Program-made: the position numbers and the translations under genes
Assembly (NCBI GenBank): GCA_002780005.1
Contig: PEWV01000025.1
Span: 25,150 to 89,149 of the forward strand
Reading direction: 5' to 3'
Length of the DNA: 64,000 nucleotides
DNA from: Candidatus Aquitaenariimonas noxiae
GTDB lineage: Bacteria > Omnitrophota > Gorgyraeia > Aquitaenariimonadales > Aquitaenariimonadaceae
In this document: in pieces, positions 1-64,000 of the stretch
How positions within the stretch are numbered: position 1 is the first letter of the stretch
Layout: every line of letters begins with the position of its first letter
The notes under the pieces: model-generated
Databases searched by the model: none
Told to the model about the DNA's origin: nothing
Seen by the model: the letters and a program-made list of their open reading frames with translations, nothing else

Positions 1-501
1 TGCCGGGGAATTCGCGCCCAATACCCTTGCGGTTTCGAACTCATCGGTTTGGAGCGGCGCTTCTTCTCTTGCCGGTACGGCAAGAGGTCTAAAAATTGGC
101 TTCCCGCCCTCTTGGTAACCTATAATATAGACGCCGCCGCCTAAATCTTCATGCAGTGTAACTCTGAAAGAATATCCCTCACCCGGCACAGCTTCTATGC
201 TTTGCAGCATACCTGTATTCTCTGCGGCATAAGTAGCTAGCTGCTGCAAGGCTTCGGCTTGAGGGATCCCCCTTTCATGCTGAGCCTGTATAAGCCTGCC
301 TATAACGGAAACGCACGCGTATGCGCGCGGATTTTCTCCGAGTTCTTTTACTATTTCATCCGGGCAGAATGTCGTCGGCTGTTTCAGAGAAAAACTTATC
401 CTGTCCCTGGAAATTTCCGCTACACCCGCGCTCTGGCAGAGAAATATCCACGTCATTATAAGTGAAGCTAATCTTATGAGTTTTTTATTCCTCATATGCA
501 T
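1..501 (-). CDS. N-terminal 167 aa of a fourth giant paralog (signal peptide plus conserved N-module); the gene continues beyond the window start
   Basis: ATG at 499-501 (minus), 6 nt downstream of the TAA of the preceding giant gene (508-510). Translation MHMRNKKLIRLASLIMTWIFLCQSAGVAE..KQPTTFCPDEIV..VPGEGYSFRVTLHEDLGGGVYIIGYQEGGKPIFRP parallels the N-terminus of the 508..11595 protein. The DNA 1..470 aligns with 11200..11590 at roughly 75% identity. Confidence 0.6.
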   Translation of the reverse strand, partial: MHMRNKKLIRLASLIMTWIFLCQSAGVAEISRDRISFSLKQPTTFCPDEIVKELGENPRAYACVSVIGRLIQAQHERGIPQAEALQQLATYAAENTGMLQSIEAVPGEGYSFRVTLHEDLGGGVYIIGYQEGGKPIFRPLAVPAREEAPLQTDEFETARVLGANSPA

Positions 502-507
502 CTTCTG

Positions 508-1038
508 TTACGCCTTTCCTATAAATTCAGCCTCTTCGTCATATCTTTGCCTCAATTCATCGCTCGTAAGCGGTTTCGCGCCTTCCTGGACGCTCAGAAT
601 AAGTTTCAAAATACCATTTTCTTCGCTTTCGGCGACGTACGGTATCGGCTCATGCGGCTTATTCAATAATCGCTTTAAAGCTAATTCTATTATTCTGGTA
701 ACAGGTATATATTGATTTAGACTTTCCCCTTCAATCACTTGGCTATCGTCTACAGAAACAATTTGAGCCTTACCGGCCAAAGAATCAAACATATGTTTCC
801 CCCTATTAGACTCTTTTACAACAGAGACGACCCTTACCTTTTTGCCTGCTTTTTCCGCATCTCTTATATAACTATTTACTCGCGCTGATAGTTCGGTGCC
901 ATCGCTTGCAATTACTACTAAATTCGAAAGGCCTTCTTGGTCTTTGAGTTCGGCCAATACTTTTAGCAGATTCGGGGCATAACTACCTAAATTTCCTATT
1001 GTCGTATCTATGCCCACTAATATCTCTTCGCCGTCCTC
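508..1038 (-). other. conserved C-terminal module (~175 aa) shared by the giant paralogs, copy 1
   Basis: EILVGIDTTIGNLGSYAPNLL..NLVVIASDGTELSARVNSY..KKVRVVSVVKESNRGKHMFDSL..QIVSVDD..YIPVTRIIELAL..KPHEPIPYV..ENGILKLILSVQEGAKPL..RYDEEAEFIGKA* is about 60-65% identical to the C-termini of the 11597..24508 and 24511..34656 proteins. Confidence 0.75.
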
Positions 1039-4000
1039 TTGCGCGGGTTTTGCCAGTCCTCTTAAACTGCTGACAAAGCTTCTAGCTTCTGCTGCTAAAG
1101 ACTGACCCTCGAATGCGCGGCACAAGGCATCGTATAAAACAGGTCCGTCCCGATAATGGTATTGGATACCCGATATCCCGGCTGATCTTGCGGTAGTTAC
1201 ATAATCTTCGACATCGTCTATAAAGACCGCGCGGTCAGCGCTCACGCCGGCCCTTTCCAATGCAGTTTCGAATATCCTTTTGTCAGTTTTCATGCAACCG
1301 ACATCGCATGAAGCAATAACGCCGTCGGCTATCCCGAAGATATCTTTGTATTTGGATGGCATATAGTCCCGATGGATCGGGTTTGTATTAGTAATAATAA
1401 ATATCTTATATCCTCTCTCTTTGAGCGCGGCCATCATATCTGCAACGGGCTGGTTCGCTTCGTATATATCTGAGAATATCGGCATAAATTCCTCAAATGT
1501 CATATTGAGGTTAAAAATCTTTTTCAGATTCTGGAAATATGCCTCAGGCGTTACCTGTCCGCTTTCAAATGGAACCAATATCTCATCGGAAAGTATTTTT
1601 TGATAAATAAAATCTTCCGTCTTGTCGGAATATTGCGCGAGAGCCCGCGTCGCTCTGTGGTAATCGACTTTTAATAATATATTACCAGCGTCAAAGAATA
1701 CGGTATTGACAGCTGCCGGAGCAGGAAATTCGTATGCAACCCGTGAACTCTCTGCCTGAGTTGCCAAAGCGCTGAAAGCACTCGTGTCGTTCACCTCGAT
1801 GCCCTGTGACGCCAGAATACGTTCAAAGCGTTTCAAGAATTCCATTCCCATTTCGGCGCGTGTCAGATTTGTATCGTTAGGTTCTCTCGGGTCAAGCTCA
1901 AAATACTTATCGCCGACAAGAAAATCGGCGAGGAACCTGTCGCACCAGGTATGATAATATTCCAATATATAGCGGTATGCATACCATTTCATGAGCCCTC
2001 TATCAATGCGATTAGTCTGGCCCAGTTCTATGTAACCATCTATAATGCAGTCCGCGAGATAATCAACAATACTCATTAAAAGTTGCGGGTCATCATTTAT
2101 ATCGCCATAATTCATCACAACCATATATGTCGTTGTGCGAATTGCGATAGCTAAATCATTAAAAAGTCTGGCCGGTTGAGTACTGTCCGGATCTAGCCAG
2201 GAAGCTACATATAATTCACCCGTATCGGGTTTTCTTTTAAAGATCGCGTTTTTAGGCCTCACATCATTATTATATATGCCGGTACCTATATTTACCTCGT
2301 TATCCGGAAGATAGCGCCTCGCATTAAGATCATCAAGGAGAGGAGATACGCGTTTTTCATATCCGGACATCCTATCTCGCTGCAATTCAACTTTTCGCGA
2401 CGAATCCTGGCTGAGACTTAATGTAACACGTTCGCCGCTTAGGACAGAATTCAGATACGACCAATGGTATTTAAGCGATGTCATGTTAGGCAGGGGCGTC
2501 ATCCATTGATCCGACTCTATTGAATTATACATATTATCTATTACAGCTATGGATCTGCCTATATTGTAAATCGCTGTAAGCAGGTCTCTTTCCGGAATGT
2601 CTTCTAAGGTGAGGTATGTTTCTATTTCACCCGGGATCCCCTTACTCACGCGCCATACAGCCCCATCAGCGTCGCGGTACAGCTTTGTTAAAACCCCGCT
2701 GCGACATGCGCTTTTAACATTAAGAAAATCTAATCGATCCCAGTCTTCCGGCAAGACTGTCTCATTCTGCAATCGTTCCAATAATTGTAAGTTATGATCC
2801 ATTGCCTCAACGTTAAAAACTGAGTTGATTTTCTGAACAAAATACTGATATTCAATGCCTTCCTCTTTAATAACCAGACGGTAGGTACGGTTGATAAGAC
2901 CGAATTCGATTGTTTGACATGTGCAATTTTGAGGTGAAGCCTCATATGTGTTTTCAAATGCGTTAAAAATATCCATTACTTCTTTTGCCTCAAGGGTCGG
3001 TGTAACAGCAGACGACTCAACGCCTGCCCTGCCTTCAACGCTCACTCCGGTTTCGGCATCGCGTTCGGCCTTTATGACCCTGCGCCTTGATTCCATAACT
3101 TTGAAAGCCGCTTCGCAAATATTCGGCAAGCCGGAAGCAGCAACGCCGTAAAACCCGTATTGCTGTATAAGAAGGCGAATAAAATAAGGAATACCCGGTT
3201 GCTGCATGTCTTCCTTTAATGCAGCTGACGAAAGGCCATCTATCGGATTTTGTATAGTTGCAAGTGGAATTACAGACTCTACGCTTTCAAGCCTCTTTTG
3301 CAATTCCTCACGGTGATTTTGCCGCGATATCAATGCGACACCAATGCTATGCGAAGGCGACAATCTTTGCTCCGTCACCAATGGTTCAAATCTCCGCCAT
3401 AATTCATCTCCGTACTCGTCGCCGCCGATGTAATATGCATTAACTCCTATATCAGGATTTACATCCAAAATCTCAGGAATATATTGAACGCTTGTATCGT
3501 CTCTTTTTGAGCCGATGGGTGAAAATTGAACGATCGGCGCAAGACGGCTTGTCATCGCCTCTATAAGGCCAAAACGAACTGATTCGCTAGACAATCCGGA
3601 TTTATATGTCGGGGCGCCTCGCGATATTATAATTAATTTATCCAATTTTAAATCAACTATACTTTGAAGCATGACTGCCAAATGACCCCAGTGCGGCGGG
3701 TCACCCGCGATCGGATAAAATCCCACGCGAAGCGGCCGGTCCGGCAAGGCGCCGGATATTACATTTGTATCAGGGTCAAAACTAATTTCGGGGTGTATTT
3801 CGCCGGATTCTATCAAGCCTTGGATTTGCGTCAATAATGCATTAATCGTTGTTTCTATTTCCGCTAATTTTTGACGGCCGGGCTCTGCAACTATAAGCCC
3901 TTCCAGTTCGAGGTCCAGATCGAAAATACCCGGCGCTAAAATCGAGGGCGCTGTTTTAGCGGCGCCTAAAATCTTACGGATTTCATCCGCCGCTTTACCA

Positions 4001-7000
4001 AGTTTCGCCCTATCGTAGCTCCAGTGCTGTAAAAGGCGGTCATTATCTATTTGTATATTACAAATTCTATTTAGAGTTTCTGCGTCTTGAATTTGAAAGA
4101 ATAATGGCGAGAGGCGATATTGCGTAGACTTGCCTGGCCTGGGCGGCTCGATAAGCTGAAGTATGCCTAGCCGCTCCAAGGCTCTTAATTCATTTGAGAT
4201 TGTGCTCCTAGCGTAAGGTTTACCCGTCTTAGAGTTTTCGCTTCTCCATTTTGGGACATCCGCAGTACCATTTATAGCGCTCGTAATCGTTATTGGTTTA
4301 TCTCTTAGGGTGTCCCTGCTACCAAACAAATCCCGCAGCGCTTCGGCCGGCGAGCCTTCAGGACCTTTCGCTTGCATGAACTTGCTTTGCACCTCGGCAA
4401 AAATCGCATAGGCGTCTTGTCCGCCTTCTAGCGCTAAATATTCATCATGCCGCTCTTCCATAAGGCCGTCTATTATTCTACGCGCCTCATCACTCACGCG
4501 ATTATATTTTTCATGCACTTCTGCGCTGAATTCTTCTTCTCTGCCCTTACTCCTTAAATCCATAAGGTCATTTGTAAATAATACCGGCGTAAAGAACGAC
4601 ATAGCATCCGCATCCCTTAAGACCGCAGAATCTTCTATTAAATGCGCCAGCGTAGCTTCTTGGGCCGGTAAGGGTTCAGGCATAGTGTCTTTTCTTATGC
4701 CTTTCTCGTGGTTTCGTATCAGCAAATCCACGTTCGCTATTAATCTTGGGTCTATTCCTAATAATTCCAATAGCGACCTTGCAAAATCTGCGGCCATACG
4801 GGGATGTTGTATCGGTTTATAATAATTCTGATGCCGCGGGCTATCAACCGGAGGCTCATCCTTGATCGCGACATAATACCCGTCAAAGAACCTGTCAGCG
4901 TCGTGCAGCATTGACGCGATCAATAATTCGGGCGATGGTTCGGCCGCTAGCCTTCTAACAACATCCGGGAGCGCCTGCATGTGAGGCGACATATTTGCCC
5001 TGAATAATGGGTCCGAACAATTGGTGATTTCGCATAATCTTCCCAATAACCATTCGACTTCACTGACAGCTTCATCGCCGGTTACAATTCGTTCTTCCCT
5101 GGCACTAACCTTTTCTTCTATTTCCTCTCTTAATTTCACAAGTTGCGCGTCAGAATCCTCTTTATTCGCGGGATCGGCAAAAGCTTCTTCGTATTTTACG
5201 CCATCTAGTCCAACCCCTATGGTAGACTGCACCGCATAAATACCTTCGATCGTAACTTCTGGCGCACCTTCAGGCACTTCAGCTTCACCTTCGATAGCTG
5301 CAGTTATCGTAGCATCAAGATGGTTCCCTGCCTTATCCTGGACCTCTGAGACCTCTCCGTTCTTTACAATTATGATAATTTCTTCATTTGCGTGCCCCGG
5401 CACTTTTATGCGTGAAGTTTTTCCTCCGGGCCCGACCTTGCCTCCTATATCTTTAGTCGCCATTGCGCCCAGGCGAACTCTTTTAATAATGTGATCTTTA
5501 AGTTCGGCAAGCTTCTCCGGTGAAAGCATCTCCCAAAAAGAATCCACTAATTGGCCTTCGGCATTATAAATGAGCGCAAAATTGCAAGTATCTAAAACCT
5601 CCCTACCGGCTCCTAATATTCTCACCTGAGTCACCACGCCATCGATCAAATCAATCTCGACCTCATGCCCTTTATAATTAGTAAACGCTGCCCAATGCTT
5701 GCCTAAATGCAAACCTCCGGAAACATCGTTCAGCCAGAAATGCTTAATAGTGCATGTCCCGAACTCTTTAAGGTCATCAATTGTATCTACCCGGAAAAAT
5801 GATGCCTTCAAATTACCTTCAGGGTCATAAACTAGACTATACCGCCTATCTTGTCCCTCGACTATATTACCTGCGCCATCGAGCAAAGTCGCCCTGCTCA
5901 CGATACCATTCTCAACGACAGTCAGGGCCCCTCGATGATCCGGATACTTATCTATCGGGTATTGTGAAAACACAACAGCGCCCTGGCCGGCTGGGCCGCC
6001 TAGATTTATTACGCCGGCCTTATTTAGTTTAAATCGTTTTATCGTAACATTTTTCAGGCTTAAATATGTCCCTTCTGCAAGCGTATCCCAGAAAGAATTG
6101 AACAATTCTCCTTTTTCGTCATACATAAGCGCAAACTCATGATCTTCGAGTAAGTTATCTTCCTCATCGTATATCCGCACCCTATCATATTGACCTTGGA
6201 TCACATCCAGCTCAACTTTCTTACTCTTATGTTTTGAGAAATGAGGAATAGGTTTTTTCTTTGCTCCTACCGCAAGATTGCCGAACTTATCCAGGCGTAA
6301 ACCCCTTATTGTAACACCGTCATATTCTTTAAACCTTGTAGAGCTGAGATTGCGAAGGAAGGAATCAACGAGTTTGCCGGACTTCTTATCGTAGACTAAG
6401 CAGAATGGCCGAGGAGTCCTTTCGCCTGTCTCTTCATTCACAAGTGTAACTTCCCAAATTTGGCCTTCTCTAACTTCGATAACCGCCTGGTGATATTTAT
6501 AACCTTCTCCCATCTTTACATTTCGTCCGCCTATGGTTAATGTACCATCTTCTTTAACATAGTGATCCCGGATCTCTACGTTGTTCAATTTAGCAAATTC
6601 CGGTTTTTCGATCTTTCCATGGAACGTCTTCACCAATGTTCCGTCAGGCCTATATATAGTACCCAACTGAATGAATTCCACCAATTTGTCACTATCATCA
6701 AATATCCACACCCTATAAGGATGGCCTTGGAGGACTTCGAACTGAACTTTATGTCCAGGATAGTTGCCGAATCTGAACACGTCTACGCCCCCGATACCCA
6801 ATTCGCCTTGCGGTTTTAAATTATTTCCTGTAATGACTACTCCATCATCCAAAGTCGCTAATTGCTCTATGGTGAATTGATCCGAATTGGCAAAGAGCTT
6901 TTTCCTGCTTGAAAGAAGCGCTTGAGCTAAAACCAATCTTTCTTCCTCAGGTGCGGAAAGTATGCTCTGCACCGTAGGAGCCGTTGCTACTGTGGGAACT

Positions 7001-10000
7001 GTTACCGCATCCATGTACAGAGTCATATCAGGGGCGGCAGTAACCGCTTCCATCTGCGATGTTGTAAATTCAGTATCTATCCAGCCCAGGGTAAGGTTAT
7101 ATTTTGCCTCGAGGTATGGCACGAGGGCATAGAGTTCGCCCGGTTTATTAATATCTAGGCGCCGGGTCATTTCCAGCTGGCCTTGGCGGCCTGTAAAATT
7201 TGCCGGCACTTGAGCCAGCAACGCTTCCAGCCTATCCAGTCTTTCAACAGTACACCTTATATCGTGCCAACCGTATTCGCTTATAAACTCAGGTTCGCCG
7301 AATATTCTATACATGTCAGCTAGATTGCTTACGTGGACAGTTTTCGCGACCTCTATCATCCCGGCAACACCCCTATAAGAAGCAGGGGCTGCCTCGAGCA
7401 TGTCCTTTAAATCCCAGAATTTTATCCAACCGACCTGTTGGATCTGGATACCCAAACGACTGCGTACCTCTCTTGAAAGCCTTTCGCAAATCTTGGGGCT
7501 CGCTAATATCTGTGCCCTTCCAAGCCTTATATAACCGCGCTCCACGGCAAGCTCAATATCTCTGGCCAGATAAAAACCTGACTGGCGGCCGGTATATAGC
7601 TCGAGGTTATTCAAATTTTTCAGATCTATCTGGCCCCATCGTGTATTAAACACCTCTCTACCGTCAGGAACTATCACCCTTTCCCCGTGTTCCATTGCCT
7701 GCATTAATTCGTCCAGGCTGTAAACACGCGCCTTGGCCCGGCGTTCATTTATCGCCTGACTAAGGTCTTGGGTAGCGAAACTATTCTGCCGCAATCCTTG
7801 AATATAATTTCTTGCATGCGCAAGAATTAATTTCTTTTCTCCTGCCCCGAAATTGATCGTTAAAACCCTCTCCTCGCCTTTGCCTTCAACGCTGATTATC
7901 CGCCCTTCGCCGTAATGCAGATGCCATATCTTCTGGCCCGGCAAGAGAAGCGGCGGCAGCCTGTTTCCGTGCCTTTGTGTAAATTCCTCCCATTCCCTAT
8001 CAAGCTTTCCCCGGCCCCGGGTACGGGCCGCATTTTCGACTAGTTCCTGCGCATATCTACCAGGCTCGGGTCCGGAATAGTCTGCCATTGTGCGCAATAT
8101 AGAAGATGCCTGCCACGGGTTAATAATTTGTAAATAAACGAAGCGCTCTAATTCCGCGGCGTAGGCTTCATAATCAAAACGTTCAGGAAAACCTACCTCT
8201 CCACCTGTTGTTTCTTCAAAAACGCTAAATTCTCCGCGAGTCAGCTTTCCCTCATGCGCCGAAAGCTTTAGATTCGCCCTGCGTTCGGCCAAGCCTAACT
8301 GTTGATTTATATAGCTTCTTATGCACTCCCGCAATAGCCCTTCATTTTCGTATGGGCCTTGGTAATTTTCAGGGAAGGCCTTTTTTTGGATCTCGCGGCA
8401 GGCCTCGTGGTCGTAAAACGATTCTAGCGCTTCGTGTAAAAGATATTCGGCAACTAAAGAAGTTTTAGTTTCCCCGGAGCTATAACTTTCCACATGCGAA
8501 AGATATCGCACGAAATCTGCGGCATAGCCTAACATCACCCGCTGGCCGCCTAATCTTTCGCCATTCATTGAAATATTTCTTAAAAGCGGGGCGTGTGAAT
8601 TAAATCCCAATACAAAATTATCTTCCTCTGGCGGGATATCCCTTGAGGTAATAATAACAGACCCGAATTCATACATATTTTTAGGTATAAGAGTCATCAT
8701 AATTCCATTTATCTCGTCTTCGCTCAAAAGTCCTTTGAGGCGCGCCCTTATAAATCTGCGCAGATTGTTTAACGGAATATTGGTGTGCCTAAAATTAAAA
8801 GGTTCTATGTCCCCGTTTTCTATTATGCTTTGCAATTCTTCAAGCGCGATCTCGCCTTTTAAAATATATCCGCCGGCAGTATCAGCAGGGCCTGTTGCCT
8901 GGCCCTCCATACCAAGGAGAGGAACAAACCTGTATTCCATGATCTCCCGCGCTAACATAACCGTCTCCTCGCCTGACTCGTCTTCTTTTGCTCTCTTCTG
9001 TATTAAATTAAGAGTGCCTCTTCCGGTTTTTCCTGTAATGGGTATAACTATAGCCCCACCGTCTTTAAGCTCGTCTCTCAAGGCAGCCGGTAAACGGGGC
9101 GCGCCTGCTGTAACCATTATTCCGTCAAAACTCATTTCTTCTCTGAAAAGCGGAGCGCTTCCGTCCCCTACAATAACGTGCACATTATTCCTGCCGGCCC
9201 TGGTTATATTCTTATGGGCATCCTTAGCAAGGCGCTCCAGGGTCTCAACCGTATAAACCTCTTTCACTAAAGATCCTAAAATAGCTGCCTGCCAACCGCT
9301 GCCGGTCCCAATTTCTAAAATAACCGCATTTCTATAATCAGGAATGTTCTCGATTAAGAGCGCTGTCATTTCTGCAACCATAATAGGGCTGGAAATTGCC
9401 TGCCCTGGTAGCGGAGAACTTTCATAAGCAGAAGCTATAAGCCCCGGAGGAATAAAATTGTGGCGCCTATTCTCCATCATGGCATTAATAACATCTCTCA
9501 CTATATCTTCCCTGTGATTTCTCTTTAAGAGTTCCTCCTTTATGCTTGCATAAAGCATCGCCTCTTTACTTTGAAGTTCTTCTTCAGTCATATCTCGGCT
9601 GGCCATCAGTTTATGGGTCACTGCTTCTGAAACAAGTCCAAAAGCTGGTAAATGCGTAACTGAATCTTGCAAAGAGGTTATATCGCGTGACATACTGTCT
9701 ATTCTTGAGATAAGAGGAAGGGTGTGTTCGCCTCCTCTTCTTACAAGGATCCCCCTTGCAGCATTAAAGCCAACTGTCAGCGTACTCATGCAGGATAAAA
9801 ATGCCTCGCCACTCCAGCGATTTAAGCCCTCAATCTTTATTCCGCGAAGATCTTGCAACACGCGGCTGATTAATGTCAATAATGCCCTTATTTGAGGAAT
9901 CCCGGCATCGCCGATATCAGCTGATAAGGTTTCAATGTTTTGGATTAAATTTCTTACAGCCTCCTCGGCTTTAGCTGCTTCCCCTCCGGGCCCTTTTTCG

Positions 10001-11595
10001 GCAGGCTGGGTTGTCCTGTCAGATGCCGAGACAATCCCGGTATCGGGAAGCTGGGCCTGGCTAGCCTTAAGCATTGCTCGGGCCTGGGCCACCTGGGCAG
10101 TTACAACTTGGGGATCAGCAACAAATCTGGGATTAAGACCAAATGCAGACTGTTTTTCTTCACGCATACCCAAAAATGCGAGGTATCGCCCTATTGCATA
10201 ATAATTTGGCTTTTCTTCATATCTGAGATGTTCCCTGTGAAAATCCCTTACATGGCCTAGGTACGGCCGATCAAAGCTCAGCATATCTCTTTTAAGGAAA
10301 AATCTCATAGCAAGACTATAGGTGCCATCCTGGCTGTCTCGATCCTTTCTATTTACCAGCTCTTCAACGAGAAGCATGGCTGCCTCTAGATGAGTAGCTT
10401 TTATCTTATGTGTCGCCGCATAATCAAGAATAAACTGTTTCAGCGCCTTCCTTGCGATCAAGGTCGCTACCATCTCGCTATTTACTTCAGGAAGAACGGC
10501 TTCGCCCCTTGCCTGCATGATCAAACGCATCTGGTGAAGTTTCAATTCAACCAGTTCGTGTATTATCTCGTGCTCTATAAATAAGGAGGCGGCTGCCTTG
10601 AGAATTTCAGGATCGCTGGCTGCTTCAATTAAATCCGTCGAAAACCAATCATATATCTCTCTAGTCTCTTCGTATCCGCTCGTCCGCATATCATCAAAAT
10701 AGGAAAGCACAGAATCTACTGTATTTGTTGGAATATGTTCGCCTCCTGCTATTCCTGATAATTCATCCAATACATCTTTTAAATGTTTATTCACAATTAT
10801 GCGCTGGCGTGTAATATCGGCATTATTATTTAAAGGGTCTGTAACAGAAACAGCCGTAACATTCATGCCTTCTCCCCAGACTACATCAAGACTAGCTCCA
10901 TCAGCGTAATAATCTGCATATACAGCATTCTCCCCCCGGTCTCTCGATACTAAAATATCCCACATAAGCCCGACCGATGAACGTAAATACATGAAATCCA
11001 GATCTACAGCCAATACCGCATCCAGTTTTCTGTGAATTTCGGCAACTATTTCCTGCTCGACGGGTTCATCGGTTTCTCTAAATCTTAAATTTGCTTTTTC
11101 ACCGCCTGTTTCATAACCTCTTTGAGAACCTGATGCTTCGGCATGACCTGTATCTTCTTCCGCATAGGCCTGAACGGGCCTAAATATATGTTTTCCGTCT
11201 GCGTCATAACCTATAAGGTATACCCCACCGCCTAAATCTGGATGCAGTGTAACTTTGAAACAGTACCCTTCTCCCGGTACTATCTCAATACCCTGCAACT
11301 TATCAGCATTTTCACCTACATAGGCACTAAGCTGCTCTAATGCCTGGGCTTGAGGGACTCCTTTGTCATGCTGAGTCTTTACTATCTCGCAAAGGATAGC
11401 GACCGAACTATACGCAAGAGGCCTGTCTCCTAATGCTTCTACAATTTCGTCAGGGCAGAATGTGGTAGGCTGTTTTAGGCAAAAAGCTGTCTCCGGGTGC
11501 GAAACCCCTGCGAAGCTTATATTCTGGCAAAGGAATATCCAGCTTGTTATTAAAGCTACTATTTGTATAAGTTTTTTCTTTCTCATGCGAATCAT
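508..11595 (-). CDS. giant (3695 aa) secreted multidomain protein with PCMT-like methyltransferase, five beta-rich repeats, HD phosphohydrolase, wHTH-like module, HxGH nucleotidyltransferase, HAD-like hydrolase and the conserved C-terminal module
   Basis: Uninterrupted 11,088-nt ORF with ATG at 11593-11595 and TAA at 508-510. N-terminal Sec-like signal peptide (LIQIVALITSWIFLCQNISFA|GVS). Motifs read directly: HEIIH (aa ~342), VILEIGTGSGWQAAILG (aa ~758-775), LHDADRFF (aa ~2230), GDPPHWGHLAV (aa ~2631-2641), KIFIITNT and VFIDDVEDY (aa ~3397-3465). No obvious TM helix after the signal peptide. Confidence 0.85.
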   Translation of the reverse strand: MIRMRKKKLIQIVALITSWIFLCQNISFAGVSHPETAFCLKQPTTFCPDEIVEALGDRPLAYSSVAILCEIVKTQHDKGVPQAQALEQLSAYVGENADKLQGIEIVPGEGYCFKVTLHPDLGGGVYLIGYDADGKHIFRPVQAYAEEDTGHAEASGSQRGYETGGEKANLRFRETDEPVEQEIVAEIHRKLDAVLAVDLDFMYLRSSVGLMWDILVSRDRGENAVYADYYADGASLDVVWGEGMNVTAVSVTDPLNNNADITRQRIIVNKHLKDVLDELSGIAGGEHIPTNTVDSVLSYFDDMRTSGYEETREIYDWFSTDLIEAASDPEILKAAASLFIEHEIIHELVELKLHQMRLIMQARGEAVLPEVNSEMVATLIARKALKQFILDYAATHKIKATHLEAAMLLVEELVNRKDRDSQDGTYSLAMRFFLKRDMLSFDRPYLGHVRDFHREHLRYEEKPNYYAIGRYLAFLGMREEKQSAFGLNPRFVADPQVVTAQVAQARAMLKASQAQLPDTGIVSASDRTTQPAEKGPGGEAAKAEEAVRNLIQNIETLSADIGDAGIPQIRALLTLISRVLQDLRGIKIEGLNRWSGEAFLSCMSTLTVGFNAARGILVRRGGEHTLPLISRIDSMSRDITSLQDSVTHLPAFGLVSEAVTHKLMASRDMTEEELQSKEAMLYASIKEELLKRNHREDIVRDVINAMMENRRHNFIPPGLIASAYESSPLPGQAISSPIMVAEMTALLIENIPDYRNAVILEIGTGSGWQAAILGSLVKEVYTVETLERLAKDAHKNITRAGRNNVHVIVGDGSAPLFREEMSFDGIMVTAGAPRLPAALRDELKDGGAIVIPITGKTGRGTLNLIQKRAKEDESGEETVMLAREIMEYRFVPLLGMEGQATGPADTAGGYILKGEIALEELQSIIENGDIEPFNFRHTNIPLNNLRRFIRARLKGLLSEDEINGIMMTLIPKNMYEFGSVIITSRDIPPEEDNFVLGFNSHAPLLRNISMNGERLGGQRVMLGYAADFVRYLSHVESYSSGETKTSLVAEYLLHEALESFYDHEACREIQKKAFPENYQGPYENEGLLRECIRSYINQQLGLAERRANLKLSAHEGKLTRGEFSVFEETTGGEVGFPERFDYEAYAAELERFVYLQIINPWQASSILRTMADYSGPEPGRYAQELVENAARTRGRGKLDREWEEFTQRHGNRLPPLLLPGQKIWHLHYGEGRIISVEGKGEERVLTINFGAGEKKLILAHARNYIQGLRQNSFATQDLSQAINERRAKARVYSLDELMQAMEHGERVIVPDGREVFNTRWGQIDLKNLNNLELYTGRQSGFYLARDIELAVERGYIRLGRAQILASPKICERLSREVRSRLGIQIQQVGWIKFWDLKDMLEAAPASYRGVAGMIEVAKTVHVSNLADMYRIFGEPEFISEYGWHDIRCTVERLDRLEALLAQVPANFTGRQGQLEMTRRLDINKPGELYALVPYLEAKYNLTLGWIDTEFTTSQMEAVTAAPDMTLYMDAVTVPTVATAPTVQSILSAPEEERLVLAQALLSSRKKLFANSDQFTIEQLATLDDGVVITGNNLKPQGELGIGGVDVFRFGNYPGHKVQFEVLQGHPYRVWIFDDSDKLVEFIQLGTIYRPDGTLVKTFHGKIEKPEFAKLNNVEIRDHYVKEDGTLTIGGRNVKMGEGYKYHQAVIEVREGQIWEVTLVNEETGERTPRPFCLVYDKKSGKLVDSFLRNLSSTRFKEYDGVTIRGLRLDKFGNLAVGAKKKPIPHFSKHKSKKVELDVIQGQYDRVRIYDEEDNLLEDHEFALMYDEKGELFNSFWDTLAEGTYLSLKNVTIKRFKLNKAGVINLGGPAGQGAVVFSQYPIDKYPDHRGALTVVENGIVSRATLLDGAGNIVEGQDRRYSLVYDPEGNLKASFFRVDTIDDLKEFGTCTIKHFWLNDVSGGLHLGKHWAAFTNYKGHEVEIDLIDGVVTQVRILGAGREVLDTCNFALIYNAEGQLVDSFWEMLSPEKLAELKDHIIKRVRLGAMATKDIGGKVGPGGKTSRIKVPGHANEEIIIIVKNGEVSEVQDKAGNHLDATITAAIEGEAEVPEGAPEVTIEGIYAVQSTIGVGLDGVKYEEAFADPANKEDSDAQLVKLREEIEEKVSAREERIVTGDEAVSEVEWLLGRLCEITNCSDPLFRANMSPHMQALPDVVRRLAAEPSPELLIASMLHDADRFFDGYYVAIKDEPPVDSPRHQNYYKPIQHPRMAADFARSLLELLGIDPRLIANVDLLIRNHEKGIRKDTMPEPLPAQEATLAHLIEDSAVLRDADAMSFFTPVLFTNDLMDLRSKGREEEFSAEVHEKYNRVSDEARRIIDGLMEERHDEYLALEGGQDAYAIFAEVQSKFMQAKGPEGSPAEALRDLFGSRDTLRDKPITITSAINGTADVPKWRSENSKTGKPYARSTISNELRALERLGILQLIEPPRPGKSTQYRLSPLFFQIQDAETLNRICNIQIDNDRLLQHWSYDRAKLGKAADEIRKILGAAKTAPSILAPGIFDLDLELEGLIVAEPGRQKLAEIETTINALLTQIQGLIESGEIHPEISFDPDTNVISGALPDRPLRVGFYPIAGDPPHWGHLAVMLQSIVDLKLDKLIIISRGAPTYKSGLSSESVRFGLIEAMTSRLAPIVQFSPIGSKRDDTSVQYIPEILDVNPDIGVNAYYIGGDEYGDELWRRFEPLVTEQRLSPSHSIGVALISRQNHREELQKRLESVESVIPLATIQNPIDGLSSAALKEDMQQPGIPYFIRLLIQQYGFYGVAASGLPNICEAAFKVMESRRRVIKAERDAETGVSVEGRAGVESSAVTPTLEAKEVMDIFNAFENTYEASPQNCTCQTIEFGLINRTYRLVIKEEGIEYQYFVQKINSVFNVEAMDHNLQLLERLQNETVLPEDWDRLDFLNVKSACRSGVLTKLYRDADGAVWRVSKGIPGEIETYLTLEDIPERDLLTAIYNIGRSIAVIDNMYNSIESDQWMTPLPNMTSLKYHWSYLNSVLSGERVTLSLSQDSSRKVELQRDRMSGYEKRVSPLLDDLNARRYLPDNEVNIGTGIYNNDVRPKNAIFKRKPDTGELYVASWLDPDSTQPARLFNDLAIAIRTTTYMVVMNYGDINDDPQLLMSIVDYLADCIIDGYIELGQTNRIDRGLMKWYAYRYILEYYHTWCDRFLADFLVGDKYFELDPREPNDTNLTRAEMGMEFLKRFERILASQGIEVNDTSAFSALATQAESSRVAYEFPAPAAVNTVFFDAGNILLKVDYHRATRALAQYSDKTEDFIYQKILSDEILVPFESGQVTPEAYFQNLKKIFNLNMTFEEFMPIFSDIYEANQPVADMMAALKERGYKIFIITNTNPIHRDYMPSKYKDIFGIADGVIASCDVGCMKTDKRIFETALERAGVSADRAVFIDDVEDYVTTARSAGISGIQYHYRDGPVLYDALCRAFEGQSLAAEARSFVSSLRGLAKPAQEDGEEILVGIDTTIGNLGSYAPNLLKVLAELKDQEGLSNLVVIASDGTELSARVNSYIRDAEKAGKKVRVVSVVKESNRGKHMFDSLAGKAQIVSVDDSQVIEGESLNQYIPVTRIIELALKRLLNKPHEPIPYVAESEENGILKLILSVQEGAKPLTSDELRQRYDEEAEFIGKA
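1156..1713 (-). other. HAD-superfamily hydrolase-like domain in giant gene 1 (aa ~3295-3480)
   Basis: FFDAGNILLKV (motif I-like), KIFIITNT (motif II), K..IF (motif III Lys) and AVFIDDVEDY (motif IV) in canonical order. Confidence 0.45.
3196..3738 (-). other. cytidylyltransferase-like (HxGH) nucleotidyltransferase domain in giant gene 1 (aa ~2620-2800)
   Basis: VGFYPIAGDPPHWGHLAVM..LIIISRG resembles the NadD/TagD/CoaD G-x-F-x-P-x-H-x-G-H signature. Checked at 3681-3718. Confidence 0.5.
4696..4998 (-). other. HD-domain phosphohydrolase-like region in giant gene 1 (aa ~2200-2300)
   Basis: LIASMLHDADRFF..H..Y..IQHPR..RNHEKG with H...HD...H...H spacing. The HD codons were verified at 4900-4905. 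Confidence 0.5.
5416..6765 (-). repeat. five tandem ~90-aa protein repeats (beta-rich, unknown function) inside giant gene 1 (aa ~1611-2060)
   Basis: Recurring pattern hhxVxhxxG...VxIxD.....h......FxLhYD..GxLhxSFxxxL in segments starting NYPGHKVQFEVLQG, YHQAVIEVREGQ, KKVELDVIQGQY, HRGALTVVENG and GHEVEIDLIDG. Each ends near LVYD..G.L..SF. Confidence 0.6.
8926..9498 (-). other. protein-L-isoaspartate O-methyltransferase (PCMT)-like domain inside giant gene 1 (aa ~700-890)
   Basis: SAM-binding motif I ILEIGTGSGWQAAIL, followed by VHVIVGDG and FDGIMVTAGAP, in the order and spacing typical of Pcm-type class I methyltransferases. Coordinates were checked codon by codon against the DNA at 9361-9405. 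Confidence 0.6.
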
Positions 11596-11596
11596 T

Positions 11597-12136
11597 TTAC
11601 GCGTTTCCTATAAATTCTGCCTCTTCGTCATATCTTCTTCTTAATTCCTCTTCGCTCAAAGGTTGCGCAGGAGGCAGCATAATAAATTTCAATATTCCAT
11701 CCTCTTCCCTTTCTTCAACGTAAGGAATCGGCTCGTAAGGCTTATTTAAAACCCTCATTAAAGCGCATTCAACGATTCTTGTTATCGGAATAAATTGGTT
11801 GAGCGTTTTTCCGTCTTCGCTCATTATTCTCGTATCATCTACCGAGATAATCTGAGATTTGCCTTCTAGCGAATTAAACATGCGCTTGGCCCTATTGTCT
11901 TCCCGCACAATAGCTGCAGCCCTTACCTTCCTGCCTGCCCTTAAAGCATCTTCTAAGTATGCATTTAAATGCGCCGAGAGGACATTTCCTTCACCTGCAA
12001 TCACGGTTAAATTATCCAACCCTTCTTTTTGTCTAAGCTCAGTCAATATTGTAAGTAAATTCTGCGCATAATCCCCAAGATTGCCTATTTCCGTATCAAT
12101 GCCTACCAATAGCTCCTCGCCATTATCTTTAGCTTC
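11597..12136 (-). other. conserved C-terminal module, copy 2
   Basis: EELLVGIDTEIGNLGDYAQNLL..NLTVIAGEGNVLSAHLNAY..KVRAAAIVREDNRAKRMFNSL..QIISVDD..FIPITRIVECAL..KPYEPIPYVEEREEDGILKFIM..RRYDEEAEFIGNA*. Confidence 0.75.
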
Positions 12137-15100
12137 CTTGGCTAGTGCCCGTATATTCTCGACAAAACGTTCGGCTTGAATCCTACCCGGTTCTGCTTTC
12201 CCTTCAACTTGAGGCAATATAATCTTAAATGTAGTTCCTACTCCGGCTTCAGTATCAACATCCATATCTCCTCCGAAACTTAAGGCGAACTGGCGCGATG
12301 TAGCAAGGCCGTGGCCTTTTGATAAGATACCTGTGTCTTCCTTATCGCTGGAACCTCTCACAAAAATAGCTTTTGTTTCAGTTTGGGTCTCAGGATCCAA
12401 AACTTTTTCTAACATCTCGGGTTTTCTTATGCCGCCGGCATCATCTTCCACTTCTATTAAGACCTGGCCATTAGACGGCTTTAGCCTAACAGTGACCTTA
12501 TGCTCGGCTCCGGCTTCGACATACCTGGGTATATTGGTCAAGAGGTTGCTTAAAATACGCCTCAAGCCTCCGCGGCTTGCCTTCACAATAAGCCCTTCCT
12601 GGGGCTTCTCAAAATATATACGAATATTTTTATCGTGAAATTCCTTGCCTCTCGCTTGCAGGAAACCGCCAAGGAAGGCGCCTAGCTCTATATTTTCCAT
12701 TACATAACTATCCAGCATGTCAAGCCCTGATTCGGCAAACTCAAGCGCAGCCGCCGAGAAATCGCCTTCAAAGGATTCTCTGCATATCTCAAGAACAGAA
12801 GGATCTGTAATAGCATCCAGCCTGGTTGGGTTTTCTGTAAAATAAACTTTCACCGCGCCATATGCCTGCCTTAATTCATCGGCAAACGCCTTGCCGTCTT
12901 CTACGACTGCATTCCAATCACCTGTCTCGCGGCCGTGGTAATAAGGCCTTTTTCTCTCCTGCTGTGTAACTTTTATGCTGTCAAGCAGCGTATAAACTGC
13001 CATGAATTTTTCTTTTTCGCTCGCATCTGCATCCGGCCTTAGATTATCTTGCACATAAGCTAACCAGCCATAGAGCTCTGTCATCGGCTGCAGCACATCA
13101 TGAATAAAAGCGACCATCTTCACGGATTCCTCTGTTGGCTCAACAGTTACGGCCGGCTGTCCCAATGGGGCCTTCGCACCTTCTGCAGTTCCTTGAGTGT
13201 GCATAAGCTCGCTCCGTATAGACTGAAACACTGCAAGCGTCTCTACACCTTCCTTACTCTGCCTGAAGGTTTCTTCTCCCGCAGCCACAAAGGCATCTGC
13301 GCGAATCTTGTCTTCCGGAACAAGGCGCGCGTATTTATACCTTATCATAGCGTTGCCTTCGCCTTTTCCTTTGTCACGTTCGAGCAGAATATAGGAATTT
13401 ATTAGAAGTTCGGGTATAAATTGAGAAATAGAATCTGCTCTTTGCAGGAGATTCATATCCGAAGCTGCCTCCTGCTGGAATCCATTTTCCGCAGCCACTT
13501 CTTCTGTAATACCCGTCTCATGACGCAAGATAAGTATTTCAACGTCCCCTAAGACTTTATCGCTCACTCCTGCTTCTCTAAGCCACTTCAAGGCGAAATT
13601 CGCTGACAATCTCGGATGCTGATTTGATTTGTAATGCAAGTATTGAGGGGTACCGCCTTTAAAGCCATCGGACGGGTGCACGTAATAACCCTCAAAAAAT
13701 CTGTCAATATCGTGGAACAATCCGGCAATAAGAGCTGCCGGATCAGCTGAAGGATCAATCTCCCTGATGATCCCTGGTATAGATCTCATGTGTGGCGGCA
13801 TATTCCTAATAAAAAGTTCGTCTCTGCAGTTTTTATTGGCGTCCATCCAATCGAAAAGCCATTGGGCTTTTTCGGGATCTGTCATCTTATTTAAATTTGT
13901 TCGGTTTTCTTCAATAGCCGTTCGTAACCTTCCCAGTATCTCATCGGATTCTTGCCGATGTGTTATATCTATTGGTGCTGTGCACCTCATATGTTCCGTA
14001 ATTTTGTCTCTGGCCATAGCCAGCCTACTTTCACTATACGTACAGTGCTGCATTACATAATCGCCTTCTACGTCTATATCGCAGATTCTATCCACAAGTT
14101 CTTCGTCCTGTATCTGGAAAAATATATTAGTAAGATAATATACGTTTGGTTTCCCGCGAACCGGCTCTCTGGGCTCGCTGTCAGGTGCATCCTTTATTGC
14201 AAGAAAACCTAAGCGGCGAAGAGCTTCGAGCTCATTCGCTATTACAACTCGCGCATAAGGCTTGCCTGTCCTTGTATTTTCCCGTCTCCATTCACCTTGC
14301 GCGCTTCGTACGGTTATTGGGTTAATCCCTATCTGACTCCTGTGAGCGAATAAATCGCACAGGGCTTCTGCAGGCGAGCCCTTAGGCGAAGCTAGGCCGG
14401 AAAATGCTGTAGTTACGCCATGCCACCCTTTCTTCGACTCAGCTGTTATTACGGGTGCCGGTTGGGTTGTAGTAGAAGAATCCGGAAGAGTACTCTGACC
14501 TAAAATTTTGTCAACCATTTGCCGCAAAGCATGCACTTCTTCTGCCTGTAATTTGCTCACCTCATCATAATGTCTCAAAGGCTGACTGCTTAGCCTAGAC
14601 GACCTCTGTAAGGACGGAGCATCGATCCGAATATTACAAAGCCGGTTAACAAGATAACGCGGCATTTTTCCCTTCAACTCTTTCCTCAGACTTATCTTAT
14701 GCGTTGACGAGTTTCTATCTATATTGACTATTCCTGCCTCCTCTAGATTTGCTATTTCAATTCTGACCGTTTCGTAACTGAAAACCCCCTCGCCGAAATT
14801 CTCCTGGTTCTTAAAACGCAATTGTTGCAATTCGCTGATCGTTAAAGCTCCTCCGCTTTTAAACCTGGTTGCCAAAACTTGTAGCTCAGGAGTAGGCCAA
14901 TCTTTGGTCAAAAGAATAGACTTCAAAAATTCAGCCGGCGAACCTTGCGGATACGTACGGTGTGCGGCTGCATAAGGCGGTTTGGATTCAACATTAATAA
15001 TATAAGAGTAAAGATTACCCCAATAGGCTTTGACTACAATATGGTAGATAAGATAGTCTTCGACCTTCATACCTAAAAGATCTTCTAATTCTACCAGACC

Positions 15101-18100
15101 TACTGAGCCGAAGAATATGATCTGTCCGCCTGGTTTTAAAACCCTTAAGACCTCTTGCCATGCGGATACGATAAATTCTTCACTTTGTCCTACAAAAACA
15201 TCGGATAAAAGTAAAATTTTGTCTACGCTACTATCATTTAGCGGAATGCCCCTCAAGGGAATATTTTCTGGGTTGCTCCTAAAATCTCTCTGCAGAAAAC
15301 GAATATTAGATTGTCCCGGAATAGACGCATCTGCATAAGCAATAGCCCTTTTTAAATTCTCAGACCGTGCATCTATCCCGTAAACCATTACTTCGGGATT
15401 ATTCCTTGCGATGTCAACTGAGTCTTCTCCGCCACCGCATCCTAAATCCAGCACCACTTCCCCGCTTCTAAATGCTACTCTCTCCAGAAGAGCTCTTTTC
15501 TTATCGATTATGTTGGCTGCGCGTTCCATTGATGGATCGCTTCTTCGCCACGGATATCCTATTACGACCCCATCTATCTGCGGTACTATATCTTGTTCAT
15601 CTTTTTTCCCATTCTTAAAAGCCTCACTTATTAATCCGACAATATCGCGATGAAGCTGGGCATATTCTTCTCCCATCTCACGTCCGGTCAATGTCAGATA
15701 ACTCCACAATTGCCAGAGTTCTATAGGCGTTAAAACGGCGCTGCTCCGCCAGGATTCAAGTAATCTTTCTGAATCTTCGATCTCCTGCGCCGTAAAGGTG
15801 CCATAATGCTCCAATATCTGCGCAACCTTATCGCCAAACTCCTCGAATCTTTCCTCTAAAAGTCTGGCCTGATTTGCTGATAAATAGGGGTGTAAAGCCC
15901 TCATCATTTCAGCTACCTCTTGTTCCACTTCTTCTGTTTCGCCGTTGGTAAGTTTCTTTTCTCTCGCGTGCCTAGCTTCATGACGAACCATCAAGGCTAT
16001 TACTCGGGTTAAATAGTTATATCTTCCGATATTATCCCGCACCTTCTCGCGTGCCCTATCGACCATAAGCTGCCGCATTAACGCTAAGGGGAGATAACCG
16101 TTTTGCTGCGCGGGAAATTCACCTTCTCTGAAATGGCCGCCCAGGCCTCTTCCGGCATGACCTATCACAAATCTTGCTACAGGATCCGCAACATCTTGCC
16201 ACAGGCAATAACTTCTGGCTTCGGGAGGAGAACGAGCGTCAGGGTCTAAAAGATATATATTTGTATCTTTCAAGTCTTCGGAGGCCTCAGCCTCTTCAGG
16301 AGTATCCTTATAATAATTTAATGTCAGCCCTCGCAAGTCAGCTAAGAGCTTGTTATCTTCCTGGGATTGTCTTGTTTCGCTTCCTTCGGTATCGCTTATA
16401 TAGCAACCCGGTTTTTCTCCGTCAAATATGCGTTCGAGCATAGGATTTGTGATATTATCGTGATCTTCTTCTCTAACGCCGGGTCCGGCTATGGTGGAAT
16501 GAGGTTTTAAAGGCCTGATGGGGCCTCCGAATAATCTATCGATTTGATCCTGGCTAAGGTTCCGCTGGGATCTATCCCTGCGCTCAAGATAAACCCTCCT
16601 GACACCTTCTCTTCTTAGCGCATTCGCATATGCGGTTTCTATGACGAGCCATCCTACCGTTGCTCTTCTTTCAAATTCATCCCAGTAGTGCGGTGTATCG
16701 CTATCCGGCTTCATGTTCGTCACAGGCCAGGCGATATTACCTTGCTCATCAATACGAGCAGGCCCGCAAATATAAAGATTACGATCAAAATAGCGATTTA
16801 ATAAATGGCGCGCTGTCAATCCGTCTCTCCGGTGCACTACCGGACGCAAGGCGCTAAGCCGGCGCAATGTATCTTCCCACAATTCCCTATCCCCTTTTCT
16901 TTGCCGGTCCCTGGCAACATTCTCCGCGTAAGCGGCAAAAGCCATATGTATGTCACGCCATACAATAAGAGCATCCGGCCGCCATTCTATTCTATACATG
17001 ATCGCATCGTGCACGGATGACACTCTTTCTTCAACAAAATCACGTAGCTTTCTATGTGTCTTGCGCCATTTGCCGCTTCTTATATCTCCAATAACATCTG
17101 ACATCAGGAAATAGGTCTCATAATCAATAAAACAATGCGATAAGATGCCGCGCCTTATGCCCCGCACTATGCGAATAGGGTTACTCAAAAACCATACTAG
17201 AAGGATTAGAAACACATCTTTAATAATTGTGGTAAAAATAATCATCATTCTTTGGATGTTGTATGCCTTCTGCACATACTCGAATTTATCAAGGAATGTC
17301 ACATGGTATCCGGCCCTTTCTTTGCCCTCCATCGCGCGGTTAAAGGCGCGTTTCTCAATATCTATCAATTTAAACATGGTTATGTTGTCGAGGATCTTTT
17401 CGCTTATCCAATTATCATAGTAAGGCCATAATTCCCGATAGTGGGCGGTTTCGTGCTCTATAACACTGTAAATGTTGGCCACGCTCGAGGTATCTAGATC
17501 TTCTTCGGTAAGCTCTTGCACTTCTTCTATTGGGATATCAACCTTGCCAGCGCGCACAGCATTCTCTATCGCTTGCCTGCTATACTCGACGGGATTTATG
17601 TTATACCGCACACCAGCCCCTCCTGGAGCGAAAGTATAGGCGTAGCCTCTGTTCATTCTTCCTGTATAACCCGCCACCCATGGAGGAGTTGCCCCGTCCC
17701 GGTAAATCGGAACATCATTCGCTTCCATCCAACTGAACATCTCGGGATCGAGTTCTCTCATAGCCATAAGGGCTGTGCGCAATTTAGGCCCATATAAGAA
17801 TCCTTGGCCATCTCTTTTATCAATATAGCGGCTTCCTGACCTCATCTCATTACCCATTCTATACCAGTCCGGCCTTCTAATTGTCCGACGTGCTTTTGCG
17901 CGGTCGGCATTTTCAGGGATTTTATATCTAATAGCCCTATCATTAGCTGCGCCTAACTCCTGCTGCACTCTTACATACTGAGGAATGAAAATCGTCACTA
18001 ATAAAAGAATAACTAATAAGGCACGCTGAAGGATCGTAATTTCTCTACCGGACCGTAGCTGCTTAAGCATAGCTCCCGCTGAAAAACTGACCATAGCTCC

Positions 18101-21100
18101 TAGAATAGTCAAGGTAGTCGCTCCAGTTACCCAAGCAATTCCAACAGGATGAATCACAAGAATACCCACTGCCAAAAGAATACTCGCTACAAACATCGCA
18201 ATACTTGTCTTATAACTAACTCCTCGCGCCAGAAGCGATATGGAGAGCGCAAGAGGAATAAATAGAACAAGTGCCGGCATAATGTGCATACCTACCAATA
18301 AATTAATAATCATAAAAGAAGCGCCATAAAGAGCGAACGCACCAAAGAACCGGCCTGCGCTATTGGTAGCATTGGATCCCGCTCTTTGGCCTGTAGGCAT
18401 AGCCTTTACAACGAATCCGGAAGGAGTAAATGCATCTTCGGCATAATAACGGCTTGATACAAAAAGGGATATCTGGTAGAAAAGGTGCTCATAATCTTCT
18501 CTTGTAGAGGCGTTCTCTTTCAAGCCGGCCAAATATTCTAATCCTCTTTCATCAAAATAATTGCCTGAAGGGAACGAGGGCTTTTCTTTTGTGAAATATT
18601 CCCGGATTTCATCAAATAGAGGTTTGTTATAAACGCATGAGGTGTAGAGTATTAAATCTCTGAATACCTGGGCTTTTTCTTCGTCTTTTTCTTCAACGGC
18701 CAGGCCTATACTATTATCATGGCCTAGTTCGTGGAACAGGCGTTCTGCTAAAAGCCATTTAGTTGCGGAGCGGTATTCTGAAGGTGCACTTAATAATGTT
18801 TCAACAAATGTTTTATTTAAAAGTATTTCGACATTGCCATTTATATCTATGTAACGTGCGGCATTTACGGTAAAGTTGTCAGACGACACGACGCGTATAA
18901 CAGGGGGCGCCCTGTTCTCTTTAAGATTTCGCGCGATAATATCTTTCAAGATAGCCTCTGCCTCGGTGCCCTGAGTTTCGGTTTCTAGCGCATCAAGGGC
19001 GTCGTACACAAGGCCTTGCAGCTTCTCCCTGTCACCCTGGGCCTCTCCACCGCGAACCGGCCTTTTCGATTTTTCAAGCTGTAGTTCTAATCCGTCATAT
19101 TTTTCATCAAACACCAAATCCTCATATTGTATAGGTCCGGTTCCTTCTCTAGCGGTAAGCATGGTTTTCATGCTCTCCCCGGACGCTTCTTGTTTCGTGC
19201 GCACCAAGGCAAAACGCCTGCTTAATAACGGCAAAAGTAGGCGCGCGACAACATAAGCGACCAGTGATGCGCCGACTAATATCAGAGGTCCCGTGCCAAA
19301 AGTCGGAGGCGTTGCTACCGCTGGAGGAATGTTAGCTACACCTTGTAGATATCCACTTAGTTGTTGGTGATAATTGTTTATAAAATTGCCGGCAAAATAT
19401 AAAGTTGCCCCGGTCGATACAACACCCAGGATCTGATTTAAGAATGTCCCGAACCCTATGCCAACCCAATATTTTGTAAACCTATGGCGGAGTTCCCGCT
19501 CAAAAATACTATACCAAACCATGCTCACAAAACTCATTTCTATCGTATCGATGAAACTCGCCGCAAACAAGAAAACGGTATATGTGAGGGGCATTGTCGC
19601 AGGGTTAAACAGGAATATGAAGATCTGCGGGAATAGTATGGTCTTGAATAAGACTGAAGCCAATCTTATAGTGCATATCCATAACCATGCCTTTCTGAGC
19701 TTTCCTTCAGCCCCTGAAGTATCTCCCTGCAAGGCTTCGTCGGCTTTACGGTAAGACACGTAGCTTGAAATCACCATTACTATTGAACTCGCAATGCCTG
19801 CCAGGAAAGAAGTCATCGCTAACCTGGTGAAAGATTCGCCCATGAAATTGTAAGGAAGGACTACCAACACCCTTATTATGCCTCCGAAAACATTAGTCAG
19901 GAGCCAACCGATCTCGCCTAGGGCAAAAATACGGCTCCGGAAGAAGCTCCTGTAAAGCTGCCATTTTTGGCTGAAGGTGTCAGTATCCTTTTCATAATAC
20001 ACAGCATCGGGCGTCTCGGGCGCGGCGCGCCTAAAACCGACCAAAACTCTATCGGTCTCGGGCGAAACGTCATCTTTGGCGACTCTGATCTTATTTGCAT
20101 TAAATTCTATCACTTCTTCAATAGGCAATTCCCCTATTCCCGGCAATTTGACAGAACGTATATCTACGATCCGTTCGGGCCAGGTTTCGCACACACACGT
20201 GACATTAACCACTGCTGCTGCTACGCTTTGCCCTGTCTCTGCGTCATGATAATATACAAGATAATCTTTTCTGTCCTTTACACTGCCTGCTGTCGAGGCC
20301 TCTTCCTGTAAGCGGCCTGCTTCTTCGGTATTTCCGGACGGCGCAATAGAATCCAAAAGCCCAAGCCTTCTATTTTCCGCGTTTATTTCAACAACTTCAT
20401 ATTTCCTTACTTCCGGCGAATATATAACTACCGGCTCATCGGCCAGATCTTTACGAAAATCTTCCACCTCGAAAATAAACCTATCCTCACCCGGATCATA
20501 ACTCACCGGGAAGCCCCATACATAGATAACGCCTTCTTCTTTAAGCCTAATCTCGGCTTCGGCTCGTTTTGTCTCGAGCGCTTCGCGCACAGCCGGATCA
20601 AATTCAAATTGGACCAATAATCTATCTACCCAATTATTGTTTCCATTTGTTGAATACTCGCTTGTAATTTTAAACTCTCCTGGCCCGACCTCTTCAGCTT
20701 TTAATCCTCTGCGCTGCCAACCATACTGGACGAGCTCTGCCCTGCATGACCCGTTAGACCATCTCCACATATGCCGCCACGGATAGAGCAAATTTCCAGG
20801 GCCTTCTTTATATTTAAATCCCTCGCCAGCGCAGACAACCATATTAAACCGGTCAGGATAGAATATAAACCACTCTCCTTTAGCGTCCTTAACCGGACGT
20901 ATATTGGAATCACCAAGGCATTTGACTTTTAGGCCTCCTCCGAAATCATAATAAGTAACCAAGCCTGATCCCTCATTGAGTTTAGTCACAACATAACTTG
21001 TGCCTGGTGTTGTTATCCTGATATAAGGATTAAAGGGTTGGCGCACAAAGATTGGGAGCAAAGCCTTACTTACGGCATAGATCACTGCAAAAGGTATCGC

Positions 21101-24100
21101 TATCCAGAAAAGGCTCAAAGCCCGCTCTATAAGCATATGCGGGCTTTTCAATTCAACAGTATAGGAAATATACTTTACGATCACGGCAATAACGCCGGCT
21201 CTTAATAATCCGGCAATTACCTGGCCTATACCCAAAAGGCTCCAGAAATTAGTGCGGACATCTTTAGGCACGGTCCTGTCCCAGCGCACTGTCCTTTCTT
21301 GTATGATACGGCTATTTCCGAACTGTATCATATTTCTATATGCGGATACTAAATTGCTAATTATAAGAACGGCCATAACTACGCCCTGCGCCGAGATCCC
21401 AAAAAGCCCTGCCCAATGCGGTTGGGCAAGTAAGGTAGCCAATAGAAAATAGATCATTACGAAAGCGAATCCAACCATAACCTGCCAGAAGGCAACCCAT
21501 TTTCTATCCTGTATTAATTGCTCCCTTAATTTGAATTCGGGCGACATGGCTAAACCGCTGCGGCGTTCTTGATACGGTCTTTCCGCATCTTTTATCTTTT
21601 CGGTACGATTCATGCGGGCATAGACTATCGTTACTGCAAGTATTGCCGAGAATGCTACAAATGATAATTCCATCCACAAAAATGACATGGAAAGGATGCC
21701 GAATTGCATTTCGGCTACGCGGGTTAAAGTTAAAAGAAGCACGGTCTCCAAAACCCCGAAGGAAGGCCAGGCTAAAAGCTCTCCTACTTCGAGCCATAAA
21801 TTCATAGGGCTTGCCGGCAGGTATCGCGTAAAGTACATACGAAGGAGGCCAAGGAAATTTGGACAAGGGGTCGAGACGATTTCCGGGGGATGAACTTCAA
21901 AAGCTACTATTTCGCCCTGATGTTCCGATGAAAATCTGCCACCGTCAAAACCATCTCTGGTGTCATTCCATCGGACTTCAACGCCCCTTACCCATATTGA
22001 TCTTCCCCTGGTAAGATGATCAAGGATCTCGTCTTTTCTTTCTTGCAAAATGCCTATTATGGAATTGCTGCCGAACTTATTAAGAAATCTCTCCCAAATA
22101 TGCTCTGCGCGCTCATCCTGACGAGATGGCTCAGGCGCTTGGGCTACTTCCGCCTGTTCATCACGTAACCTATTTAGGACTATTACAGCTTTGCTCCATA
22201 TAAAAGGTGCTACCACGGCTGTCCAAACATAAGCTATTAAATCGCTTCCTAAAATACTTGGAAGTCTATGAATAGATTCGTGAGATAAGATAAGTCTTTG
22301 GTCCTGCGGCGAGATAGATTCGAGGGCTTCCCGTATTCTCTCTTTTGTTATACTAGAACCTTTTCTGATGCTGAATGCTAAATTTTTGTCTCTGCCTGTA
22401 ACTATTAAGACATCTTCTGTTTGCTTTTCACTCTCTATGAGTTCTCTTTCTAATGCGACTTGTAAAGACGGATGAATGTCAAAAGGTGGTCCTGCCCTCG
22501 TAGGCGCGCTGGTAGATAAATGCGCCAGCATGTTCAGCGGGCCGCGCGACAAATTGAACAATCTCACGGCTGAAACTGAAAAATAAACTCCTAATATAAA
22601 CGGCAAAGCTGCAAATAACCAGTGCGCATTCAAATAAAAAGCTATAGCGACTCCTGCAATCCCGCCTAAAGCAAAAAGGCTGCTTGCGAAACCTGTAACC
22701 ATTGCCGGCTTAGGAGCGATCGGTATTGAAGAAATATCCTCTTCATCAGATAGCGCCAAAGTCGGCTCTAGATCTAAAATGAATTTATTCTCATCCTTTT
22801 CTCTAAATCCGAACCTGTTAGCGATCGAACGCATTTCTTCATTTATACCTGCAATCTCGCAGCTAAACCTTGTATAACCCCGCCCTTCCAGCCGTTCTAT
22901 AAAAATCTCGAATAACTTTGTACCTATGCCTTGTTCTTGAAAATTAGGATCTACCGCCATTTCTCTAAGCTCGAACGTCCTGCCGTGCACAGGCGAACCG
23001 GTTATATATCCTTGGACCTTACCATTTACCCTGCAGACTAAAATATCCGGCTTTATTTCCGCATCGCCCTGCGACATAGCGATGATCGTTCTATAACCGC
23101 TGGAAAAATCATGGCCGCCGGCTTTTTTGGCTTCTTCGGCTCGGTGCGGATAGATTAAAGAACTAAGCTCTGCGATCCTTCCGACATCATTTTCAAGGGC
23201 CAGCGTAATTTCCGCACCCTTGCCTATTTCTGCAATTAAGATATCTTCTTCTCCGAAATCTAACGCATACTGGACAGGCCTTTGGGCTTGAACAGGCTGT
23301 GGCTCATTTAACACATCTTCAACAATTTGAGTAAGCGAGCTGAATTCCCTGTGGCTTATCCGGGAATAACCCGGAGGCGCCCTGGCAGATTCTGATGTAA
23401 CCCAGTCGGCGACATCCAAAAACATATCTCTATCTTCTAAAGACGACCAAACAGGAAGATCCATAACTGTGGAATAGTCACCTATCGGCAGCCTGCCGAA
23501 GAGTTTCCAAAATCTCAAGGGGACTATTACGTGGTAGATCAGGCCCCTTAATTGTTTTTTTGTCGTAAGCGAGCTCAAGTTTGACGGATAAGCGATCCCG
23601 TACAAATCGCAATAATCCCTAACTATTTGTTTAACATCAGCGATCGAGACATCAGATCCTTTAAATTGCCGCCAAAATCTTATTCTTTCCTCTTTTTCAT
23701 AATCAAAAATTGTGCGATCCTGCCATGACGCGCCGTGTCTAAGCGCCCATAGGGCAGGATGTGTTTGTAAAATAGCGCCTTGTTCGGAAAGCTCCTTTAG
23801 TCTATGTGCTGCTATTTTTCTTGTAACTTTATTACTGTCTGTAAGCTTTTTAATTAAAGTTGCGAGCTCAGCCCTGCTTATTTGAGCAGTAACGGCTTCT
23901 GCATTATCGGCGGGTTCTTTTGGTTCATCCCTATCGGCTGTTGCGGGAACTGCGACGGCATCTTCTTCGGCAACCGGCAATGCCTTCATCTTCATTATCT
24001 GCCTGCAGAGATTTCTATTTATTCTTACATCTGTGGCCCCCTCTTCCTGGCCTACTAATTCATTTGTATATGGATGAGTTGTCTGGCTTGGATTGTAATA

Positions 24101-24508
24101 ACGAAGGATATAGCCGTTCATGCAGCTTATCAGTATCTCGCCTCTGCCGGTCGTATGTTGCAGTTCTGCAACCCAGCCTTGGCCGGCTTCTGCTAAGGCC
24201 GCCCTTACGCCATCCAGGGACAAGTTTTCTTTTGTCCGGCCGTTCCCGTTTTCGATCAATTCGATAAGAAGCTTGGCCTTTACGCTGACAAGCGATTTTT
24301 CATTATCAAAAATCGACGGAGGAATTAAGGCGTGCCTTTTTGTTAACCCCGTTAGAAACTTTGTTATATTTCTTTTTTTAGATGATATTTCTAACGGGGT
24401 GAATATATCCGGATCGGCATAGGCAACAGTCTGGTATATAAGGCAAAATACTAGCGTTAGCGCTATTGCCTTTACCCAGGTATAATTTTTCAAATTAATA
24501 ATGCTCAT
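11597..24508 (-). CDS. giant (4303 aa) polytopic membrane multidomain protein with GNAT, about 20 TM helices, HExxH motifs, SAM methyltransferase, two wHTH-like modules, HD domain, HisKA plus HATPase_c core and the conserved C-terminal module
   Basis: Uninterrupted 12,912-nt ORF with ATG at 24506-24508 and TAA at 11597-11599, 1 nt before the next ATG. Signal peptide VKAIALTLVFCLIYQTVAYA|DPD. Motifs: QEQGIGTKLFE (GNAT), HELGH and HETAH, VVLDLGCGGGEDS (methyltransferase motif I), LFHDIDRFF (HD), FIHDVLQPMTEL (H-box-like), then LRRILSNLLTNIPRYV, IEVEDDAGGI and GHGLATSRQF..GVGTTFKI (GHKL N, G1 and G2 boxes). Many hydrophobic 20-25-aa stretches at aa 600-650, 905-1150, 1520-1760 and 2050-2180. Confidence 0.85.
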   Translation of the reverse strand: MSIINLKNYTWVKAIALTLVFCLIYQTVAYADPDIFTPLEISSKKRNITKFLTGLTKRHALIPPSIFDNEKSLVSVKAKLLIELIENGNGRTKENLSLDGVRAALAEAGQGWVAELQHTTGRGEILISCMNGYILRYYNPSQTTHPYTNELVGQEEGATDVRINRNLCRQIMKMKALPVAEEDAVAVPATADRDEPKEPADNAEAVTAQISRAELATLIKKLTDSNKVTRKIAAHRLKELSEQGAILQTHPALWALRHGASWQDRTIFDYEKEERIRFWRQFKGSDVSIADVKQIVRDYCDLYGIAYPSNLSSLTTKKQLRGLIYHVIVPLRFWKLFGRLPIGDYSTVMDLPVWSSLEDRDMFLDVADWVTSESARAPPGYSRISHREFSSLTQIVEDVLNEPQPVQAQRPVQYALDFGEEDILIAEIGKGAEITLALENDVGRIAELSSLIYPHRAEEAKKAGGHDFSSGYRTIIAMSQGDAEIKPDILVCRVNGKVQGYITGSPVHGRTFELREMAVDPNFQEQGIGTKLFEIFIERLEGRGYTRFSCEIAGINEEMRSIANRFGFREKDENKFILDLEPTLALSDEEDISSIPIAPKPAMVTGFASSLFALGGIAGVAIAFYLNAHWLFAALPFILGVYFSVSAVRLFNLSRGPLNMLAHLSTSAPTRAGPPFDIHPSLQVALERELIESEKQTEDVLIVTGRDKNLAFSIRKGSSITKERIREALESISPQDQRLILSHESIHRLPSILGSDLIAYVWTAVVAPFIWSKAVIVLNRLRDEQAEVAQAPEPSRQDERAEHIWERFLNKFGSNSIIGILQERKDEILDHLTRGRSIWVRGVEVRWNDTRDGFDGGRFSSEHQGEIVAFEVHPPEIVSTPCPNFLGLLRMYFTRYLPASPMNLWLEVGELLAWPSFGVLETVLLLTLTRVAEMQFGILSMSFLWMELSFVAFSAILAVTIVYARMNRTEKIKDAERPYQERRSGLAMSPEFKLREQLIQDRKWVAFWQVMVGFAFVMIYFLLATLLAQPHWAGLFGISAQGVVMAVLIISNLVSAYRNMIQFGNSRIIQERTVRWDRTVPKDVRTNFWSLLGIGQVIAGLLRAGVIAVIVKYISYTVELKSPHMLIERALSLFWIAIPFAVIYAVSKALLPIFVRQPFNPYIRITTPGTSYVVTKLNEGSGLVTYYDFGGGLKVKCLGDSNIRPVKDAKGEWFIFYPDRFNMVVCAGEGFKYKEGPGNLLYPWRHMWRWSNGSCRAELVQYGWQRRGLKAEEVGPGEFKITSEYSTNGNNNWVDRLLVQFEFDPAVREALETKRAEAEIRLKEEGVIYVWGFPVSYDPGEDRFIFEVEDFRKDLADEPVVIYSPEVRKYEVVEINAENRRLGLLDSIAPSGNTEEAGRLQEEASTAGSVKDRKDYLVYYHDAETGQSVAAAVVNVTCVCETWPERIVDIRSVKLPGIGELPIEEVIEFNANKIRVAKDDVSPETDRVLVGFRRAAPETPDAVYYEKDTDTFSQKWQLYRSFFRSRIFALGEIGWLLTNVFGGIIRVLVVLPYNFMGESFTRLAMTSFLAGIASSIVMVISSYVSYRKADEALQGDTSGAEGKLRKAWLWICTIRLASVLFKTILFPQIFIFLFNPATMPLTYTVFLFAASFIDTIEMSFVSMVWYSIFERELRHRFTKYWVGIGFGTFLNQILGVVSTGATLYFAGNFINNYHQQLSGYLQGVANIPPAVATPPTFGTGPLILVGASLVAYVVARLLLPLLSRRFALVRTKQEASGESMKTMLTAREGTGPIQYEDLVFDEKYDGLELQLEKSKRPVRGGEAQGDREKLQGLVYDALDALETETQGTEAEAILKDIIARNLKENRAPPVIRVVSSDNFTVNAARYIDINGNVEILLNKTFVETLLSAPSEYRSATKWLLAERLFHELGHDNSIGLAVEEKDEEKAQVFRDLILYTSCVYNKPLFDEIREYFTKEKPSFPSGNYFDERGLEYLAGLKENASTREDYEHLFYQISLFVSSRYYAEDAFTPSGFVVKAMPTGQRAGSNATNSAGRFFGAFALYGASFMIINLLVGMHIMPALVLFIPLALSISLLARGVSYKTSIAMFVASILLAVGILVIHPVGIAWVTGATTLTILGAMVSFSAGAMLKQLRSGREITILQRALLVILLLVTIFIPQYVRVQQELGAANDRAIRYKIPENADRAKARRTIRRPDWYRMGNEMRSGSRYIDKRDGQGFLYGPKLRTALMAMRELDPEMFSWMEANDVPIYRDGATPPWVAGYTGRMNRGYAYTFAPGGAGVRYNINPVEYSRQAIENAVRAGKVDIPIEEVQELTEEDLDTSSVANIYSVIEHETAHYRELWPYYDNWISEKILDNITMFKLIDIEKRAFNRAMEGKERAGYHVTFLDKFEYVQKAYNIQRMMIIFTTIIKDVFLILLVWFLSNPIRIVRGIRRGILSHCFIDYETYFLMSDVIGDIRSGKWRKTHRKLRDFVEERVSSVHDAIMYRIEWRPDALIVWRDIHMAFAAYAENVARDRQRKGDRELWEDTLRRLSALRPVVHRRDGLTARHLLNRYFDRNLYICGPARIDEQGNIAWPVTNMKPDSDTPHYWDEFERRATVGWLVIETAYANALRREGVRRVYLERRDRSQRNLSQDQIDRLFGGPIRPLKPHSTIAGPGVREEDHDNITNPMLERIFDGEKPGCYISDTEGSETRQSQEDNKLLADLRGLTLNYYKDTPEEAEASEDLKDTNIYLLDPDARSPPEARSYCLWQDVADPVARFVIGHAGRGLGGHFREGEFPAQQNGYLPLALMRQLMVDRAREKVRDNIGRYNYLTRVIALMVRHEARHAREKKLTNGETEEVEQEVAEMMRALHPYLSANQARLLEERFEEFGDKVAQILEHYGTFTAQEIEDSERLLESWRSSAVLTPIELWQLWSYLTLTGREMGEEYAQLHRDIVGLISEAFKNGKKDEQDIVPQIDGVVIGYPWRRSDPSMERAANIIDKKRALLERVAFRSGEVVLDLGCGGGEDSVDIARNNPEVMVYGIDARSENLKRAIAYADASIPGQSNIRFLQRDFRSNPENIPLRGIPLNDSSVDKILLLSDVFVGQSEEFIVSAWQEVLRVLKPGGQIIFFGSVGLVELEDLLGMKVEDYLIYHIVVKAYWGNLYSYIINVESKPPYAAAHRTYPQGSPAEFLKSILLTKDWPTPELQVLATRFKSGGALTISELQQLRFKNQENFGEGVFSYETVRIEIANLEEAGIVNIDRNSSTHKISLRKELKGKMPRYLVNRLCNIRIDAPSLQRSSRLSSQPLRHYDEVSKLQAEEVHALRQMVDKILGQSTLPDSSTTTQPAPVITAESKKGWHGVTTAFSGLASPKGSPAEALCDLFAHRSQIGINPITVRSAQGEWRRENTRTGKPYARVVIANELEALRRLGFLAIKDAPDSEPREPVRGKPNVYYLTNIFFQIQDEELVDRICDIDVEGDYVMQHCTYSESRLAMARDKITEHMRCTAPIDITHRQESDEILGRLRTAIEENRTNLNKMTDPEKAQWLFDWMDANKNCRDELFIRNMPPHMRSIPGIIREIDPSADPAALIAGLFHDIDRFFEGYYVHPSDGFKGGTPQYLHYKSNQHPRLSANFALKWLREAGVSDKVLGDVEILILRHETGITEEVAAENGFQQEAASDMNLLQRADSISQFIPELLINSYILLERDKGKGEGNAMIRYKYARLVPEDKIRADAFVAAGEETFRQSKEGVETLAVFQSIRSELMHTQGTAEGAKAPLGQPAVTVEPTEESVKMVAFIHDVLQPMTELYGWLAYVQDNLRPDADASEKEKFMAVYTLLDSIKVTQQERKRPYYHGRETGDWNAVVEDGKAFADELRQAYGAVKVYFTENPTRLDAITDPSVLEICRESFEGDFSAAALEFAESGLDMLDSYVMENIELGAFLGGFLQARGKEFHDKNIRIYFEKPQEGLIVKASRGGLRRILSNLLTNIPRYVEAGAEHKVTVRLKPSNGQVLIEVEDDAGGIRKPEMLEKVLDPETQTETKAIFVRGSSDKEDTGILSKGHGLATSRQFALSFGGDMDVDTEAGVGTTFKIILPQVEGKAEPGRIQAERFVENIRALAKEAKDNGEELLVGIDTEIGNLGDYAQNLLTILTELRQKEGLDNLTVIAGEGNVLSAHLNAYLEDALRAGRKVRAAAIVREDNRAKRMFNSLEGKSQIISVDDTRIMSEDGKTLNQFIPITRIVECALMRVLNKPYEPIPYVEEREEDGILKFIMLPPAQPLSEEELRRRYDEEAEFIGNA
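12209..13126 (-). other. histidine-kinase core (HisKA-like H-box plus HATPase_c) embedded in giant gene 2 (aa ~3795-4100)
   Basis: H-box-like FIHDVLQPMTELYGWL, then N-box RRILSNLLTNIPRYV, G1 VLIEVEDDAGGI and G2 KGHGLATSRQFALSFGGDMDVDTEAGVGTTFKI. Confidence 0.55.
13499..13831 (-). other. HD-domain-like region in giant gene 2 (aa ~3560-3670), paralogous to the one in giant gene 1
   Basis: NMPPHMRSIPGIIREIDPSADPAALIAGLFHDIDRFFEGYYV..NQHPRLSANFAL..ILRHETG aligns residue for residue with the MSPHMQALPDVV..LHDADRFFDGYYV..IQHPRMAADFAR..IRNHEKG segment of gene 1. Confidence 0.5.
15059..15541 (-). other. class I SAM-dependent methyltransferase domain in giant gene 2 (aa ~2990-3150)
   Basis: GEVVLDLGCGGGEDS (motif I), MVYGIDARSEN (motif II) and LKPGGQIIFF (post-II). 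Checked at 15421-15448. Confidence 0.65.
22799..23191 (-). other. GNAT N-acetyltransferase-like domain in giant gene 2 (aa ~440-570)
   Basis: ELREMAVDPNFQEQGIGTKLFEIFIERLEGRGYTRFSCEIAGINEEMRSIANRFGF matches the acetyl-CoA-binding motif A (Q/R-x-x-G-x-G/A). Checked at 22860-22951. Confidence 0.55.
23993..24335 (-). repeat. N-module DNA repeat, copy A (5' end of giant gene 2), ~88% identical to 34000..34342
   Basis: Direct read-off alignment: cattatctgcctgcagagatttctatttattcttacatctgtggccccctcttcctggcctactaattcatttgtatatgg.. against cattatctgcctgcatagatttctatttattcttacatctatgacgccctcttcctggcccactaattcatttgtatacgg.. It encodes the near-identical segment LIPPSIFD..VKAKLLIEL.ENGNGRT.ENLSLDGV.AALAEAGQGWVAELQ..GEILIS.MNGY.LRYYNPSQTTHPYTNELVGQEEG..DVRINRNLCRQIMKMKALP. 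Confidence 0.8.
24347..24399. repeat. small palindromic (MITE/REP-like) element inserted in-frame in giant gene 2
   Basis: CCCCGTTAGAAA (24347-24358) and TTTCTAACGGGG (24388-24399) form a perfect 12-bp inverted repeat around a 29-bp AT-rich core. The element encodes ~18 extra residues (TPLEISSKKRNITKFLTGLT) that giant gene 3 lacks at the homologous position between the signal-peptide cleavage site and HTLIPPSIFD. Confidence 0.6.
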
Positions 24509-24510
24509 GT

Positions 24511-25059
24511 TTAGGCTTTTCCTATGAATTCCGATTCTTCCATATACCTTCTTTCAAGCTCTTCTCTTTCAAGCGGTTTTGCATCTTCCTGCACACTAAG
24601 TATAAGTTTTAAAATACCGTCTTCCTCAACCTCTTCAACGTATGGAATCGGTTCATGAGGCTTGCTTAGTATTTTCGTCAAGGCGCGCTCTATTATTTTA
24701 GCGATTGGAATATAGTAATTCAGGCTGCCTGTAAAGTTATCTATAACACGACTATCATCAACTGAAACAACTTGAGCTTTATCGACTAATGATTTAAACA
24801 TCCTTTTCTGCCTATTGTCCTCTTTCACTATAACTACTGCCCTAACCGTCTTACTGTCCCTTTGCGCATCTGAAAGATATGTATTTAATTGGGCCGACAG
24901 AATAGTTCCCTCACCGGTAATGACCCTTAAGTTTTCCAATCCCTCTCGGTCTTTAAGATTAACCAATGTCTCAAGCAGGCCTGGCGCATAATCTTTCAGA
25001 TTTCCGATTGTCGTGTCTATGCCCACTACTAATTCTTCGCCTTTATCTTTTGCTTCTTT
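24511..25059 (-). other. conserved C-terminal module, copy 3
   Basis: EELVVGIDTTIGNLKDYAPGLL..NLRVITGEGTILSAQLNTY..TVRAVVIVKEDNRQKRMFKSL..QVVSVDD..YIPIAKIIERAL..KPHEPIPYVEEVEEDGILKLILSVQEDAKPL..RYMEESEFIGKA*. Confidence 0.75.
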
Positions 25060-28000
25060 GGCTAAAGATCTCAAGCTAGCCACTAAGCGCACAGCTTCTT
25101 CTTGAGACGGTTCCATGCTTAGCGTAGGCATTCCTGCTATCATATCTTCTTCTTTTGGCAGAATGACTTGCGCTTCTTGCTCTACCGTCTTTACCTTTCC
25201 AATAATATGATCTACTTTAGCCCGTAATAGTTCTCTCTCCTGGTCGGTTAGCTTGCTTACTTCATCATAGTGCCTTAATGGTTGGTCTGTGAGACGCGCA
25301 GAACGCTGTAGGGACGAGGCTTCGATCCTGATATTGCAGATGGCTTCAACAATTTCCCTGGGCGGAGCCCTTGCTAATTCCGGCCTAAGCGTTACTTTGT
25401 GCACTTTATCTGCCCTGTCGATGCTTACTATACCAGCTTGTTCGAGGTTTGATATTTCAACTCTCACTGTTTCGTAACTGTAGGTCCCTTCGCTAATATT
25501 ACTTGGGTTCTTAAGTCTTAGTTGCTGCAATTCAGCTATTGTCAGGGCCTCGCCATTCTTGAACCTCGTAGCCAGCTCTGTCAGTTCCGGCGTTGGCCAG
25601 TCCTTGGTCAGAAGCAAAGAATGCAAGAATACGGCCGGCGAGCCGTCGGGCGTAAACGGAATATGCTCTATTCGCAAGAAATCTTCTGCAATTCTTTCGA
25701 TCGCAGACATTTTATCTTCTATATTTTCTTGGCACATTAGAGGGTCTTTCGCATCTATGATATCTTGCGGCACCTCTATTAAAAGCGCCCACTCTGAACT
25801 GAATCTGCTTCCATCATATTCACTCGTCCTGACCACTTCAACGCCATCTAATCCATTTAACTCATCTATAAAACGTGTAAAATTAGGGTTCGATTCGTCG
25901 GCTTTAAAAGAAACATATAGTTTATTATTGCTCGGAATGTCCGCGCTGCTGGTCTGCTTGTCACTTTGAAGTTTCCTAAAATACAAATCAATTCTTTCTT
26001 GCGGTGCTTCGCCAGAATATGAATACAGTTCTAAATAAGCTCTAGGGGTCGGGGCATCGGCCCATGTAGTATAAATAAATGGCAAAGCATTAAGCCTTCC
26101 CACAACACCATTAATATCTCGATCCTCTCCCTGGAGAGCGTCGTCTGACCACCCGTTTGTAACCATCAAGGCACTATTAACATCTCCGGGATTAAAAATT
26201 ATACCATATCTATCCTGTTCTTTTCGTTCCGCAAAATTTCTAGGGCCGTCTATATATACTCTTATTCTATCCCTTAACAGGCCCTCCGGCTTGCCTTCAG
26301 GGTAGTTGGCCGGAAAGAAAACGATCTGTAATGCCCTTGCAGCTTGATGCCCAAAATGACGGCAAAGGATTTCATGTAAGATATATTCTCCTTTTAATGG
26401 CCATGGTAGTGTTCCTAGAAAATCACGTGAATAGTAAATTGCTGGGTTTTCTGCATCATCTAACTTATTTTGCCCAAGCGCAAAATCCTGACTGTTCTCA
26501 ATTTGCGAAACGACTTCTCTTAAAGTAGCGTTTGGTAAATCATATAATAACGCTAGAGATAATTTATTATTATCAGGCGCAATAAGATCACCCCAAATTC
26601 TTGCAAACAATCCTGGCGCTTCCTCTTGAGATATAGGAGGTGTGGCGCCTTCCTCGTAATATTCGGGGTTTGACAACCTATCGATCGCGCTTCTCAATGA
26701 CACATCGGAAATCTCAGAATTGTTAATTTCTTCAATTACAAATTCCTTTAAACCATCTTCTAGTGGTCTATATTTTCTTTCTGCAATATCTTGATTCATT
26801 CTCTCAAGAGCTATATGCCCCTGCGCTATGTAACCATCGGGTGTGGTCTTAGGCGCAGCAGGCAATGTCGGGGTCGCGCCGGGCATTCTACCCGGAGTTT
26901 TCTCTTGCCCCAGAGGTGTAGGCGTCACTGTCGCTGCAGTCGCCCCCGATGGCTCTGAAAGCACCTCTAAAATATCATAAAATCTTGTCACAACGTCATC
27001 ATAGTCTGATACGACTGCTTCGCCATAACCCCATGTATATCTGCTCTTGTACGTTTTACGCACTAACATCACATCTCTTATAACGTCAAAGTTCCACCAT
27101 TCTGCGTTTGGATCATCTGATTGCATCAATCTTATATTGTAAGCCGGAGTTCCTCCTCCGCCTACATATGCTGCATAGCTGAATCTTGTGACATTCCGCG
27201 CGCCGCCCTTTGCTGATATTCCCCCCATATAAGGAGCAAGATCCTCACTATCCCTTACCATTTTCATCTTTCTTGTGACAACACAAATACTCTGAATAGG
27301 ATCATAAGGATCATATTCTCCGCTCAAAACGCCTTCAGCCTTAAGCCCATCAAATATCTTTCTATAATGATCCGCTTCTTCATCCCCGTCTAATAATTGA
27401 GCGATACCCCTGGCGTATTTTCCTGAAGAATCCAACGTTGTGGCTTTCGGGCCGCTAGAGTTAAAGCTATCGGTTTCATAGAATAATAATCCAAGAACCC
27501 TATTAAAGGGAATATTATCCTTTTCCTGGCCTGCTAAGAATTTAAATTTGTTCAAAAATCTTGCCATTAGCTCGTTCCTTTGCGCTTCTGTCATGTTGCT
27601 GAATTTAGGATCGGCAAATACTTTTCGTGCAACTGCATTCAATACAGCATCCCGGTCCATGTGCGCCAAATACACGTATCTGAGCGTCCTATAAAGGCGT
27701 TCTTCTGATCTCAATGTAATACGTATTTTTCTGTCCTCAGGTTCTGCTATATCAAACTTGTCTGAATATTTACGCGCCGCAAGATCTAAGAGATTTGCGC
27801 GCAATTTATCGGAAGTCCACCCCATATACTCAGGCCTTGAAAATCTTACGATATCCATGAGTAAGTCAAGATCCTCCTGTTCAATATAAGCCTCTATGTA
27901 AGGATCGACAAATGTTCCGTATATCCTGTTTCTAAAGTCATCGCTTCTCATGCCGATCAATAGCGGTTTTATCCTATTTATTTTAACGCTTATAGCCTGA

Positions 28001-31000
28001 GCCTTCTCTTCTCTCGCCTTCCTTCCGGCTTCAGCATTGGCTAAAGCCTGCCTTAACAACTCTTTCTTTTCCTTACGATCCCGCCATTTGATATATTCTT
28101 CGCGGGACATTAGGCCGGCTTTGATCAAGAGAACAATAGCTGTGCCGACAAGCAGGCCTTCCACAGCCATTCTTCTTGCATAACTCCTAGGGCCTTCTGA
28201 AGGATAATTTCTCTCAAATCTCATTAAGTTAAGGGCTCCTGCGAACGCAAACAGAGCGCCTATATATCCGATTAGAATAACCAAGGCTGGATGAAGGTGC
28301 AGGCTTAAAAACCATATTATTCCTGCAACCGACCCTCCGCCGAATACGAGCCCTGCCCAAAGTTTCCACTTGCCTGGGGCTATAACCCTTCTTTCATAAA
28401 GAATCTTCCTAAGGTCCTGTTTATCAAATTTATCAAACACCCTTATCAGCAATTCTCTTTGCTGGCTGTTATGAGTGGCTAGTATAAAATCCAGGGTCGC
28501 ATTCGTAGCTTCACTCTCACCGCACTCGCGCGCCATATGATACAATTCATGATGGACATTGAGCAGCACGAATATCTGCGTCAATTCTTTGGCTAGATTC
28601 TCTAATTGCCAAGGAGTCATATTTAAATTCATTTCCTGCGCTACTGCGGATAATCTATAGTAAGTATCTATAAATAAATCATAATCTAAGATCATTAAAT
28701 TGTTCTGTCTCTGCGAAACGTGCCCCAATTGCGGAAAACCCCATCCTATGCGTATAGCTATGCAAGGATTATCTGTCCCTGTCTGTCTCTGTTTTTCGAA
28801 TATATCCCTTAGAAGTTGCCGCATAGCCGGGATATTAAAGGCATTTTGTAAATTAATCCTGTATTCATCGGGAATAAATTCGCCTGGCGCTGTATCCTGG
28901 CGCTGATAGACAACAATCTGCCCCCTTCTGTCCGGAACAGCAAAAAGGACCGCTATTTTATCAGTTGTCATTTCATTAATACTTGGGGGATAAGGTTCGA
29001 CTCTTTCAAAAAACGAAAACATGTTAGCGCCTCGACCTGTTTTTGGCAAAACAGCCAGCTTTAATCGGGCGCTAATCCTGGCAAAAGTCCTCGAGACAAC
29101 GCTCCTGACGCTGCCGGCCGCGAACCGATTATCGCGCTCGATCAAACCTCTAAGGGCTTCGGGTTTTAACGCGCCTCTATAAGAGATGCCCAGCCTCTCT
29201 ATATTAGTTAAGACATGGCTGTAAGATGCTGCCGCATCGCCAAAAGCGCCTCTGGCTTCACATTGTAAAGCTGCCGTCAGATCGGCATTGACCTCACCCT
29301 GCAAAACTTCAGCTTGCTCGAGCGCGATTTCCTCAAGCCTAGCCGTCGCCGCTTCCATACGAGACGTAAAACAATCAAAACGCCTTATCAAATAGCCAAG
29401 CCAATTATAAGCATGCTCCACCTGGACCGGATAAATATTATTCGATGCCACCAAGTCACTTATATGCTGGTCTTCCAGCTCTCCCGTTTCAGCAAGGTAT
29501 AATATATCTACTATACCGGCATAGGTAAGATCTATATCCGGACTAAAAACTGTTCCTAGAATTTTCAAGAGTAGAACAGGATTGCCTCTAACAGCGGCTC
29601 TATATTTTATGCCGCTCAAAACTTGGTTTAGAGGGCTCACCAGCATGCCTACGTAGCGCAGCTCGCCTTCTACGCGATCCCTCGATAGGCGCATGTCGAG
29701 ATCTGAAACAACTCCGTTAATAATCACCTCTCTCATGGCCCGCTTGAATATATCTCGATCAGCGATTTCATCGGCGACACTTGCTTGAGATAGCTTTGCC
29801 AAAACATTTTCTAGCACCATAAAAGGATCCGCATCCGCTGTCATAGAGATGTGCCAAATAGTATCAGCAAGCATTTCCGCCCTATCTTTTCTGACAGCAA
29901 TCCTACCTCTACCAACGCCTGCAACAACCTGATTTGCCACGGTTTCAACAATTAAAGCCGCAGTTCCCGCACTTCTCGCGCCCGCATCAGGCGGAATTGT
30001 GGCAAATACGCCTCCGGCTTCCCAAACATATTTATTATAGAAATGGTGTAAGGCCACTGTTAAAACAAAAACCGGTATAATGCTTGGGGCGAGACCCAAA
30101 CTAAACATCAATGCCATCGGCACAACGCTGAATAGGAGCCCTGGCACTAGGAAGAATAAACCTAATCTAAAATCCTCCTGCTTCCTAAACCCAAAAAGAC
30201 TTCCGGTATGTTCAAAAATCCATCTTTTTTCTATCAGGTTATCGCCGATCCTGGGACTGCGCACGTAAACTCTTAAATGGCCTAATAAGAAAGTTGTAAA
30301 TGTCATTACAGCTGCTATTGATCCGGCTATAAACAAGGGCTGATGCAATATAGACAAAAGAAGGAAGGTTGAGCCGTAGTATATAGATAACCTGATAATA
30401 TTTTCTATTACCGGAGCCACGTAAAGCGAATATCCCCTCAATCCCTCTTTGCCCTCTTTCGAAGTAGATGCCGCAGTTCTCAGGAGATCAACCTTAGAGG
30501 CCCATTGCCATATGTCTTTTCCTGTGAATAATTTCACTATCCATCTTATAGAAGCTATAAGCGCAACAGAAGTTGCCGGGGGTAAAGAGTCTTCACCTTC
30601 TTGCGTTCCTCTCTCAACAATAGTTTTAGCATCCGATCTTGCAATAATATCATGCGCTAATACGCATTTTAGATAAGGATCCGGGTTTTCTTTATAAATT
30701 CTTAATGTTCTATCTGCACCTTCTTTTGCATTATCGACAATCCTTATCAACTCCTCTACCGTTAGGTCAACGGTTAACCCTCCTGTAAGCTGCTCAAACA
30801 CTAAGGCACTATCAAATGTTAATTGAAATGGCGGTTGTGCATAGTGGTGCATAAATTGCCGCGCAGACTCTACGAGTCTACGGATATCAACAGGGGATAT
30901 GTGCCGCTCTCTCGCGGCATCTATAAGTTGCGTTACTTCCGGATGTTTCTCCTGATATTTAGTGAGATACGTTTCGGCCCTCTCGGTTTCCGCGCTTAAC

Positions 31001-34000
31001 TCTTGCGTCTCAGGAGACGTCAGGGCTTCCGGACCCCGCCTTCTTGCTATAATATCAATTTCCGGATTATCCTCTATAAATTCACTTAAAAAACTCCTGG
31101 CTGCAGAATCTCCTTTTCTTGAAATTTCTAAAATAATACCGGCCCCGCCTTCAGCATTAAGCAGCCCCCTGGCCGCAGCAGTTCTTACTTCAAGGCTCGG
31201 GTCATTCTGCAATGCCCCCCTCAATACGGTAAGGCCGCGCTCGCCGGCCCTGCTGAGCGCTAATGCCGCGGCTAATTTCGAATCCGTATCCACATTCGTT
31301 CCCAGCACTGCCTGCAAATTCCTTATTCCGGAATTACCTGGTAAACTTGCCAACCCCAAAGCCGCAGCATATTTAGCATCCATATCAGACGGCTTTTCTG
31401 TTCTGCTTGATAATATGCCATTCAAAACATCTGTCCCTCGACTCATCGTACCGAGCGCTATAGCGGCGCAGTACTTAGCAGCCAAATTATCATTATTGCG
31501 TATAACGCCGTTGAATACCCTTACAACATCATCCCCAAAGTGAGTTAACGCTATTGCCGCGCCTTTTTTAGCGCCAAAACTCGGATTTGTGGACAAAATA
31601 CCGGCAAGTTTTCTTTGGGGCTTGCTTTTATCAGTGGCGGCCATTCTCATAAGATGCTCGCGCGTTTCAGCAAAATTTGGGTCTTCAAACAACCCCAATC
31701 TCTGGCCTCGGGCACCTGTCAAAACTTCGTCAATATGCCTGACCGCTGCCAGCCTACTGCGATCTGTTGTTAATACCTCCCTGCGGTGCAAAAGCGTTGA
31801 TTCCACGCGATGGCTTTGCGTTTCCTTTAAAATCCTGATCATTACAGGTTCTATATGAGTCTGGATATAGATTTCGTCTTCATCGTTTAAAGCCAAAGAT
31901 AGATTGTTCATTACTGCTTCAGGCTGTTCTTCTGCAAACGACACGAGAAAATCATCGATAAATGCGCTTACAACCGGGTCTTCTGCCTTATACATGCCAG
32001 ACAAGATTCGCACTGATTCGTCAGGGTAGGCATGGGCGATATTCCTTATAGTATCGATTGCAAATTGTATAACTGGTTGTGGAAAATCGTGCAAAAGACC
32101 CAAATATTGGCGCAAAACTTCACCCATATTCGCACTCAAGGCCTGCGCCAATCTATCTTGAGATTCTAGTTGGGCTTGACGCAAGGGCATCAAATCACTT
32201 CCCTCTAGGGTTTTAACATCTCCTTGCTGCATGCCGCTGACTGTAACAGGTCCGATCGCTATTCTTTCCATCCTAATAACGGGATTCCCAACAGCATCCA
32301 TCATTCCTTTGACCTGACGGTATTTTCCCTCACTTATAAAGAGATCTAGCGTCGTAGTACCGTGACCTCGCTCGATTATCGCAATTCTGGCCGGAGCCGT
32401 ATCATATTCAATTAAGCTTCCTTCCATAATTTCTACTTCAACGTGCACTCCTTCTTCGAGCGCCATCTTCTTGTCATCTGTAACCTCACCGCTGGCAACA
32501 ACTCTATACTGCTTCTCTATATGGCCGGCCGGCAGTATAAGATTACCTATCATGCTGGGATCATCAGTGAGGATCATAACGCCAGGAACATCATAATCCA
32601 GGCGGCCTACCGGATAGAGGCCTGTTGTATCTATATGGTGATCTTCGGAAAGGATGTCATATATAGTCCTTCTGTTAAGCCCTTCGGCGTCTTCGCGAGT
32701 GGATAAAACATCAGCCGGTTTATATAATAGATAATATCTAAATTTGACCGGCACGCGCACAACATTGCCAAACTGATCCAATAACTCTACTTCGCCTTCG
32801 CGAGCCAATCGATATAACTCGTCAAAAAGCACTCGTCTAAAATGGGGGGCGAGCATTATCGCATCTTGAGTTAAGCCTATGTCATGCGTCGCCTGCATGA
32901 GTTCTATATTGTCGGGTCGGGCAAGATATTCGACAGTATCTTTTATAGCATTCCCTTCGTCTGTTATGCCTTTTATTCCATGCGCGCCTATATCATGCGA
33001 CCACAAGCCCATGAGAAATAGGATGCGCTGGTCCTGCAGTTCCGGAGGAGCCCTTAAAAGCGGCCAGTTTATTATGACCCTGCCGGGCATATGCGTTGCC
33101 GCCTCATCAATATCATATCTCAGGCTTAAAGTTATTTTGAAACCTTCGGCCGGGATCCTATCCGCTAGTTCGGCCTGCTGTGTTCTAAACCACCGTTTTA
33201 GAGAAATATCAAGGATCCCTATTTCCGGATATTTTGCGAGTAGTTCTTCCTCTTTCATGCTGCCATTCATAATAGGCTCTATATCATTTTCCTGAACTCC
33301 TGACATGCGCAAAAATCTTTCATCCATAGCCAGATTGATTTCGCCGGACTTAGTAATGCTGATATCGGCAGTAAGCGGCGTTTCACGCGCGATACCTAGC
33401 ATTTCTTCTGCGGCTTCCTCGGAAGGTCTTCCGTCTTCCATGGGTTGAGCGCGGGCAACTACAGCCGGATAAGCCTTTGCTGCATCCTGAGGCACAAGGC
33501 AGGCATTCAAGAAAGCTCTTTCAGCGCCGTACCAAATATACCTGTCTGAAAGATCAATAGCCCTCTGCCTCAGTTCCTCGGTAGAGGCAGCCCCATATTG
33601 CTCAATATTGGCAATAATATGTCTGACAATTGTTTCAAACTCAGCGGTACCGCTTTGACCAGCTACTATAGTATAATTTTGCTCTCCCCTTGCGTATCTT
33701 CTTAAAATTTCTATTCTATCAGCAAGGGTAGCTCCCGTTAATATTCTTTGCAATAACTGTCCAAATGCATCCGCGTCGGCACGATCACGCGCTTCAAACC
33801 CTGCTATTAAACTGCTCCAGCTCTGGTCTTCTTTTATAGCGTAATAATGAGTAGCCCAATATTCGTTTGAGCGCACCCCTCCGCCTGGCTCAACAATCCT
33901 GTCATTTGGCCTGCCGGCCATAGCCATAGGCTCTCGCAGCCCCAACTCTGCCCTAGTAGGAATTGGAGGCAATCCTGGCTCAGGCAGGGCTTTCATTTTC

Positions 34001-34656
34001 ATTATCTGCCTGCATAGATTTCTATTTATTCTTACATCTATGACGCCCTCTTCCTGGCCCACTAATTCATTTGTATACGGATGAGTCGTCTGGCTTGGAT
34101 TGTAATACCGAAGGACATAGCCGTTCATGAAGCTTATGAGTATCTCGCCTTTGCTGGTTGTATATTGCAGCTCCGCGACCCAGCCTTGGCCGGCTTCGGC
34201 TAAAGCCGCCTTTACGCCATCCAGGGACAGGTTCTCTCTTGTCCGGCCATTCCCGTTCTCGACCAATTCGATCAGAAGTTTGGCCTTTACGCCGGCCAGG
34301 TAATTTTCATCGTCAAAAATTGATGGCGGGATCAATGTATGCTTATTTTGATCTAATATATCGGGATTAGCATATAATATATTTTGGAACGTAAATGATA
34401 TTATAAGCAGAAATGAAATAATCTTAATAATGGGCTTTTTGTGGAAATACGAAGGATGGAATAGAAAGAAGCTTTCGATAAACCCCGTTAGAGAACTTCG
34501 TTCTCTAACGGTTTGTGCTGACAGTGGCTTTAAACTGCCGTCAGCTTTAAGCGGTAATGACCGCCGATTAAAATCGGCGGTTTTCTCTAACGGGGTAAAC
34601 CGTTTGAAATGAGATGGTATATCTCTTTTTTGTTCTATATTAAACCCGCAGTTCAA
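24511..34656 (-). CDS. giant (up to 3381 aa) membrane multidomain protein with the conserved N-module, RsuA/RluB-type pseudouridine synthase, HEAT/PBS-lyase-like repeats, TM segments, HExxH motif, lytic-transglycosylase-like region, wHTH module and the conserved C-terminal module; true start codon uncertain
   Basis: Uninterrupted ORF with TAA at 24511-24513. The longest ORF starts at TTG 34654-34656, but the signal-peptide-like segment KIISFLLIISFTFQNILYA|NPD, homologous to the N-terminus of gene 2, begins only ~75 codons later, and no ATG, GTG or TTG lies near it. Motifs: VGRLDYDVPGVMILTDD and EKQYRVV..GKYRQVKGMMDAVGNPV (pseudouridine synthase), HEAT-like AAIALG / AALGLASL / AALALSRAG repeats, HELYH, and ETDSFNSSGPKATTLDSSGKYARGIAQLL (SLT-like). 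Confidence 0.8.
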   Translation of the reverse strand: MNCGFNIEQKRDIPSHFKRFTPLEKTADFNRRSLPLKADGSLKPLSAQTVRERSSLTGFIESFFLFHPSYFHKKPIIKIISFLLIISFTFQNILYANPDILDQNKHTLIPPSIFDDENYLAGVKAKLLIELVENGNGRTRENLSLDGVKAALAEAGQGWVAELQYTTSKGEILISFMNGYVLRYYNPSQTTHPYTNELVGQEEGVIDVRINRNLCRQIMKMKALPEPGLPPIPTRAELGLREPMAMAGRPNDRIVEPGGGVRSNEYWATHYYAIKEDQSWSSLIAGFEARDRADADAFGQLLQRILTGATLADRIEILRRYARGEQNYTIVAGQSGTAEFETIVRHIIANIEQYGAASTEELRQRAIDLSDRYIWYGAERAFLNACLVPQDAAKAYPAVVARAQPMEDGRPSEEAAEEMLGIARETPLTADISITKSGEINLAMDERFLRMSGVQENDIEPIMNGSMKEEELLAKYPEIGILDISLKRWFRTQQAELADRIPAEGFKITLSLRYDIDEAATHMPGRVIINWPLLRAPPELQDQRILFLMGLWSHDIGAHGIKGITDEGNAIKDTVEYLARPDNIELMQATHDIGLTQDAIMLAPHFRRVLFDELYRLAREGEVELLDQFGNVVRVPVKFRYYLLYKPADVLSTREDAEGLNRRTIYDILSEDHHIDTTGLYPVGRLDYDVPGVMILTDDPSMIGNLILPAGHIEKQYRVVASGEVTDDKKMALEEGVHVEVEIMEGSLIEYDTAPARIAIIERGHGTTTLDLFISEGKYRQVKGMMDAVGNPVIRMERIAIGPVTVSGMQQGDVKTLEGSDLMPLRQAQLESQDRLAQALSANMGEVLRQYLGLLHDFPQPVIQFAIDTIRNIAHAYPDESVRILSGMYKAEDPVVSAFIDDFLVSFAEEQPEAVMNNLSLALNDEDEIYIQTHIEPVMIRILKETQSHRVESTLLHRREVLTTDRSRLAAVRHIDEVLTGARGQRLGLFEDPNFAETREHLMRMAATDKSKPQRKLAGILSTNPSFGAKKGAAIALTHFGDDVVRVFNGVIRNNDNLAAKYCAAIALGTMSRGTDVLNGILSSRTEKPSDMDAKYAAALGLASLPGNSGIRNLQAVLGTNVDTDSKLAAALALSRAGERGLTVLRGALQNDPSLEVRTAAARGLLNAEGGAGIILEISRKGDSAARSFLSEFIEDNPEIDIIARRRGPEALTSPETQELSAETERAETYLTKYQEKHPEVTQLIDAARERHISPVDIRRLVESARQFMHHYAQPPFQLTFDSALVFEQLTGGLTVDLTVEELIRIVDNAKEGADRTLRIYKENPDPYLKCVLAHDIIARSDAKTIVERGTQEGEDSLPPATSVALIASIRWIVKLFTGKDIWQWASKVDLLRTAASTSKEGKEGLRGYSLYVAPVIENIIRLSIYYGSTFLLLSILHQPLFIAGSIAAVMTFTTFLLGHLRVYVRSPRIGDNLIEKRWIFEHTGSLFGFRKQEDFRLGLFFLVPGLLFSVVPMALMFSLGLAPSIIPVFVLTVALHHFYNKYVWEAGGVFATIPPDAGARSAGTAALIVETVANQVVAGVGRGRIAVRKDRAEMLADTIWHISMTADADPFMVLENVLAKLSQASVADEIADRDIFKRAMREVIINGVVSDLDMRLSRDRVEGELRYVGMLVSPLNQVLSGIKYRAAVRGNPVLLLKILGTVFSPDIDLTYAGIVDILYLAETGELEDQHISDLVASNNIYPVQVEHAYNWLGYLIRRFDCFTSRMEAATARLEEIALEQAEVLQGEVNADLTAALQCEARGAFGDAAASYSHVLTNIERLGISYRGALKPEALRGLIERDNRFAAGSVRSVVSRTFARISARLKLAVLPKTGRGANMFSFFERVEPYPPSINEMTTDKIAVLFAVPDRRGQIVVYQRQDTAPGEFIPDEYRINLQNAFNIPAMRQLLRDIFEKQRQTGTDNPCIAIRIGWGFPQLGHVSQRQNNLMILDYDLFIDTYYRLSAVAQEMNLNMTPWQLENLAKELTQIFVLLNVHHELYHMARECGESEATNATLDFILATHNSQQRELLIRVFDKFDKQDLRKILYERRVIAPGKWKLWAGLVFGGGSVAGIIWFLSLHLHPALVILIGYIGALFAFAGALNLMRFERNYPSEGPRSYARRMAVEGLLVGTAIVLLIKAGLMSREEYIKWRDRKEKKELLRQALANAEAGRKAREEKAQAISVKINRIKPLLIGMRSDDFRNRIYGTFVDPYIEAYIEQEDLDLLMDIVRFSRPEYMGWTSDKLRANLLDLAARKYSDKFDIAEPEDRKIRITLRSEERLYRTLRYVYLAHMDRDAVLNAVARKVFADPKFSNMTEAQRNELMARFLNKFKFLAGQEKDNIPFNRVLGLLFYETDSFNSSGPKATTLDSSGKYARGIAQLLDGDEEADHYRKIFDGLKAEGVLSGEYDPYDPIQSICVVTRKMKMVRDSEDLAPYMGGISAKGGARNVTRFSYAAYVGGGGTPAYNIRLMQSDDPNAEWWNFDVIRDVMLVRKTYKSRYTWGYGEAVVSDYDDVVTRFYDILEVLSEPSGATAATVTPTPLGQEKTPGRMPGATPTLPAAPKTTPDGYIAQGHIALERMNQDIAERKYRPLEDGLKEFVIEEINNSEISDVSLRSAIDRLSNPEYYEEGATPPISQEEAPGLFARIWGDLIAPDNNKLSLALLYDLPNATLREVVSQIENSQDFALGQNKLDDAENPAIYYSRDFLGTLPWPLKGEYILHEILCRHFGHQAARALQIVFFPANYPEGKPEGLLRDRIRVYIDGPRNFAERKEQDRYGIIFNPGDVNSALMVTNGWSDDALQGEDRDINGVVGRLNALPFIYTTWADAPTPRAYLELYSYSGEAPQERIDLYFRKLQSDKQTSSADIPSNNKLYVSFKADESNPNFTRFIDELNGLDGVEVVRTSEYDGSRFSSEWALLIEVPQDIIDAKDPLMCQENIEDKMSAIERIAEDFLRIEHIPFTPDGSPAVFLHSLLLTKDWPTPELTELATRFKNGEALTIAELQQLRLKNPSNISEGTYSYETVRVEISNLEQAGIVSIDRADKVHKVTLRPELARAPPREIVEAICNIRIEASSLQRSARLTDQPLRHYDEVSKLTDQERELLRAKVDHIIGKVKTVEQEAQVILPKEEDMIAGMPTLSMEPSQEEAVRLVASLRSLAKEAKDKGEELVVGIDTTIGNLKDYAPGLLETLVNLKDREGLENLRVITGEGTILSAQLNTYLSDAQRDSKTVRAVVIVKEDNRQKRMFKSLVDKAQVVSVDDSRVIDNFTGSLNYYIPIAKIIERALTKILSKPHEPIPYVEEVEEDGILKLILSVQEDAKPLEREELERRYMEESEFIGKA
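27127..27519 (-). other. possible family-1 lytic transglycosylase (SLT)-like region in giant gene 3 (aa ~2380-2510)
   Basis: FYETDSFNSSGPKATTLDSSGKYARGIAQLL resembles the E-S-x-F-x-P-x-A-x-S-x-x-G-A-x-G-L-M-Q signature, with AAYVGGGG further on (AYNAG-like). The match is imperfect. Confidence 0.3.
31102..31599 (-). other. HEAT / PBS-lyase-like alpha-helical repeats in giant gene 3 (aa ~1020-1185)
   Basis: Four or five ~30-aa units, each with an A-A-I-A-L-G / A-A-L-G-L-A-S / A-A-L-A-L-S-R-A-G / V-R-T-A-A-A-R-G-L core. Confidence 0.45.
32227..32754 (-). other. pseudouridine synthase (RsuA/RluB/RluE family) catalytic domain in giant gene 3 (aa ~635-810)
   Basis: YYLLYKPADVLST..LYPVGRLDYDVPGVMILTDD (motif II with catalytic Asp), HIEKQYRVV, and EGKYRQVKGMMDAVGNPVIRMERIAIG (motif III, K/R-x-H-Q-I-R-like). 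Verified at 32581-32610. Confidence 0.65.
34000..34342 (-). repeat. N-module DNA repeat, copy B (5' end of giant gene 3)
   Basis: See copy A. The two copies are offset by about 10.0 kb in direct orientation. Confidence 0.8.
34483..34595. repeat. nested palindromic element sharing the CCCCGTTAGAGAA arms, in the 5' region of giant gene 3
   Basis: CCCCGTTAGAGAA at 34483-34495 and TTCTCTAACGGGG at 34583-34595 form an outer inverted repeat. The local hairpin CCGTTAGAGAAC-ttc-GTTCTCTAACGG lies at 34485-34511, and a perfect 20-bp palindrome CCGCCGATTAAAATCGGCGG at 34561-34580. The left arm can pair either locally or long-range, which are mutually exclusive RNA structures. Confidence 0.6.
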
Positions 34657-34755
34657 AATTTTACCCCCCGCAGTTTTTAACTTTTTATTGTATTATCATA
34701 TAACTTGATATGTTATACTATAAATATAATCTTACTTTTTATATGATTTACCTAA

Positions 34756-34784
34756 AGTATAACATAAATGAGAGGGTTTGTAAA
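34756..34784 (-). promoter_or_regulatory. putative sigma70-type promoter for the giant-gene operon
   Basis: On the minus strand: TTTACA (34784-34779), a 17-nt spacer, then TATACT (34761-34756), inside the AT-rich 194-bp gap between the recJ stop and giant gene 3. This is sequence resemblance only. Confidence 0.3.
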
Positions 34785-34850
34785 GGCAAATAACAAGCTT
34801 TTTTAATGGTTAACTACACACTTATTGTGGTTATGCTTATTATGCAGGTT

Positions 34851-36560
34851 TTATGAGGAACTACTATTTCTGATATCTTGAAGGGTAAGTTGAATGGAAC
34901 TCATGCCTCTCCAATTATTCATCTCAGGCGAATAGACTATATCTACCCTGCCGGAGTTTATTTTGTGAAGGCAACTACCTGCCATCCTGAAGCCAACAGC
35001 CTCGCAGGTAAGTTTATTATCTGTGACCCAAATTTTGAAATGGTCTTTTCCCATGCGCGTAGGAGACCTCTTCAGACCAAGATTGCGCGAGCTTAAAATA
35101 GGCTTAGGATTCCATGGCCCAAACGGAGAAAGGCCTTCTATCTCGCAGATCAGCTTACTGGAAATGATGTTCAAAGGCACTTCCATATCAATTTCTATCC
35201 TTGGCTTAACAACTTCTGCGGAGAGCAATTTGCCGGCGACTTCGTTTAGTTTGCGTTTAAAAGGTCCTATTTCTTTCTTTTCTATTGTCAGGCCGCAAGC
35301 GCCTTCATGGCCGCCAAAATTAACCAAATATTCTTTGCACTCGCCTACTGCCTCAACTAAATTAAAATGGGCAATACTTCTGCCCGAGCCTCTGCCCATA
35401 CCTTTAGACACAGCTATTAAAACAGTTGGCTTATAGAACTTCTCGCTGATTCTGGATGCAACGATCCCTATGACGCCCTTGTGCCAATCGTCGCTTGATA
35501 AGACTATGACATCCTCGCCTACCAGGTCTATTTCGCTTTCTACCTTACTTAACGCTTCCTGCAACATCTTACTTTCCAAGTTTTGGCGGCGGCGGTTCTC
35601 CTTATCCAAAATCTGAGCAAGCTCTTTGGCTTCATTGGCATCTTTAGTAAGAAGAAGCTTTACCGACATCTCGGGAGAGCCTAACCTGCCTGACGCGTTG
35701 ATCCGCGGTCCAAGAATATAGCCGATATGCCCGCTTAAGATCTGCTTTCCGGATAACCCGGATACATCCATAAGCGCCTTCAGGCCTGCCTTATCTGTCT
35801 TGTTCAATTCGACCAAGCCATAACGGGTCAATATTCTATTTTCGCCTATTTGCGGCACGACATCGGCGACATTACCAAGCGCCACAAAATCAAGATATTC
35901 AGCCATTCGTATGGGCTTATCTTCAACTAAACATTCTGCCAACTTATACGCCAAGCCGACACCTGCTAAATGTTTAAAAGGATACGCGCAATCAGACTGC
36001 AGAGGGTTTATTATTGCCAATGCCTTCGGTAATTTGCCGACGATCTCATGGTGATCTGTAATTATAATATCTATGCCTAGCTTATTCGCATACTTAACTT
36101 CCTCATTAGCCCCGACACCACAATCCACAGTTATTATGAGAGAGACCTTTTTCTTTTTAGCTGCCATCACGGCCGGTTTATTTACGCCATACCCTTCTTC
36201 CAGCCTGTTGGGAATATGATACGAAACATCTAATCCCAATTTTGCGAATACAGAGACAAGCAATGCCACGCTGCATATGCCGTCTACGTCATAATCGCCG
36301 TATATCATTACTCTTTCTTTTTGTGCTATCGCTTGTTTTATGCGGAAAACCGCTTTATCCATATCCTTTAAGAGGCGCGGATTATGCAGGGAGGAAAGGC
36401 TGCACCCTAAAAACATGCGGGCGTCGGTCAGGCTGGTTACATTTCTATTTATAAGTATCTGGGCTGTTACAGGGGAGATCCCGAATTCTTTCGTGAAAAG
36501 ATCTCTAAGGTTTTTATCCTCTTCACTCTCTCTTCTTAATATCCATAGCTTCTCGTTCAT
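34851..36560 (-). CDS. recJ: single-stranded-DNA-specific exonuclease RecJ
   Basis: 569 aa with DHH and DHHA1 motifs (IYGDYDVDGICS, ITDHHE, GGHEGACG), typical RecJ length and order. Confidence 0.85.
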   Translation of the reverse strand: MNEKLWILRRESEEDKNLRDLFTKEFGISPVTAQILINRNVTSLTDARMFLGCSLSSLHNPRLLKDMDKAVFRIKQAIAQKERVMIYGDYDVDGICSVALLVSVFAKLGLDVSYHIPNRLEEGYGVNKPAVMAAKKKKVSLIITVDCGVGANEEVKYANKLGIDIIITDHHEIVGKLPKALAIINPLQSDCAYPFKHLAGVGLAYKLAECLVEDKPIRMAEYLDFVALGNVADVVPQIGENRILTRYGLVELNKTDKAGLKALMDVSGLSGKQILSGHIGYILGPRINASGRLGSPEMSVKLLLTKDANEAKELAQILDKENRRRQNLESKMLQEALSKVESEIDLVGEDVIVLSSDDWHKGVIGIVASRISEKFYKPTVLIAVSKGMGRGSGRSIAHFNLVEAVGECKEYLVNFGGHEGACGLTIEKKEIGPFKRKLNEVAGKLLSAEVVKPRIEIDMEVPLNIISSKLICEIEGLSPFGPWNPKPILSSRNLGLKRSPTRMGKDHFKIWVTDNKLTCEAVGFRMAGSCLHKINSGRVDIVYSPEMNNWRGMSSIQLTLQDIRNSSSS

Positions 36561-36597
36561 TTTCCTCTTGCGTCCCCGGGCGCATATTAATAAAACT

Positions 36598-36873
36598 TTA
36601 CGCGGAGGCCTTTTTCAAAGTCGCGATAGAGTTCTTCTCTATCTCTATTTTTACTGCGCCATCTATCTTCAAAGTAACGGTGTTATCTTTTACATTCATA
36701 ATTACGCCATGAATACCGCCGCCGGTTATGACTTCGTCGTTTTTCTTCAATAATTTTAGCATTTTCTCGTGTTCAACCTGTCTTTTTTGCTGTGGTCTTA
36801 TAAGCAAAAAATAAAATATAACGAATATTAACGCTATCGGCACTAGGTTTAACAAACTTGCGTTCTGCTGCAT
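36598..36873 (-). CDS. yajC: preprotein translocase subunit YajC
   Basis: 91 aa with one N-terminal TM segment, then LIRPQQKR..DEVITGGGIHG, the YajC signature. Confidence 0.8.
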   Translation of the reverse strand: MQQNASLLNLVPIALIFVIFYFLLIRPQQKRQVEHEKMLKLLKKNDEVITGGGIHGVIMNVKDNTVTLKIDGAVKIEIEKNSIATLKKASA

Positions 36874-36895
36874 TTCTTTCCTCCTTTTAGATGAT

Positions 36896-38050
<1,155 letters not shown>

Positions 38051-38053
38051 TTA

Positions 38054-38113
38054 GTGGTCAAGTGATTAGTGATCGAGGGCACTTGACCACTCGGCCACTT
38101 GGCCACCTTGCAC
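38054..38113. repeat. intergenic repeat array (queA-tgt gap): 12-bp inverted repeat AGTGGTCAAGTG / CACTTGACCACT followed by CGGCCACT-TGGCCACC units
   Basis: Read from sequence at 38054-38065 and 38080-38091 (16-nt loop). Related GGCCAC(T/C) units continue up to the queA stop. Confidence 0.6.
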
Positions 38114-39136
38114 TTACAATATCAACATCGCATCTCCATAACTGTAAAATCTATACTTTTCCTCTATCGCATGATTATAAGCTTCAAATAGAAAATCCCT
38201 GCCCGTAAACGCAGAAACTAATAATAAAAGCGTTGACTTAGGCAGGTGAAAATTAGTTATCAGACAGTCGACAACATTAAATTTATAGCCCGGATATATG
38301 AATAGATCCGTATATCCATTTATATCACGGTCTATATCGTCAGTGTCAAGACTGCCAAAACAGTGTTCCAGCGTTCTTACGGAAGTTGTACCTACGGCGA
38401 ATACCTTTCCGCCTTCTTCTTTTACCTCTTTGACGGATCTTATAGTTTCTTTCGGCATATTAAAATATTCATTATGCATCCTATGGTCTTCAACTTCCTC
38501 GCCCTTCACGGGCGCAAACGTCCCATAGCTTGTATGAAGTGTGACATAACTGATCTTGACACCTTTATTCCGTATTTTTTCGAGTAATTCGTCGGTAAAA
38601 TGAAGGCCTGCCGTCGGGCTTGCTGTCGCTCCGGAATTCTTTGCGTATATTGTTTGATAATCCTCTTTATCCGACTTTTCATCTTCTCTTTTAATATACG
38701 GTGGAAGCGGCGTGTGCCCATATGAATCCAGTATCTCATCTATTGAACGGCTGAATTTGACGAAAGTGCCGATTTCGCCCCGCTCCAAGATCTCGGCTTC
38801 ATCGCCGGACTCTAAAACCACCTTTTCGCCTTTTTTTAATCTATTTCCCGGCCTTAGCAGGGCTTCAGATATGGGATCCATTTTCTCTAATAGAAATATC
38901 TCTACCCGGCCGCCTGTCATCCTCTTTCCAAAAAGCCTTGCGGGCATAACCTTTGTATCGTTTAAGATAAGGGCGTCCCCTTTTTGCATGTATTCTGTTA
39001 TATCGCTAAAAACCTTATCATAGATTTTGCGCGCTTTCCTATCCAATACCATAAGCCTTGCATGCTCCCTGTTTTTGGCAGGGTGCTGCGCAACCAGTTC
39101 GCCTGGTAACTTATAATCAAAATCTTTCAATTTCAT
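38114..39136 (-). CDS. queA: S-adenosylmethionine:tRNA ribosyltransferase-isomerase
   Basis: 340 aa, N-terminus MKLKDFDYKLPGELVAQHPAKNREHARLMVLDR.. is characteristic of QueA. Confidence 0.9.
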   Translation of the reverse strand: MKLKDFDYKLPGELVAQHPAKNREHARLMVLDRKARKIYDKVFSDITEYMQKGDALILNDTKVMPARLFGKRMTGGRVEIFLLEKMDPISEALLRPGNRLKKGEKVVLESGDEAEILERGEIGTFVKFSRSIDEILDSYGHTPLPPYIKREDEKSDKEDYQTIYAKNSGATASPTAGLHFTDELLEKIRNKGVKISYVTLHTSYGTFAPVKGEEVEDHRMHNEYFNMPKETIRSVKEVKEEGGKVFAVGTTSVRTLEHCFGSLDTDDIDRDINGYTDLFIYPGYKFNVVDCLITNFHLPKSTLLLLVSAFTGRDFLFEAYNHAIEEKYRFYSYGDAMLIL

Positions 39137-39168
39137 ATCGGATTAATGATGTCCAAGAATAATCTTTG

Positions 39169-39399
39169 TCACTTGCGGTTTATTAAGAAGAGTATAAGCG
39201 TAAAAATAATGCTTACAATGATCGAGGTGGCAAGCGGAAAATAAAAAGTAAAATTCTTCTTCTGAACATATATATCACCCGGCAATTTGCCGACCCATGG
39301 GATTTTCACTCCCAATACAAATATTATGCCGATAACTACCAAAATCATCCCGAATAAAATAAATGTCCTTCCGAGCATGCCCATTCTTAGACCTTGCAC
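39169..39399 (-). CDS. DUF2905-family small membrane protein
   Basis: 76 aa with two TM segments and a GKLPGDI motif. Confidence 0.6.
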   Translation of the reverse strand: MQGLRMGMLGRTFILFGMILVVIGIIFVLGVKIPWVGKLPGDIYVQKKNFTFYFPLATSIIVSIIFTLILFLINRK

Positions 39400-39935
39400 C
39401 TCTCCTTATTCTCGTATCGCTCCTTCTCGGAATAAATGCATCCGCAGTATTTCTGGCTATAAAGTTCTTCTTTTTTTAAAGTATCTAAAGATTCATTGAA
39501 CCCTATTCTGAAATCTTCGTAATAAAAAGGCAATCCGACTTCCTTGGAGATATCCTCCCCGATCGTCTTTACGACGAAGTGTTCCTGGTAAGGGCTTATC
39601 AGAAGCGTCGTGGTGAACGAATCGTACCCGTTATCCTTTGCAAATACGGCGGCTTTATGAAGGCGTATGCGCCAACATATCGGGCATCTCTCACCCTTAT
39701 TCTCTTTGTAATTTATCTCGTGGAAGAATTCCTGGGGATGGTACTCGGCGAATATTATTTCTTTGTCATATTTTAACGCGTATCTTTCCAGCGCTTGCCT
39801 GCGGCTCTTGAATTCCGTATATGAATGTATATTCGGGTTGAAAAAGAACCCTGTAACCCTATCGAATTTCTTTTCCAAAGTCTTGATGGTGTATATCGCG
39901 CATCCCGCGCAGCAGGTATGAAGTAAGATCTTCAA
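39387..39935 (-). CDS. queH: epoxyqueuosine reductase QueH (DUF208)
   Basis: 182 aa with HTCCAGC, ..FFNPNIHS.., ..CPICWRIRL.., ..YCGCIYSE, the QueH cysteine pattern. It overlaps the DUF2905 gene by 13 nt. Confidence 0.75.
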   Translation of the reverse strand: MKILLHTCCAGCAIYTIKTLEKKFDRVTGFFFNPNIHSYTEFKSRRQALERYALKYDKEIIFAEYHPQEFFHEINYKENKGERCPICWRIRLHKAAVFAKDNGYDSFTTTLLISPYQEHFVVKTIGEDISKEVGLPFYYEDFRIGFNESLDTLKKEELYSQKYCGCIYSEKERYENKERCKV

Positions 39936-39963
39936 TGTCTTTTTCCTATGCTTCGGCTCATCT

Positions 39964-39998
39964 CACTTGACCACTAACCACTCGACCACTCGACCACT
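39964..39998. repeat. intergenic repeat array (ruvB-queH gap): CACTTGACCACT followed by AACCACT-CGACCACT-CGACCACT
   Basis: Read from sequence. It has the same 12-mer and orientation as the 38054-38113 array and lies immediately 3' of the ruvB stop codon. Confidence 0.6.
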
Positions 39999-40002
39999 TC
40001 TT

Positions 40003-41037
40003 TTAAAACATCTCTTTTTGCGCTTTTTCTTTCGCCGCAAGCCCTAAATGTTTATAAGCCTCTTTCGTGGCTTCTCTGCCGCGAGGCGTACGCTTTAAGA
40101 AACCTATTTTAAGTAAAAAAGGTTCGACTATATCTATGATCGTATCTTTTTCTTCGTTTAGGCTAGCTGCCAACGATTCTATCCCTACAGGGCCGCCTCC
40201 GTACGCAGAGATAATAACATCTAATACTTTTCGATCTATATTATCAAGCCCCATATTGTCTATGCCATGGGCGCTCAATGCCTCGTTTACCAACTCCCAG
40301 GTCACTTTTCCGTCGGTCTTCACCTCGGCCCAGTCGCGGACCCTTCGCAGTAACCTATTAGCTATACGCGGCGTCCCTCTTGATCTCTTTGCAACTTCCA
40401 ACGCGGCTTTGCTGTTAATCTGGATATTTAAAAGTTTCGCCGATCTTTCCAGGATTTGTACCAAGTCTTCTGGCTGATAAAAATCTAGGTGATAAAACAT
40501 GCCGAACCTGCCCCGCAGCGGCGCCGTAAGGAGGCCGGCCCTCGTCGTAGCGCCTACAAGGGTGAAGCGTTTAAGATTGAATTTTATAGTCTTGGCGTAC
40601 GGGCCTTTATCTATCACAAAATCTATATTAAAACTCTCCATGGCCGGATATAAAAATTCCTCGACAGTCGCGGCAAGCCTATGTATCTCGTCTATAAATA
40701 AAATATCGCCTTCGTCCAAATTGGTGAGTATCCCTATTAGGTCGCCGGCACGCTCTATAGCCGGGCCGCTTGTCGCTGTAATTTTTGTGCCCATCTCATG
40801 CGCTATTATGTGAGCGAGCGTTGTTTTGCCCAATCCGGGAGGTCCGGAAAAGAGAACATGCTCTAACGGCTCATTCCTTTTTTTGGCCGCTTTTAGAGCC
40901 ACTATTACATTTTCTATTATATCTTTTTGGCCGACGAAATCTTTTAGAGACGCTGGCCTTAGGGAGAGGTTCAATACCGCATCTTCTTCTGTCTCGGTGC
41001 TACCGAGTATTTTTTTTCTGACTTCCTCTTCTGCCAT
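40003..41037 (-). CDS. ruvB: Holliday junction branch-migration helicase RuvB
   Basis: 344 aa with Walker A GPPGLGKTT, Walker B ILFIDEIHRL, and the RuvB N-terminal LRPASLKDFVGQ. Confidence 0.9.
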   Translation of the reverse strand: MAEEEVRKKILGSTETEEDAVLNLSLRPASLKDFVGQKDIIENVIVALKAAKKRNEPLEHVLFSGPPGLGKTTLAHIIAHEMGTKITATSGPAIERAGDLIGILTNLDEGDILFIDEIHRLAATVEEFLYPAMESFNIDFVIDKGPYAKTIKFNLKRFTLVGATTRAGLLTAPLRGRFGMFYHLDFYQPEDLVQILERSAKLLNIQINSKAALEVAKRSRGTPRIANRLLRRVRDWAEVKTDGKVTWELVNEALSAHGIDNMGLDNIDRKVLDVIISAYGGGPVGIESLAASLNEEKDTIIDIVEPFLLKIGFLKRTPRGREATKEAYKHLGLAAKEKAQKEMF

Positions 41038-41039
41038 AG

Positions 41040-41666
41040 CTAAATAAGTTTTCTTTGTTTATAAATCTCGTTTAATAATTCTTCTGATGTTTTTATATCG
41101 GGATTCCTAGAAATAGCCTTTGATACCATCTCTTTGGCTTCGTTTCTTTTGTATTGAAGCTGCAACAGAACATCAAGCGCCTCATTTTGAATATCATCTT
41201 TGGGCTTTGGTAGTTCGGATATATGCCCATCTTGCATCAGGCCGAATTTTCCGACCTTGCCCTGCAATTTGGCAACGATTTCTCTTGCTTTTCGCTCGCC
41301 TACTCCAGGCAGGCTCTTCAGCAAAGATAAATTATTTTCGTCTATTGCCTTCGCGATAACGGATATTGGGAGCGCGAGCGCCCTTATAGCTGCCTTCGGG
41401 CCTACACCTGATACGGTGATGAATTTTTCAAAAAACTCTTTTTCAACCTCATTGAGAAAACCCACCAAAAACGGAACACCTCTTGACGGGTCCATCTGAA
41501 GATAATGGTATGTCACAAGCTCTATTTTCCCGTCGGCACCAATACTCCCATCTAAGACCTTCATTATCACGTCGGGGATAAAGACTTCGTATGATATGCC
41601 GCTTACATTTATAATAACGGAGTTTTCTCTTTTTTCCCGTAAGGTGCCTGAGATTCTCGAGATCAT
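41040..41666 (-). CDS. ruvA: Holliday junction DNA helicase RuvA
   Basis: 208 aa starting MISRISGTL..VIINVSGISYEVFIP (RuvA domain I), with HhH motifs LPGVGERKAREIV. Confidence 0.85.
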   Translation of the reverse strand: MISRISGTLREKRENSVIINVSGISYEVFIPDVIMKVLDGSIGADGKIELVTYHYLQMDPSRGVPFLVGFLNEVEKEFFEKFITVSGVGPKAAIRALALPISVIAKAIDENNLSLLKSLPGVGERKAREIVAKLQGKVGKFGLMQDGHISELPKPKDDIQNEALDVLLQLQYKRNEAKEMVSKAISRNPDIKTSEELLNEIYKQRKLI

Positions 41667-42142
41667 ATTTTCTTTTCCATGTACACGTGCGCTATGGCAA
41701 GCGCCAAAGCATCCGAGACGTCGGTATATTTGATAGGGGTATTAAGCTTTAAAAGGTCTTGAACTATTCTTTGAATCTGGTATTTTGATGCATTTCCGTT
41801 GCCGGCAATCGCCTTTCTCACTCTTTTAGGCGGATAGCTCACGACCGGTATATTGCATTCTCCTGCGGTAAGGCAAATCACCCCTCTTGCGTGACCCATC
41901 AAAATAGCGGTAACAGGGTGTTTATAATGGGAATAAAGTTTTTCTAATATTAATACTTTAGGCTTGTGTTCTTTTACAATCTCTGCCAGCGCTCTTCGAA
42001 TCTTTTCAAGCCTTATCTCTATTTTATCTTTGTGCGAAGTCTTTAATACCCCGGCTTCTATTAATTTGAATGACCTACCCTTATTTTCTACTAGACCATA
42101 GCCGGTGACCTGTAAACCAGGATCAACACCTAATATGGACAT
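41663..42142 (-). CDS. ruvC: crossover junction endodeoxyribonuclease RuvC
   Basis: 159 aa starting MSILGVDPGLQVTGYGL, with catalytic D...E...D/H spacing. It overlaps ruvA by 4 nt. Confidence 0.85.
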   Translation of the reverse strand: MSILGVDPGLQVTGYGLVENKGRSFKLIEAGVLKTSHKDKIEIRLEKIRRALAEIVKEHKPKVLILEKLYSHYKHPVTAILMGHARGVICLTAGECNIPVVSYPPKRVRKAIAGNGNASKYQIQRIVQDLLKLNTPIKYTDVSDALALAIAHVYMEKKI

Positions 42143-42888
42143 TACTTCTCCTCTGGCAATAAATCGTCGGGTATATCAAAGTTAGCATATACATTTTGTA
42201 TATCATCGTGCTCTTCGAGCGTTTCTATCAGAGTTAAAACTTGTTCGGCGGCGCCTTTGTCTGTTATCCTGATATTGCTCTTGGGAAGTTTTGTTATTTC
42301 GGACGTATCGATTTTTATACCTTTCTGCTCCAAAGTGCTTTTTACTTTCTCAAAATCCTGAGGCTGTGTTTTTATAGCGAACCCATCGCCCTCGTCGATA
42401 AGATCCTCCGCCCCGGCTTCAAGCGCTATTCCCATTAACTTATCTTCGTCAATCGTTCCTTTTTTAATTAAAAAATACCCTTTCTTTTCGAACATCCAGC
42501 TCACAGAACCGCTTCCGGCCATATTTCCGCCTCTTTTCGCAAAAATATTTCTGATCTCGCTGCCGGTCCTGTTCTTATTATCGGTTAAAACATCGATTAT
42601 AATCGCCACGCCATTAGGGCCATAGCCTTCATATGTAATTTCTTCATAAACAACACCCGGAAGCTCTCCGGTACCCTTCTTTATGGCCCGATCTATGTTG
42701 TCCTGAGGCATGTTTGATTCTTTCGCCCGCTGAATAGCTACGCGCAATCGCGGGTTCGCTTCCGGCTTGCCGCCGTCCCGGGCAGCAACCGTGATTTCTT
42801 TTATAAGCTTTGTGAAAAGCTGGCCTCGCTTCGCGTCTGCCAAGCCTTTTGAGTGTTTAATACTAGCCCATTTGGAATGTCCTGACAT
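42142..42888 (-). CDS. yebC: YebC/PmpR-family DNA-binding transcriptional regulator
   Basis: 248 aa starting MSGHSKWASIKHSKG..AKRGQLFTKL, the canonical YebC N-terminus. Confidence 0.85.
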   Translation of the reverse strand: MSGHSKWASIKHSKGLADAKRGQLFTKLIKEITVAARDGGKPEANPRLRVAIQRAKESNMPQDNIDRAIKKGTGELPGVVYEEITYEGYGPNGVAIIIDVLTDNKNRTGSEIRNIFAKRGGNMAGSGSVSWMFEKKGYFLIKKGTIDEDKLMGIALEAGAEDLIDEGDGFAIKTQPQDFEKVKSTLEQKGIKIDTSEITKLPKSNIRITDKGAAEQVLTLIETLEEHDDIQNVYANFDIPDDLLPEEK

Positions 42889-43065
42889 TTATGCTCTCCT
42901 TTTTTAACTTTTACTTAAATTCTCGCGTCCTGGATCTTAATATCATTTGAACCAAAACGGTAGGAATTCTACAATGTTCTTGCCATATTATACTAAAAAA
43001 AAATAGTGTTGTAAAGAGAATATATAACCCTTTATTTTACAAGAACATATATAAATCAAAATTTG

Positions 43066-44394
43066 CTAACCGCGAAGTTCTTTAATCAGATCTCTAGCCT
43101 CTTCAAGATCAGGCTTAAGATCCAGCGCCTTATTCAATAACTCTATGGCTTTGGCCTTATCCTTTTTTTCTTTATATAACAGCGCGAGCTGGAAGTATAT
43201 AACCGGCAAGTCCGATTGTTTGCTGAGTATGAATTGAAATTCTTCTATGGCTTTATCGATATGGCCCATTTCCTTATATGAAAAGGCTAAACTTATACGC
43301 GCATGCAGGTAATCCGGATTTATCTCTGAAGCCTTTGCAAACTCCGCTATTGCTTCTTCTTGCATATGTAAATTGTCATATACCTGCCCAAGCTTGTGAT
43401 GAAAATCTGCATATGTCGGATGTTCGTCTAAGATGCTTTTGTATATTCGTATTAAAGTATTATATAGCCCTATATCCTTTGCCTCCGATTCTAGCGGAGT
43501 CAATATAGAAGTAAAAGTGGCATTTATCATAATCGCTTTCGAGAATTCTTCTCTAGCTATTTCAAGCAATATACGCCTGCTATTCTCTTTAGACTCCAAT
43601 TCCTTCGATTCGGTTTTCAAGCCTAAGCTTGTTGCATTTTCAAATTCTGCAAGCGCTGCGGTAGGATCGCCAAGAATATTATAAGTCAAGGCAAGGCAAT
43701 AATGAGAGAATACGTCGTGGGGCACTACTCTCGTCAGCCGCTGCAACAGGCCTTTTGCTTCATCATACTTCTCAATAATTATATAAGCCAAGCCTAATTT
43801 GCGCAATGCCTCGACGTAGACAGGGTTTATATCTATAGATTTATTAAACTCATCTATGCCGGCCTTATAATCATTTATATTGCAGTATACTAATCCTAAA
43901 ATATGGTGCAGATCCGCGTGTTTCGGCTTAAAGACTATTGCTCCTTGTAGCCTCTTAACAGCATTATGGTGGTCTCCCTTGTTGTAATAGGCAAGGGCTA
44001 TTCTCACGTTTAGGGTGATGTCGTCTTTTTTCTCTGTCAGCACCTTTTCAAATTCGGCAATGGCCTGATCGTAAAGCCCGATGTTATTGTAGCATATCCC
44101 GAGATAGTTGGAGAGCATGATAGATTGAGGTAGGATCTTAAGCGATTTTTCGAAATACCTTATTGCATCTTGAAACTTTGTTTCGTGCATAGCTATTATT
44201 CCCATGTTCCTATAGCATTGGCTTGTGTAAAATTCCGCTAATCTGGAATGGAGGCTTTCCGCGTATTGCGTATCGGCTAACATGTCCTCGAACTCTTTTA
44301 CTGCCTTCTCGTATTCGCAGTTATTGTAATAATTAATACCTTTTTGATATCGATCGTCTTTCCCGAATGTGAAAATTTTTTTAAAATCGATCAT
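43066..44394 (-). CDS. tetratricopeptide-repeat protein
   Basis: 442 aa made of about ten 34-aa units with W-LG-Y / A-F-P consensus positions. Confidence 0.7.
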   Translation of the reverse strand: MIDFKKIFTFGKDDRYQKGINYYNNCEYEKAVKEFEDMLADTQYAESLHSRLAEFYTSQCYRNMGIIAMHETKFQDAIRYFEKSLKILPQSIMLSNYLGICYNNIGLYDQAIAEFEKVLTEKKDDITLNVRIALAYYNKGDHHNAVKRLQGAIVFKPKHADLHHILGLVYCNINDYKAGIDEFNKSIDINPVYVEALRKLGLAYIIIEKYDEAKGLLQRLTRVVPHDVFSHYCLALTYNILGDPTAALAEFENATSLGLKTESKELESKENSRRILLEIAREEFSKAIMINATFTSILTPLESEAKDIGLYNTLIRIYKSILDEHPTYADFHHKLGQVYDNLHMQEEAIAEFAKASEINPDYLHARISLAFSYKEMGHIDKAIEEFQFILSKQSDLPVIYFQLALLYKEKKDKAKAIELLNKALDLKPDLEEARDLIKELRG

Positions 44395-44410
44395 TTTCCG
44401 CCTCCTGCGT

Positions 44411-45040
44411 TTAATAAGCGCCTTTGCCGATAATTACAACAGGTATGGTTCGTATTAAAATTTTTAAATCCAGCATGAATGACCTATGCTGAATATAGTA
44501 AATATCCAATTCTATCCATTCATAAAATGAAATATTGCTCCTGCCGCTAATCTGCCAAAGGCAGGTCAGGCCGGGGATAACAGAAAGCCTCTTCATCTGA
44601 TGTAGCGTATATTCTTTCACCTCGCTCGGTAACGGCGGCCTTGGTCCAACAATCGACATGTCACCTTTTAGGACATTGAAAAATTGGGGTAATTCATCCA
44701 TGCTTGTCCGCCGTAAAATCCTGCCCACCCTTGTGATACGCGGGTCGCGTTTTATTTTAAAAATAGGCCCGTCAGTCTCGTTCAGATGCTTGAGGTCGCC
44801 CTTAAGCCTTTCTGCTTCTTTTACCATGGACCTAAATTTATATAGCATAAATTCCTTGCCATCTTTTCCGACACGCTTACTTGTAAATATAATAGGCCCT
44901 CGTGAATCAAATTTTATCATTATTGCAATTATAACAAACAATGGGAAAAGCATGATTAACGCTAAAAATGAAAGCGTCATATCTAGCGCTCTCTTGCATA
45001 TAAGATACTTTTCTAATTTGTAAGTTTTAGTATTTTTCAT
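44411..45040 (-). CDS. undecaprenyl-phosphate sugar phosphotransferase (small bacterial sugar transferase, PglC/WbaP C-domain type)
   Basis: 209 aa with an N-terminal TM segment, KRALD, PIIF.Q.RVG and DELPQFFNVLKGDMSIVGPRP motifs. Confidence 0.8.
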   Translation of the reverse strand: MKNTKTYKLEKYLICKRALDMTLSFLALIMLFPLFVIIAIMIKFDSRGPIIFTSKRVGKDGKEFMLYKFRSMVKEAERLKGDLKHLNETDGPIFKIKRDPRITRVGRILRRTSMDELPQFFNVLKGDMSIVGPRPPLPSEVKEYTLHQMKRLSVIPGLTCLWQISGRSNISFYEWIELDIYYIQHRSFMLDLKILIRTIPVVIIGKGAY

Positions 45041-45053
45041 TTTATATATAATC

Positions 45054-47114
45054 TCAATGTTCCTCTAAGAATATCGGGCTTTCTGTCAGGTCAAGCCTTA
45101 CCCTCAACTTTTTTGGCTCGGCTTTTTTAGAATTCCCCATAAGATCAACAATCTCTACTGTTTTGCTTTTTACAGGCAGGCCTAAACTTCTCTTCCCCTC
45201 TAAAGACCATAAAATAAAAACACGTTTATTTTCATTTTCGAAAATATAGCCTCTTAATGGGTCTCTTAAATCTAGCCGGCCGCTATACCGCAGGCCTTCT
45301 ATCCGGTCAATCATATTTGCATAAGCAATGGCTGCCGGTCTAGGCGTAAAATCATTGTTTATAATACCAAAATTCTGCTCGAAAGCCTCGGGATCAGATC
45401 CTTGGTTTTTAAAGCAATGCAAGAACACTTTATCCACTGCAGCGTTTGATAAAGCGATCACATACCCCCTCACCAAGAAATTAGCCTGATTCTTGAGGCT
45501 TAGGAATGAATTCTTATTTTCCTCATAAGTAGACCATCCTATTTCCGTAATGAATATTTTCTTACCCGACCCGCCGTTCTTATTCATCCTCTCTACCGCA
45601 TCATTGATCTTTCTCTCTAAGGTATTATTTTTTTCCGGATAGTCGGATTCGGTATAGGGATGTATCGCTGCAATATCGAAATAATTCCCGCCGCCTTCCT
45701 TATAGATATGGTCAAGAAACCAAAATCTATTATTTTTTCCGCCGCCCAAACCTCCGATTATTACCTTAGACGGTTCGTTTATCGCCTTTATTGCTTCGTA
45801 GGACGCCTTGAGAAGTTTAGTATAATTTGCGGCATTAGGGCCGCTCGGCCAGAATCCCCACAGGTCCGGTTCGTTCCAAATTTCCCAGTATTTTATCTTA
45901 TCTTTATATCTATAAGCAACATGTGATATAAAGCCTCTGAAACCCTTTATGGCTTCCCCGGAACCGGTTGTCACGCCTGAGGTGTTATCCTCCAGAAATG
46001 TGCCGCATATATTTATGCCATTCCTATAGCATTCACTGACAAACAGATCACACTTTTCCCAATTAAACTTGCCTGACTGTGTTTGGGCATACGACGGCCG
46101 AAAATCATGCCTAACCCAGCTTATTCCGAGCCGTTTTAATGTTTTTATCAGGCGGCGCGAGTCTTCTTCCAAGAAAAAGGCCGTAATGCCGAAACGGGAC
46201 TCGAAAGATGTCTCGTGATTATATTCCGGGCAGATTGCAAAACTAGTCCGATTATCCTCAATAAGTTTGCCCTTTTTATAAAGCCCAATATAAGCGAAGA
46301 AGACGCCGTTTTTGGCGATTTTTGTCTTTATCTCATACGGTTGGATCGTGTTTTTGGAAACATTTATTTGGTACTCGCCGGTCGAAACCGTTTCTCCGTC
46401 CAGATCGGTTATTTTATACATTAATTTATACAAAATATCATTGTCTTCGCGATTATATATATTCAAAACAATAGGTATATTTTCCTTTTGGCTAAAAATA
46501 TTGCAGGAATTGTTTTCTGCGATCGTCATGAAAGGAACGGAAACGGAAACATAACTGACATACTCATCTCCGTCGCTTCTATTGTTTATCCTAAAATCTC
46601 CTCCGCCGCTGTTCAGGAGAGCTTGCTGGGCAGGCCCGCACCCTTGCCGGTTAGCAAATTTGACACTACGAACCCTGGTTGTATAAGTTTTCCATGTCCT
46701 TGTATCCTGTTTTTTTATTATTCTGCCGGCACGCTTGAACGCGCCGTCATTAGGCCAGAGATATCCTGAATCATACTGTATCGCAAAGGTATCCGTTCCT
46801 ATGTCAAAATATTCAATTGTCAATATAACCTCATTGAAGCTTTTATTGAATATAAACGAATCATCTACATCAAAAACTATAAAATTATTCCCTTTTCCGG
46901 AGTCTGTAGCGACGCATTTCTTGCCGGCAATTTCTTTTTTTATCATAATGTCGTTATAAAGAAGTTTTATGCCGGCGGATTCATCATATCCGGGTTTTAA
47001 CCATACGCCGCGGGCCTGGCTGTAATTAGAAACGCCTTCAGCCGTTTTATTAAAAATAAAACAACCTGCCAGAATCAGTAAAATGCATGCTATTATTTTT
47101 AACTTTTGCGTCAT
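45054..47114 (-). CDS. lipoprotein glycoside hydrolase (GH-A clan TIM barrel)
   Basis: 686 aa with signal peptide and lipobox LILAGC. WEIWNEPD (NEP acid/base motif) and a downstream ITEIGW (nucleophile region) indicate a clan GH-A barrel. Confidence 0.55.
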   Translation of the reverse strand: MTQKLKIIACILLILAGCFIFNKTAEGVSNYSQARGVWLKPGYDESAGIKLLYNDIMIKKEIAGKKCVATDSGKGNNFIVFDVDDSFIFNKSFNEVILTIEYFDIGTDTFAIQYDSGYLWPNDGAFKRAGRIIKKQDTRTWKTYTTRVRSVKFANRQGCGPAQQALLNSGGGDFRINNRSDGDEYVSYVSVSVPFMTIAENNSCNIFSQKENIPIVLNIYNREDNDILYKLMYKITDLDGETVSTGEYQINVSKNTIQPYEIKTKIAKNGVFFAYIGLYKKGKLIEDNRTSFAICPEYNHETSFESRFGITAFFLEEDSRRLIKTLKRLGISWVRHDFRPSYAQTQSGKFNWEKCDLFVSECYRNGINICGTFLEDNTSGVTTGSGEAIKGFRGFISHVAYRYKDKIKYWEIWNEPDLWGFWPSGPNAANYTKLLKASYEAIKAINEPSKVIIGGLGGGKNNRFWFLDHIYKEGGGNYFDIAAIHPYTESDYPEKNNTLERKINDAVERMNKNGGSGKKIFITEIGWSTYEENKNSFLSLKNQANFLVRGYVIALSNAAVDKVFLHCFKNQGSDPEAFEQNFGIINNDFTPRPAAIAYANMIDRIEGLRYSGRLDLRDPLRGYIFENENKRVFILWSLEGKRSLGLPVKSKTVEIVDLMGNSKKAEPKKLRVRLDLTESPIFLEEH

Positions 47115-47116
47115 TT

Positions 47117-48241
47117 TTATAATGTTAGGCGCTTTTTTTCCAACTCTTTTTTTGCCTTCTCGAACAAATCTTTGGATTTTTGCGTTTTAACCCACTTTAT
47201 GAGGTCTTCTGTTCCGTCTTCAAACCTTACCTTCGGCGTAAATCCCAATCTTTCTTTTATTTTTGTTATATCCGCGTAACAATGCCTGATATCTCCGGCC
47301 CTGAATTTCTTTGTCACTACGGCTTCTTTATCGAACTCTAGTTTTTTGATAAGGATATTTACCAGATCCAAAATAGTAAGCATGCGGCCGGTCCCTACAT
47401 TAAAAGCTTCGTAGTCCGCCTCCCTTTTCTCCATGGCCAACATATTAGCCTGGACTATATCTGACACATGAACGAAATCTCGCGATTGATAACCATCCTC
47501 AAATATAACCGGGGGCTTGTTGTTCAATATCCGCGACGAAAAGATAGCGGCCGCGCCCGTATAGGGATTGGAAAGGGCTTGCCTGGGCCCGTATGTATTA
47601 AAATACCTCAAGGCAACAACCGGAATCTTATAAGCCCTGCCGACGACTAAACTCATCTCTTCCTGGTCGCGTTTGGAGATCGCGTAGATAGAGGTAGGAA
47701 ATAAAGGTTTCCCCTCTTTGGTCGGGATCGGCTTTGCCGTTTTATTGCATTCCGGGCATTTCATTTCCCATTCTCTCGATTCGAGTTGTTTATCCGATCT
47801 TAAAGACGGATATACAATACCGCATTTATCGCAAACGTAAGAGCCTTCTCCGTATATCGACATCGAAGAGGCAACCAACAGCTTCTTCACTTTATTTGAT
47901 TCGTTTATCAGTATATCGAGCAGCGTTGCCGTTCCGGCCGTATTAACATACATGTACTTTTCTATTTCATACATGGACTGGCCTATGCCGACACATGCGC
48001 CTTGATGAAAAATCACATCGATTCCTTTTACGGCTTTCTTTAATTTTTCTCTGTTTCTCACGTCGCCTTTTATAAATTTTGCCTCTTTGTTTACATAAGA
48101 AGGGATCCTACCTCCTCTACCGTGAACCTGGGGGTCTAAATTATCAAATATCGTTACATCGTGGCCTTTTTTTAACAAGGCATCCACTAAGTGAGAACCT
48201 ATAAAGCCCGCGCCGCCTGTAACTAAGATCTTCGCACCCAT
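47117..48241 (-). CDS. NAD-dependent epimerase/dehydratase (SDR family) with a zinc-ribbon insertion
   Basis: ILVTGGAGFIGSHL Rossmann motif and YxxxK (YAISK). A CxxC...CxxC insert (CDKCG..CPECN) lies at aa ~131-175. Confidence 0.75.
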   Translation of the reverse strand: MGAKILVTGGAGFIGSHLVDALLKKGHDVTIFDNLDPQVHGRGGRIPSYVNKEAKFIKGDVRNREKLKKAVKGIDVIFHQGACVGIGQSMYEIEKYMYVNTAGTATLLDILINESNKVKKLLVASSMSIYGEGSYVCDKCGIVYPSLRSDKQLESREWEMKCPECNKTAKPIPTKEGKPLFPTSIYAISKRDQEEMSLVVGRAYKIPVVALRYFNTYGPRQALSNPYTGAAAIFSSRILNNKPPVIFEDGYQSRDFVHVSDIVQANMLAMEKREADYEAFNVGTGRMLTILDLVNILIKKLEFDKEAVVTKKFRAGDIRHCYADITKIKERLGFTPKVRFEDGTEDLIKWVKTQKSKDLFEKAKKELEKKRLTL

Positions 48242-49188
48242 TATATACTCCTTTTTATTGATACAAACTGATCTAATCGCCCTTCGCCGAAATTACCTGA
48301 TAAAAAATCAACGAATCCTAAAAATATCGCTTTTGCATATTCCGCCTTACCGGTCATGATAAATTTAAGGGAATAAACAAAATTTTTAATGATATAAAAT
48401 AAGAAAAATGAAGGCACGAACACTTTCGGGCAATCTTTAGCCATAAAAAGCAAAATATTTCTTGTGTATAAATAGTATTCTTTAACCGATTTTTCGCCAA
48501 AGGTTATACTTATCTTGTGCCAAATCTTTGCCTTAGGAACATAAAGAACTCTGAATCCTGCCTTTCTCGCCCGAACACACCAGTCCGTATCCTCATAATA
48601 GATGAAAAAGCGTTCATCAAGCATGCCTATTCTTTCAATAACTTCCCTTTTTATTAAAAGAGAGCTACCAGTAACGCCGTGAACTTCCTGAGGTTCGCTG
48701 ATAATTCCTTTTGAAATAGCCTCGAGCGGTTCCTTCTTTGTAAAACCTGTAAACCAGTTAAACGAGGTGCACACAGTTATGGCTTTATCGGGATATTCGA
48801 AAGAATAATTTACCGCTCCGACCACGCCTATTTTCGCATCGGGTTCCGCCACGTTTATCAGTTCGCGCAAGACACCACTGTCCACCTTTGTATCATTATT
48901 TAAAAGAAAGATATAATCCGTTCCGCGGCTAAGGGCGTATCGGATTCCCACATTGTTCCCTCCGGCAAAACCCAAATTTTCCTTATTTCTCATCAGCATT
49001 ACATTTGGAAATTTCGCCGCTATTCTATCCGGCGAACCGTCTATTGAACCGTTATCCACGAGAATAATTTCATAGTTTTTATAATCGAGCGCCTTTAGCG
49101 ACTCAAGGCATTTGGTTGTGTCTTCCCCTTGATTCCAATTGATCGTGATTATATATATTTTTGGCTCCCTTGCGCTATCGGTTCCCAT
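48241..49188 (-). CDS. glycosyltransferase family 2
   Basis: IITINWNQ, ILVDNGSIDGS and the DxD region fit the GT-A fold. Confidence 0.75.
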   Translation of the reverse strand: MGTDSAREPKIYIITINWNQGEDTTKCLESLKALDYKNYEIILVDNGSIDGSPDRIAAKFPNVMLMRNKENLGFAGGNNVGIRYALSRGTDYIFLLNNDTKVDSGVLRELINVAEPDAKIGVVGAVNYSFEYPDKAITVCTSFNWFTGFTKKEPLEAISKGIISEPQEVHGVTGSSLLIKREVIERIGMLDERFFIYYEDTDWCVRARKAGFRVLYVPKAKIWHKISITFGEKSVKEYYLYTRNILLFMAKDCPKVFVPSFFLFYIIKNFVYSLKFIMTGKAEYAKAIFLGFVDFLSGNFGEGRLDQFVSIKRSI

Positions 49189-50398
49189 TTTTTTTCTTTT
49201 CTTTCAAGGCCTTTTCATATTCCACTTCGATCGAGCTAACCATCTTGTCCCAGGCATACTTGGTCTGGGCTTTAAATTTTGCTGCTTTTCCTAAGTGGTT
49301 TCTTAATTCTTCATTTTTTAAAAGTTCAACCACTTTTTTTGCAAAATCTTTTGGTTCATCGGCGATTAGAATGTCTTTTCCGTCGCTGAAATCCAGGCCC
49401 GTTGCTCCAACGGTTGTAGAGACAATGGCCTTCCCCATGGCCCACGATTCCATTATTTTGAGCCTGATCCCTCCACCCACCCTCAAAGGAACAATAACAA
49501 CGCTTGAACGCGCTATGAGAGATTTCATGTCGTCAACATACCCTGTCACGGTAACGCAGGGATCACTAACGAGGGCCTTTATATCAGGAGGCGGAGACCC
49601 TCCGGCTATTATAAGTTCGACTTTCGGAATTGATTTCTTTATTAGCGGAAATATTTCATTATAAAAATATTTTATCCCGTCGTAATTAGCGAAAAAACTC
49701 ATCGTTCCGAAGAATATTATAGAGTTTTCTTTCGACTTCATAGCATAAGAGCCGCATGCCTCAATATCCACGCCCATGGGTTGCAGCACAACATTCGCCT
49801 TTGGCGCCATAAGCTTTATCCTATCTATATCGCCCTGAGACAGCGCGAGGCACATATCAAAGTGTTCCAGTACGAATTTTTCATATTTTTTCATTCTGCT
49901 TAATTCAAAAAACATTAAAATTTTCAATAGCGGATCCCTTACATTTACATAATATTCCTTATACATGAAGTACTCTACATTATGCGTATCCAAAAAGGTC
50001 GCCGTAGAAGGCGGGATCAGCGGCTTTAATTTAAGCACGTACTGCGCCATATAGTAGAATTCAGCTTGTATTACATCGAATTTCTCTTCCTTAAGTAATT
50101 TCCTAAGCCTCTCCATAAGCAGGGGTGAATAATATTTAATAGAGGTGTAAGGATCTGTTTTATATATAGCCATAATGAAATTTTTCATTGACCACTTGGG
50201 CCTCATTCTTACCGTTTCGACCCTATGGCAGTACTTTTTCAATTCGTCGACGTATTTTAGGCTTTCGTCGTTCGGAATTAAAGAAAAAAGCGTTATCTTA
50301 TGTTTCTTTGAAAGAAATTTAATAAAATTGAATATTACGATTTTGTTGCCCTGATCCGGCGGGTACGGTAATCTTGGTGTAATGAATAATATGTTCAT
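49175..50398 (-). CDS. glycosyltransferase family 4 (GT-B)
   Basis: N-terminal ILFITPRLPYPPDQGNKI and a C-terminal E-x7-E-type region (PLRVGGGIRLKIMESWAMGKAIVST). Confidence 0.7.
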   Translation of the reverse strand: MNILFITPRLPYPPDQGNKIVIFNFIKFLSKKHKITLFSLIPNDESLKYVDELKKYCHRVETVRMRPKWSMKNFIMAIYKTDPYTSIKYYSPLLMERLRKLLKEEKFDVIQAEFYYMAQYVLKLKPLIPPSTATFLDTHNVEYFMYKEYYVNVRDPLLKILMFFELSRMKKYEKFVLEHFDMCLALSQGDIDRIKLMAPKANVVLQPMGVDIEACGSYAMKSKENSIIFFGTMSFFANYDGIKYFYNEIFPLIKKSIPKVELIIAGGSPPPDIKALVSDPCVTVTGYVDDMKSLIARSSVVIVPLRVGGGIRLKIMESWAMGKAIVSTTVGATGLDFSDGKDILIADEPKDFAKKVVELLKNEELRNHLGKAAKFKAQTKYAWDKMVSSIEVEYEKALKEKKKNGNR

Positions 50399-50400
50399 AT

Positions 50401-51552
50401 TTAACCTGCTTTCTTTAATAATGACAAATACAAATTTTCGTATTCAGCGGCCATCTTTTTTGCAGTGAAACGTTCTTCGACTGTCTTGCGGGCAGCAAGC
50501 CCTATACCTCTCACCCTTCCTTCGTCTGTCAAAAGCTCCGAAATAATGTTTTTCATGGAATTTATATCCCCGATCGGAACTATAAATCCGTTGCGGCCGT
50601 TTTCTATCACTTCTTTAATACCTCTGACTTCTGTTACAAGAAGCGGCTTTTTAAAATACATCGATTGCAGCGCTACCAACGGAAGCCCTTCGTGCAAAGA
50701 CGTCAAAACGGATATATCCAGCAAGCTCAGGTACGCATTAAGCTCTTTTTTAATATCGCACTCGCCGGATATAATCAATCTATTGCCAAGCCCGAACTGT
50801 AATTTTAACCTCTCAGCTTCCGCTTTTAACGGCCCATCGCCCACTAAAATAAAGGTAACGTTTGGGATTTCTCTCGTTACCTCGCATGCCAACCTAACAA
50901 ACGCAGAGGGGTCTTTCTGCGGAACCAACCTGGCTATCATGCCGACTATTTTATTTCCCGCCGGGATATTATACCTATCTCTAATAAATGCAGGGTTTTC
51001 TTCTTTCAATACGCTTGTATCTATACAGTCATATATAGTAACTACCTTCTCGGGCGGCGATATCTTTCTTCTTATGATTTCCCTTCGCTCTTCCTCTGTC
51101 ACAGTCACTAGCATATTTCCGAAATAGCACGCGAATCGTTCAAGGGCTATATAGAAGTCCTTTTTCAAGGGCGGCAGAGGCTCGTCAAAATACCAATTAT
51201 TCGGCGTATGAATAATCGGGCTTATTCCAAGAAGCCTTCCGGCTATTCTGGCAAGAAACCCGGCCTTCGAACAATGCGTGTGCAATATATCGCATTTTTC
51301 TTTCTTAAGCATCGCAAATATAGAAAAAAAGCTTTTTACGTCAGCACCGAAATTTATGTCCCGCTCCATCCCGAGAGGGATTACGCGCACGCCAAGATCG
51401 CGCAAATCATCTAATAAAGGTCCCCGTTCCGGCCCGGCGAATGTAATTTCGAATTTGTTTTTGTCGGTATAATGCATCAAATCCATCAAAAACCTATAGA
51501 TGCCAAATTCCGTCGCTCTTGAAATGTGTAATAATTTTATTTTTTCAGACAT
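50401..51552 (-). CDS. glycosyltransferase family 4 (GT-B)
   Basis: C-terminal SLHEGLPLVALQSMYFKKPLLVTEVRGIKEV matches the GT4 EX7E region. Confidence 0.7.
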   Translation of the reverse strand: MSEKIKLLHISRATEFGIYRFLMDLMHYTDKNKFEITFAGPERGPLLDDLRDLGVRVIPLGMERDINFGADVKSFFSIFAMLKKEKCDILHTHCSKAGFLARIAGRLLGISPIIHTPNNWYFDEPLPPLKKDFYIALERFACYFGNMLVTVTEEERREIIRRKISPPEKVVTIYDCIDTSVLKEENPAFIRDRYNIPAGNKIVGMIARLVPQKDPSAFVRLACEVTREIPNVTFILVGDGPLKAEAERLKLQFGLGNRLIISGECDIKKELNAYLSLLDISVLTSLHEGLPLVALQSMYFKKPLLVTEVRGIKEVIENGRNGFIVPIGDINSMKNIISELLTDEGRVRGIGLAARKTVEERFTAKKMAAEYENLYLSLLKKAG

Positions 51553-51565
51553 TGCAAAAAGTGCA

Positions 51566-53002
51566 CTACGCCCCTTCCCTTGCCGAAGTAATCAAATCAA
51601 CTAATTTTCTAAAACCGACATTTTCCCTGAAGGCCCTCTCAATAAAAGGTATCGTGTAAAGATACGCAAATATATACGCCAGGGGGCCGTACCTTTTTAA
51701 TTTTCTCCTGACGGATCTTTTTAATATGCCTTTCCTCACCATATCCGAATGTTTAAATGTTTTGATTCTTTCTTTGACCGAAAAATCTTTTGTTTCGTAA
51801 ACAGGCTTAAATATGAAACTCGTAAAATCATTAAGATATTTTTCTGGTTTGATTAAAAAAAGTTTATTACTTTCCGCCCACCTGAACAACTCTGTTTTTG
51901 GATAAGGTATAGGATTAAAAAACTTGGCTTCCAGCACGGGATATTTTAAAGCGACCTCGAAGCTATCTTGGACCGTATCTATAGTTTCTCCGGGCAAACC
52001 GATAATAAAGAACAAAGTAACATCTAATCCGGCTTGGCAACCTATATTTATAGCCTTCTCCAGTATTTCCCTCGTTTCACCCTTCTTCATGGCTTGTAAC
52101 ACAATATCGTTCCCACTCTCTACACCAAAAGCTATGTGGCAAAAACCCGCATCTTTCATATGTTTTAATAACGCGATATCGACTTTATCCGCACGCAATC
52201 CGTTTCCGCACCGGAGCTTTAGATTTTCGAGTTTTCGCCTAATGATCTCGTCGCAAATCATGTGGACGCGCTCTTTATCATACGAAAAATTATCATCCGC
52301 CATTTCTAACCTTCTACATCCACGCTTATACCAGTATTCTATTTCATCAGCCACATGAGCCGGACTACGCATTCTCACTCTTGCTCCGCTCGCCAACCTT
52401 ACCGTACAATAAATGCACCCGTAGGGGCAACCTCTGCTTGTAATTAAATCGATTTCACGCAGCATATATTTATCAAGCTCAAATTTGAAATAAGTAGGAA
52501 AATTTATTGAGTCTAAATCAGTCTCGAAGGCTCTGTCGCCATTGTATTTTACGGCATAGCCATCTCTGTACAGAAGGCCTTTTATTCCGGCAACATCTAC
52601 GCCTCTGCATAGCTCTGGAACTGTTTTTTCGCCCTCACACACAATGCCATAATCAATAGCTTCGCATTCTTTAAGCGCGGCCTCTCGCATAGTAGAAACA
52701 TGTGCCCCGCCCAAAACAACTTTTATATCCGGAAACTTATTTTTTATAGAGGCCAATATGCCATATGTATTTTTATACATATATGTCATCATGCTTACGG
52801 CTATTAAATCCGGGATATAACTTTCTATTTTTTTGAAAAGAGCTTTGGCATTATAGCCTAGAGCCATATCGAATACGTCGTACTCGATATTCTCTCTTTT
52901 TAACGCTTCGGCTACATAACCTAAACCGGTAGGAGGGCGAAATGCACCAAATCTTGTATGCGGATAATATGGATTTACGAAGAGAACTTTTTTATACTTC
53001 AT
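51566..53002 (-). CDS. B12-binding-domain radical SAM protein
   Basis: N-terminal cobalamin-binding-like Rossmann segment (KVLFVNPYYP..), then the radical SAM CxxxCxxC motif (SRGCPYGCIYC). Confidence 0.75.
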   Translation of the reverse strand: MKYKKVLFVNPYYPHTRFGAFRPPTGLGYVAEALKRENIEYDVFDMALGYNAKALFKKIESYIPDLIAVSMMTYMYKNTYGILASIKNKFPDIKVVLGGAHVSTMREAALKECEAIDYGIVCEGEKTVPELCRGVDVAGIKGLLYRDGYAVKYNGDRAFETDLDSINFPTYFKFELDKYMLREIDLITSRGCPYGCIYCTVRLASGARVRMRSPAHVADEIEYWYKRGCRRLEMADDNFSYDKERVHMICDEIIRRKLENLKLRCGNGLRADKVDIALLKHMKDAGFCHIAFGVESGNDIVLQAMKKGETREILEKAINIGCQAGLDVTLFFIIGLPGETIDTVQDSFEVALKYPVLEAKFFNPIPYPKTELFRWAESNKLFLIKPEKYLNDFTSFIFKPVYETKDFSVKERIKTFKHSDMVRKGILKRSVRRKLKRYGPLAYIFAYLYTIPFIERAFRENVGFRKLVDLITSAREGA

Positions 53003-53011
53003 TATACAATT

Positions 53012-54400
53012 CTAGGTCTTATGTTTATCGATCAGGGCGACCGCCCCTACCAGGAAGCCTATTACAATCGTTCTTCCCGGAAAGCTTAACTCGGGCCCGG
53101 TAAAAGAAGCTGCTGATAACGCCACAAAAGCGACTACGCAACTTAAAGCAAATATACTATAGTATTCATTTTTTGTAGCCTTACACACTTTCAAACCATA
53201 AAAAATAAATGCTACGGAAAACCATAAGATAGCGATAAGACCAAAAAGCCCTGTATTCAAATAATAAAACAGGTAAGAATTATGAATATAGACTGAGGTG
53301 TCGATCGGCATTTTCGCCCTATCATATCTAATATAAGAGACCTGAGTACCTAACCCATTGCCCATAATTGGGTGTTGGCGTATCTTTTCTATTGCAGCCT
53401 TCCATTCGGAAAATCTAGTCACGGCAGTCGGCTCCTCGGACGGTCTTAAAATAGTGGAAAAACGTTCGCTTATCAAATATGGAAGCCTGAACAATAAATT
53501 TTCATAAGGAAAAAAGGAGCTTGCTTCTATATATATGCATACTAAAAGCAAAACAATCAAGATATACTTCAGAAAACGCATTTTTCTCATAGGCGTTAAT
53601 ACCAAAAATAGGAATATTATGCCTGCGATGCTTCCCAACCAGCGGCTTCGGACGAAAGCGACTACTTGTTGAATACCAAAAAATAGCGTTGATAGCACAT
53701 AAAAAATTTTAACCTTATTATCCTTTGACAAAACCGCGAACGGGATACTCATCATAAAAATAACCAATCCCGCGGAACTCGCACGCGCTATTCTTGGAAT
53801 TGCTGAACCGCCTATGTATACAGTTTTAGGGTCTACGGCTAAATTATAAAAAACACCCCTTACCACAGCAATTAAGGTAAAAATAAACAAGACTATAAAG
53901 ATTCGATTCAGATCTTTCAAAGAACGCAGATAGCCTGCAATTACAAAACATATGGCATAGAATGAAATAAGATTAAGATGGCTTCCCCACGCTAAAAGAG
54001 GCCTATCTTTACTAATAGCTATAAATACAGAATATAAAGTTACTACAAAAAACAGCGCTAAAGGAAAAAGTGTCGCAGAACCCAATTTAGGCAATTCATC
54101 TTTAATGGCAAGGTCGGAAATACTCTTGATCATCCAGCATGTAAGCAATAACACAAATATGCCGCTATAAACCACTTCCAGGAAGGCAATACCGCTGCTA
54201 TTGAACCACAAGATCTGAAAAGGCGTAAAGGCTAGCAACATACTCACCAGAATCCATGGTGCCAAGACTGCAAGCATAAGAACTATAATACCCCCTGCTA
54301 TCATAAGCCCTGAGAACGGATCCATAAGGATCACGTAACCAATACTCACAGCTATAGCAATAAGAAAAAATGTGGTTAATAAATTATTTTTTCTTTCCAT
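53012..54400 (-). CDS. O-antigen ligase / polymerase-like (Wzy/WaaL family) integral membrane protein
   Basis: 462 aa with about 10-12 TM helices and a larger loop in the C-terminal third. Confidence 0.5.
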   Translation of the reverse strand: MERKNNLLTTFFLIAIAVSIGYVILMDPFSGLMIAGGIIVLMLAVLAPWILVSMLLAFTPFQILWFNSSGIAFLEVVYSGIFVLLLTCWMIKSISDLAIKDELPKLGSATLFPLALFFVVTLYSVFIAISKDRPLLAWGSHLNLISFYAICFVIAGYLRSLKDLNRIFIVLFIFTLIAVVRGVFYNLAVDPKTVYIGGSAIPRIARASSAGLVIFMMSIPFAVLSKDNKVKIFYVLSTLFFGIQQVVAFVRSRWLGSIAGIIFLFLVLTPMRKMRFLKYILIVLLLVCIYIEASSFFPYENLLFRLPYLISERFSTILRPSEEPTAVTRFSEWKAAIEKIRQHPIMGNGLGTQVSYIRYDRAKMPIDTSVYIHNSYLFYYLNTGLFGLIAILWFSVAFIFYGLKVCKATKNEYYSIFALSCVVAFVALSAASFTGPELSFPGRTIVIGFLVGAVALIDKHKT

Positions 54401-54409
54401 AAATATACC

Positions 54410-55330
54410 TCAGGCATTCTTCTTCGCAAAAGACGCTGTAATGGAAGCCCCGCCAGGGCTCAGTTCTTCAAGACAACTCAATATCATCACGGGCGCTACT
54501 ATTATACTCTTAATAATAAAAGATATAAGCCATTTTTTATCTTTAAGCTTTTCGGTAAACGCCGCCCTATTCACGATATTAAAGTTCAATAAATTCAATA
54601 TGCTCATCATCCACCCAAAATAAGTATCCACGAATAAATGGTAATTTATGTCTTTAACGAGAAACCCTGATCTATTAAACATGTATTCAAGGCTATATTT
54701 TGAAAAATGGTAGAGATGGCGAGGAACATCTAGATGATACCATTTATCCTTAAAAATCCTGGCTTGGATGCTGTCAATATTCGGAACACATACAATAAGT
54801 GTACCGTCTTTTTTTAATAATCCCCCAATTCTAGATAAAACCGCCTTAATGTCGGGAATGTGTTCCAATGAGTGCCAAAATGTAATTACGTCGAAATAGT
54901 TCTCGGGATAGGAAATATCCGTTATGGCTTCCGTGTCGATCTTCATCCCAAAGTCTTCTAGAGCAAACCGCGCTACATTTTCTGATAAATCGAGCCCTTT
55001 CACTTCCCAGCCCTCTTTTTTCAAGCTATTCAAAAAAAGAGGATAACCGCAACCCACGTCAAGGATCCTGCCTTTTCCGCGCGCGCTCGTAAATTTTTTA
55101 AGTATATTCAGTTTATTCCCAAGCCTTAGGTCAGTCTTGTCAAAATAAACATTGCTTGGATAAAAATCTTTTATCTTGTTGGCATCGGGTAAGAAATTGA
55201 GAAAAATAAAATTGCATTCCTTGCACTTTGAAATTTCATATTTATCGCCTACTTTCATATTATAATCTTTTGCGATATACAATACGTCATGATTATCCGC
55301 TCCGCATATAGGGCAATTAAGATATTTCAT
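54410..55330 (-). CDS. class I SAM-dependent methyltransferase with N-terminal zinc ribbon
   Basis: CPICG...CKECNF, then ILDVGCGYPLF (motif I) and LKKDGTLIV. Confidence 0.7.
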   Translation of the reverse strand: MKYLNCPICGADNHDVLYIAKDYNMKVGDKYEISKCKECNFIFLNFLPDANKIKDFYPSNVYFDKTDLRLGNKLNILKKFTSARGKGRILDVGCGYPLFLNSLKKEGWEVKGLDLSENVARFALEDFGMKIDTEAITDISYPENYFDVITFWHSLEHIPDIKAVLSRIGGLLKKDGTLIVCVPNIDSIQARIFKDKWYHLDVPRHLYHFSKYSLEYMFNRSGFLVKDINYHLFVDTYFGWMMSILNLLNFNIVNRAAFTEKLKDKKWLISFIIKSIIVAPVMILSCLEELSPGGASITASFAKKNA

Positions 55331-55347
55331 TTTTTATAAGGCCTCAC

Positions 55348-56376
55348 TTATATACATGCAACTCTATATTTAACAGAGCCACACAACCTGCCAACATCGA
55401 ATATAAATCTTTCCAGGGTCCAATATAATAAAATACCGATATACGAAAATAAATTAACCCGTACCCCTGACTTCGCTGTAATATTCAATACTTTGAGAGC
55501 TATACCAAGGATCGAAGAAGCCAATATGAGCATAGCTAACCATTTATTAAAAAAACTCACTATAGCTGAAACTAATAATATATTTATAACGGAGAAAAAA
55601 TACAACTGCGTTCTAATGGGAGAATTAAAATGTATCACTTTGCCGCCAAAAAAAAATATATTAAACCCGGTGCAATAGTATTTCTTGAGAAATCTGGCTT
55701 CCAGTAACCCTGAGGAAAAAGTTTTTTGAAAACGGCATTTGAACTCTTCTCTGTGATCATGAACAACCGTTAATTCAGGATTGTAAATGGCCCTTTTCCC
55801 TATCTTATATATTCTCTTGCACAAATCCGCGTCCTCGCCCAACCTCATCTCTTCATCAAATTTTCCGGCCTTAAAAAATAAGCTCTTCGATACGGCAAAA
55901 GTTCCGCCCAATAGAAATCTATTATCCTCGACACGCGCCCCGATAGCTTCTCTTTTGCCGAAGCTCGCCTTCCCTATGATATTTAGATAACTTCCAATAA
56001 AATTTGTCATATCGAGTCCTTCATATGTGCCGCCGGCTATTTCGCAGCCGCCAGAGAATTCATTATCAATGATCTCTATCCAATTCACCGGAGGAATGCA
56101 ATCTGCGTCTAAAAAAGCTATTGTATTATTGCTTGCGAGCGAAGCGCCTTTATTTCTGGCTGCGGAAGGGCCTTTTTTAATTTCTTTATCCAGGATTATG
56201 TTTAAAGAAGGGTTAGTCTTCGCGAATTCTTTTACTTTTTCCGCTGTCTTATCGGAGGAGCCGTTGTCTACCACTATGATCTCTCTTGGAATTTTTTTCT
56301 GATGCAAAAGGGCGTTAAGGGTTTCGCTGATCGTGCCTTCTGCATTGTATGCCGGGATAACAACGGATATGTTCAA
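55348..56376 (-). CDS. glycosyltransferase family 2 with C-terminal TM segments
   Basis: ISVVIPAYNAEGTI, IVVDNGSSD and FLDADC (DxD). Confidence 0.7.
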   Translation of the reverse strand: MNISVVIPAYNAEGTISETLNALLHQKKIPREIIVVDNGSSDKTAEKVKEFAKTNPSLNIILDKEIKKGPSAARNKGASLASNNTIAFLDADCIPPVNWIEIIDNEFSGGCEIAGGTYEGLDMTNFIGSYLNIIGKASFGKREAIGARVEDNRFLLGGTFAVSKSLFFKAGKFDEEMRLGEDADLCKRIYKIGKRAIYNPELTVVHDHREEFKCRFQKTFSSGLLEARFLKKYYCTGFNIFFFGGKVIHFNSPIRTQLYFFSVINILLVSAIVSFFNKWLAMLILASSILGIALKVLNITAKSGVRVNLFSYIGILLYWTLERFIFDVGRLCGSVKYRVACI

Positions 56377-56396
56377 GGCCGCTCCTTGTGGTAAAT

Positions 56397-57836
56397 TTAA
56401 GACGCCGAGAGAATTCGCTTGAGATATCCTCTTTCTCTAAATATAAAGCCTTTTAAAAAATACGTAACTGCAAGGTATAACAAAATGGCCAAACCTACTA
56501 CCACAAAAATATTGGCATGCCTAAATGAATATACAAATACCCCTGTTACAAATGCCGCTATAATTGTTTTCAAGAAAACGCGCGCGAGCGAGAAGCCGCC
56601 TAAACATTTTATAACCACGAACATAAGCGTAGAAAACATGATAAATTCGGTCAATATGCTGGATATCGCCGCACCTATGTAGTTTAAACGCGGTATCAGG
56701 CTTAAGTTTAAAGCTACATTTAATAATACGCCAAACCCGCAGATAAAAGGTAGTACCTTTTGTTTATCCAAAGTCACCATAACATAGGTATTCAATGATC
56801 CGAAAACTACTAAAAATGCCGTACATGATAAAAACCTCATAACAAGCGCTGTGCTTTCAAATCCCGGACCGTAAAGTAATAATGCGATCCTGTTCGATAA
56901 AAGCGCTATTAAAACTGCGGCCGGTAAAAACAAAAACACTACCAAGCTAAGACTTTTCTCATAAACTGCTTTAAAATCATTCTCCGAAGATCTGTGTAGG
57001 CGGGAAAATAAAGGGAAAAAGGCGGTCGCGATAGCGCCCGATAGAACAATAAACCCATCTACGATAACATAGGCGGCATTATATATACCTACTGCCTCAT
57101 CGCCATTTATCCTGTATAAAAACAATGTCGCGATCTTTAAATAGAGAACAGCAAAAAGCTGGGTAAGCCAAAGGGGTATAGTCTTTATTATATATTCTCG
57201 CAAAGCATCAATCTCTAAGGAGGGATATTTGAAACCTATCATTTTCATACAGAAAAAACCCATAATTGCCAAGGTAAGCGCGTTTGCAATAAAGAAAATA
57301 CAAAATAGCCCTATTAATCCTCCCCCGTTATATAAATACCAGATACCTAAAGAAATGAAAATAATGTTTTTGAATAAGTTCCCAAATAATTGATATTCCA
57401 TCTTTTCGAAGGCTTGGAAGACAGACTCAAAAAGAACGATCAATCTGACGAGAAAATAAGAAAACGCGCATAGGTATATTACTAATGCCACTTCCTTGGG
57501 GCAATTTAAAACAACAACAACTAGGCCAGCCAGGACTAATGTAAGACTACTTAATATGAAGTTTATAACGCCGAAATTGAACAAATACTTGGAGGCATTA
57601 GATTTATCTTTGGATACTTCTCTTATCAAAAGTATGTTAAGGCCTAAATCCGTGGCTAAAAATAATATTTGGGATATTACGAGGGCAAGGGTATACTGGC
57701 CCAGCTGGGCCTTGCCCAAGAGCCTTCCTATAAAAAAAAGCATAATCAACAAAGCGCCTTTATTGATGAATTCCCTCATCAATAATGACATTGTATTTTT
57801 TAGTAAGATACGTATATCCGCAATCGTGCTTCTCAT
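56397..57836 (-). CDS. wzx: polysaccharide flippase (Wzx / MOP-family polysaccharide biosynthesis protein)
   Basis: 479 aa with about 12-14 TM helices, matching the MOP flippase architecture. Confidence 0.6.
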   Translation of the reverse strand: MRSTIADIRILLKNTMSLLMREFINKGALLIMLFFIGRLLGKAQLGQYTLALVISQILFLATDLGLNILLIREVSKDKSNASKYLFNFGVINFILSSLTLVLAGLVVVVLNCPKEVALVIYLCAFSYFLVRLIVLFESVFQAFEKMEYQLFGNLFKNIIFISLGIWYLYNGGGLIGLFCIFFIANALTLAIMGFFCMKMIGFKYPSLEIDALREYIIKTIPLWLTQLFAVLYLKIATLFLYRINGDEAVGIYNAAYVIVDGFIVLSGAIATAFFPLFSRLHRSSENDFKAVYEKSLSLVVFLFLPAAVLIALLSNRIALLLYGPGFESTALVMRFLSCTAFLVVFGSLNTYVMVTLDKQKVLPFICGFGVLLNVALNLSLIPRLNYIGAAISSILTEFIMFSTLMFVVIKCLGGFSLARVFLKTIIAAFVTGVFVYSFRHANIFVVVGLAILLYLAVTYFLKGFIFRERGYLKRILSAS

Positions 57837-57874
57837 CTCAAGTTTTGTTTATGATGTTTTTGTCATATACTAAT

Positions 57875-58600
57875 TTAAGATAGCTTCCTGCCCTCAAAAA
57901 TCAAGGTCTCTGCTCTATTAATATAATCCGGTACACTTTGACTGTGACTTTCAATATTCTGCATGTTTACGTCGTCACTTTTTCCTACGTCATACTTTAC
58001 GATATTATCAAAACCGGCTTCTTTCATTGCCTTCTGTAGTGTTTTAAAATCATAAATAAATTTATGTCCATAGTTTTGAAAGCAATTGTTAATAACAAAG
58101 ACGCTTTCATAAATCCCAATATCAGATAAATAGGTATCCACAATCCAAGAAATATATTTCTCTTGTAACGCAGTTTTCTCTGAATTATAAAGTTTGATAA
58201 AAAAGCTAAGGTCGGGTGTAGCTATGCGTATTCTACCGCCACGTTTCAGGATACGGAAACATTCGCGCAGGAAATGCATACCCTTCTGATATTCTAAATG
58301 TTCGATCATGTGCTCACTATAGATATAATTAAACGTGCAATCATCAAAAGGGAATTTTTTTTTGGCATCAAGGAACATTACATCCTTGATAGGTTCGATA
58401 TCGGCATTAAGCCAACCTTGCAATATATTTGCTCCTGCACCAATCTGTAACTTGTGAATTTGATGTATCTTCAGGTATATATTGAGCTTTGAGTGGCGGG
58501 TTAACCTACTCAAACAAATTCTCCATATATTACGTATTTTTACAAAAATGCGACGTAAACCTACTTTTTCCAAATATTGTTTAAATCCTCGATACGCCAT
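57875..58600 (-). CDS. class I SAM-dependent methyltransferase
   Basis: LQIGAGANIL (motif I-like) and LKRGGRIRIATPD (post-II). Confidence 0.55.
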   Translation of the reverse strand: MAYRGFKQYLEKVGLRRIFVKIRNIWRICLSRLTRHSKLNIYLKIHQIHKLQIGAGANILQGWLNADIEPIKDVMFLDAKKKFPFDDCTFNYIYSEHMIEHLEYQKGMHFLRECFRILKRGGRIRIATPDLSFFIKLYNSEKTALQEKYISWIVDTYLSDIGIYESVFVINNCFQNYGHKFIYDFKTLQKAMKEAGFDNIVKYDVGKSDDVNMQNIESHSQSVPDYINRAETLIFEGRKLS

Positions 58601-58658
58601 CGGAATAATACCTTTTCCGTATTTCTGCTTTGTACCATTTCACCAGTTTCTAATATTT

Positions 58659-58687
58659 AAAAAGGCCTCGTTAATAAAGGCCTTTTT
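58659..58687 (-). terminator. putative rho-independent terminator downstream of the tyrosine-autokinase gene
   Basis: AAAAAGGCCT-cgttaataa-AGGCCTTTTT is a perfect 10-bp inverted repeat flanked by A/T runs on both sides, so it could act bidirectionally. It lies in the 133-bp gap between the two CDSs. Confidence 0.45.
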
Positions 58688-58733
58688 AAATTTTCTATCT
58701 TTATTCTAATAAATAAAATATGGCTGGATATAT

Positions 58734-60773
58734 TTATAGGTGCCTGTATAATTTTTCCGGAATAACGTATTCTACATTATTTAATACTGCCCCTAAAATT
58801 TTCCTTCGTGATTTATCTAAAAGCGATTTTGCCCGTTCAACGGCTTCGCGGTTTGTGTCGCCGAACTTGATTACCATTATTATCCCTTCTGACTCAAACC
58901 CTAAAATTGATGCGTCCGGATAAGATATTAAGGCGGGTGAATCAATGATAACATAATCATACTGCGCCTTTACCCTATTAATAAATTCTTTCATGGCGTC
59001 TGACGCCAACAATCTGGAAGGCTCCGAAATCTCTTCAGCTGCGGATATTAAATGTAAATTGTTGATGTCGGTAGAATCCACCCTGATCGCCTTTCCCTGA
59101 GATAACATTTCCACAAGATTGTTTCTGACTTTTAATTCAAAGAATTTATGCATGCTGGGCTGCCTTAGATTAGCGTCCACTATAAGAACTTTTTTGTCCT
59201 TTATCGAGGCTAAAGACATGGCCAAATTAGCGCACACTACGCTTTTGCCCTCATGGCGGCTGGCGCTCGTTATGAGAAGAGTGTTTATTCCGTTTTCCTT
59301 GCATAACTGCTGTATGCTGGTGCTCAAGGTATGAAATTTTTCGGAAATGGGAGATCCCGGAGTATATAAGGTAAAGACCTTTCCCTTCGCTTTAGGAATT
59401 GACGTAAAAACTGGAAGCTCTAAATGACGCCTTATCTCATCCACTGTCTTTAGGGAATGATCCCAATATTCTTTTAAAAAAGCCCCTCCTACGCCGCACA
59501 TTAAGCCTATTACGCATCCCAGAATAGTGTTGAGCACTTTTTTAGGCTTTGAAGGCACTAGCGGTTCTTTGGCTGGATCTACTATCTTTATATTTATCAG
59601 CAGATTGCTTTTTATCGACTCGGTAAGGGCTGCCTCTTCCTGCCTTCCCAATAGGTTGAGATATAGTTCGTTTTTGCTTTTGATTTGACGTTCTAACCTA
59701 TCATATTCTAAATCTATATTGGAAAGTTCTTCCAATCTTTTGCTATATTTATCCTTCACTTCCTCCAAAGTCTTTTTTCTTGACTCATACGCAGTAAGAT
59801 CCGATTCCATTGAATTTACAACATTCATTATCTCTTTATTTAATTCTGCCTTGGTTTGATCGATCTCTTTATTGACGCCTTCGACGGGGATGCTCTCTTT
59901 GTTGTATCTGTTCAAAAGATCCGTGCGTTTTAATTCCGAATCCAATAATTTCATCTTAAGCGAATCCACAACCGGATTCGCTATCATCTGAGAAGCAACG
60001 ATAAGACCATTTTCTTGTTTTAGACTGTTTTTCAGCCCTTCGAGCCTCATATAATTTTCTTTTATATCTGCTAATACATTTTCATATTCGGCTTTAAAAT
60101 CCGCCAATCTGTCTGTCGTGGCCTCGATCTCTCTCTTTATAGAAGCTACATCCCCTTTTTTCTTTAATTCACTCAGTTTATCTTCGACTTCTCGAAGTTC
60201 CTTATCTAAAATTTCGACCCGTTCTGTCAAAACCCCGGAAACGCTTTTTGTTCTATTCTGCTTCAGCTCAGACATCCATTTCACGTAATCATCGGCAATC
60301 GCATTCGTTATTCTTGCTGACATCTCGGCGTTACCGTCTTCCACGCTAAGCTTTATAATATCAGTGTCTTCTTTTTGCTCTACCTTCACTCTTTCTTTTA
60401 GTGAATTTACGGCTTTCTCGACCTGATTGGGCGCTTCGAAATATTTATCAAGACCAAACTCCAAAACCACCCTTTCCAATATCTGGCGGCTTTTTATAAT
60501 TTCGCTTTGCGTTTTAGTCAGCGCAGACCTCTCGTCTGCTACCGAAAGTTGGTATGGCACGCTCGCAATGTCATAATCTTTATGTATAAGAGGCGCCCTT
60601 GGCTCGCGCTCAACTACAATAAGGGTAAACGCTTCGTAGGTTGGCGGCATAAGAAAGGTCCCTATTACCGTAGTAAGCGAAATGACCAGAAAAAGGACTA
60701 TGGCTGTGCTTTTCCAATAATATAAGATCCTGAAATAATCTCTCAGACTTGTTTTTATATCTTGACTTTCCAC
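58734..60773 (-). CDS. wzc: polysaccharide co-polymerase / tyrosine autokinase (Wzc-like: Wzz periplasmic domain plus BY-kinase)
   Basis: 679 aa with an N-terminal TM segment, a long coiled-coil periplasmic region and a second TM. The C-terminal P-loop domain has Walker A SASRHEGKS, A' VLIVDANLRQP and B YDYVIIDSPAL. Confidence 0.75.
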   Translation of the reverse strand: MESQDIKTSLRDYFRILYYWKSTAIVLFLVISLTTVIGTFLMPPTYEAFTLIVVEREPRAPLIHKDYDIASVPYQLSVADERSALTKTQSEIIKSRQILERVVLEFGLDKYFEAPNQVEKAVNSLKERVKVEQKEDTDIIKLSVEDGNAEMSARITNAIADDYVKWMSELKQNRTKSVSGVLTERVEILDKELREVEDKLSELKKKGDVASIKREIEATTDRLADFKAEYENVLADIKENYMRLEGLKNSLKQENGLIVASQMIANPVVDSLKMKLLDSELKRTDLLNRYNKESIPVEGVNKEIDQTKAELNKEIMNVVNSMESDLTAYESRKKTLEEVKDKYSKRLEELSNIDLEYDRLERQIKSKNELYLNLLGRQEEAALTESIKSNLLINIKIVDPAKEPLVPSKPKKVLNTILGCVIGLMCGVGGAFLKEYWDHSLKTVDEIRRHLELPVFTSIPKAKGKVFTLYTPGSPISEKFHTLSTSIQQLCKENGINTLLITSASRHEGKSVVCANLAMSLASIKDKKVLIVDANLRQPSMHKFFELKVRNNLVEMLSQGKAIRVDSTDINNLHLISAAEEISEPSRLLASDAMKEFINRVKAQYDYVIIDSPALISYPDASILGFESEGIIMVIKFGDTNREAVERAKSLLDKSRRKILGAVLNNVEYVIPEKLYRHL

Positions 60774-60803
60774 GTTAGCGGGCCCCCCTTGTTTTTAGTA
60801 TCA

Positions 60804-61943
60804 TTATTGATTGAGATCGAAGCTGGCGCTGGTGCCAAAACCTATCCTAAGCGCGGTTAAGAACTCGTTTAAATTCCCGATAAAAGTTTTTGGAACATAC
60901 ACTATATCGCCGGTTTGAAGCTCTATATCGTTTTTGAGCTTTCCGTTCTGCACGATATCCAAAAGGTTAATTCTAATGACCTCTGCGTTTTCATTATTAA
61001 AAAATCGTTTCACGACTAAAACATTTTTTAGATAGGCATAATTCTGCCAGCTGCCTGCCAGGCTTACGGCCTTTAAAATCGTCATCCTAGTTTCATACGG
61101 ATATAGGCCGGGCTTATTAACCGCCCCCAATACAAAGATGCCTTTACTTGCCGAGCCGGTTATTATAACGCTAACCTCTGGCTTTCTCAATGTCCTGGAG
61201 AGTCTAAGCGAAACTTCCTGTGCTAATTTTTCTGTGGTAGAACCTTCAGCCTTTATGTCGCCTGCTAAAGGAAATGAAATGAAGCCGTCGGGTCTCACAA
61301 CAAGCGTTCGCAATAAATCCGGATGCTGCCATACTGATATTTCCAATTGGTCGCCGCGGTCAATCCTATACCGCTCTCCTACTGGAAATTTGCTTTCGTC
61401 AAAAAACTCCTGCCCTACGCTTTCATCCTTTTTTACATCGGCAATCTTTACCGCTGGCAATTCAACCGCTTCTGTTCTTTGAATAGCAGACTCGGGCGAT
61501 GAAACTGGCGCTGCCCGTAAGACTTCTCTGCCTAATCTAACCACTAATTTCTCCTCGCGCAGTATATCGTAACTAACAGGATTTTTCAGTTCAATAACTA
61601 TAAAATCCAAGGGATAGTACGACCTGTCCAATTCTGCCGGAATTTCCCCTTTGGCCTTAATTATAGAAACTGTTTTAACACTATTGTCTCCTGAAAAAAC
61701 TTTTTCATTTAGATTGGTATATACAACGCCTAGGGGGTCTATCACGATTCTTGAAGGCTTATCGAGCGCGTAGTCTAGGTATTCTACGGCTATATTCGCC
61801 GATATTCTGATCTCAGGAGATTCTTTATTAAAATCGATTTTGATGTCTTCTATTATGGGAATTCTTTCTTGAGCCATGAGGGTTGGAAATGATGAAAAAA
61901 AGCTAAGAAATAAAAACGCTATAATATAATATAATTTTCTCAT
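60804..61943 (-). CDS. wza: polysaccharide export outer-membrane/periplasmic protein (Wza-like: Poly_export plus SLBB domains)
   Basis: Signal peptide, then YRIDRGDQLEISVW.., ..VRPDGFISFPLAGDIKAEGSTTEKLAQEVSLRLS.. and a C-terminal SLBB-like GDIVYVP. Confidence 0.75.
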   Translation of the reverse strand: MRKLYYIIAFLFLSFFSSFPTLMAQERIPIIEDIKIDFNKESPEIRISANIAVEYLDYALDKPSRIVIDPLGVVYTNLNEKVFSGDNSVKTVSIIKAKGEIPAELDRSYYPLDFIVIELKNPVSYDILREEKLVVRLGREVLRAAPVSSPESAIQRTEAVELPAVKIADVKKDESVGQEFFDESKFPVGERYRIDRGDQLEISVWQHPDLLRTLVVRPDGFISFPLAGDIKAEGSTTEKLAQEVSLRLSRTLRKPEVSVIITGSASKGIFVLGAVNKPGLYPYETRMTILKAVSLAGSWQNYAYLKNVLVVKRFFNNENAEVIRINLLDIVQNGKLKNDIELQTGDIVYVPKTFIGNLNEFLTALRIGFGTSASFDLNQ

Positions 61944-62107
61944 AAGTATATTTTCCTTTTTTAGTTAAGAATCTACCTTTTTATAAAATTACAGAAAAAG
62001 TATACACCATAAGAGGGGTTTTGTCAAGAAGGTAGAATTAAAATGAAAGGATTGGTTAGCTTGTGGCTAAGTTAAAAAAAATTATGTTTTTTTATTACAA
62101 AATATAC

Positions 62108-64000
62108 TTATTTAGATTCTTCCTCTTTTTTAGCTACTTGGGCCTGCGCTATTATTGTACCTGCAATTTTAGCTGGCACTTCTTCATAATGCGAGAATTT
62201 CATTGTATAAGAACCCCGCCCCCCTGTCATAGAACGAAGTTCGGTGGCATATTTGAACATTTCAACAAGCGGTACCTGGGCCTGCACAGTTCCTGCACCC
62301 ATTCCCATTATTCTGCCTCTTCTGGCATTTATATTTCCCGTAACATCGCCCATATACTCTTCGGGAACTGTAATTTCAACGTCCATAATAGGCTCGAGCA
62401 AAACAGGGCCGGCTTCTAAGGTCGCTTTTCTGAATGCCATAGCACCCGCTATTTGAAATGCCATATCAGAAGAATCAACTTCGTGATACGAACCGTCGTA
62501 GAGAGTTACCCTAATGTCTGAAACGGGATAACCGGCTATAATACCTTCGCTCATAGCCTGAACTACGCCCTTTTCGACAGATGGTATATAGTTTCTGGGT
62601 ATAGCACCTCCGACTATATTATCAACAAATTCGAACCCTCCTCCTTTTGGCAAGGGCTCTACCTCCAGCCAAACATCGCCATATTGGCCGTGACCGCCTG
62701 TTTGTCTTTTATATTTTCCTTGGACTTTAGCGGTTTTCTTGATCGTTTCTTTATAAGCTACCTTTGGAGTTCCAAGCTCGACACCCACATTAAACCTGTC
62801 CTTAATACGATTGATCATAATTTCTATGTGCAGATCTCCGACCCCCGCCGCGATAAGCTCTTTTGTCTGAGCGTCTCTAGATATTCTAAATGTCGGATCT
62901 TCACTCGACATCTTATGAAGGGTAACTGAGATCTTATCCTCATCGCCTTTTGACTTGGGCTTTACCGAACGAGATATCGCCGGTTCAGGAAAAACTATCG
63001 GGTCAAAATTTATCTGTGCCTTCTCATCACAAATAGAGTCTCCCGTCTCTGTGGTCTTTAATTTTGTTACAGCAGCTATATCGCCGGCCTGGACAGACTC
63101 GACCCCTCGTTGTTCTTTACCATGAATAAAATATATTTGACCGATTCTTTCTTTAGTGGATTTGGAAGCATTATAGAATGATGTGTTTGAGGTAAGGTTT
63201 CCGGAAAAAACCCTGAATATGGTAAGCTGCCCTACATACGGATCCAGTATGGTCTTGAACACTTGAGCGCAAAACGGTTCGCTTACGCTTGGTTTTCTGG
63301 AAATTTCTTTGCCTTCAGCATCCTTGCCGACCTTAGGCTGACAGGCGGCCGGCGAAGGCATGTATTTTATAAGTGCCTCTGCAAGCTCTTTTACGCCGAT
63401 ATTGTTAGTAGCAGACCCGCAGCATACGGGAACTATATCGCCTCGCATGATCGAACCCATTAAACCCTTTTCAACTTCATCGGTAGTAAGCTCCCCACCT
63501 TCCAAATATTTTTCTATTAATTTATCATCACCCTCGGCTACGGTTTCCAGTAAGGCGTCCTTGTATTTTTTTGCATTCTCTTTATCTTCGCCGCTTAAAC
63601 TATTAATACCATCCGACGGTAAAAGGCTTACTACGCTCTTGAAAGAAGCCTCCTTACCTACGGGGAACGTCATGGCGACGCATTTCTTGCCGAATCTGTT
63701 CCTGATGGATTCTATTGTTTTAAAAAAGTCCGCATTTTCCTTATCTAGTTTATTTATAAATATAGCCCTTGGGGTATTTTTTTCGTTTAAAAGATTCCAT
63801 GCCTTGTCTGTCCCGACTTCGATACCGCCTATCGCGTCAACTACAATGATAGCGCTATCCGCGGCCTTAAGCCCGCTTATCAAATCTCCTATGAAATCGG
63901 CGTAACCGGGAATATCTATTAAATTTATCAGCTTATTATTAATCCGAGCCTGCAAGACGGATAAGCTGATAGAAACTTTTCTGTCTATTTCATCTTTACT
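62108..64000 (-). CDS. elongation factor G-family translational GTPase (C-terminal ~630 aa; N-terminus with G1 motif lies beyond the window end)
   Basis: TAA at 62108-62110. The ORF is open to the window edge, so the TTG at 63953 is only a longest-ORF boundary. G3 region NLIDIPGYADF, G4 FINKLD, G5 CCGSAT, and EF-G domains III-V (..LEPIMDVEITVPEEYMGDVTGNINARRGRI..). The conserved switch-II His is replaced by Tyr (DIPGY instead of DTPGH). Confidence 0.8.
   Translation of the reverse strand, partial: SKDEIDRKVSISLSVLQARINNKLINLIDIPGYADFIGDLISGLKAADSAIIVVDAIGGIEVGTDKAWNLLNEKNTPRAIFINKLDKENADFFKTIESIRNRFGKKCVAMTFPVGKEASFKSVVSLLPSDGINSLSGEDKENAKKYKDALLETVAEGDDKLIEKYLEGGELTTDEVEKGLMGSIMRGDIVPVCCGSATNNIGVKELAEALIKYMPSPAACQPKVGKDAEGKEISRKPSVSEPFCAQVFKTILDPYVGQLTIFRVFSGNLTSNTSFYNASKSTKERIGQIYFIHGKEQRGVESVQAGDIAAVTKLKTTETGDSICDEKAQINFDPIVFPEPAISRSVKPKSKGDEDKISVTLHKMSSEDPTFRISRDAQTKELIAAGVGDLHIEIMINRIKDRFNVGVELGTPKVAYKETIKKTAKVQGKYKRQTGGHGQYGDVWLEVEPLPKGGGFEFVDNIVGGAIPRNYIPSVEKGVVQAMSEGIIAGYPVSDIRVTLYDGSYHEVDSSDMAFQIAGAMAFRKATLEAGPVLLEPIMDVEITVPEEYMGDVTGNINARRGRIMGMGAGTVQAQVPLVEMFKYATELRSMTGGRGSYTMKFSHYEEVPAKIAGTIIAQAQVAKKEEESK

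Follow-up and report, generated by a model that had tools for sequence, protein, structure and literature searches.

The minus strand of the window, by which we mean the whole stretch of 64,000 nt analysed, carries three giant open reading frames identified by ORF calling (g1, g2 and g3), and the question raised by this locus is whether such genes were assembled by shuffling of domain cassettes or were duplicated as a whole and then diverged. The array runs in the order g3, g2, g1, g0, in which g0 is a fourth tandem paralog represented by its 5′ end (aa 1-167, at 1..501), with the remainder lying beyond the window; all features described here are on the minus strand. The genes are co-directional and tightly packed with spacers of 1-6 nt, and the next gene has its Shine-Dalgarno-like AGGA motif within the last codons of the g1 C-terminal domain. 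In L082, which is the same genome (99.99% identity), g0 continues as g0a (1097 aa) and g0b (1103 aa), being a frameshifted gene. The array is located in an Omnitrophota chromosome between recJ on one side and rpmB/recG on the other, and the best matches of TGT were mostly Candidatus Omnitrophota MAGs (57-66% identity). Since the same array was recovered in independent assemblies, the ORFs are unlikely to be assembly chimeras. In a comparison with relatives syntenic at tgt/recJ, the exact g3-g2-g1-g0 array was seen in one genome only and the giant genes were absent from these relatives, which leaves the sequence of events unpolarised.

Each of the four products carries a signal peptide (a Sec-type signal or anchor sequence), an N-terminal domain of ~125-145 aa that is of either type I or type II, and a C-terminal domain of ~195 aa common to all. 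The type I N-terminal domain is common to g0 (aa 2-147, nt 61-498) and g1 (aa 3-148, 11152..11589) only, with 56% aa identity between the two (E 5e-57), and type II is found in g2 (aa 57-181, 23966..24340) and g3 (aa 104-228, 33973..34347). Beyond the signal peptide, no relation between the two types was detected by hhalign (probability 1.6%). Within the window, the C-terminal domain lies at 511..1089 in g1 (aa 3503-3695), 11600..12181 in g2 (aa 4110-4303) and 24514..25101 in g3 (aa 3186-3381). The interiors, of 2-4 thousand residues, are different in each gene and hold different enzyme domains, the roles of all parts being predicted.

In g1 (508..11595, 3695 aa), the signal peptide and type I domain are followed by a protein isoaspartate methyltransferase-like PCMT domain (8911..9537, aa 687-895; Pfam PF01135, E 9e-35), a segment X' (8278..8892, aa 902-1106), a PcrA-tudor-like part, beta-rich repeats, an HD-like domain (4348..5178, aa 2140-2416), module B (3991..4380, aa 2406-2535; HMM E 1e-63; shared stretch nt ~3970-4386, aa 2404-2542) with its “PxGSPAE” head, a cytidylyltransferase-like segment as the downstream neighbour of B (3361..3702, aa 2632-2745; PF01467, E 1.1e-3, at 19.6 bits just below the cut-off of 21), a HAD hydrolase domain (1171..1539, aa 3353-3475; PF00702, E 7.5e-14) and the C-terminal domain. 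Internal tandem protein repeats with units of ~90-180 aa (5317..6846, aa 1584-2093; window-phmmer self matches E 1e-9 to 1e-18) lie directly upstream of the HD-like domain. The topology of g1 is awkward, as a signal peptide precedes SAM/ATP-dependent enzymes without any further TM helix. In g2 (11597..24508, 4303 aa), the signal peptide and type II domain are followed by GNAT, a polytopic membrane region with roughly at least 15 hydrophobic helices in a Kyte-Doolittle scan (17156..22705, aa 602-2451), a SAM-dependent methyltransferase (15107..15469, aa 3014-3134; PF13847/PF13649, E ~1e-11 to 1e-12) as the upstream neighbour of module A (14489..14953, aa 3186-3340), module B directly after A (14012..14404, aa 3369-3499; shared stretch aa 3367-3506), an HD-like domain (13172..13972, aa 3513-3779), HATPase_c (12209..12568, aa 3981-4100; PF02518, E 2e-14) and the C-terminal domain. 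As called, g3 spans 24511..34656 (3381 aa), with its true start probably near aa ~70. Its signal peptide and type II domain are followed by a pseudouridine synthase (32296..32736, aa 641-787; PF00849, E 2.6e-14), HEAT, ~6 TM helices, segment X' (26221..26856, aa 2601-2812), which stands here in another context than its counterpart in g1, and module A (25189..25653, aa 3002-3156), with the C-terminal domain almost directly after it.

The complete set of shared segments comprises the type I (g0/g1) and type II (g2/g3) N-terminal domains, X' (g1/g3), module A (g2/g3), module B (g0a/g0b/g1/g2), the HD-like domain (g1/g2), a GNAT-like domain (g0a/g0b) and the C-terminus of all four genes; nothing else is shared, and in phmmer windows more than 75% of each protein was without detectable counterpart in the others. 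Cassette sharing reached E 1e-30 to 1e-74 by BLASTP/HMMER. The first-pass annotation had reported module A in g2 and g3 and module B with the HD-like domain in g1 and g2, and all three were recovered at the positions it gave: module A with 59-65% aa identity (E 1e-55 to 6e-63), module B with 44-49% (E 2e-32) and the HD-like domain with 31-34% (E ~1e-35). Segment X' is more distant (28% identity, E 8e-9 by BLASTP; core E 1e-9 by phmmer).

These segments could be slowly evolving islands of collinear homologous proteins, left by simple tandem duplication of whole genes followed by divergence. The tandem, co-oriented genes with their common C-terminal domain and signal peptide are in line with such an origin, as are the old age of all shared internal cassettes and the collinear order of X', module and C-terminus in g1 and g3. 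Yet in the direction of translation g1 reads HD-like then B and g2 reads A, B, then HD-like, and a second swap occurs inside g0, as the GNAT-like domain precedes B in g0a and follows it in g0b. The claim that B and HD occur in the same order in g1 and g2 was therefore mistaken; even the ranges given for it begin in HD and end in B for g1 (4998 to 3976) and begin in B and end in HD for g2 (14401 to 13499). Because the B/HD order is swapped, the segments shared by g1 and g2 are non-collinear, and the proposed dot-plot check did not return collinearity throughout. In addition, the two N-terminal types without detectable relation argue against whole-gene duplication, and so do the Pfam enzymes, which are different, stand at non-corresponding positions (PCMT, HAD and cytidylyltransferase-like in g1; GNAT, SAM-methyltransferase and HATPase in g2; pseudouridine synthase and HEAT in g3) and, as had been noted before, flank the cassettes differently in every case. 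The same holds for the internal TM helices, of which a Kyte-Doolittle scan gave 0 in g1, ~15 in g2 and ~6 in g3. We consider this origin very improbable. The copies are found in different orders beside different neighbours: module B has expanded to four copies within the array, these have four different neighbours, and B precedes its partner enzyme in some copies and follows it in others.

Modules A and B align to one profile and represent two ancient subtypes within a single family of winged-helix-like domains of ~125 aa. The earlier remark that module A is not in g1 is thus correct at the level of the subtype, but g1 does carry B, a member of the same family. No significant Pfam or NCBIfam family was found for the A/B module, the best Pfam match being DUF7938 (E 0.1). 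In the AF2 model of module B (pLDDT 85, pTM 0.78), the predicted fold places a beta-hairpin wing after a helix-turn-helix, as in winged-helix (MarR/PadR/ArsR-like) DNA-binding domains, and one external copy of the module matches Pfam Penicillinase_R (E 4e-4). In a Foldseek comparison with PDB, the top matches were almost all MarR/PadR/ArsR-type winged-helix regulators, although none had E <= 0.001 (best E 0.038); the model and these matches give moderate support to the label “wHTH-like”. Unlike winged-helix regulators, which are free-standing, the module is built into giant enzymes, and it has an additional “GSPAE” helix at its N-terminus and a helix at its C-terminus. A search of 1.84 billion proteins gave 19 representatives with 1-3 copies each, in proteins of 870-5037 aa save one short fragment (122 aa); those with an organism name were all from Omnitrophota MAGs. 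The neighbours of these external modules are DHH, HATPase, circularly permuted ATP-grasp, kinase, methyltransferase or a bona fide PF01966 HD domain.

The HD-like domain, of ~270 aa, keeps the H...HD...HP...HE...D columns in all three copies, the motif residues of HD metal-dependent phosphohydrolases (clan HD/PDEase; PF01966, DUF4202). Alignment by hhalign to a bona fide PF01966 segment (E 2.9e-4, 40% probability) matched the HD, HP and HE motifs. In contrast to HD-domain phosphohydrolases, all its scores were below Pfam thresholds: a Pfam search returned no match to PF01966, and the g2 copy was sub-threshold against DUF4202 (19.5 bits vs a cut-off of 35.1, E 9e-4). Its AF2 model was poor (pLDDT 60) and had no significant fold match, with YfbR and other HD hydrolases among the top fold matches. 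The name “HD domain” given by the first-pass annotation is plausible but provisional.

The per-module phylogenies, which had been suggested as a further check, are incongruent. In 199/200 bootstraps, the four B copies group to the exclusion of all external copies, the A copies make up a clade of their own (200/200), A and B were never grouped together (0/200), and g2 holds one A and one B, thus both lineages. The quartet tree of the C-terminal domain (50/25/25% bootstrap) speaks neither for nor against the N-terminal grouping. One may argue that other genes or genomes were the independent sources of the cassettes, through a phylum-wide domain pool or horizontal transfer, and that the cassettes were not swapped among the tandem paralogs. 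The lineages of A and B separated earlier than the divergence of the sampled Omnitrophota modules, as the absence of an A+B grouping suggests, members of the module family occur in many long proteins of Omnitrophota, and the HD-like domain of g1 is 57% identical to a copy in another organism, located after GNAT-like+IspD, vs 34% to that of g2. Against this, the monophyly of the B copies indicates that they spread within the array, the similarity of the type II N-terminal domains (86% nt) is clearly intra-genomic and the giant genes have a uniform GC of 0.43-0.47, which leaves independent acquisition improbable.

Another explanation needs duplication and differential loss but no exchange, from a symmetric ancestor (B-HD-B, e.g. 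A-B-HD-B) of which the paralogs kept different subsets, giving an apparent swap. A module-tail-like stretch precedes HD in g1, and in g2 the HD homology runs into “AKAPLGQPA”, a head-like stretch after HD similar to the module head “AKGPEGSPA”. Furthermore, g2 module B is the outgroup within the B clade, as expected of a positional paralog, and external relatives have 2-3 module copies per protein. However, these remnants are marginally above shuffles (95/2000 and 74/2000, p ~0.04-0.05) and were missed by the module HMM, and such losses do not account for the N-terminal domains being of two types, for the differing enzyme sets or for the younger type II block. We regard this explanation as unlikely, though somewhat less so than independent acquisition.

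The cassettes differ in age. Synonymous sites are saturated (pS 0.70-0.90) for A, B, HD, the C-terminus and the type I domain, so nearly all of the reshuffling is ancient, breakpoints cannot be mapped at the DNA level, and we infer the direction and mechanism of transfer. The only young cassette is the type II N-terminal domain of g2 and g3 (pS 0.42, dS 0.62, dN 0.08; 83% aa and 85-86% nt identity), a block sharply bounded at the DNA level in genes whose module A and C-terminus are saturated; this similarity is probably due to later homogenisation by gene conversion. The non-collinear orders, the two unrelated N-terminal types, the more than 75% of each protein without counterpart, the incongruent module trees and the contrast between type II dS and the saturated A and C-terminus together support mosaic assembly. 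Of the cassette exchange between tandem paralogs proposed by the first-pass annotation, this part stands; ongoing exchange of the cited cassettes is not supported, given the saturated sites, the lack of DNA-level similarity between copies of B and HD, and the g1 HD-like domain being nearer to another organism than to g2. Our favoured reading, which we hold to be probable, is a duplicated frame followed by mosaic assembly of the interiors at the domain level, mostly old and involving winged-helix/HD-like cassettes, with one recent homogenisation of the type II domain. In such a history, the frame of signal, N-domain and C-domain would have been duplicated, and interior cassettes would then have undergone insertion, duplication, deletion and rearrangement, probably with breakpoints at or in the winged-helix modules.

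Other long proteins of Omnitrophota contain the module and end domains too, and tandem giants are likewise found at a second Omnitrophota locus (L085), where the middle and downstream genes share only an N-terminal domain (84% identical). Multi-enzyme very long proteins of Omnitrophota were described by Nielsen & Lui (2026, bioRxiv 10.64898/2026.06.07.730766), with a Pfam co-occurrence set, “Module 1”, of methyltransferase, HATPase_c, GNAT, HAD and HD. The present proteins are alike in phylum, in the many enzyme Pfams of the same co-occurring set tiling one polypeptide, in the signal peptide and/or TM helices, and in mostly unique sequence with a conserved architecture logic. They differ in being 3.4-4.3 kaa, under the 10-kaa threshold of that catalogue, and in forming a tandem paralog array with common end domains; the sections of that preprint considered here make no mention of a winged-helix “GSPAE” module, of such end domains or of per-cassette histories. 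West-Roberts et al. (2023, bioRxiv 10.1101/2023.11.21.568195) reported archaeovorin-type and dockerin-type giants of Omnitrophota, with HEAT_2, HATPase_c and HAD_2 among the commonest domains. These are likewise large secreted or anchored multi-domain proteins of the phylum, yet those studied here are about ten times shorter and, by Pfam, without the defining glycosyl transferases/hydrolases, peptidases, NUDIX, C39/S8 peptidase, SecA-like or dockerin domains.

Old module reshuffling is already the expected pattern for giant multi-enzyme proteins of Omnitrophota. MARTX toxins have an array of effector domains that varies among strains and is reshuffled by recombination, set between conserved regions at the N- and C-terminus. 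The conserved “bookends” around a mosaic enzyme interior may be likened to these, as an analogy of function only. The present proteins differ in having a Sec-type signal at the N-terminus and TM helices in the interior, and no RTX or glycine-rich repeats, cysteine protease domain or type I secretion context were detected. Perhaps, following the literature on this class of proteins, the conserved ends would have a part in export, anchoring or assembly, with the enzymes of the variable interior as the payload. The winged-helix modules may be adaptors that bind a nucleic acid or protein substrate, or they may space the enzyme units apart.

Judged from their sequences, the four giant minus-strand paralogs of this array (g3, g2, g1 and g0 in order of transcription) are mosaics. 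Three of them are g1 (508-11595, minus strand, 3695-aa ORF), g2 (11597-24508, minus strand, 4303-aa ORF) and g3 (24511-34656, minus strand, 3381-aa ORF), and the fourth, g0, starts at nt 501 and continues past the window edge. The intergenic spacers along the array measure 1-6 nt, and the giant genes end in GAATTTATAGGAAAxGCxTAA, which encodes EFIGK/NA and the stop (junctions 508-530, 11597-11620 and 24511-24535); inside these conserved final codons lies an AGGA Shine-Dalgarno-like motif, 8-12 nt ahead of the next ATG. This placement of AGGA, together with the short spacers, suggests translational coupling between neighbouring giants, and the AGGA-bearing last codons would also put a nucleotide-level constraint on the C-terminal tail. 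An 80-kb contig of a public assembly of the same genome (L082) is 99.99% identical to window positions 1-7211 and extends beyond the window; there, a 1-nt frameshift divides g0 into the ORFs g0a (1097 aa) and g0b (1103 aa), and rpmB and recG come next. The frameshift lies at L082 ~9960-10004 (~3.3 kb past window position 1), directly after “WENKRRP” and within XRE-type HTH-like repeats, and the split is identical in three assemblies (ERZ27293393, SRR6261447 and ERZ27293347). It could mean that g0 is a pseudogene, that the gene is genuinely split or that the frameshift is programmed.

At the other end, the genes upstream of g3 are recJ, tgt, queA, queH, ruvBAC and yebC, followed by a polysaccharide biosynthesis cluster with glycosyltransferases, Wzy, a flippase, a Wzz/tyrosine-kinase-like protein and an export protein. 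The TGT encoded in the window has its best matches (57-66% identity) mostly in Candidatus Omnitrophota MAGs. A step in GC content separates the giant genes (0.43-0.47, window 1-34000) from the polysaccharide cluster (0.37-0.41, window 42000-60000), and the lower GC is consistent with a horizontally acquired or variable cluster. The called start of g3 is a TTG, no other ATG, GTG or TTG being present ahead of the signal peptide at aa 75-95, and the first ~70 codons of the called ORF (window 34400-34700, minus strand) look less like a coding region than like a structured 5′ leader. It is predicted to fold into three strong hairpins (MFE -83 kcal/mol; z = -5.4 relative to shuffled sequences) and contains three copies of the 11-mer CCGTTAGAGAA, including the perfect palindrome CCGTTAGAGAAC-GAA-GTTCTCTAACGG, and a good promoter-like site, TTTACA-N17-TATACT, lies immediately upstream. 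Comparison of this leader with Rfam gave sub-threshold chance matches only, with no family above threshold; it may regulate the giant-gene operon, as a leader or an operator.

The protein dot plot, which combined all-against-all BLASTP with phmmer run on 240-aa windows, recovered the cassettes reported in the first-pass annotation, the coordinates of which were accurate. The shared segments have E-values of 1e-9 to 1e-74 and are thus not due to chance. All four proteins have in common their C-terminal ~195 aa (50-64% identity), and their N-terminal domains are of two types, Nt-I in g0 and g1 (56% identity) and Nt-II in g2 and g3 (83% identity), between which no relatedness was detected apart from the signal peptide (hhalign probability 1.6%). 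Between these ends, five segments recur: module A (residues g2 3186-3340 and g3 3002-3156, 59-65% identity), module B (g1 2404-2542, g2 3367-3506 and single copies in g0a and g0b, 44-51%), an HD-like domain (g1 2140-2416 and g2 3513-3779, 31-34%), segment X′ (g1 902-1106 and g3 2601-2812, 28%) and a GNAT-like segment (g0a 250-451 and g0b 520-721, 30%). More than three quarters of each giant protein has no counterpart in the others that BLASTP or the windowed phmmer scan could detect. At the DNA level, a blastn dot plot with word size 7 showed similarity in four places only: Nt-II, at 86% over 366 nt; part of module A, at 70% over 219 nt; Nt-I, at 70%; and the C-termini, at ~67%. None was seen for module B or the HD-like domain.

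The full collinearity expected of whole-gene duplication was not obtained in these dot plots. B and the HD domain had been described as lying in the same order in g1 and g2, which is incorrect; in the direction of translation, g1 has the HD-like domain followed by B, and g2 has A, B and then the HD-like domain. Module B follows the GNAT-like segment in g0a and precedes it in g0b, just as it follows the HD-like domain in g1 and precedes it in g2. The enzymes flanking the cassettes do differ gene by gene in Pfam, as had been noticed from the sequence: g1 carries PCMT, a PcrA-tudor-like segment, a cytidylyltransferase-like (CTP_transf-like) segment and HAD; g2 carries GNAT, a SAM-methyltransferase and HATPase_c; g3 carries a pseudouridine synthase (PseudoU_synth_2) and HEAT repeats; and g0 carries GNAT-like segments and HATPase_c_2. 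Simple duplication followed by divergence leaves unexplained why the orders are swapped, why there are two N-terminal types and why the interiors are unrelated. Another possible history of the swapped order is duplication of a symmetric ancestor (B-HD-B) with differential loss, which would fit the finding that, in g1 as in g2, the HD homology extends by a few residues into sequence resembling the module on the “empty” side; however, these boundary resemblances are only marginally above shuffled controls (p ~0.04-0.05), and the module HMM detected no extra degenerate copies flanking the HD-like domains.

Modules A and B both exist, yet they are not the separate modules that the first-pass annotation had made of them; they align to a single profile and are, by this alignment, divergent subtypes of one domain family of ~125 aa. 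No significant Pfam or NCBIfam match was found for either. The AlphaFold2 model of the g1 B module, built on a 13-sequence alignment (pLDDT 85, pTM 0.78), has a head helix that begins at the invariant GSPAE motif; behind it come a helix-turn-helix, a wing of two strands and, last, a C-terminal helix. When this model was compared with the PDB by Foldseek, the top 50 matches were almost exclusively winged-helix regulators of the MarR/PadR/ArsR/HxlR type, at E-values of 0.04-0.25 and none at or below 0.001, and one external copy of the module matched Penicillinase_R in Pfam (E 4e-4). With the model, the non-significant regulator matches and the Penicillinase_R match taken together, the label “wHTH-like” is reasonable but unproven. 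The idea that such modules punctuate every enzyme domain of g1-g3 was dropped, as a richer iterated profile found no more copies there.

As for the HD-like domain (~270 aa), H106, H132-D133, H165 and H197-E198 (motifs H, HD, HP and HE) are invariant in all three known copies, and a downstream D (RDAD/RAD) is conserved in g1 and g2, the two copies reaching that far. Its earlier naming as an HD domain is plausible but unproven: these motifs coincide with those of a bona fide PF01966 segment in hhalign (E 2.9e-4, 40% probability), but no PF01966 match was obtained at the Pfam threshold, DUF4202 scoring 19.5 bits against a cut-off of 35.1 in the g2 copy only, and the structure model is all-helical but poor (pLDDT 60), with no significant fold match and with HD hydrolases among the non-significant ones. 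Sequence searches of the PDB with the module and HD-like profiles returned nothing below E 0.4. Directly upstream of the HD-like domain, g1 aa 1584-2093 (window 5317-6846) contains a tandem series of 5-6 divergent repeats, each ~90 aa long (apparent period 90/180) and unmatched in Pfam, and a stretch resembling them (23% identity) is present in the external Omnitrophota protein P0017 at aa 1003-1321.

By a hydropathy scan, which is not a dedicated predictor, all four genes open with a signal-peptide-like hydrophobic segment, and internal hydrophobic helices number ~15 or more in g2, ~6 in g3 and none in g1. The product of g1 has a positively charged N-terminus, one hydrophobic segment and no further TM helix, and nonetheless it carries SAM-, CTP- and phosphate-dependent domains (PCMT, cytidylyltransferase-like and HAD). 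If g1 is exported, these enzyme domains would sit outside the cytoplasm, where cofactors of the SAM/CTP/phosphate type are not expected, and this makes a topological puzzle.

The shared segments differ in age. By the Nei-Gojobori method, synonymous divergence is saturated (pS 0.70-0.90) for A, B, the HD-like domain, X′, Nt-I and all C-terminal comparisons, and Nt-II of g2 and g3 gives pS 0.42, dS 0.62 and dN 0.08; from this contrast, Nt-II of the g2/g3 pair is much younger than module A and the C-terminus of the same two genes. Its DNA block (23976-24341 against 33983-34348) is 86% identical with sharp boundaries, and the other shared blocks reach at most ~76%, with no stretch of more than 70 nt above ~70%. 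The younger age and the sharp boundaries point to later gene conversion or cassette replacement in Nt-II. Recent recombination of the A, B and HD cassettes was also considered and rejected, given the absence of B/HD DNA similarity and the saturated synonymous sites; to judge from this divergence, the rearrangements of these cassettes are ancient and the DNA-level trace of exchange is gone. A neighbour-joining tree was made of 34 module copies, 6 of them belonging to this genome and 28 to other long proteins. In it, the four B copies cluster as a clade in 199/200 bootstraps and the two A copies in 200/200, and A and B were never joined (0/200). The monophyly of the four B copies argues for the spread of B within this array, and g2 unites the A lineage, common to g3, with the B lineage, common to g1 and g0. 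The per-module phylogeny that had been proposed therefore separated A from B and placed both in g2, but the quartet of C-terminal domains, with bootstraps of 50/25/25%, favoured no grouping and carries no weight as a test of incongruence. Mosaic assembly, as first put forward, is supported, and ongoing cassette exchange between the paralogs is not, the N-terminal domain excepted. We consider it likely that a frame made up of the signal peptide and the N- and C-terminal domains was duplicated, that interior cassettes were then inserted, duplicated, deleted and rearranged at the domain level, with breakpoints probably at the winged-helix modules, and that the 5′ domain of g2 and g3 was homogenised comparatively recently.

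Outside this genome, the C-terminal domain found no relatives in 185,579 species genomes, a word-indexed search of 5.8 billion proteins returned only g1's own fragment P0001, and 80 loci around tgt in other bacteria, ~15 Omnitrophota MAGs among them, contained no giant homolog and no ORF above 1300 aa. When 1.84 billion representative proteins were searched in full with the module profile (HMMER), 19 matched at E <= 0.001; these are 870-5037 aa long except for one 122-aa fragment and have 1-3 full-length copies each; those with NCBI names (P0017, P0018 and P0020) come from Omnitrophota MAGs. The external copies neighbour DHH/DHHA1, HATPase_c, a circularly permuted ATP-grasp, protein kinase and methyltransferase domains, and the module of P0017 is followed directly by a bona fide PF01966 HD domain. 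An HD-like copy in another organism, 57% identical to that of g1 (g2's: 34%), follows GNAT-like+IspD. P0010 and P0018 match the C-terminal domain weakly, at their very C-terminal ends. P0017 belongs to a tandem array of giants on an unrelated Omnitrophota contig (L085), where the upstream gene has an end motif resembling the C-terminal domain of g0-g3, and the neighbouring middle and downstream genes have in common only an N-terminal domain homologous to Nt-II, which is 84% identical between the two at the amino acid level, the feature also seen in g2 and g3. Arrays of giants may in general show concerted evolution of their N-terminal domain.

MARTX toxins, in which conserved ends enclose a recombining effector interior, are the closest functional analogy to g0-g3 through the conserved ends and variable interior, although it is an analogy only: the RTX/glycine-rich repeats and the autoprocessing cysteine protease of MARTX had no Pfam matches in g1-g3, and no type I secretion genes adjoin the array, the neighbours being recJ, tgt, queA, rpmB and recG. 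Omnitrophota are known from published work for their giant or very long multi-domain proteins (West-Roberts et al. 2023, 10.1101/2023.11.21.568195; Nielsen & Lui 2026, 10.64898/2026.06.07.730766). The latter paper describes a “multi-enzyme” class and also a Pfam co-occurrence module of methyltransferase, HATPase_c, GNAT, HAD and HD, of unique sequences and recurring architecture and mostly with TM helices or signal peptides. The present genes have this content, the HD part being their HD-like domain. Like that class as described there, they occur in an Omnitrophota genome, have a predicted signal peptide or TM helices and combine many distinct Pfam enzymes per polypeptide, none dominant by copy number; unlike it, g1-g3 are of 3381-4303 aa, and the catalogue threshold is at least 10,000 aa. 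Features of the Archaeovorin type (West-Roberts et al. 2023), namely glycosyl transferases/hydrolases, peptidases, NUDIX, a C39 or S8 peptidase close to the N-terminus and SecA-like domains, are absent from g1-g3 (Pfam, E <= 0.01), and the dockerin feature of the dockerin type was not found in them.

Neither Pfam nor NCBIfam has the “PxGSPAE” module, either of the N-terminal domains or the C-terminal domain of ~195 aa. Perhaps, and we hold this rather doubtful, the module and the end domains make up a chassis, specific to Omnitrophota and undescribed so far, that carries enzyme arrays which are exported or anchored in the membrane; its ends would serve export or assembly, gene conversion would keep the N-terminal domain alike in neighbouring genes, and enzyme cassettes would be swapped at the winged-helix modules. 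If this is true, it would mean MARTX-like combinatorial diversification of effectors in an episymbiotic or predatory lineage. The additions made here are incremental, an undescribed domain family and a conserved-ends architecture within a protein class that is already published, and current views are not overturned, since specialists would already anticipate a mosaic. For the question of how Omnitrophota giant genes originate and diversify, most of these genes are too long and too unique to analyse; the four-gene array provides a small tractable case, with clear conserved ends, countable shared cassettes and measurable age differences, of growth through domain-level rearrangement rather than divergence of whole-gene duplicates. 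Moreover, the ~125-aa winged-helix-like domain marks this protein class across the phylum and could be used to find and dissect further members.

Follow-up and report, generated by a model that had tools for sequence, protein, structure and literature searches.

An intact 4,303-residue Omnitrophota protein with a predicted histidine-kinase core, encoded in a tandem array of paralogous multi-enzyme genes

Omnitrophota are widespread, ultra-small bacteria, most of which are thought to live by predation or parasitism; the very long proteins they encode are the most striking and least understood feature of the phylum. We analyzed a 64-kb stretch of DNA (hereafter, the window) with four tandem units, G3, G2, G1, and G4/5, between recJ and rpmB/recG (Table 1); the second, G2, is the gene for one such protein. 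The flanking proteins and both paralogs are identical to the records of the uncultivated Candidatus Aquitaenariimonas noxiae (taxid 1974741, Omnitrophota), which identifies the host. The four units sum to about 13,600 aa and are separated by 1-2 nt between G3, G2, and G1 and by 6 nt before G4, which suggests that they are translationally coupled. All share a signal peptide, an N-terminal module (N-module), and a C-terminal domain, and three further modules of G2 are common to one neighbour or the other. The neighbourhood is chromosomal, amid housekeeping genes, and the window contains no secretion-system genes. The recJ-rpmB/recG slot itself is variable; a syntenic slot is found in three lineages, and proteins in the equivalent slot of two related lineages carry SecA_DEAD.

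The initial annotation described a single 13-kb gene for a protein of 4,303 aa (11597..24508). A single 12.9-kb open reading frame (ORF) on the minus strand is confirmed there, and the motifs quoted in support of its domains are all in place: FIHDVLQPMTEL at aa 3801 (which makes the histidine His3803), VVLDLGCGGG at 3018, HELGH at 1926, and HETAH at 2352. G2 is an intact gene rather than the result of faulty assembly: gene calls of the same 4,303-aa length appear on independent contigs from ENA, JGI, and Logan, which derive from different samples and pipelines, and one of these contigs shows 2 residue differences from G2 within the first 3,332 aa. G2 itself had no exact match, the public copies differing from it by at least 2 residues. 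It is extremely improbable that the ORF reflects a chimera of the assembly or a decaying pseudogene still open by luck. Decay does occur in this array, given that the downstream G4/G5 unit looks split by a stop codon or frameshift, and the central 2,300 aa of G2 are almost devoid of detectable relatives (a word-index protein search with the central 2,350 aa returned zero matches). Against this, an ORF of identical length recurs in the ENA, JGI, and Logan assemblies, 12.9 kb free of stop codons at 45% GC is impossible by chance, and four domains of G2 keep intact catalytic motifs. BLAST self-comparison detected no internal repeats in the protein.

Table 1 Features of G2 and of the surrounding array, with coordinates in the window
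Feature	Coordinates	Strand	Basis or content
Sigma-70-like promoter match between recJ and G3, from which the G3-G2-G1 array may be transcribed	34756..34784	-	consensus match only
G3, upstream paralogous unit, 3,381 aa	24511..34656	-	signal-like segment, N-module, pseudouridine synthase, HEAT, ~6 TM helices, module A, C-module at 24514-25098
G2, complete ORF, 4,303 aa, ATG start	11597..24508	-	would be COS99_02520 of Ca. Aquitaenariimonas noxiae
Sec-type signal-peptide-like N-terminus, aa 1-31 (K7, K13; h-region; AYA|D)	24416..24508	-	sequence reading, hydropathy, pattern in almost all family members
N-module, aa 32-180	23969..24415	-	68% identical to G3 aa 77-225
GNAT acetyltransferase, aa 440-600, QxxGxG motif QEQGIG	22709..23191	-	Pfam Acetyltransf_1 at 488-568, E 1.4e-10
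Membrane region, aa 602-2451, 20-21 hydrophobic helices, mostly hairpin pairs with large loops between	17156..22705	-	hydropathy
HESIH, aa 743, 4 residues ahead of a hydrophobic helix	22268..22282	-	motif and hydropathy
HELGH module, aa 1882-1961 (HELGH at 1926)	18626..18865	-	kept as ER[LI][FI]HEL[GC]HDN in a protein of a syntenic locus
HETAH, aa 2352	17441..17455	-	motif
HEARH, aa 2843, TM-free tail	15968..15982	-	motif; weak PF10118 Metal_hydrol match, E 0.079
Class I SAM-dependent methyltransferase, aa 2997-3140, motif I VVLDLGCGGG	15089..15520	-	Pfam; PDB 3mgg
Family module A (GSPAEFL...), aa 3187-3364	14417..14950	-	59% identical to G3 3003-3178; winged-helix-like by eye only
Family module B, aa 3365-3503, homologous to module A	14000..14416	-	also in G1, G4, G5
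Divergent HD-type domain, aa 3511-3786 (invariant H3599-D3600, R, K, H, H-E)	13151..13978	-	31% identical to G1 2113-2417
DHp-like helical region, aa 3790-3935, H-box FIHDVLQPMTELYGW (His3803 = nt 13100-13102), extra helical insert of ~55-85 aa	12704..13141	-	alignments, AF2 model
HATPase_c catalytic domain, aa 3936-4105, N, G1, F, and G2 boxes	12194..12703	-	Pfam, PDB, NCBIfam, alignment, Foldseek
Family-defining C-terminal alpha/beta domain, aa 4106-4303 (DTxIGNL, VxVDD, C-terminal Ala)	11600..12193	-	paralog comparison, profile and fold searches
G1, downstream paralogous unit, 3,695 aa	508..11595	-	signal peptide, PCMT, HAD, modules B and HD, C-module at 511-1089

The signal peptide of G2 is followed by an N-terminal part of ~570 aa with the family N-module and the GNAT domain, a membrane region of ~1,850 aa, and a tail of ~1,860 aa that is free of transmembrane (TM) helices. 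The GNAT domain had been annotated near the N-terminus, and its Acetyltransf_1 match scores 41.9 bits, above the curated Pfam cut-off of 20.7, which, together with the QEQGIG motif, validates the assignment; the best named relative is RimI (TIGR01575 rimI, E 2.8e-8, below its cut-off). About twenty TM helices in four blocks had been proposed for the membrane region. The count holds, with 21 hydrophobic 19-mers by Kyte-Doolittle hydropathy (the N-terminal one included) plus one weak uncharged segment, but the helices form about six groups instead of four. The topology prediction hinges on that one weak segment, 1682-1700. When it is counted under the positive-inside rule, the K/R in:out ratio is 52:15 and the tail is cytoplasmic; when it is left out, the ratio is 40:26 and the tail is predicted to be outside. 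A cytoplasmic tail is the predicted topology that best fits the positive-inside rule. At each of three thresholds, the raw count of TM helices past the signal peptide comes out even (20, 18, and 16), placing the tail on the same, exported side as the N-terminus; in view of the positive-inside rule, we did not take this parity reading as the main one. The GNAT domain is on the exported side in every topology model.

G2 contains four HExxH motifs, compared to 0.11 expected, and 0 of 2,000 shuffles reached four; three are in loops of the membrane region and the fourth is in the TM-free tail. The initial annotation had placed two of these, HELGH and HETAH, next to TM blocks and suggested that they could be membrane-embedded metalloprotease-like sites. 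The placement is not confirmed, and the suggestion finds no support. The two motifs are 70-177 residues away from the nearest hydrophobic segment, and only HESIH (aa 743) abuts one; the HExxH motifs of the membrane region are in soluble loops, and no peptidase family matches, with no Pfam peptidase hit to the G2 HExxH segments at E<=10. A profile search of the HELGH module against the PDB yielded nothing significant.

In the tail, the fourth HExxH motif is followed by the methyltransferase, two copies of a family-specific module, a divergent HD-type domain, the kinase core, and the C-terminal domain. The class I methyltransferase, annotated from its VVLDLGCGGG motif, is recognized by three Pfam models above their cut-offs (Methyltransf_31/25/11 at 3014-3134) and by a match to PDB 3mgg (E 2.9e-7), and YGID provides the acidic residue after strand 2. 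Modules A and B had been described as two winged helix-turn-helix (wHTH)-like modules common to the paralogs. They are indeed shared, but the winged helix finds no backing: there is no Pfam match, and the best wHTH in the PDB profile search is MarR, with a non-significant E of 1.1. The HD domain is weakly upheld. Pfam HD does not match G2 at E<=1, DUF4202 being the sole hit (E 9e-4, below its cut-off), and a PDB profile search with this region returned nothing significant. The pattern H..HD..H..HE..D is nonetheless invariant in 11 relatives, 4 of which match Pfam HD at E ~1e-3; the alignment shows no variation at H96, D97, H128, H160, and E161 and hardly any at D189. It is this conserved motif that weakly suggests an HD-type domain in G2.

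Sequence comparison and modelling together indicate that G2 holds a genuine HisKA-type histidine-kinase core. As annotated, an H-box followed by N, G1, and G2 boxes directly precedes the conserved C-module. Pfam HATPase_c matches residues 3981-4100 with E 2e-14 (54 bits, cut-off 26). In an alignment with 60 canonical kinases, the residues of the N, G1, F, and G2 boxes vary little or not at all (across 64 sequences, N213, D243, G247, and G286 are invariant, and N209, G245, F270, G284, and G288 are at least 90% conserved), and His3803 is aligned with the phospho-accepting histidine of SHELRTPL. The kinase and the C-module were aligned separately; hhalign against 45 canonical DHp+CA sequences gave a probability of 100% and E 1.6e-40, with one insertion inside DHp. 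The kinase unit of 310 aa is conserved in two other large proteins (42% and 30% identity), and in all three the H-box keeps its H, D, Q, P, T, and YGW unchanged. An AF2 model of the core (pLDDT 86, pTM 0.80) consists of a helical hairpin followed by an alpha/beta ATPase; His3803 is residue 24 of the model, within helix 14-41, with further helices after it. The best Foldseek matches of this model in the PDB are HK853, YycG/WalK, ZraS, and CusS (E ~1e-12). The best PDB and NCBIfam matches of the ATPase domain are all histidine kinases, not MutL, Hsp90, or GyrB, so that, with sequence, alignment, and fold pointing the same way and a phosphoacceptor histidine aligned, a non-kinase GHKL family can be set aside.

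Like the canonical HisKA/HATPase_c kinases (HK853, WalK/YycG, and PhoR), the G2 core has an H-box histidine, a helical hairpin, the N/G1/F/G2 boxes, and the DHp+CA fold. Unlike these, it has a helical insertion of ~55-85 aa within or after DHp, is not matched by Pfam HisKA even at E<=10, and starts near residue 3,800 of 4,303, behind a methyltransferase and an HD-type domain, with no cognate response regulator nearby in the window. The kinase part of the proposed "sensor-kinase-like ATPase" stands, and its sensor part is not supported: Response_reg is absent from G1, G2, G3, and 24 neighbouring ORFs of the 64-kb window, and the membrane side of the core depends on the one weak segment. The module could instead be a Ser/Thr kinase resembling pyruvate dehydrogenase kinase (PDK) and BCKD kinase (BCKDK), or a regulatory ATP-binding module acting on the neighbouring domains, in either case without His-to-Asp transfer. 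The lack of a receiver domain in the locus, the extra helices between the H-box helix and the ATPase, the silence of Pfam HisKA, and the Foldseek alignment of the whole model to PDK and BCKD kinase (E ~1e-10, ~350 columns) would all fit such a function. We nevertheless consider it improbable because the textbook HisKA motif HD-x-[RL]-Q-P-x-T-x-x-YGW is invariant in relatives only 30-42% identical, canonical kinases match better by both sequence and structure, and the TM-scores to PDK are lower (0.35-0.39).

The C-terminal domain of 195 aa defines the family. It is confidently modelled, and a fold search found no solved structural relative; the C-module of G2 is 56-59% identical to those of both neighbours. 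We ruled out a receiver domain that would have made G2 a hybrid kinase (hhalign probability against the REC profile, 1.4%), and the fold search gave no support to the HAD-like or VWA/MIDAS-like folds that the DTxIG/VDD motifs might evoke. Word-index protein searches returned zero matches for the C-module alone and only 2 ordinary kinases for the kinase plus C-module. An exhaustive HMMER search recovered the relatives that these searches missed and showed that ~25 representative proteins, 0.2-4.3 kaa long, end in this domain. Pattern scans of GTDB genomes and JGI metagenome contigs with C-module alignments produced no confirmed relative, which says little because known carriers were missed as well. 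The family members carry PAS-HisKA-HATPase-REC arrays, PP2C, GNAT, radical SAM, and SecA_DEAD. Almost every full-length member has a signal-peptide-like N-terminus, and most have no other TM segment, so that in these carriers the C-terminal domain and the ATP- or SAM-dependent enzymes would be exported, which fits poorly with a purely cytoplasmic role.

Our main reading, to which we assign a probability of roughly 50%, is that G2 is an intact multi-enzyme Omnitrophota protein anchored in the cell's own inner membrane, with an autophosphorylating kinase in a cytoplasmic tail and C-terminal docking of the paralogs. The kinase core would dimerize via the helical hairpin, bind ATP in the HATPase_c domain, and autophosphorylate His3803; the phosphoryl group might then pass to a receiver encoded elsewhere or regulate the neighbouring HD and methyltransferase modules. 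The common C-terminal domain would dock the four paralogs to each other or to a shared partner, and together they could build a multi-enzyme assembly at the envelope, the counterpart of what other Omnitrophota encode as single polypeptides of 10-150 kaa.

Alternatively, G2 and its paralogs could be exported effector polyproteins that leave the cell via Sec, with the C-terminal domain as a sorting or docking tag for later export or attachment. The hairpins would insert into the membrane of a prey or host cell, and the HExxH modules would cut the chain into effectors, as in MARTX or polyvalent proteins; the kinase, methyltransferase, acetyltransferase, and HD domain (with PCMT, HAD, and pseudouridine synthase in the paralogs) would act in the other cell, using the ATP, SAM, and acetyl-CoA available there. 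We regard this as unlikely, although several observations favour it. A conserved signal-peptide-like N-terminus is present in nearly all full-length family members, mostly with no other TM segment, yet these proteins carry cytoplasmic-type enzymes and signalling modules, and in G1 the signal peptide is the only hydrophobic segment, yet PCMT and HAD are present. The even number of TM helices puts the G2 tail on the exported side, and the HExxH motifs are enriched, with one module conserved in a relative. Furthermore, predation or parasitism has been proposed for most Omnitrophota, their giant proteins have been linked to prey contact (PMC10066038; 10.1101/2023.11.21.568195), and RNA of the Omnitrophota predator V. 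archaeovorus has been observed inside dead archaeal cells (PMC13153191). However, the positive-inside rule favours a cytoplasmic tail (52:15 vs 40:26), export of a chain with twenty hydrophobic helices would normally be arrested in the membrane of the producing cell, and none of the HExxH segments could be assigned to a peptidase family or fold. The window, moreover, lacks secretion-system genes, the C-terminal domain is unlike known secretion signal domains, and the predatory lifestyle of Ca. Aquitaenariimonas noxiae itself is putative.

MARTX toxins and the polyvalent proteins of phages and conjugative elements combine several unrelated enzymatic modules with processing peptidases in one chain. 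G2 resembles them in its unrelated enzymatic modules, candidate processing motifs (HExxH), and hydrophobic segments, but is chromosomal among housekeeping genes, shows no recognizable peptidase fold in the Pfam and PDB searches, and has no identified delivery apparatus. In type IX secretion system (T9SS) cargo and similar proteins, an N-terminal Sec signal and a conserved C-terminal sorting domain, in T9SS a beta-sandwich of 80-100 aa, are attached to large, otherwise unrelated multidomain proteins. By analogy, the G2 family may follow the same logic of a Sec signal plus a domain always at the extreme C-terminus, although its domain is a 195-aa alpha/beta one without a solved relative rather than a beta-sandwich, and no T9SS genes were seen. 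More speculatively, and in our view rather doubtfully, the Sec signal and the invariably C-terminal domain might mark an undescribed, Omnitrophota-specific class of cargo: huge proteins packed with cytoplasmic-type enzymes and signalling modules that are exported, sorted, or docked by means of the C-terminal domain and act on or inside another cell, G2 being the membrane-inserting member of a four-protein set in the fast-changing recJ-rpmB slot. If so, G2 and its relatives would reveal a novel protein-sorting tag and a previously unrecognized route by which kinases, methyltransferases, and acetyltransferases reach prey. If the shared terminal modules serve in docking or sorting, they would account for the assembly or delivery of these patchwork proteins, and their sequences would also allow the family to be recognized in metagenomes. 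The G2 locus is a tractable, mid-sized version of the problem: in place of one gene of 100 kaa it has four of 2-4 kaa, its catalytic motifs are intact, its kinase core is amenable to assay in vitro, and its C-terminal domain has been modelled with confidence.

G2 is a mid-sized member of the Omnitrophota class of very long, membrane-associated multi-enzyme proteins. The archaeovorin-type giants of this phylum include a protein of 39,678 aa in Velamenicoccus archaeovorus (West-Roberts et al. 2023, 10.1101/2023.11.21.568195; Seymour et al. 2023, PMC10066038). They share with G2 many TM helices and a methyltransferase joined to other enzyme domains in one chain. G2 is, however, about 10 times shorter, falls short of the "giant genes" definition (above 90 kb, that is, above 30,000 aa), and has no visible tie to cell-wall degradation. 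It also lacks, by Pfam, the glycosyl-transferase, glycosyl-hydrolase, and HEAT repeats of these giants, as well as SecA_DEAD, a divergent form of which is present in most giant genes (West-Roberts et al., 10.1101/2023.11.21.568195) and which does occur in the slot-equivalent proteins of the two related lineages.

The fusion of signalling, modification, and possible protease functions in a single gene had been called highly unusual; this is not supported. Among the domain co-occurrence modules reported for very long Omnitrophota proteins, the largest, "Module 1" (Nielsen & Lui 2026; bioRxiv 10.64898/2026.06.07.730766), consists of methyltransferase PF08241, HATPase_c PF02518, GNAT PF00583, HAD, and HD, so that G2 is a new example of a known oddity. 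The occurrence of a kinase, a methyltransferase, and GNAT together in one long Omnitrophota protein is already documented, and the preprint describes a signal-peptide-plus-TM architecture for Omnitrophota proteins of at least 10 kaa. The passages searched in that source make no mention of shared N- and C-terminal modules or of the recJ-rpmB slot. G2 and the "Module 1" proteins are alike in phylum, in the PF08241/PF02518/PF00583 set (with HAD and HD across the locus), in the signal peptide and TM helices, and in the many distinct enzyme domains that tile the chain with no dominant repeat. G2, at 4,303 aa, is below the catalogue threshold of at least 10,000 aa for very long proteins, and content that is combined in one "Module 1" polypeptide is spread over four tandem genes. 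The density of TM helices is higher in G2 than in the "Module 1" proteins described there, at about one helix per 205 aa.

The three giant genes G3, G2 and G1 abut one another on the minus strand, as do all genes in the window that encode 150 aa or more lie on this strand. Upstream of them in the direction of transcription lie recJ, yajC, tgt, queA, queH, ruvBAC, yebC and a polysaccharide cluster; therefore, this DNA is a bacterial chromosome. G1, G3, Tgt, RuvB and RecJ exactly match records of a MAG of Candidatus Aquitaenariimonas noxiae (Omnitrophota). The G2 ORF is real: independent contigs from ENA, JGI and Logan carry a called product of exactly the same length, and one of these contigs shows only 2 residue differences in the first 3,332 aa. 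The motifs quoted for G2 in the initial annotation are all found at the positions reported there; its observations are largely confirmed, and its interpretation is partly supported.

The initial annotation proposed that G2 contains a sensor-kinase-like ATPase directly before the C-module, the alpha/beta domain that ends each unit. HATPase_c is detected by Pfam above the curated cut-off (aa 3981-4100, E 2e-14), and the NCBIfam and PDB sequence matches of this domain are histidine kinases without exception, all spanning the catalytic domain only. An exhaustive HMMER search with the last 1,200 aa of G2 against 1.84 billion representatives identified two large proteins that contain the whole 310-aa kinase unit (42% and 30% identity); each of them is a fragment from a short contig. 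In the three-way alignment, the H-box His3803 as well as D, Q, P, T and YGW are invariant. When canonical kinases were included in an alignment of 64 sequences, His3803 and the Pro after it shared columns with SHELRTPL, and residues of the N, G1, F and G2 boxes proved invariant or almost invariant. Comparing profiles with 45 canonical segments comprising the helical hairpin (DHp) and catalytic (CA) parts yielded a probability of 100% (E 1.6e-40); the helical region is interrupted once, by ~55 inserted residues. The AlphaFold model of the core (pLDDT 86, pTM 0.80) places His3803 (model residue 24) on a long helix (14-41), with more helices up to residue 153 followed by an alpha/beta ATPase with low confidence at residues 270-283, the position of the ATP lid in kinases. 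The top Foldseek matches are HK853, YycG/WalK, ZraS and CusS (E ~1e-12), followed by PDK and BCKD kinases (E 1e-10) with lower TM-scores. Given these relatives, alignments, and profile and fold matches, the core does not fall in a non-kinase GHKL family lacking an acceptor His, and its assignment as a histidine kinase core therefore holds. Nowhere in the window was a gene for a receiver domain found.

Among the other proposed domains, the class I methyltransferase (three Pfam models over curated cut-offs, aa 3014-3134) and GNAT (above the curated cut-off, aa 488-568) are well supported. Neither HisKA nor HD is among the Pfam matches, even with isolated G2 segments at E<=10; such segments yielded a weak match to DUF4202. 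The HD assignment is tentative: 11 relatives conserve the pattern H..HD..H..HE..D, and 4 of these have weak Pfam HD matches. The two putative wHTH modules, both starting with GSPAE-x-L, are homologs of one another and are indeed shared with the paralogs, with copies in G1, G3 and two genes beyond the window; no fold assignment was obtained. HExxH occurs four times in G2 (0.11 expected; none of 2,000 shuffles reached four), and the HELGH copy is conserved in a protein encoded at a syntenic locus, where it reads ER[LI][FI]HEL[GC]HDN. The suggestion that such motifs may be metalloprotease-like sites next to membrane helices gains no clear support: three of the four are far from any hydrophobic helix, and no G2 HExxH segment matched a peptidase family or solved structure.

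The predicted number of membrane helices is recovered, with 21 hydrophobic 19-mers identified by hydropathy. The first is N-terminal and, with K7, K13, an h-region and AYA|D, resembles a signal peptide of the Sec type. From aa 602 to 2451, the rest form about six groups rather than four blocks. Nearly all full-length family members have a signal-peptide-like start, and most lack any other transmembrane helix. By ordinary rules, these signal-peptide-only members would be exported whole, although their domains need ATP, SAM or acetyl-CoA. Signal-bearing members carry PAS-HisKA-HATPase-REC arrays or PP2C, GNAT, PCMT, pseudouridine synthase or radical SAM domains, none of which would be of use in the periplasm. 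The main alternative, that G2 is an exported effector polyprotein, accords with these N-termini and with the even number of helices that a raw count gives behind the signal peptide, which would leave the tail outside; we consider it rather unlikely. Counting aa 1682-1700, a weak uncharged segment, as a helix gives an in:out ratio of K/R of 52:15, versus 40:26 without it. Because the positive-inside rule is much better met in the former case, a cytoplasmic methyltransferase-HD-kinase tail is more likely, in conflict with the signal-peptide-only paralogs. We favor, at a probability of about 0.5, the interpretation of G2 as a membrane-anchored multi-enzyme protein that belongs to the Omnitrophota class of long proteins, has a histidine kinase core of functional appearance and is one of four tandem units that are probably translationally coupled and probably would associate through their shared terminal modules.

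Coordinates of the giant genes and associated features (window positions unless a contig is named; L012, longer contig continuing the array; L015 and L019, other Omnitrophota contigs)
Feature	Position	Strand	Remark
G3	24511..34656	-	giant ORF, 3,381 aa
G2	11597..24508	-	giant ORF, 4,303 aa, ATG start
G1	508..11595	-	giant ORF, 3,695 aa
C-module, G1	511..1089	-	
C-module, G2	11600..12193	-	
C-module, G3	24514..25098	-	
Sec-signal-like N-terminus, G1	11500..11595		
Sec-signal-like N-terminus, G2	24416..24508		
Sec-signal-like N-terminus, G3	about 34375..34440		
Sec-signal-like N-termini, other family members			P0026, P0035, P0036, P0041, P0058, P0069, P0076, P0155
1,097-aa and 1,103-aa genes	L012 21095-27696		past the low end of the window
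Array of four units	508..34656 and L012 21095-27696		G3, G2, G1, split unit
G3/G2 junction	24506..24530		
G2/G1 junction	11593..11620		
recJ-rpmB slot	34657..34850 and 1..507; L015 8128-30113; L019 1-24201		
Annotated TTG start region, G3	34432..34656		
Sigma-70-like site	34784-34756		TTTACA-17-TATACT with TG
Polysaccharide cluster	43000..62000		

The C-module (~195 aa) is common to G1, G2 and G3 (56-64% identity), and other modules are shared pairwise. Its AlphaFold model is very confident (pLDDT 95), and no solved structural relative was found; one Asp in it is invariant and VxVDD nearly so, and Ala ends nearly every family member. On longer public contigs, the array goes on with two genes (1,097 and 1,103 aa) overlapping by 4 nt, the first encoding a signal peptide and N-module and the second a C-module, which together look like a fourth paralogous unit split by a stop codon or frameshift. 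This unit contains tandem XRE-type HTH-like repeats. The gaps are 1-2 nt between G3, G2 and G1, with a stop codon directly followed by this spacer and ATG at both junctions, and 6 nt from G1 to the next gene. At these two junctions, the last C-module codons, ATA GGA AAx GCx TAA, provide a Shine-Dalgarno-like AGGA 10-12 nt ahead of the next start; an AGGA in the final codons of the upstream gene is also present at the G1/G4 junction (G4 belonging to the split unit). The short gaps together with this string suggest translational coupling. The annotated TTG start of G3 lies ~75 residues ahead of the signal-like segment, unlike in G1 and G2, and the true start may be further downstream. The AT-rich recJ-G3 spacer contains a sigma-70-like site.

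Beyond the fourth unit lie rpmB (opposite strand), recG, rsmD and coaD. The arrangement of recJ, 2-5 huge genes, rpmB (opposite strand) and recG is kept in three Omnitrophota lineages, with rsmD and coaD following recG in L012 and L019. In L015 and L019, the slot holds two huge genes, and its gene content differs and includes proteins with SecA_DEAD domains. The huge slot genes encode a signal peptide and a C-module, and family members contain PAS, HisKA, HATPase_c, REC, PP2C, PHP, GNAT, radical SAM and TPR domains. Giant Omnitrophota ORFs have been described as TM-rich, poorly conserved and linked to predation (Seymour et al., PMC10066038; West-Roberts et al., 10.1101/2023.11.21.568195). In the catalog of Nielsen & Lui (10.64898/2026.06.07.730766), which holds 916 proteins with lengths of 10 kaa or more, the largest Pfam co-occurrence module comprises methyltransferase, HATPase_c, GNAT, HAD and HD, and 39% of the proteins combine a signal peptide with TM helices. 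G2 and its neighbors carry exactly this domain set; therefore, the domain fusion, initially considered highly unusual, is typical of the phylum, and G2 is a shorter, tandemly split version of it. The searched passages of that paper mention neither the shared terminal modules nor the recJ-rpmB slot, and contain no demonstration that HATPase_c is part of a HisKA-type core that is complete and carries an insert.

G3 and G1 are carriers of RNA- or protein-modifying enzymes: G3 contains HEAT repeats and, at aa 641-787, a pseudouridine synthase of the RluA type, and G1 contains a protein-L-isoaspartate methyltransferase at aa 687-895 and a HAD hydrolase at aa 3353-3475, together with a PcrA/UvrD Tudor-like domain and a weak match to cytidylyltransferase. 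The polysaccharide cluster has a lower GC content than the giant genes (0.37-0.42 versus 0.44-0.47) and includes a B12-binding radical SAM enzyme, Wzy and a flippase, along with export, chain-length and Tyr-kinase proteins that resemble those of XrtA/PEP-CTERM systems, with scores under the NCBIfam cut-offs.

What the first reader, a model, noticed from the sequence alone, without database searches (positions are those of the whole stretch)
23993..34342. N-module sequence is ~88% identical at the DNA level between giant genes 2 and 3, which suggests gene conversion or recent duplication
The ~340-bp segments 23993..24335 and 34000..34342 align almost base for base in direct orientation, about 10 kb apart, while the rest of the two genes is diverged (the C-modules are only ~65% identical at DNA level). 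The fourth paralog and gene 1 share a second N-module subtype (1..470 against 11200..11590, ~75%). Such high-identity direct repeats are substrates for homologous recombination. They would allow deletion or duplication of whole 10-kb genes and may be homogenised by conversion, possibly a mechanism for cargo shuffling or phase-variable expression.
Basis: seen in the sequence. Interest (0 to 1): 0.6.

Follow-up and report, generated by a model that had tools for sequence, protein, structure and literature searches.

The report
Old gene-conversion patch in giant paralogs
Two neighbouring 10-13 kb genes of an uncultured Omnitrophota bacterium share a ~320-base stretch that was copied from one gene into the other long ago; this is an ordinary kind of recombination, but it shows that these giant genes are built as cassettes between shared end modules.

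Summary
Segments 23993-24335 and 34000-34342 align without gaps at 298/343 = 86.9% identity (blastn 86.1% over 366 nt, E = 7e-125). Every other homologous part of the two genes is 57-66% identical.

Protein-level selection does not explain it. In g2 codons 66-172 (window 23993-24313; g3 34000-34320) pS is 0.31 (CI 0.20-0.43) and dS about 0.40. In the C-modules and the other shared modules pS is 0.70-0.90, which is saturated. The tract lies inside the conserved module. At the module's edges the amino acids are kept, yet 0 of 11 codons are the same, against 68 of 89 inside (p = 9e-7).

The best reading is one old, non-reciprocal recombination patch (gene conversion) between two N-modules that were already homologous, followed by purifying selection (dN/dS about 0.16).

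It is neither recent nor ongoing. Mismatches are evenly spread, the longest identical run is 24 nt, and 15 contigs of the same species show no rearrangement. The phase-variation idea is therefore not supported.

Context: a four-gene operon of membrane-anchored, multi-enzyme giant proteins in Omnitrophota. The family is rare and sits at a conserved recJ-rpmB/recG locus that holds one to four such genes in different species.

The parts
23993..24313 (-). Low-synonymous-divergence tract, copy in g2 (codons 66-172)
   Evidence: pS 0.31, dS 0.40, dN 0.063 against the g3 copy; 68/89 identical amino acids use the same codon
34000..34320 (-). Low-synonymous-divergence tract, copy in g3 (codons 113-219)
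   Evidence: Same analysis. One population SNP at 34108, at a 4-fold site; the variant allele is not the g2 state
23975..24334 (-). N-module type A of g2 (aa 59-178). The tract lies inside it. The edges (aa 59-65 and 173-178) are conserved as protein but saturated at synonymous sites
   Evidence: No Pfam or NCBIfam match. AlphaFold model unusable, pLDDT 37
33982..34341 (-). N-module type A of g3 (aa 106-225)
24511..34656 (-). g3, 3381 aa: leader/signal anchor, N-module A, pseudouridine synthase and HEAT domains, about 5 internal TM-like segments, C-module. First gene of the array
   Evidence: Identical to NCBI PIU41965.1, Candidatus Omnitrophica bacterium
11597..24508 (-). g2, 4303 aa: leader, N-module A, GNAT, SAM methyltransferase and HATPase_c domains, about 17 internal TM-like segments, C-module. 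Starts 2 nt after the g3 stop
508..11595 (-). g1, 3695 aa: leader, N-module B, PCMT, cytidylyltransferase-like (below Pfam's cut-off) and HAD domains, C-module. Starts 1 nt after the g2 stop
1..501 (-). 5' part of g0 (1097 aa in L013): leader plus N-module B. Fourth paralog, split by a frameshift from the following 1103-aa ORF that carries the C-module (outside the window)
11152..11592 (-). N-module type B of g1 (aa 2-148)
   Evidence: 56% aa identity and 64% nt identity to g0; pS 0.73, saturated. Homologs in P0004, P0005, P0013 and P0014
61..501 (-). N-module type B of g0 (aa 1-147)
24514..25170 (-). C-module of g3 (aa 3163-3381)
   Evidence: 56-64% aa identity among g1, g2 and g3; pS 0.70-0.81. 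Rossmann-like alpha/beta model, pLDDT 74.5. No Pfam or NCBIfam match
11600..12226 (-). C-module of g2 (aa 4095-4303)
511..1089 (-). C-module of g1 (aa 3503-3695)
14408..14950 (-). Internal shared module of g2 (aa 3187-3367), homologous to g3 aa 3003-3178 (window 25123-25650). Used as a saturated control
   Evidence: 59% aa identity, pS 0.90

Best explanation
An old intrachromosomal gene conversion. A non-reciprocal homologous-recombination patch of about 320-340 nt was copied between the type-A N-modules of the two promoter-proximal genes (g3 and g2) of a four-gene giant-protein operon. The two N-modules were already homologous and already saturated at silent sites. The transfer reset the silent-site divergence inside the patch. 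Since then the copies have drifted apart again to dS of about 0.4 under purifying selection on the protein (dN/dS about 0.16).

Shown: the nested tract of low synonymous divergence, its sharp limits, and the saturation of everything around it. Inferred: that RecA-type recombination made it, that it was a single event, and its direction (unknown).

The genes encode membrane-anchored multi-enzyme giant proteins of Omnitrophota. Each is built as leader + N-module + variable cargo + C-module.
For: (1) Gap-free repeat, 86.9% over 343 nt, E = 7e-125.

(2) Synonymous divergence. Tract pS 0.31 (bootstrap CI 0.20-0.43), dS 0.40. g2/g3 C-module pS 0.81 (CI 0.71-0.90). Internal module pS 0.90. Other C-module pairs pS 0.70-0.77. 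N-module B pair pS 0.73.

(3) Codon identity at identical amino acids. It is 72% in the first N-core cut and 76% in the refined tract, against 31-50% in all other modules (Fisher p = 1e-8). Permuting codons within each amino acid inside the tract gives 42.4 +/- 3.8 same codons against 68 observed (P < 1e-4), so codon bias is not the cause.

(4) Nested boundaries. g2 codons 59-65 and 173-178 keep the amino acids, but 0/11 keep the codon, against 68/89 inside (p = 9e-7). The adjacent leader has pS 0.85. This is the pattern of an internal patch, not of a duplication.

(5) No competing nucleotide-level feature. There is no Rfam hit. No alternative-frame ORF is open in both copies. The RNA folding energy of the tract is ordinary against 105 windows of equal size (52nd and 20th percentile). 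The N-module B pair shows no such effect.

(6) Type A is found only in g2 and g3 among the family members recovered. Module-wise identities disagree: g2/g3 are closest in the N-module but not in the C-module.
Against: Only two sequences carry the type-A module, and no orthologs from a congeneric genome were found. The classical test (paralogs clustering by genome rather than by gene) could not be run, and donor and recipient cannot be told apart.

The edge evidence rests on 11 codons. Nei-Gojobori estimates on about 70 synonymous sites are rough.

A sequence-specific constraint on the mRNA or DNA of this tract cannot be strictly excluded, for example co-translational targeting or pausing just after the signal anchor.

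The two copies are now 11-13% apart, so conversion is not currently homogenising them.
Confidence: 0.7

Rival explanations
1. Selection at the nucleotide level. The tract's mRNA or DNA carries a function that constrains silent sites in both genes, such as a structured RNA, a translational pausing or targeting signal after the signal anchor, or a protein-binding site.
For: The tract lies directly after the leader and signal anchor, where mRNA-level signals for membrane targeting are conceivable. The limits of the tract are sharp.
Against: There is no Rfam match. Folding energy is ordinary relative to 105 windows from the same genes. 22 silent differences have accumulated and are evenly spread. 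The equivalent region of the g0/g1 pair shows no silent-site conservation (46% same codon, pS 0.73). No alternative-frame ORF is shared.
Confidence: 0.1
2. A recent duplication of a whole gene or of its 5' segment, followed by replacement of the cargo. In this case the N-modules are simply the youngest remnant of a duplication.
For: The array grew in this lineage: 4 genes against 1-2 in syntenic relatives. The g2C|g1N and g1C|g0N junctions are colinear over 942 nt at 67%, so junction-spanning duplications did occur.
Against: The leader immediately 5' of the tract is saturated (pS 0.85, 34% aa identity, with an 18-aa indel). The aa-conserved module edges have 0/11 identical codons. The g2/g3 C-modules and internal module are saturated. 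A duplicated 5' segment would include the leader and the module edges.
Confidence: 0.07
3. Both genes, or one of them, received the patch from a third donor: another paralog elsewhere in the genome, or a related strain by horizontal transfer. The transfer was not from each other.
For: The direction and donor cannot be determined. The two copies are 11-13% apart, which would also fit two separate imports from diverged donors.
Against: No third type-A copy exists in the 64-kb window or the flanking loci. The word-index protein search with the g2 N-module and the N-module scan of the metagenome collection found nothing, but neither recovered this species' own g3, so neither carries weight as a negative. 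The C-module profile search of 1.84 billion representatives recovered type A only in g2 and g3. This rival is still a recombination patch and differs only in the donor.
Confidence: 0.08
4. Purifying selection on the protein alone keeps the two N-modules alike.
For: The module is strongly conserved as protein (87% aa identity, dN 0.06).
Against: Silent sites are also conserved, and only inside the tract. The edges of the same module are conserved as protein but fully diverged at silent sites.
Confidence: 0.03
5. Assembly artefact: a chimeric or collapsed repeat.
For: The source is metagenomic, and several contigs end inside or near g3.
Against: Independent JGI, ENA and Logan assemblies give the same sequence: 10 contigs over the g3 copy, and L012 plus the window over both copies. 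Copies only 87% identical with at most 24-nt exact runs do not confuse assemblers. Contig ends do not coincide with the repeat.
Confidence: 0.02

Closest known systems
Intragenomic gene conversion / concerted evolution of bacterial paralogs (e.g. tufA/tufB and rRNA operons; survey of prokaryotic cases in PMC6053082; rates between E. coli rrn operons in PMC8022953)
   Same: A segment of two paralogs in one chromosome shows much lower silent-site divergence than the neighbouring homologous sequence and has discrete limits. The most likely agent is RecA-type homologous recombination without crossover.
   Different: Here there is a single, old patch (dS about 0.4) in otherwise saturated genes, not continuing homogenisation. 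The genes are 10-13 kb mosaics in which only the end modules are homologous. No orthologs are available to show clustering by genome.
Multi-enzyme giant proteins of Omnitrophota (Nielsen & Lui 2026, bioRxiv 10.64898/2026.06.07.730766; West-Roberts et al. 2023, bioRxiv 10.1101/2023.11.21.568195)
   Same: Same phylum. An N-terminal signal peptide or TM anchor plus internal TM helices. A polypeptide tiled by unrelated enzyme domains of the same 'module 1' set: methyltransferase, HATPase_c, GNAT and HAD.
   Different: Each protein is 3.4-4.3 kaa, not >=10 kaa. The four genes are separated by 1-6 nt and sum to about 13.6 kaa. Neither paper's text mentions a shared N-module or C-module, tandem paralog arrays at a fixed locus, or gene conversion (term searches).
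Modular toxins with conserved delivery ends and exchangeable cargo (MARTX, Rhs/CdiA polymorphic toxins); from general knowledge, not tested here
   Same: Conserved terminal modules flank highly variable enzyme cargo. Cargo content differs between related genomes at one locus. Conserved ends offer homology for recombination.
   Different: There is no sequence or fold relation to RTX, Rhs or CdiA modules. No Pfam hit to them was found in the giant proteins scanned whole or in the modules scanned alone. No immunity genes or orphan tips were seen. The cargo consists of housekeeping-type enzymes, not recognised toxins.
Cassette-based phase/antigenic variation (pilE/pilS, vlsE, msp2); from general knowledge
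   Same: Direct repeats within a paralog array could in principle mediate non-reciprocal exchange.
   Different: Those systems rely on near-identical flanks, silent donor cassettes and visible heterogeneity in the population. Here the repeats are 87% identical with at most 24-nt exact runs, all genes are full length and operonic, and no variants were seen.

Membership tests
Gene conversion tract between paralogs | Silent-site divergence in the tract is significantly lower than in the flanking homologous sequence of the same gene pair | tested here: met
   pS 0.31 (CI 0.20-0.43) against 0.81 and 0.90. Same-codon rate 76% against 31-50%. Fisher p = 1e-8; permutation P < 1e-4
Gene conversion tract between paralogs | Discrete tract boundaries that do not simply follow protein conservation | tested here: met
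   The module edges are conserved as protein, but 0/11 codons are the same, against 68/89 inside (p = 9e-7)
Gene conversion tract between paralogs | Paralogs within a genome group together, against orthologs from related genomes, for the tract only | not testable with these tools
   No second genome with a type-A N-module was found; the direct searches with the N-module returned nothing but also missed this species' own g3. Syntenic relatives carry only type-B-like modules
Gene conversion tract between paralogs | Continuing homogenisation: near-identity, or clustered identical runs | tested here: not met
   11-13% divergence. Longest identical run 24 nt against a null mean of 28.8 (P = 0.76)
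Recombination-driven phase or antigenic variation locus | Long, near-identical repeats able to recombine efficiently | tested here: not met
   86.9% identity, at most 24-nt exact match. In B. subtilis, recombination falls 200-400-fold at about 8% divergence, and the minimal identical segment needed is >40 bp (PMC4824099)
Recombination-driven phase or antigenic variation locus | Structural variants (deletion, duplication or chimeric junctions) in the population | tested here: not met
   15 contigs from JGI, ENA and Logan assemblies are colinear at >=99.93% identity with only 15 SNP sites. Only consensus assemblies were examined, not reads
Omnitrophota multi-enzyme giant proteins (class 1 of Nielsen & Lui 2026) | Omnitrophota origin; signal peptide and/or TM helices; many distinct enzyme Pfams along one polypeptide | tested here: met
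   NCBI name of the g3 protein. Leader plus 5-17 TM-like segments in g3 and g2. PCMT, HAD, GNAT, methyltransferase, HATPase_c, PseudoU_synth_2 and HEAT above Pfam's cut-off, plus CTP_transf_like just below it
Omnitrophota multi-enzyme giant proteins (class 1 of Nielsen & Lui 2026) | Length >=10,000 aa (threshold of that catalogue) | tested here: not met
   3381, 4303, 3695 and 1097+1103 aa. The threshold is reached only by summing the operon
Leader / N-module / cargo / C-module family defined here | C-module at the extreme C-terminus and a hydrophobic leader with an F-L-x-Q-N-x-x-x-A-like motif at the N-terminus | tested here: met
   A profile search of 1.84 billion representatives gave 44 hits. 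In the best-scoring and most other hits the match ends within a few residues of the C-terminus of proteins of up to 4315 aa; the weakest listed hit, P0044, is the clear exception. Leaders were read in the retrieved sequences

The most novel reading that the evidence does not exclude
The recJ-rpmB/recG locus of this Omnitrophota clade may be a cassette-type hypervariable locus. Giant membrane-anchored multi-enzyme proteins would be assembled between a conserved leader/N-module and a conserved C-module. The C-module|leader|N-module junctions would serve as portable homology through which whole 10-kb cargo genes are added, lost or re-headed by unequal crossing-over and conversion. The g2/g3 patch would be one fossil of that process. 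The N-module type might also specify which partner or assembly position a protein takes, as docking domains do in PKS/NRPS (an analogy only). In that case, converting an N-module would rewire the complex.

A conserved hairpin just beyond the array carries a loop complementary to the first gene's start region. It could add RNA-level control of the operon by 5'-3' pairing.
Probability: 0.15. Interest if true: 0.6.

Novelty: new member of a known kind. Interest (0 to 1): 0.3.

Why it matters
The patch itself is a textbook signature of gene conversion and will not surprise a specialist. Its value lies in what it reveals about the genes.

These Omnitrophota giant genes belong to a very rare family: 44 representatives among 1.84 billion proteins. 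The end modules are conserved and uncharacterised, the cargo changes freely, and the genes sit at one syntenic chromosomal site that holds one to four copies in different species. Recombination has demonstrably acted on the modules.

That offers a concrete handle on how giant multi-enzyme proteins of this phylum are assembled and diversified. It also flags the N- and C-modules, which have no Pfam or NCBIfam match, as the parts most worth structural and functional study.

Tried and rejected
Searches that gave nothing:
- A word-index protein search with the g2 N-module found nothing. It did not even find g3, so this index appears not to reach these proteins.
- A scan of the metagenome collection with the N-module alignment found nothing. 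Since it also missed contigs of this same species, the negative result carries little weight.
- Two scans of GTDB species representatives with C-module alignments found nothing. Taxonomy therefore rests on the NCBI name of g3.

Structure:
- The AlphaFold model of N-module A failed (pLDDT 37), so no fold search was run for it.
- The C-module model (pLDDT 74.5) is a generic Rossmann-like alpha/beta fold. It has no PDB Foldseek match at E < 1e-3 and TM-scores of at most 0.33.

Homology of the two N-module types:
- Profile comparison of type A with type B aligned only the leaders. Their homology is suggested by eye (LIPPSIFD against LKQPTTFCPDE) but is not demonstrated.

Tests that came out negative:
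- Strain comparison. All 15 contigs belong to one near-clonal population. The single SNP in the g3 tract is a third allele, not the g2 state, so it is not a micro-conversion.
- Adjacent giant paralogs in related genomes (L016, L018) were checked for similar patches. None reached >=85% identity, so this is not a general property of the family.
- RNA structure, Rfam families and alternative-frame ORFs were tested as causes of the silent-site conservation and rejected.
Full report
WHAT IS IN THE WINDOW

All long ORFs lie on the minus strand. After recJ (34851-36560) come three very long genes:
- g3, 24511-34656, 3381 aa.
- g2, 11597-24508, 4303 aa.
- g1, 508-11595, 3695 aa.

A fourth gene, g0, starts at 501 and runs off the left end. 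The gaps between successive genes are 2, 1 and 6 nt, so this is an operon with probable translational coupling.

Exact-protein look-ups place the window in an uncultured bacterium that was assembled many times from JGI, ENA and Logan metagenomes. g3 is NCBI protein PIU41965.1 of a 'Candidatus Omnitrophica bacterium' MAG.

Contigs that extend further show that g0 is 1097 aa. It is followed, with a 4-nt overlap, by an 1103-aa ORF, and then by rpmB and recG.

Pfam finds unrelated enzyme domains scattered along the giants:
- g1: PCMT and HAD, plus a cytidylyltransferase-like match just below Pfam's cut-off.
- g2: GNAT, SAM methyltransferase and HATPase_c.
- g3: pseudouridine synthase and HEAT repeats.

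g2 and g3 also contain about 17 and about 5 internal TM-like segments. This matches the 'multi-enzyme', membrane-anchored giant proteins described for Omnitrophota, although each gene here is well below that catalogue's 10-kaa threshold.

MODULE ARCHITECTURE

BLASTP among the paralogs shows that only the ends and a few internal pieces are homologous.
- A C-terminal module of about 200 aa is shared by g1, g2, g3 and the 1103-aa ORF (48-64% aa identity).
- An N-terminal module occurs in two types. Type A is in g2 and g3. Type B is in g0 and g1.
- Each N-module is preceded by a hydrophobic leader.

g0 carries the N-module and the 1103-aa ORF carries the C-module. Repeat units run across their junction. 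The junction sequence shows a one-base shortfall in a C-run (GCGCCCG) that shifts the frame. The fourth paralog is therefore a split gene of about 2.2 kaa.

Neither module matches Pfam or NCBIfam.

CHECK OF THE OBSERVATION

The two stated segments align without a gap at 298/343 = 86.9%. blastn gives 86.1% over 366 nt with E = 7e-125. In 30-nt windows the identity is about 90% from 23976 to 24275, 70-77% up to about 24335, and about 30% outside on both sides.

The g0/g1 pair is less alike than stated. Identity is 64% over the 147 aligned codons and reaches 70-76% only in the best blocks.

IS IT MORE THAN PROTEIN CONSERVATION?

I used Nei-Gojobori counts on protein-guided codon alignments.
- The first cut of the N-core gave pS 0.375, against 0.70-0.90 in all six other shared modules.
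- Among identical amino acids, 72% use the same codon in the N-core. The figure is 31-50% elsewhere, and 35-38% is expected from codon usage (Fisher p = 1e-8). Four-fold sites are 61% identical, against 22-38% elsewhere.

Refining the limits produced the most telling result. The protein-conserved module spans g2 residues 59-178, but the silent-site similarity is confined to codons 66-172.
- At the edges (HALIPPS, and KMKALP) the amino acids are kept, yet all 11 informative codons differ.
- Inside, 68 of 89 are the same (p = 9e-7).
- For the tract, pS = 0.31 (bootstrap 0.20-0.43), dS = 0.40, dN = 0.063.
- The g2/g3 C-module has pS 0.81 (0.71-0.90) and the internal module 0.90.
- Shuffling synonymous codons among positions of the same amino acid within the tract gives 42.4 +/- 3.8 matches, against 68 observed (P < 1e-4). 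A local codon bias is therefore not the cause.
- The leader upstream is saturated (pS 0.85) and contains an 18-residue indel.

ALTERNATIVES AT THE NUCLEOTIDE LEVEL

- No Rfam family matches anywhere in the window.
- No alternative frame is open in both copies.
- The folding energy of the tract's mRNA is unremarkable against 105 windows of equal size from the same genes.
- The type-B pair shows no silent-site conservation, which argues against a general mRNA signal behind the leader.

INTERPRETATION

The tract has low silent divergence and sharp limits. It lies inside a module whose edges, leader and remaining homologous parts are all saturated. The best explanation is a non-reciprocal recombination patch between two N-modules that were already homologous, that is, gene conversion. 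A duplication of the gene or of its 5' end would have carried the leader and the module edges along with it, and this is not seen.

The event is old.
- dS is about 0.4, whereas the 15 contigs of the population differ at 15 sites in total.
- It is younger than the split from the syntenic relatives, whose housekeeping genes are saturated against the window.
- The 49 mismatches in the 360-nt repeat fall mainly at third codon positions (9, 8 and 32 at positions 1, 2 and 3).
- They are evenly spaced. The longest identical run is 24 nt against a null mean of 28.8 (P = 0.76), so there is no sign of later micro-conversions.
- The single SNP in the g3 tract is a third allele at a four-fold site, not the g2 state.

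ARE THE REPEATS LIVE RECOMBINATION SUBSTRATES?

On present evidence they are poor ones. The copies are 11-13% diverged and share at most 24 identical bases. In B. subtilis, recombination falls 200-400-fold by about 8% divergence, and the minimal efficient identical segment is >40 bp (PMC4824099). Whether this organism behaves the same way is inferred, not shown.

All contigs that span g3 are colinear with the window, as are the two sequences that span both copies.

A crossover between the copies would be in frame. It would give a g3-leader/g2-cargo chimera and delete 10,007 bp. This is possible in principle but was not observed. Only consensus assemblies could be examined, so rare variants are not excluded.

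THE FAMILY AND ITS LOCUS

A profile of the three C-modules was searched against 1.84 billion representative proteins. It found only 44 proteins at E <= 1e-3. In the best-scoring and most other hits the match ends within a few residues of the C-terminus of proteins of up to 4315 aa; the weakest listed hit, P0044, is the clear exception.

The retrieved sequences show the same plan:
- a leader of the form ...F-L-x-Q-N-x-x-x-A;
- an N-module, clearly type-B in P0004, P0005, P0013 and P0014;
- highly diverse enzyme cargo;
- the C-module.

Three relatives could be placed on contigs. In all three the genes sit at the same chromosomal site, bounded by rpmB/recG and, in the two loci that reach that far (L018, L020), by recJ. 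The site holds one (L020), two (L018) or at least two (L016) giant genes, against four here.

C-modules are more alike within the window genome (48-63%) than between genomes (15-48%). Housekeeping proteins of the same genomes are 68-78% identical. The array genes therefore evolve fast, and the array expanded in this lineage.

The g2C|g1N and g1C|g0N junctions are colinear over 942 nt at 67% identity. This suggests that past duplications spanned the C-module/N-module junction.

No patch of >=85% identity occurs between adjacent paralogs in the other genomes.

The C-module model is a Rossmann-like alpha/beta domain with no informative structural neighbour. The N-module could not be modelled.

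The two Omnitrophota giant-gene papers do not mention shared end modules, paralog arrays or gene conversion.

VERDICT

- The recent-duplication and phase-variation readings are not supported.
- The phenomenon is a new example of a well-known process in an unusual and little-studied gene family. Interest is modest for the patch itself and higher for the cassette-like organisation of the locus.

Noticed in passing
window 34645-34653 and 34667-34675 (- strand); L013:27774-27828; L016:22950-23010; L018:28484-28550; L020:18903-18970: The 9-mer AACTGCGGG occurs only twice in the 64-kb window (0.29 expected). Both copies are at the start of g3: one just upstream, and one as codons 2-4 after the TTG (L-N-C-G). 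The same 9-mer, read as M-x-N-C-G, marks the start of the first giant gene in L016, L018 and L020.

An inverted copy lies just beyond the last giant gene in all four genomes. It sits in the loop of a conserved long hairpin (GGCC..GCCTCCC-TAAAACTGCGGGTAAAA-GGGAGGC..GGCC) between the array and rpmB. On the array-sense strand, that loop is complementary to the first gene's initiation region. Possible roles are 5'-3' RNA pairing, an sRNA or decoy, or a protein-binding site. None of these was tested. There is no Rfam family.
   Followed up: partly
window 34440-34700 (- strand): The first ~70 codons of g3 have no counterpart in g2 or in relatives. They overlap an unusually structured stretch: MFE -82.6 kcal/mol against -51.1 +/- 4.7 for shuffles, z = -6.8. 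It includes a perfect 12-bp hairpin (CCGTTAGAGAAC-GAA-GTTCTCTAACGG) and a 9-bp GC hairpin. The 11-mer CCGTTAGAGAA occurs three times within 110 nt, twice direct and once inverted. It may be an inserted palindromic element or a regulatory leader lying inside the coding start. A sigma-70-like promoter match lies at 34784-34756.
   Followed up: partly
L013:24300-24400 (just beyond the left end of the window; g0 starts at window 501): The fourth paralog is split into a 1097-aa ORF (leader + N-module B) and an 1103-aa ORF (C-module) that overlap by 4 nt. Helix-turn-helix-like repeat units continue across the break in another frame. One extra C in the run GCGCCCG would restore a single gene of about 2.2 kaa. 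The same state is present in three independent contigs (L013-L015), so it is not a sequencing error of one assembly. It could be a pseudogene, a tolerated split, or a site of programmed frameshifting.
   Followed up: partly
L016, L018, L020 against window 1-36560: The giant-gene array occupies one syntenic site, bounded by recJ and by rpmB/recG, in four Omnitrophota genomes whose housekeeping proteins are 68-78% identical (recJ itself lies beyond the fetched part of L016). The site holds 1, 2, at least 2 and 4 giant genes, with almost entirely different enzyme cargo. In effect it is a hypervariable locus.
   Followed up: partly
proteins P0005, P0006, P0013, P0014 (relatives, not in the window): In relatives the cargo domains are separated by short recurring linkers, GPTTASSEW(K/Q) in P0013 and P0014 and (P)EGASPEW(V/K)G in P0005 and P0006, repeated many times per protein. 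They look like punctuation between domains and could be processing sites or flexible linkers. g1-g3 were not checked for them.
   Followed up: no
window 11597-24508 (g2), 24511-34656 (g3) and 508-11595 (g1): A hydropathy scan finds about 17 TM-like segments inside g2 (aa 604-2441) and about 5 inside g3, but none inside g1. The paralogs therefore differ strongly in membrane embedding, even though they share leader and end modules.
   Followed up: no
L013:9467-10389 against 20556-21480 (= window about 11207-12129 against about 116-1040): The C-module end of g2 plus the N-module of g1 is colinear, over 942 nt at 67% identity, with the C-module end of g1 plus the N-module of g0. This suggests that an older duplication unit spanned the gene junction rather than a whole gene (see also D3).
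   Followed up: no
window 43066-57836: Upstream of the ruvABC/queA/tgt block lies an ordinary-looking polysaccharide biosynthesis cluster. It contains glycosyltransferases of families 1, 2 and 4, an epimerase/dehydratase, a Wzy-like O-antigen ligase, a flippase, a B12-binding radical SAM enzyme and a methyltransferase.
   Followed up: no
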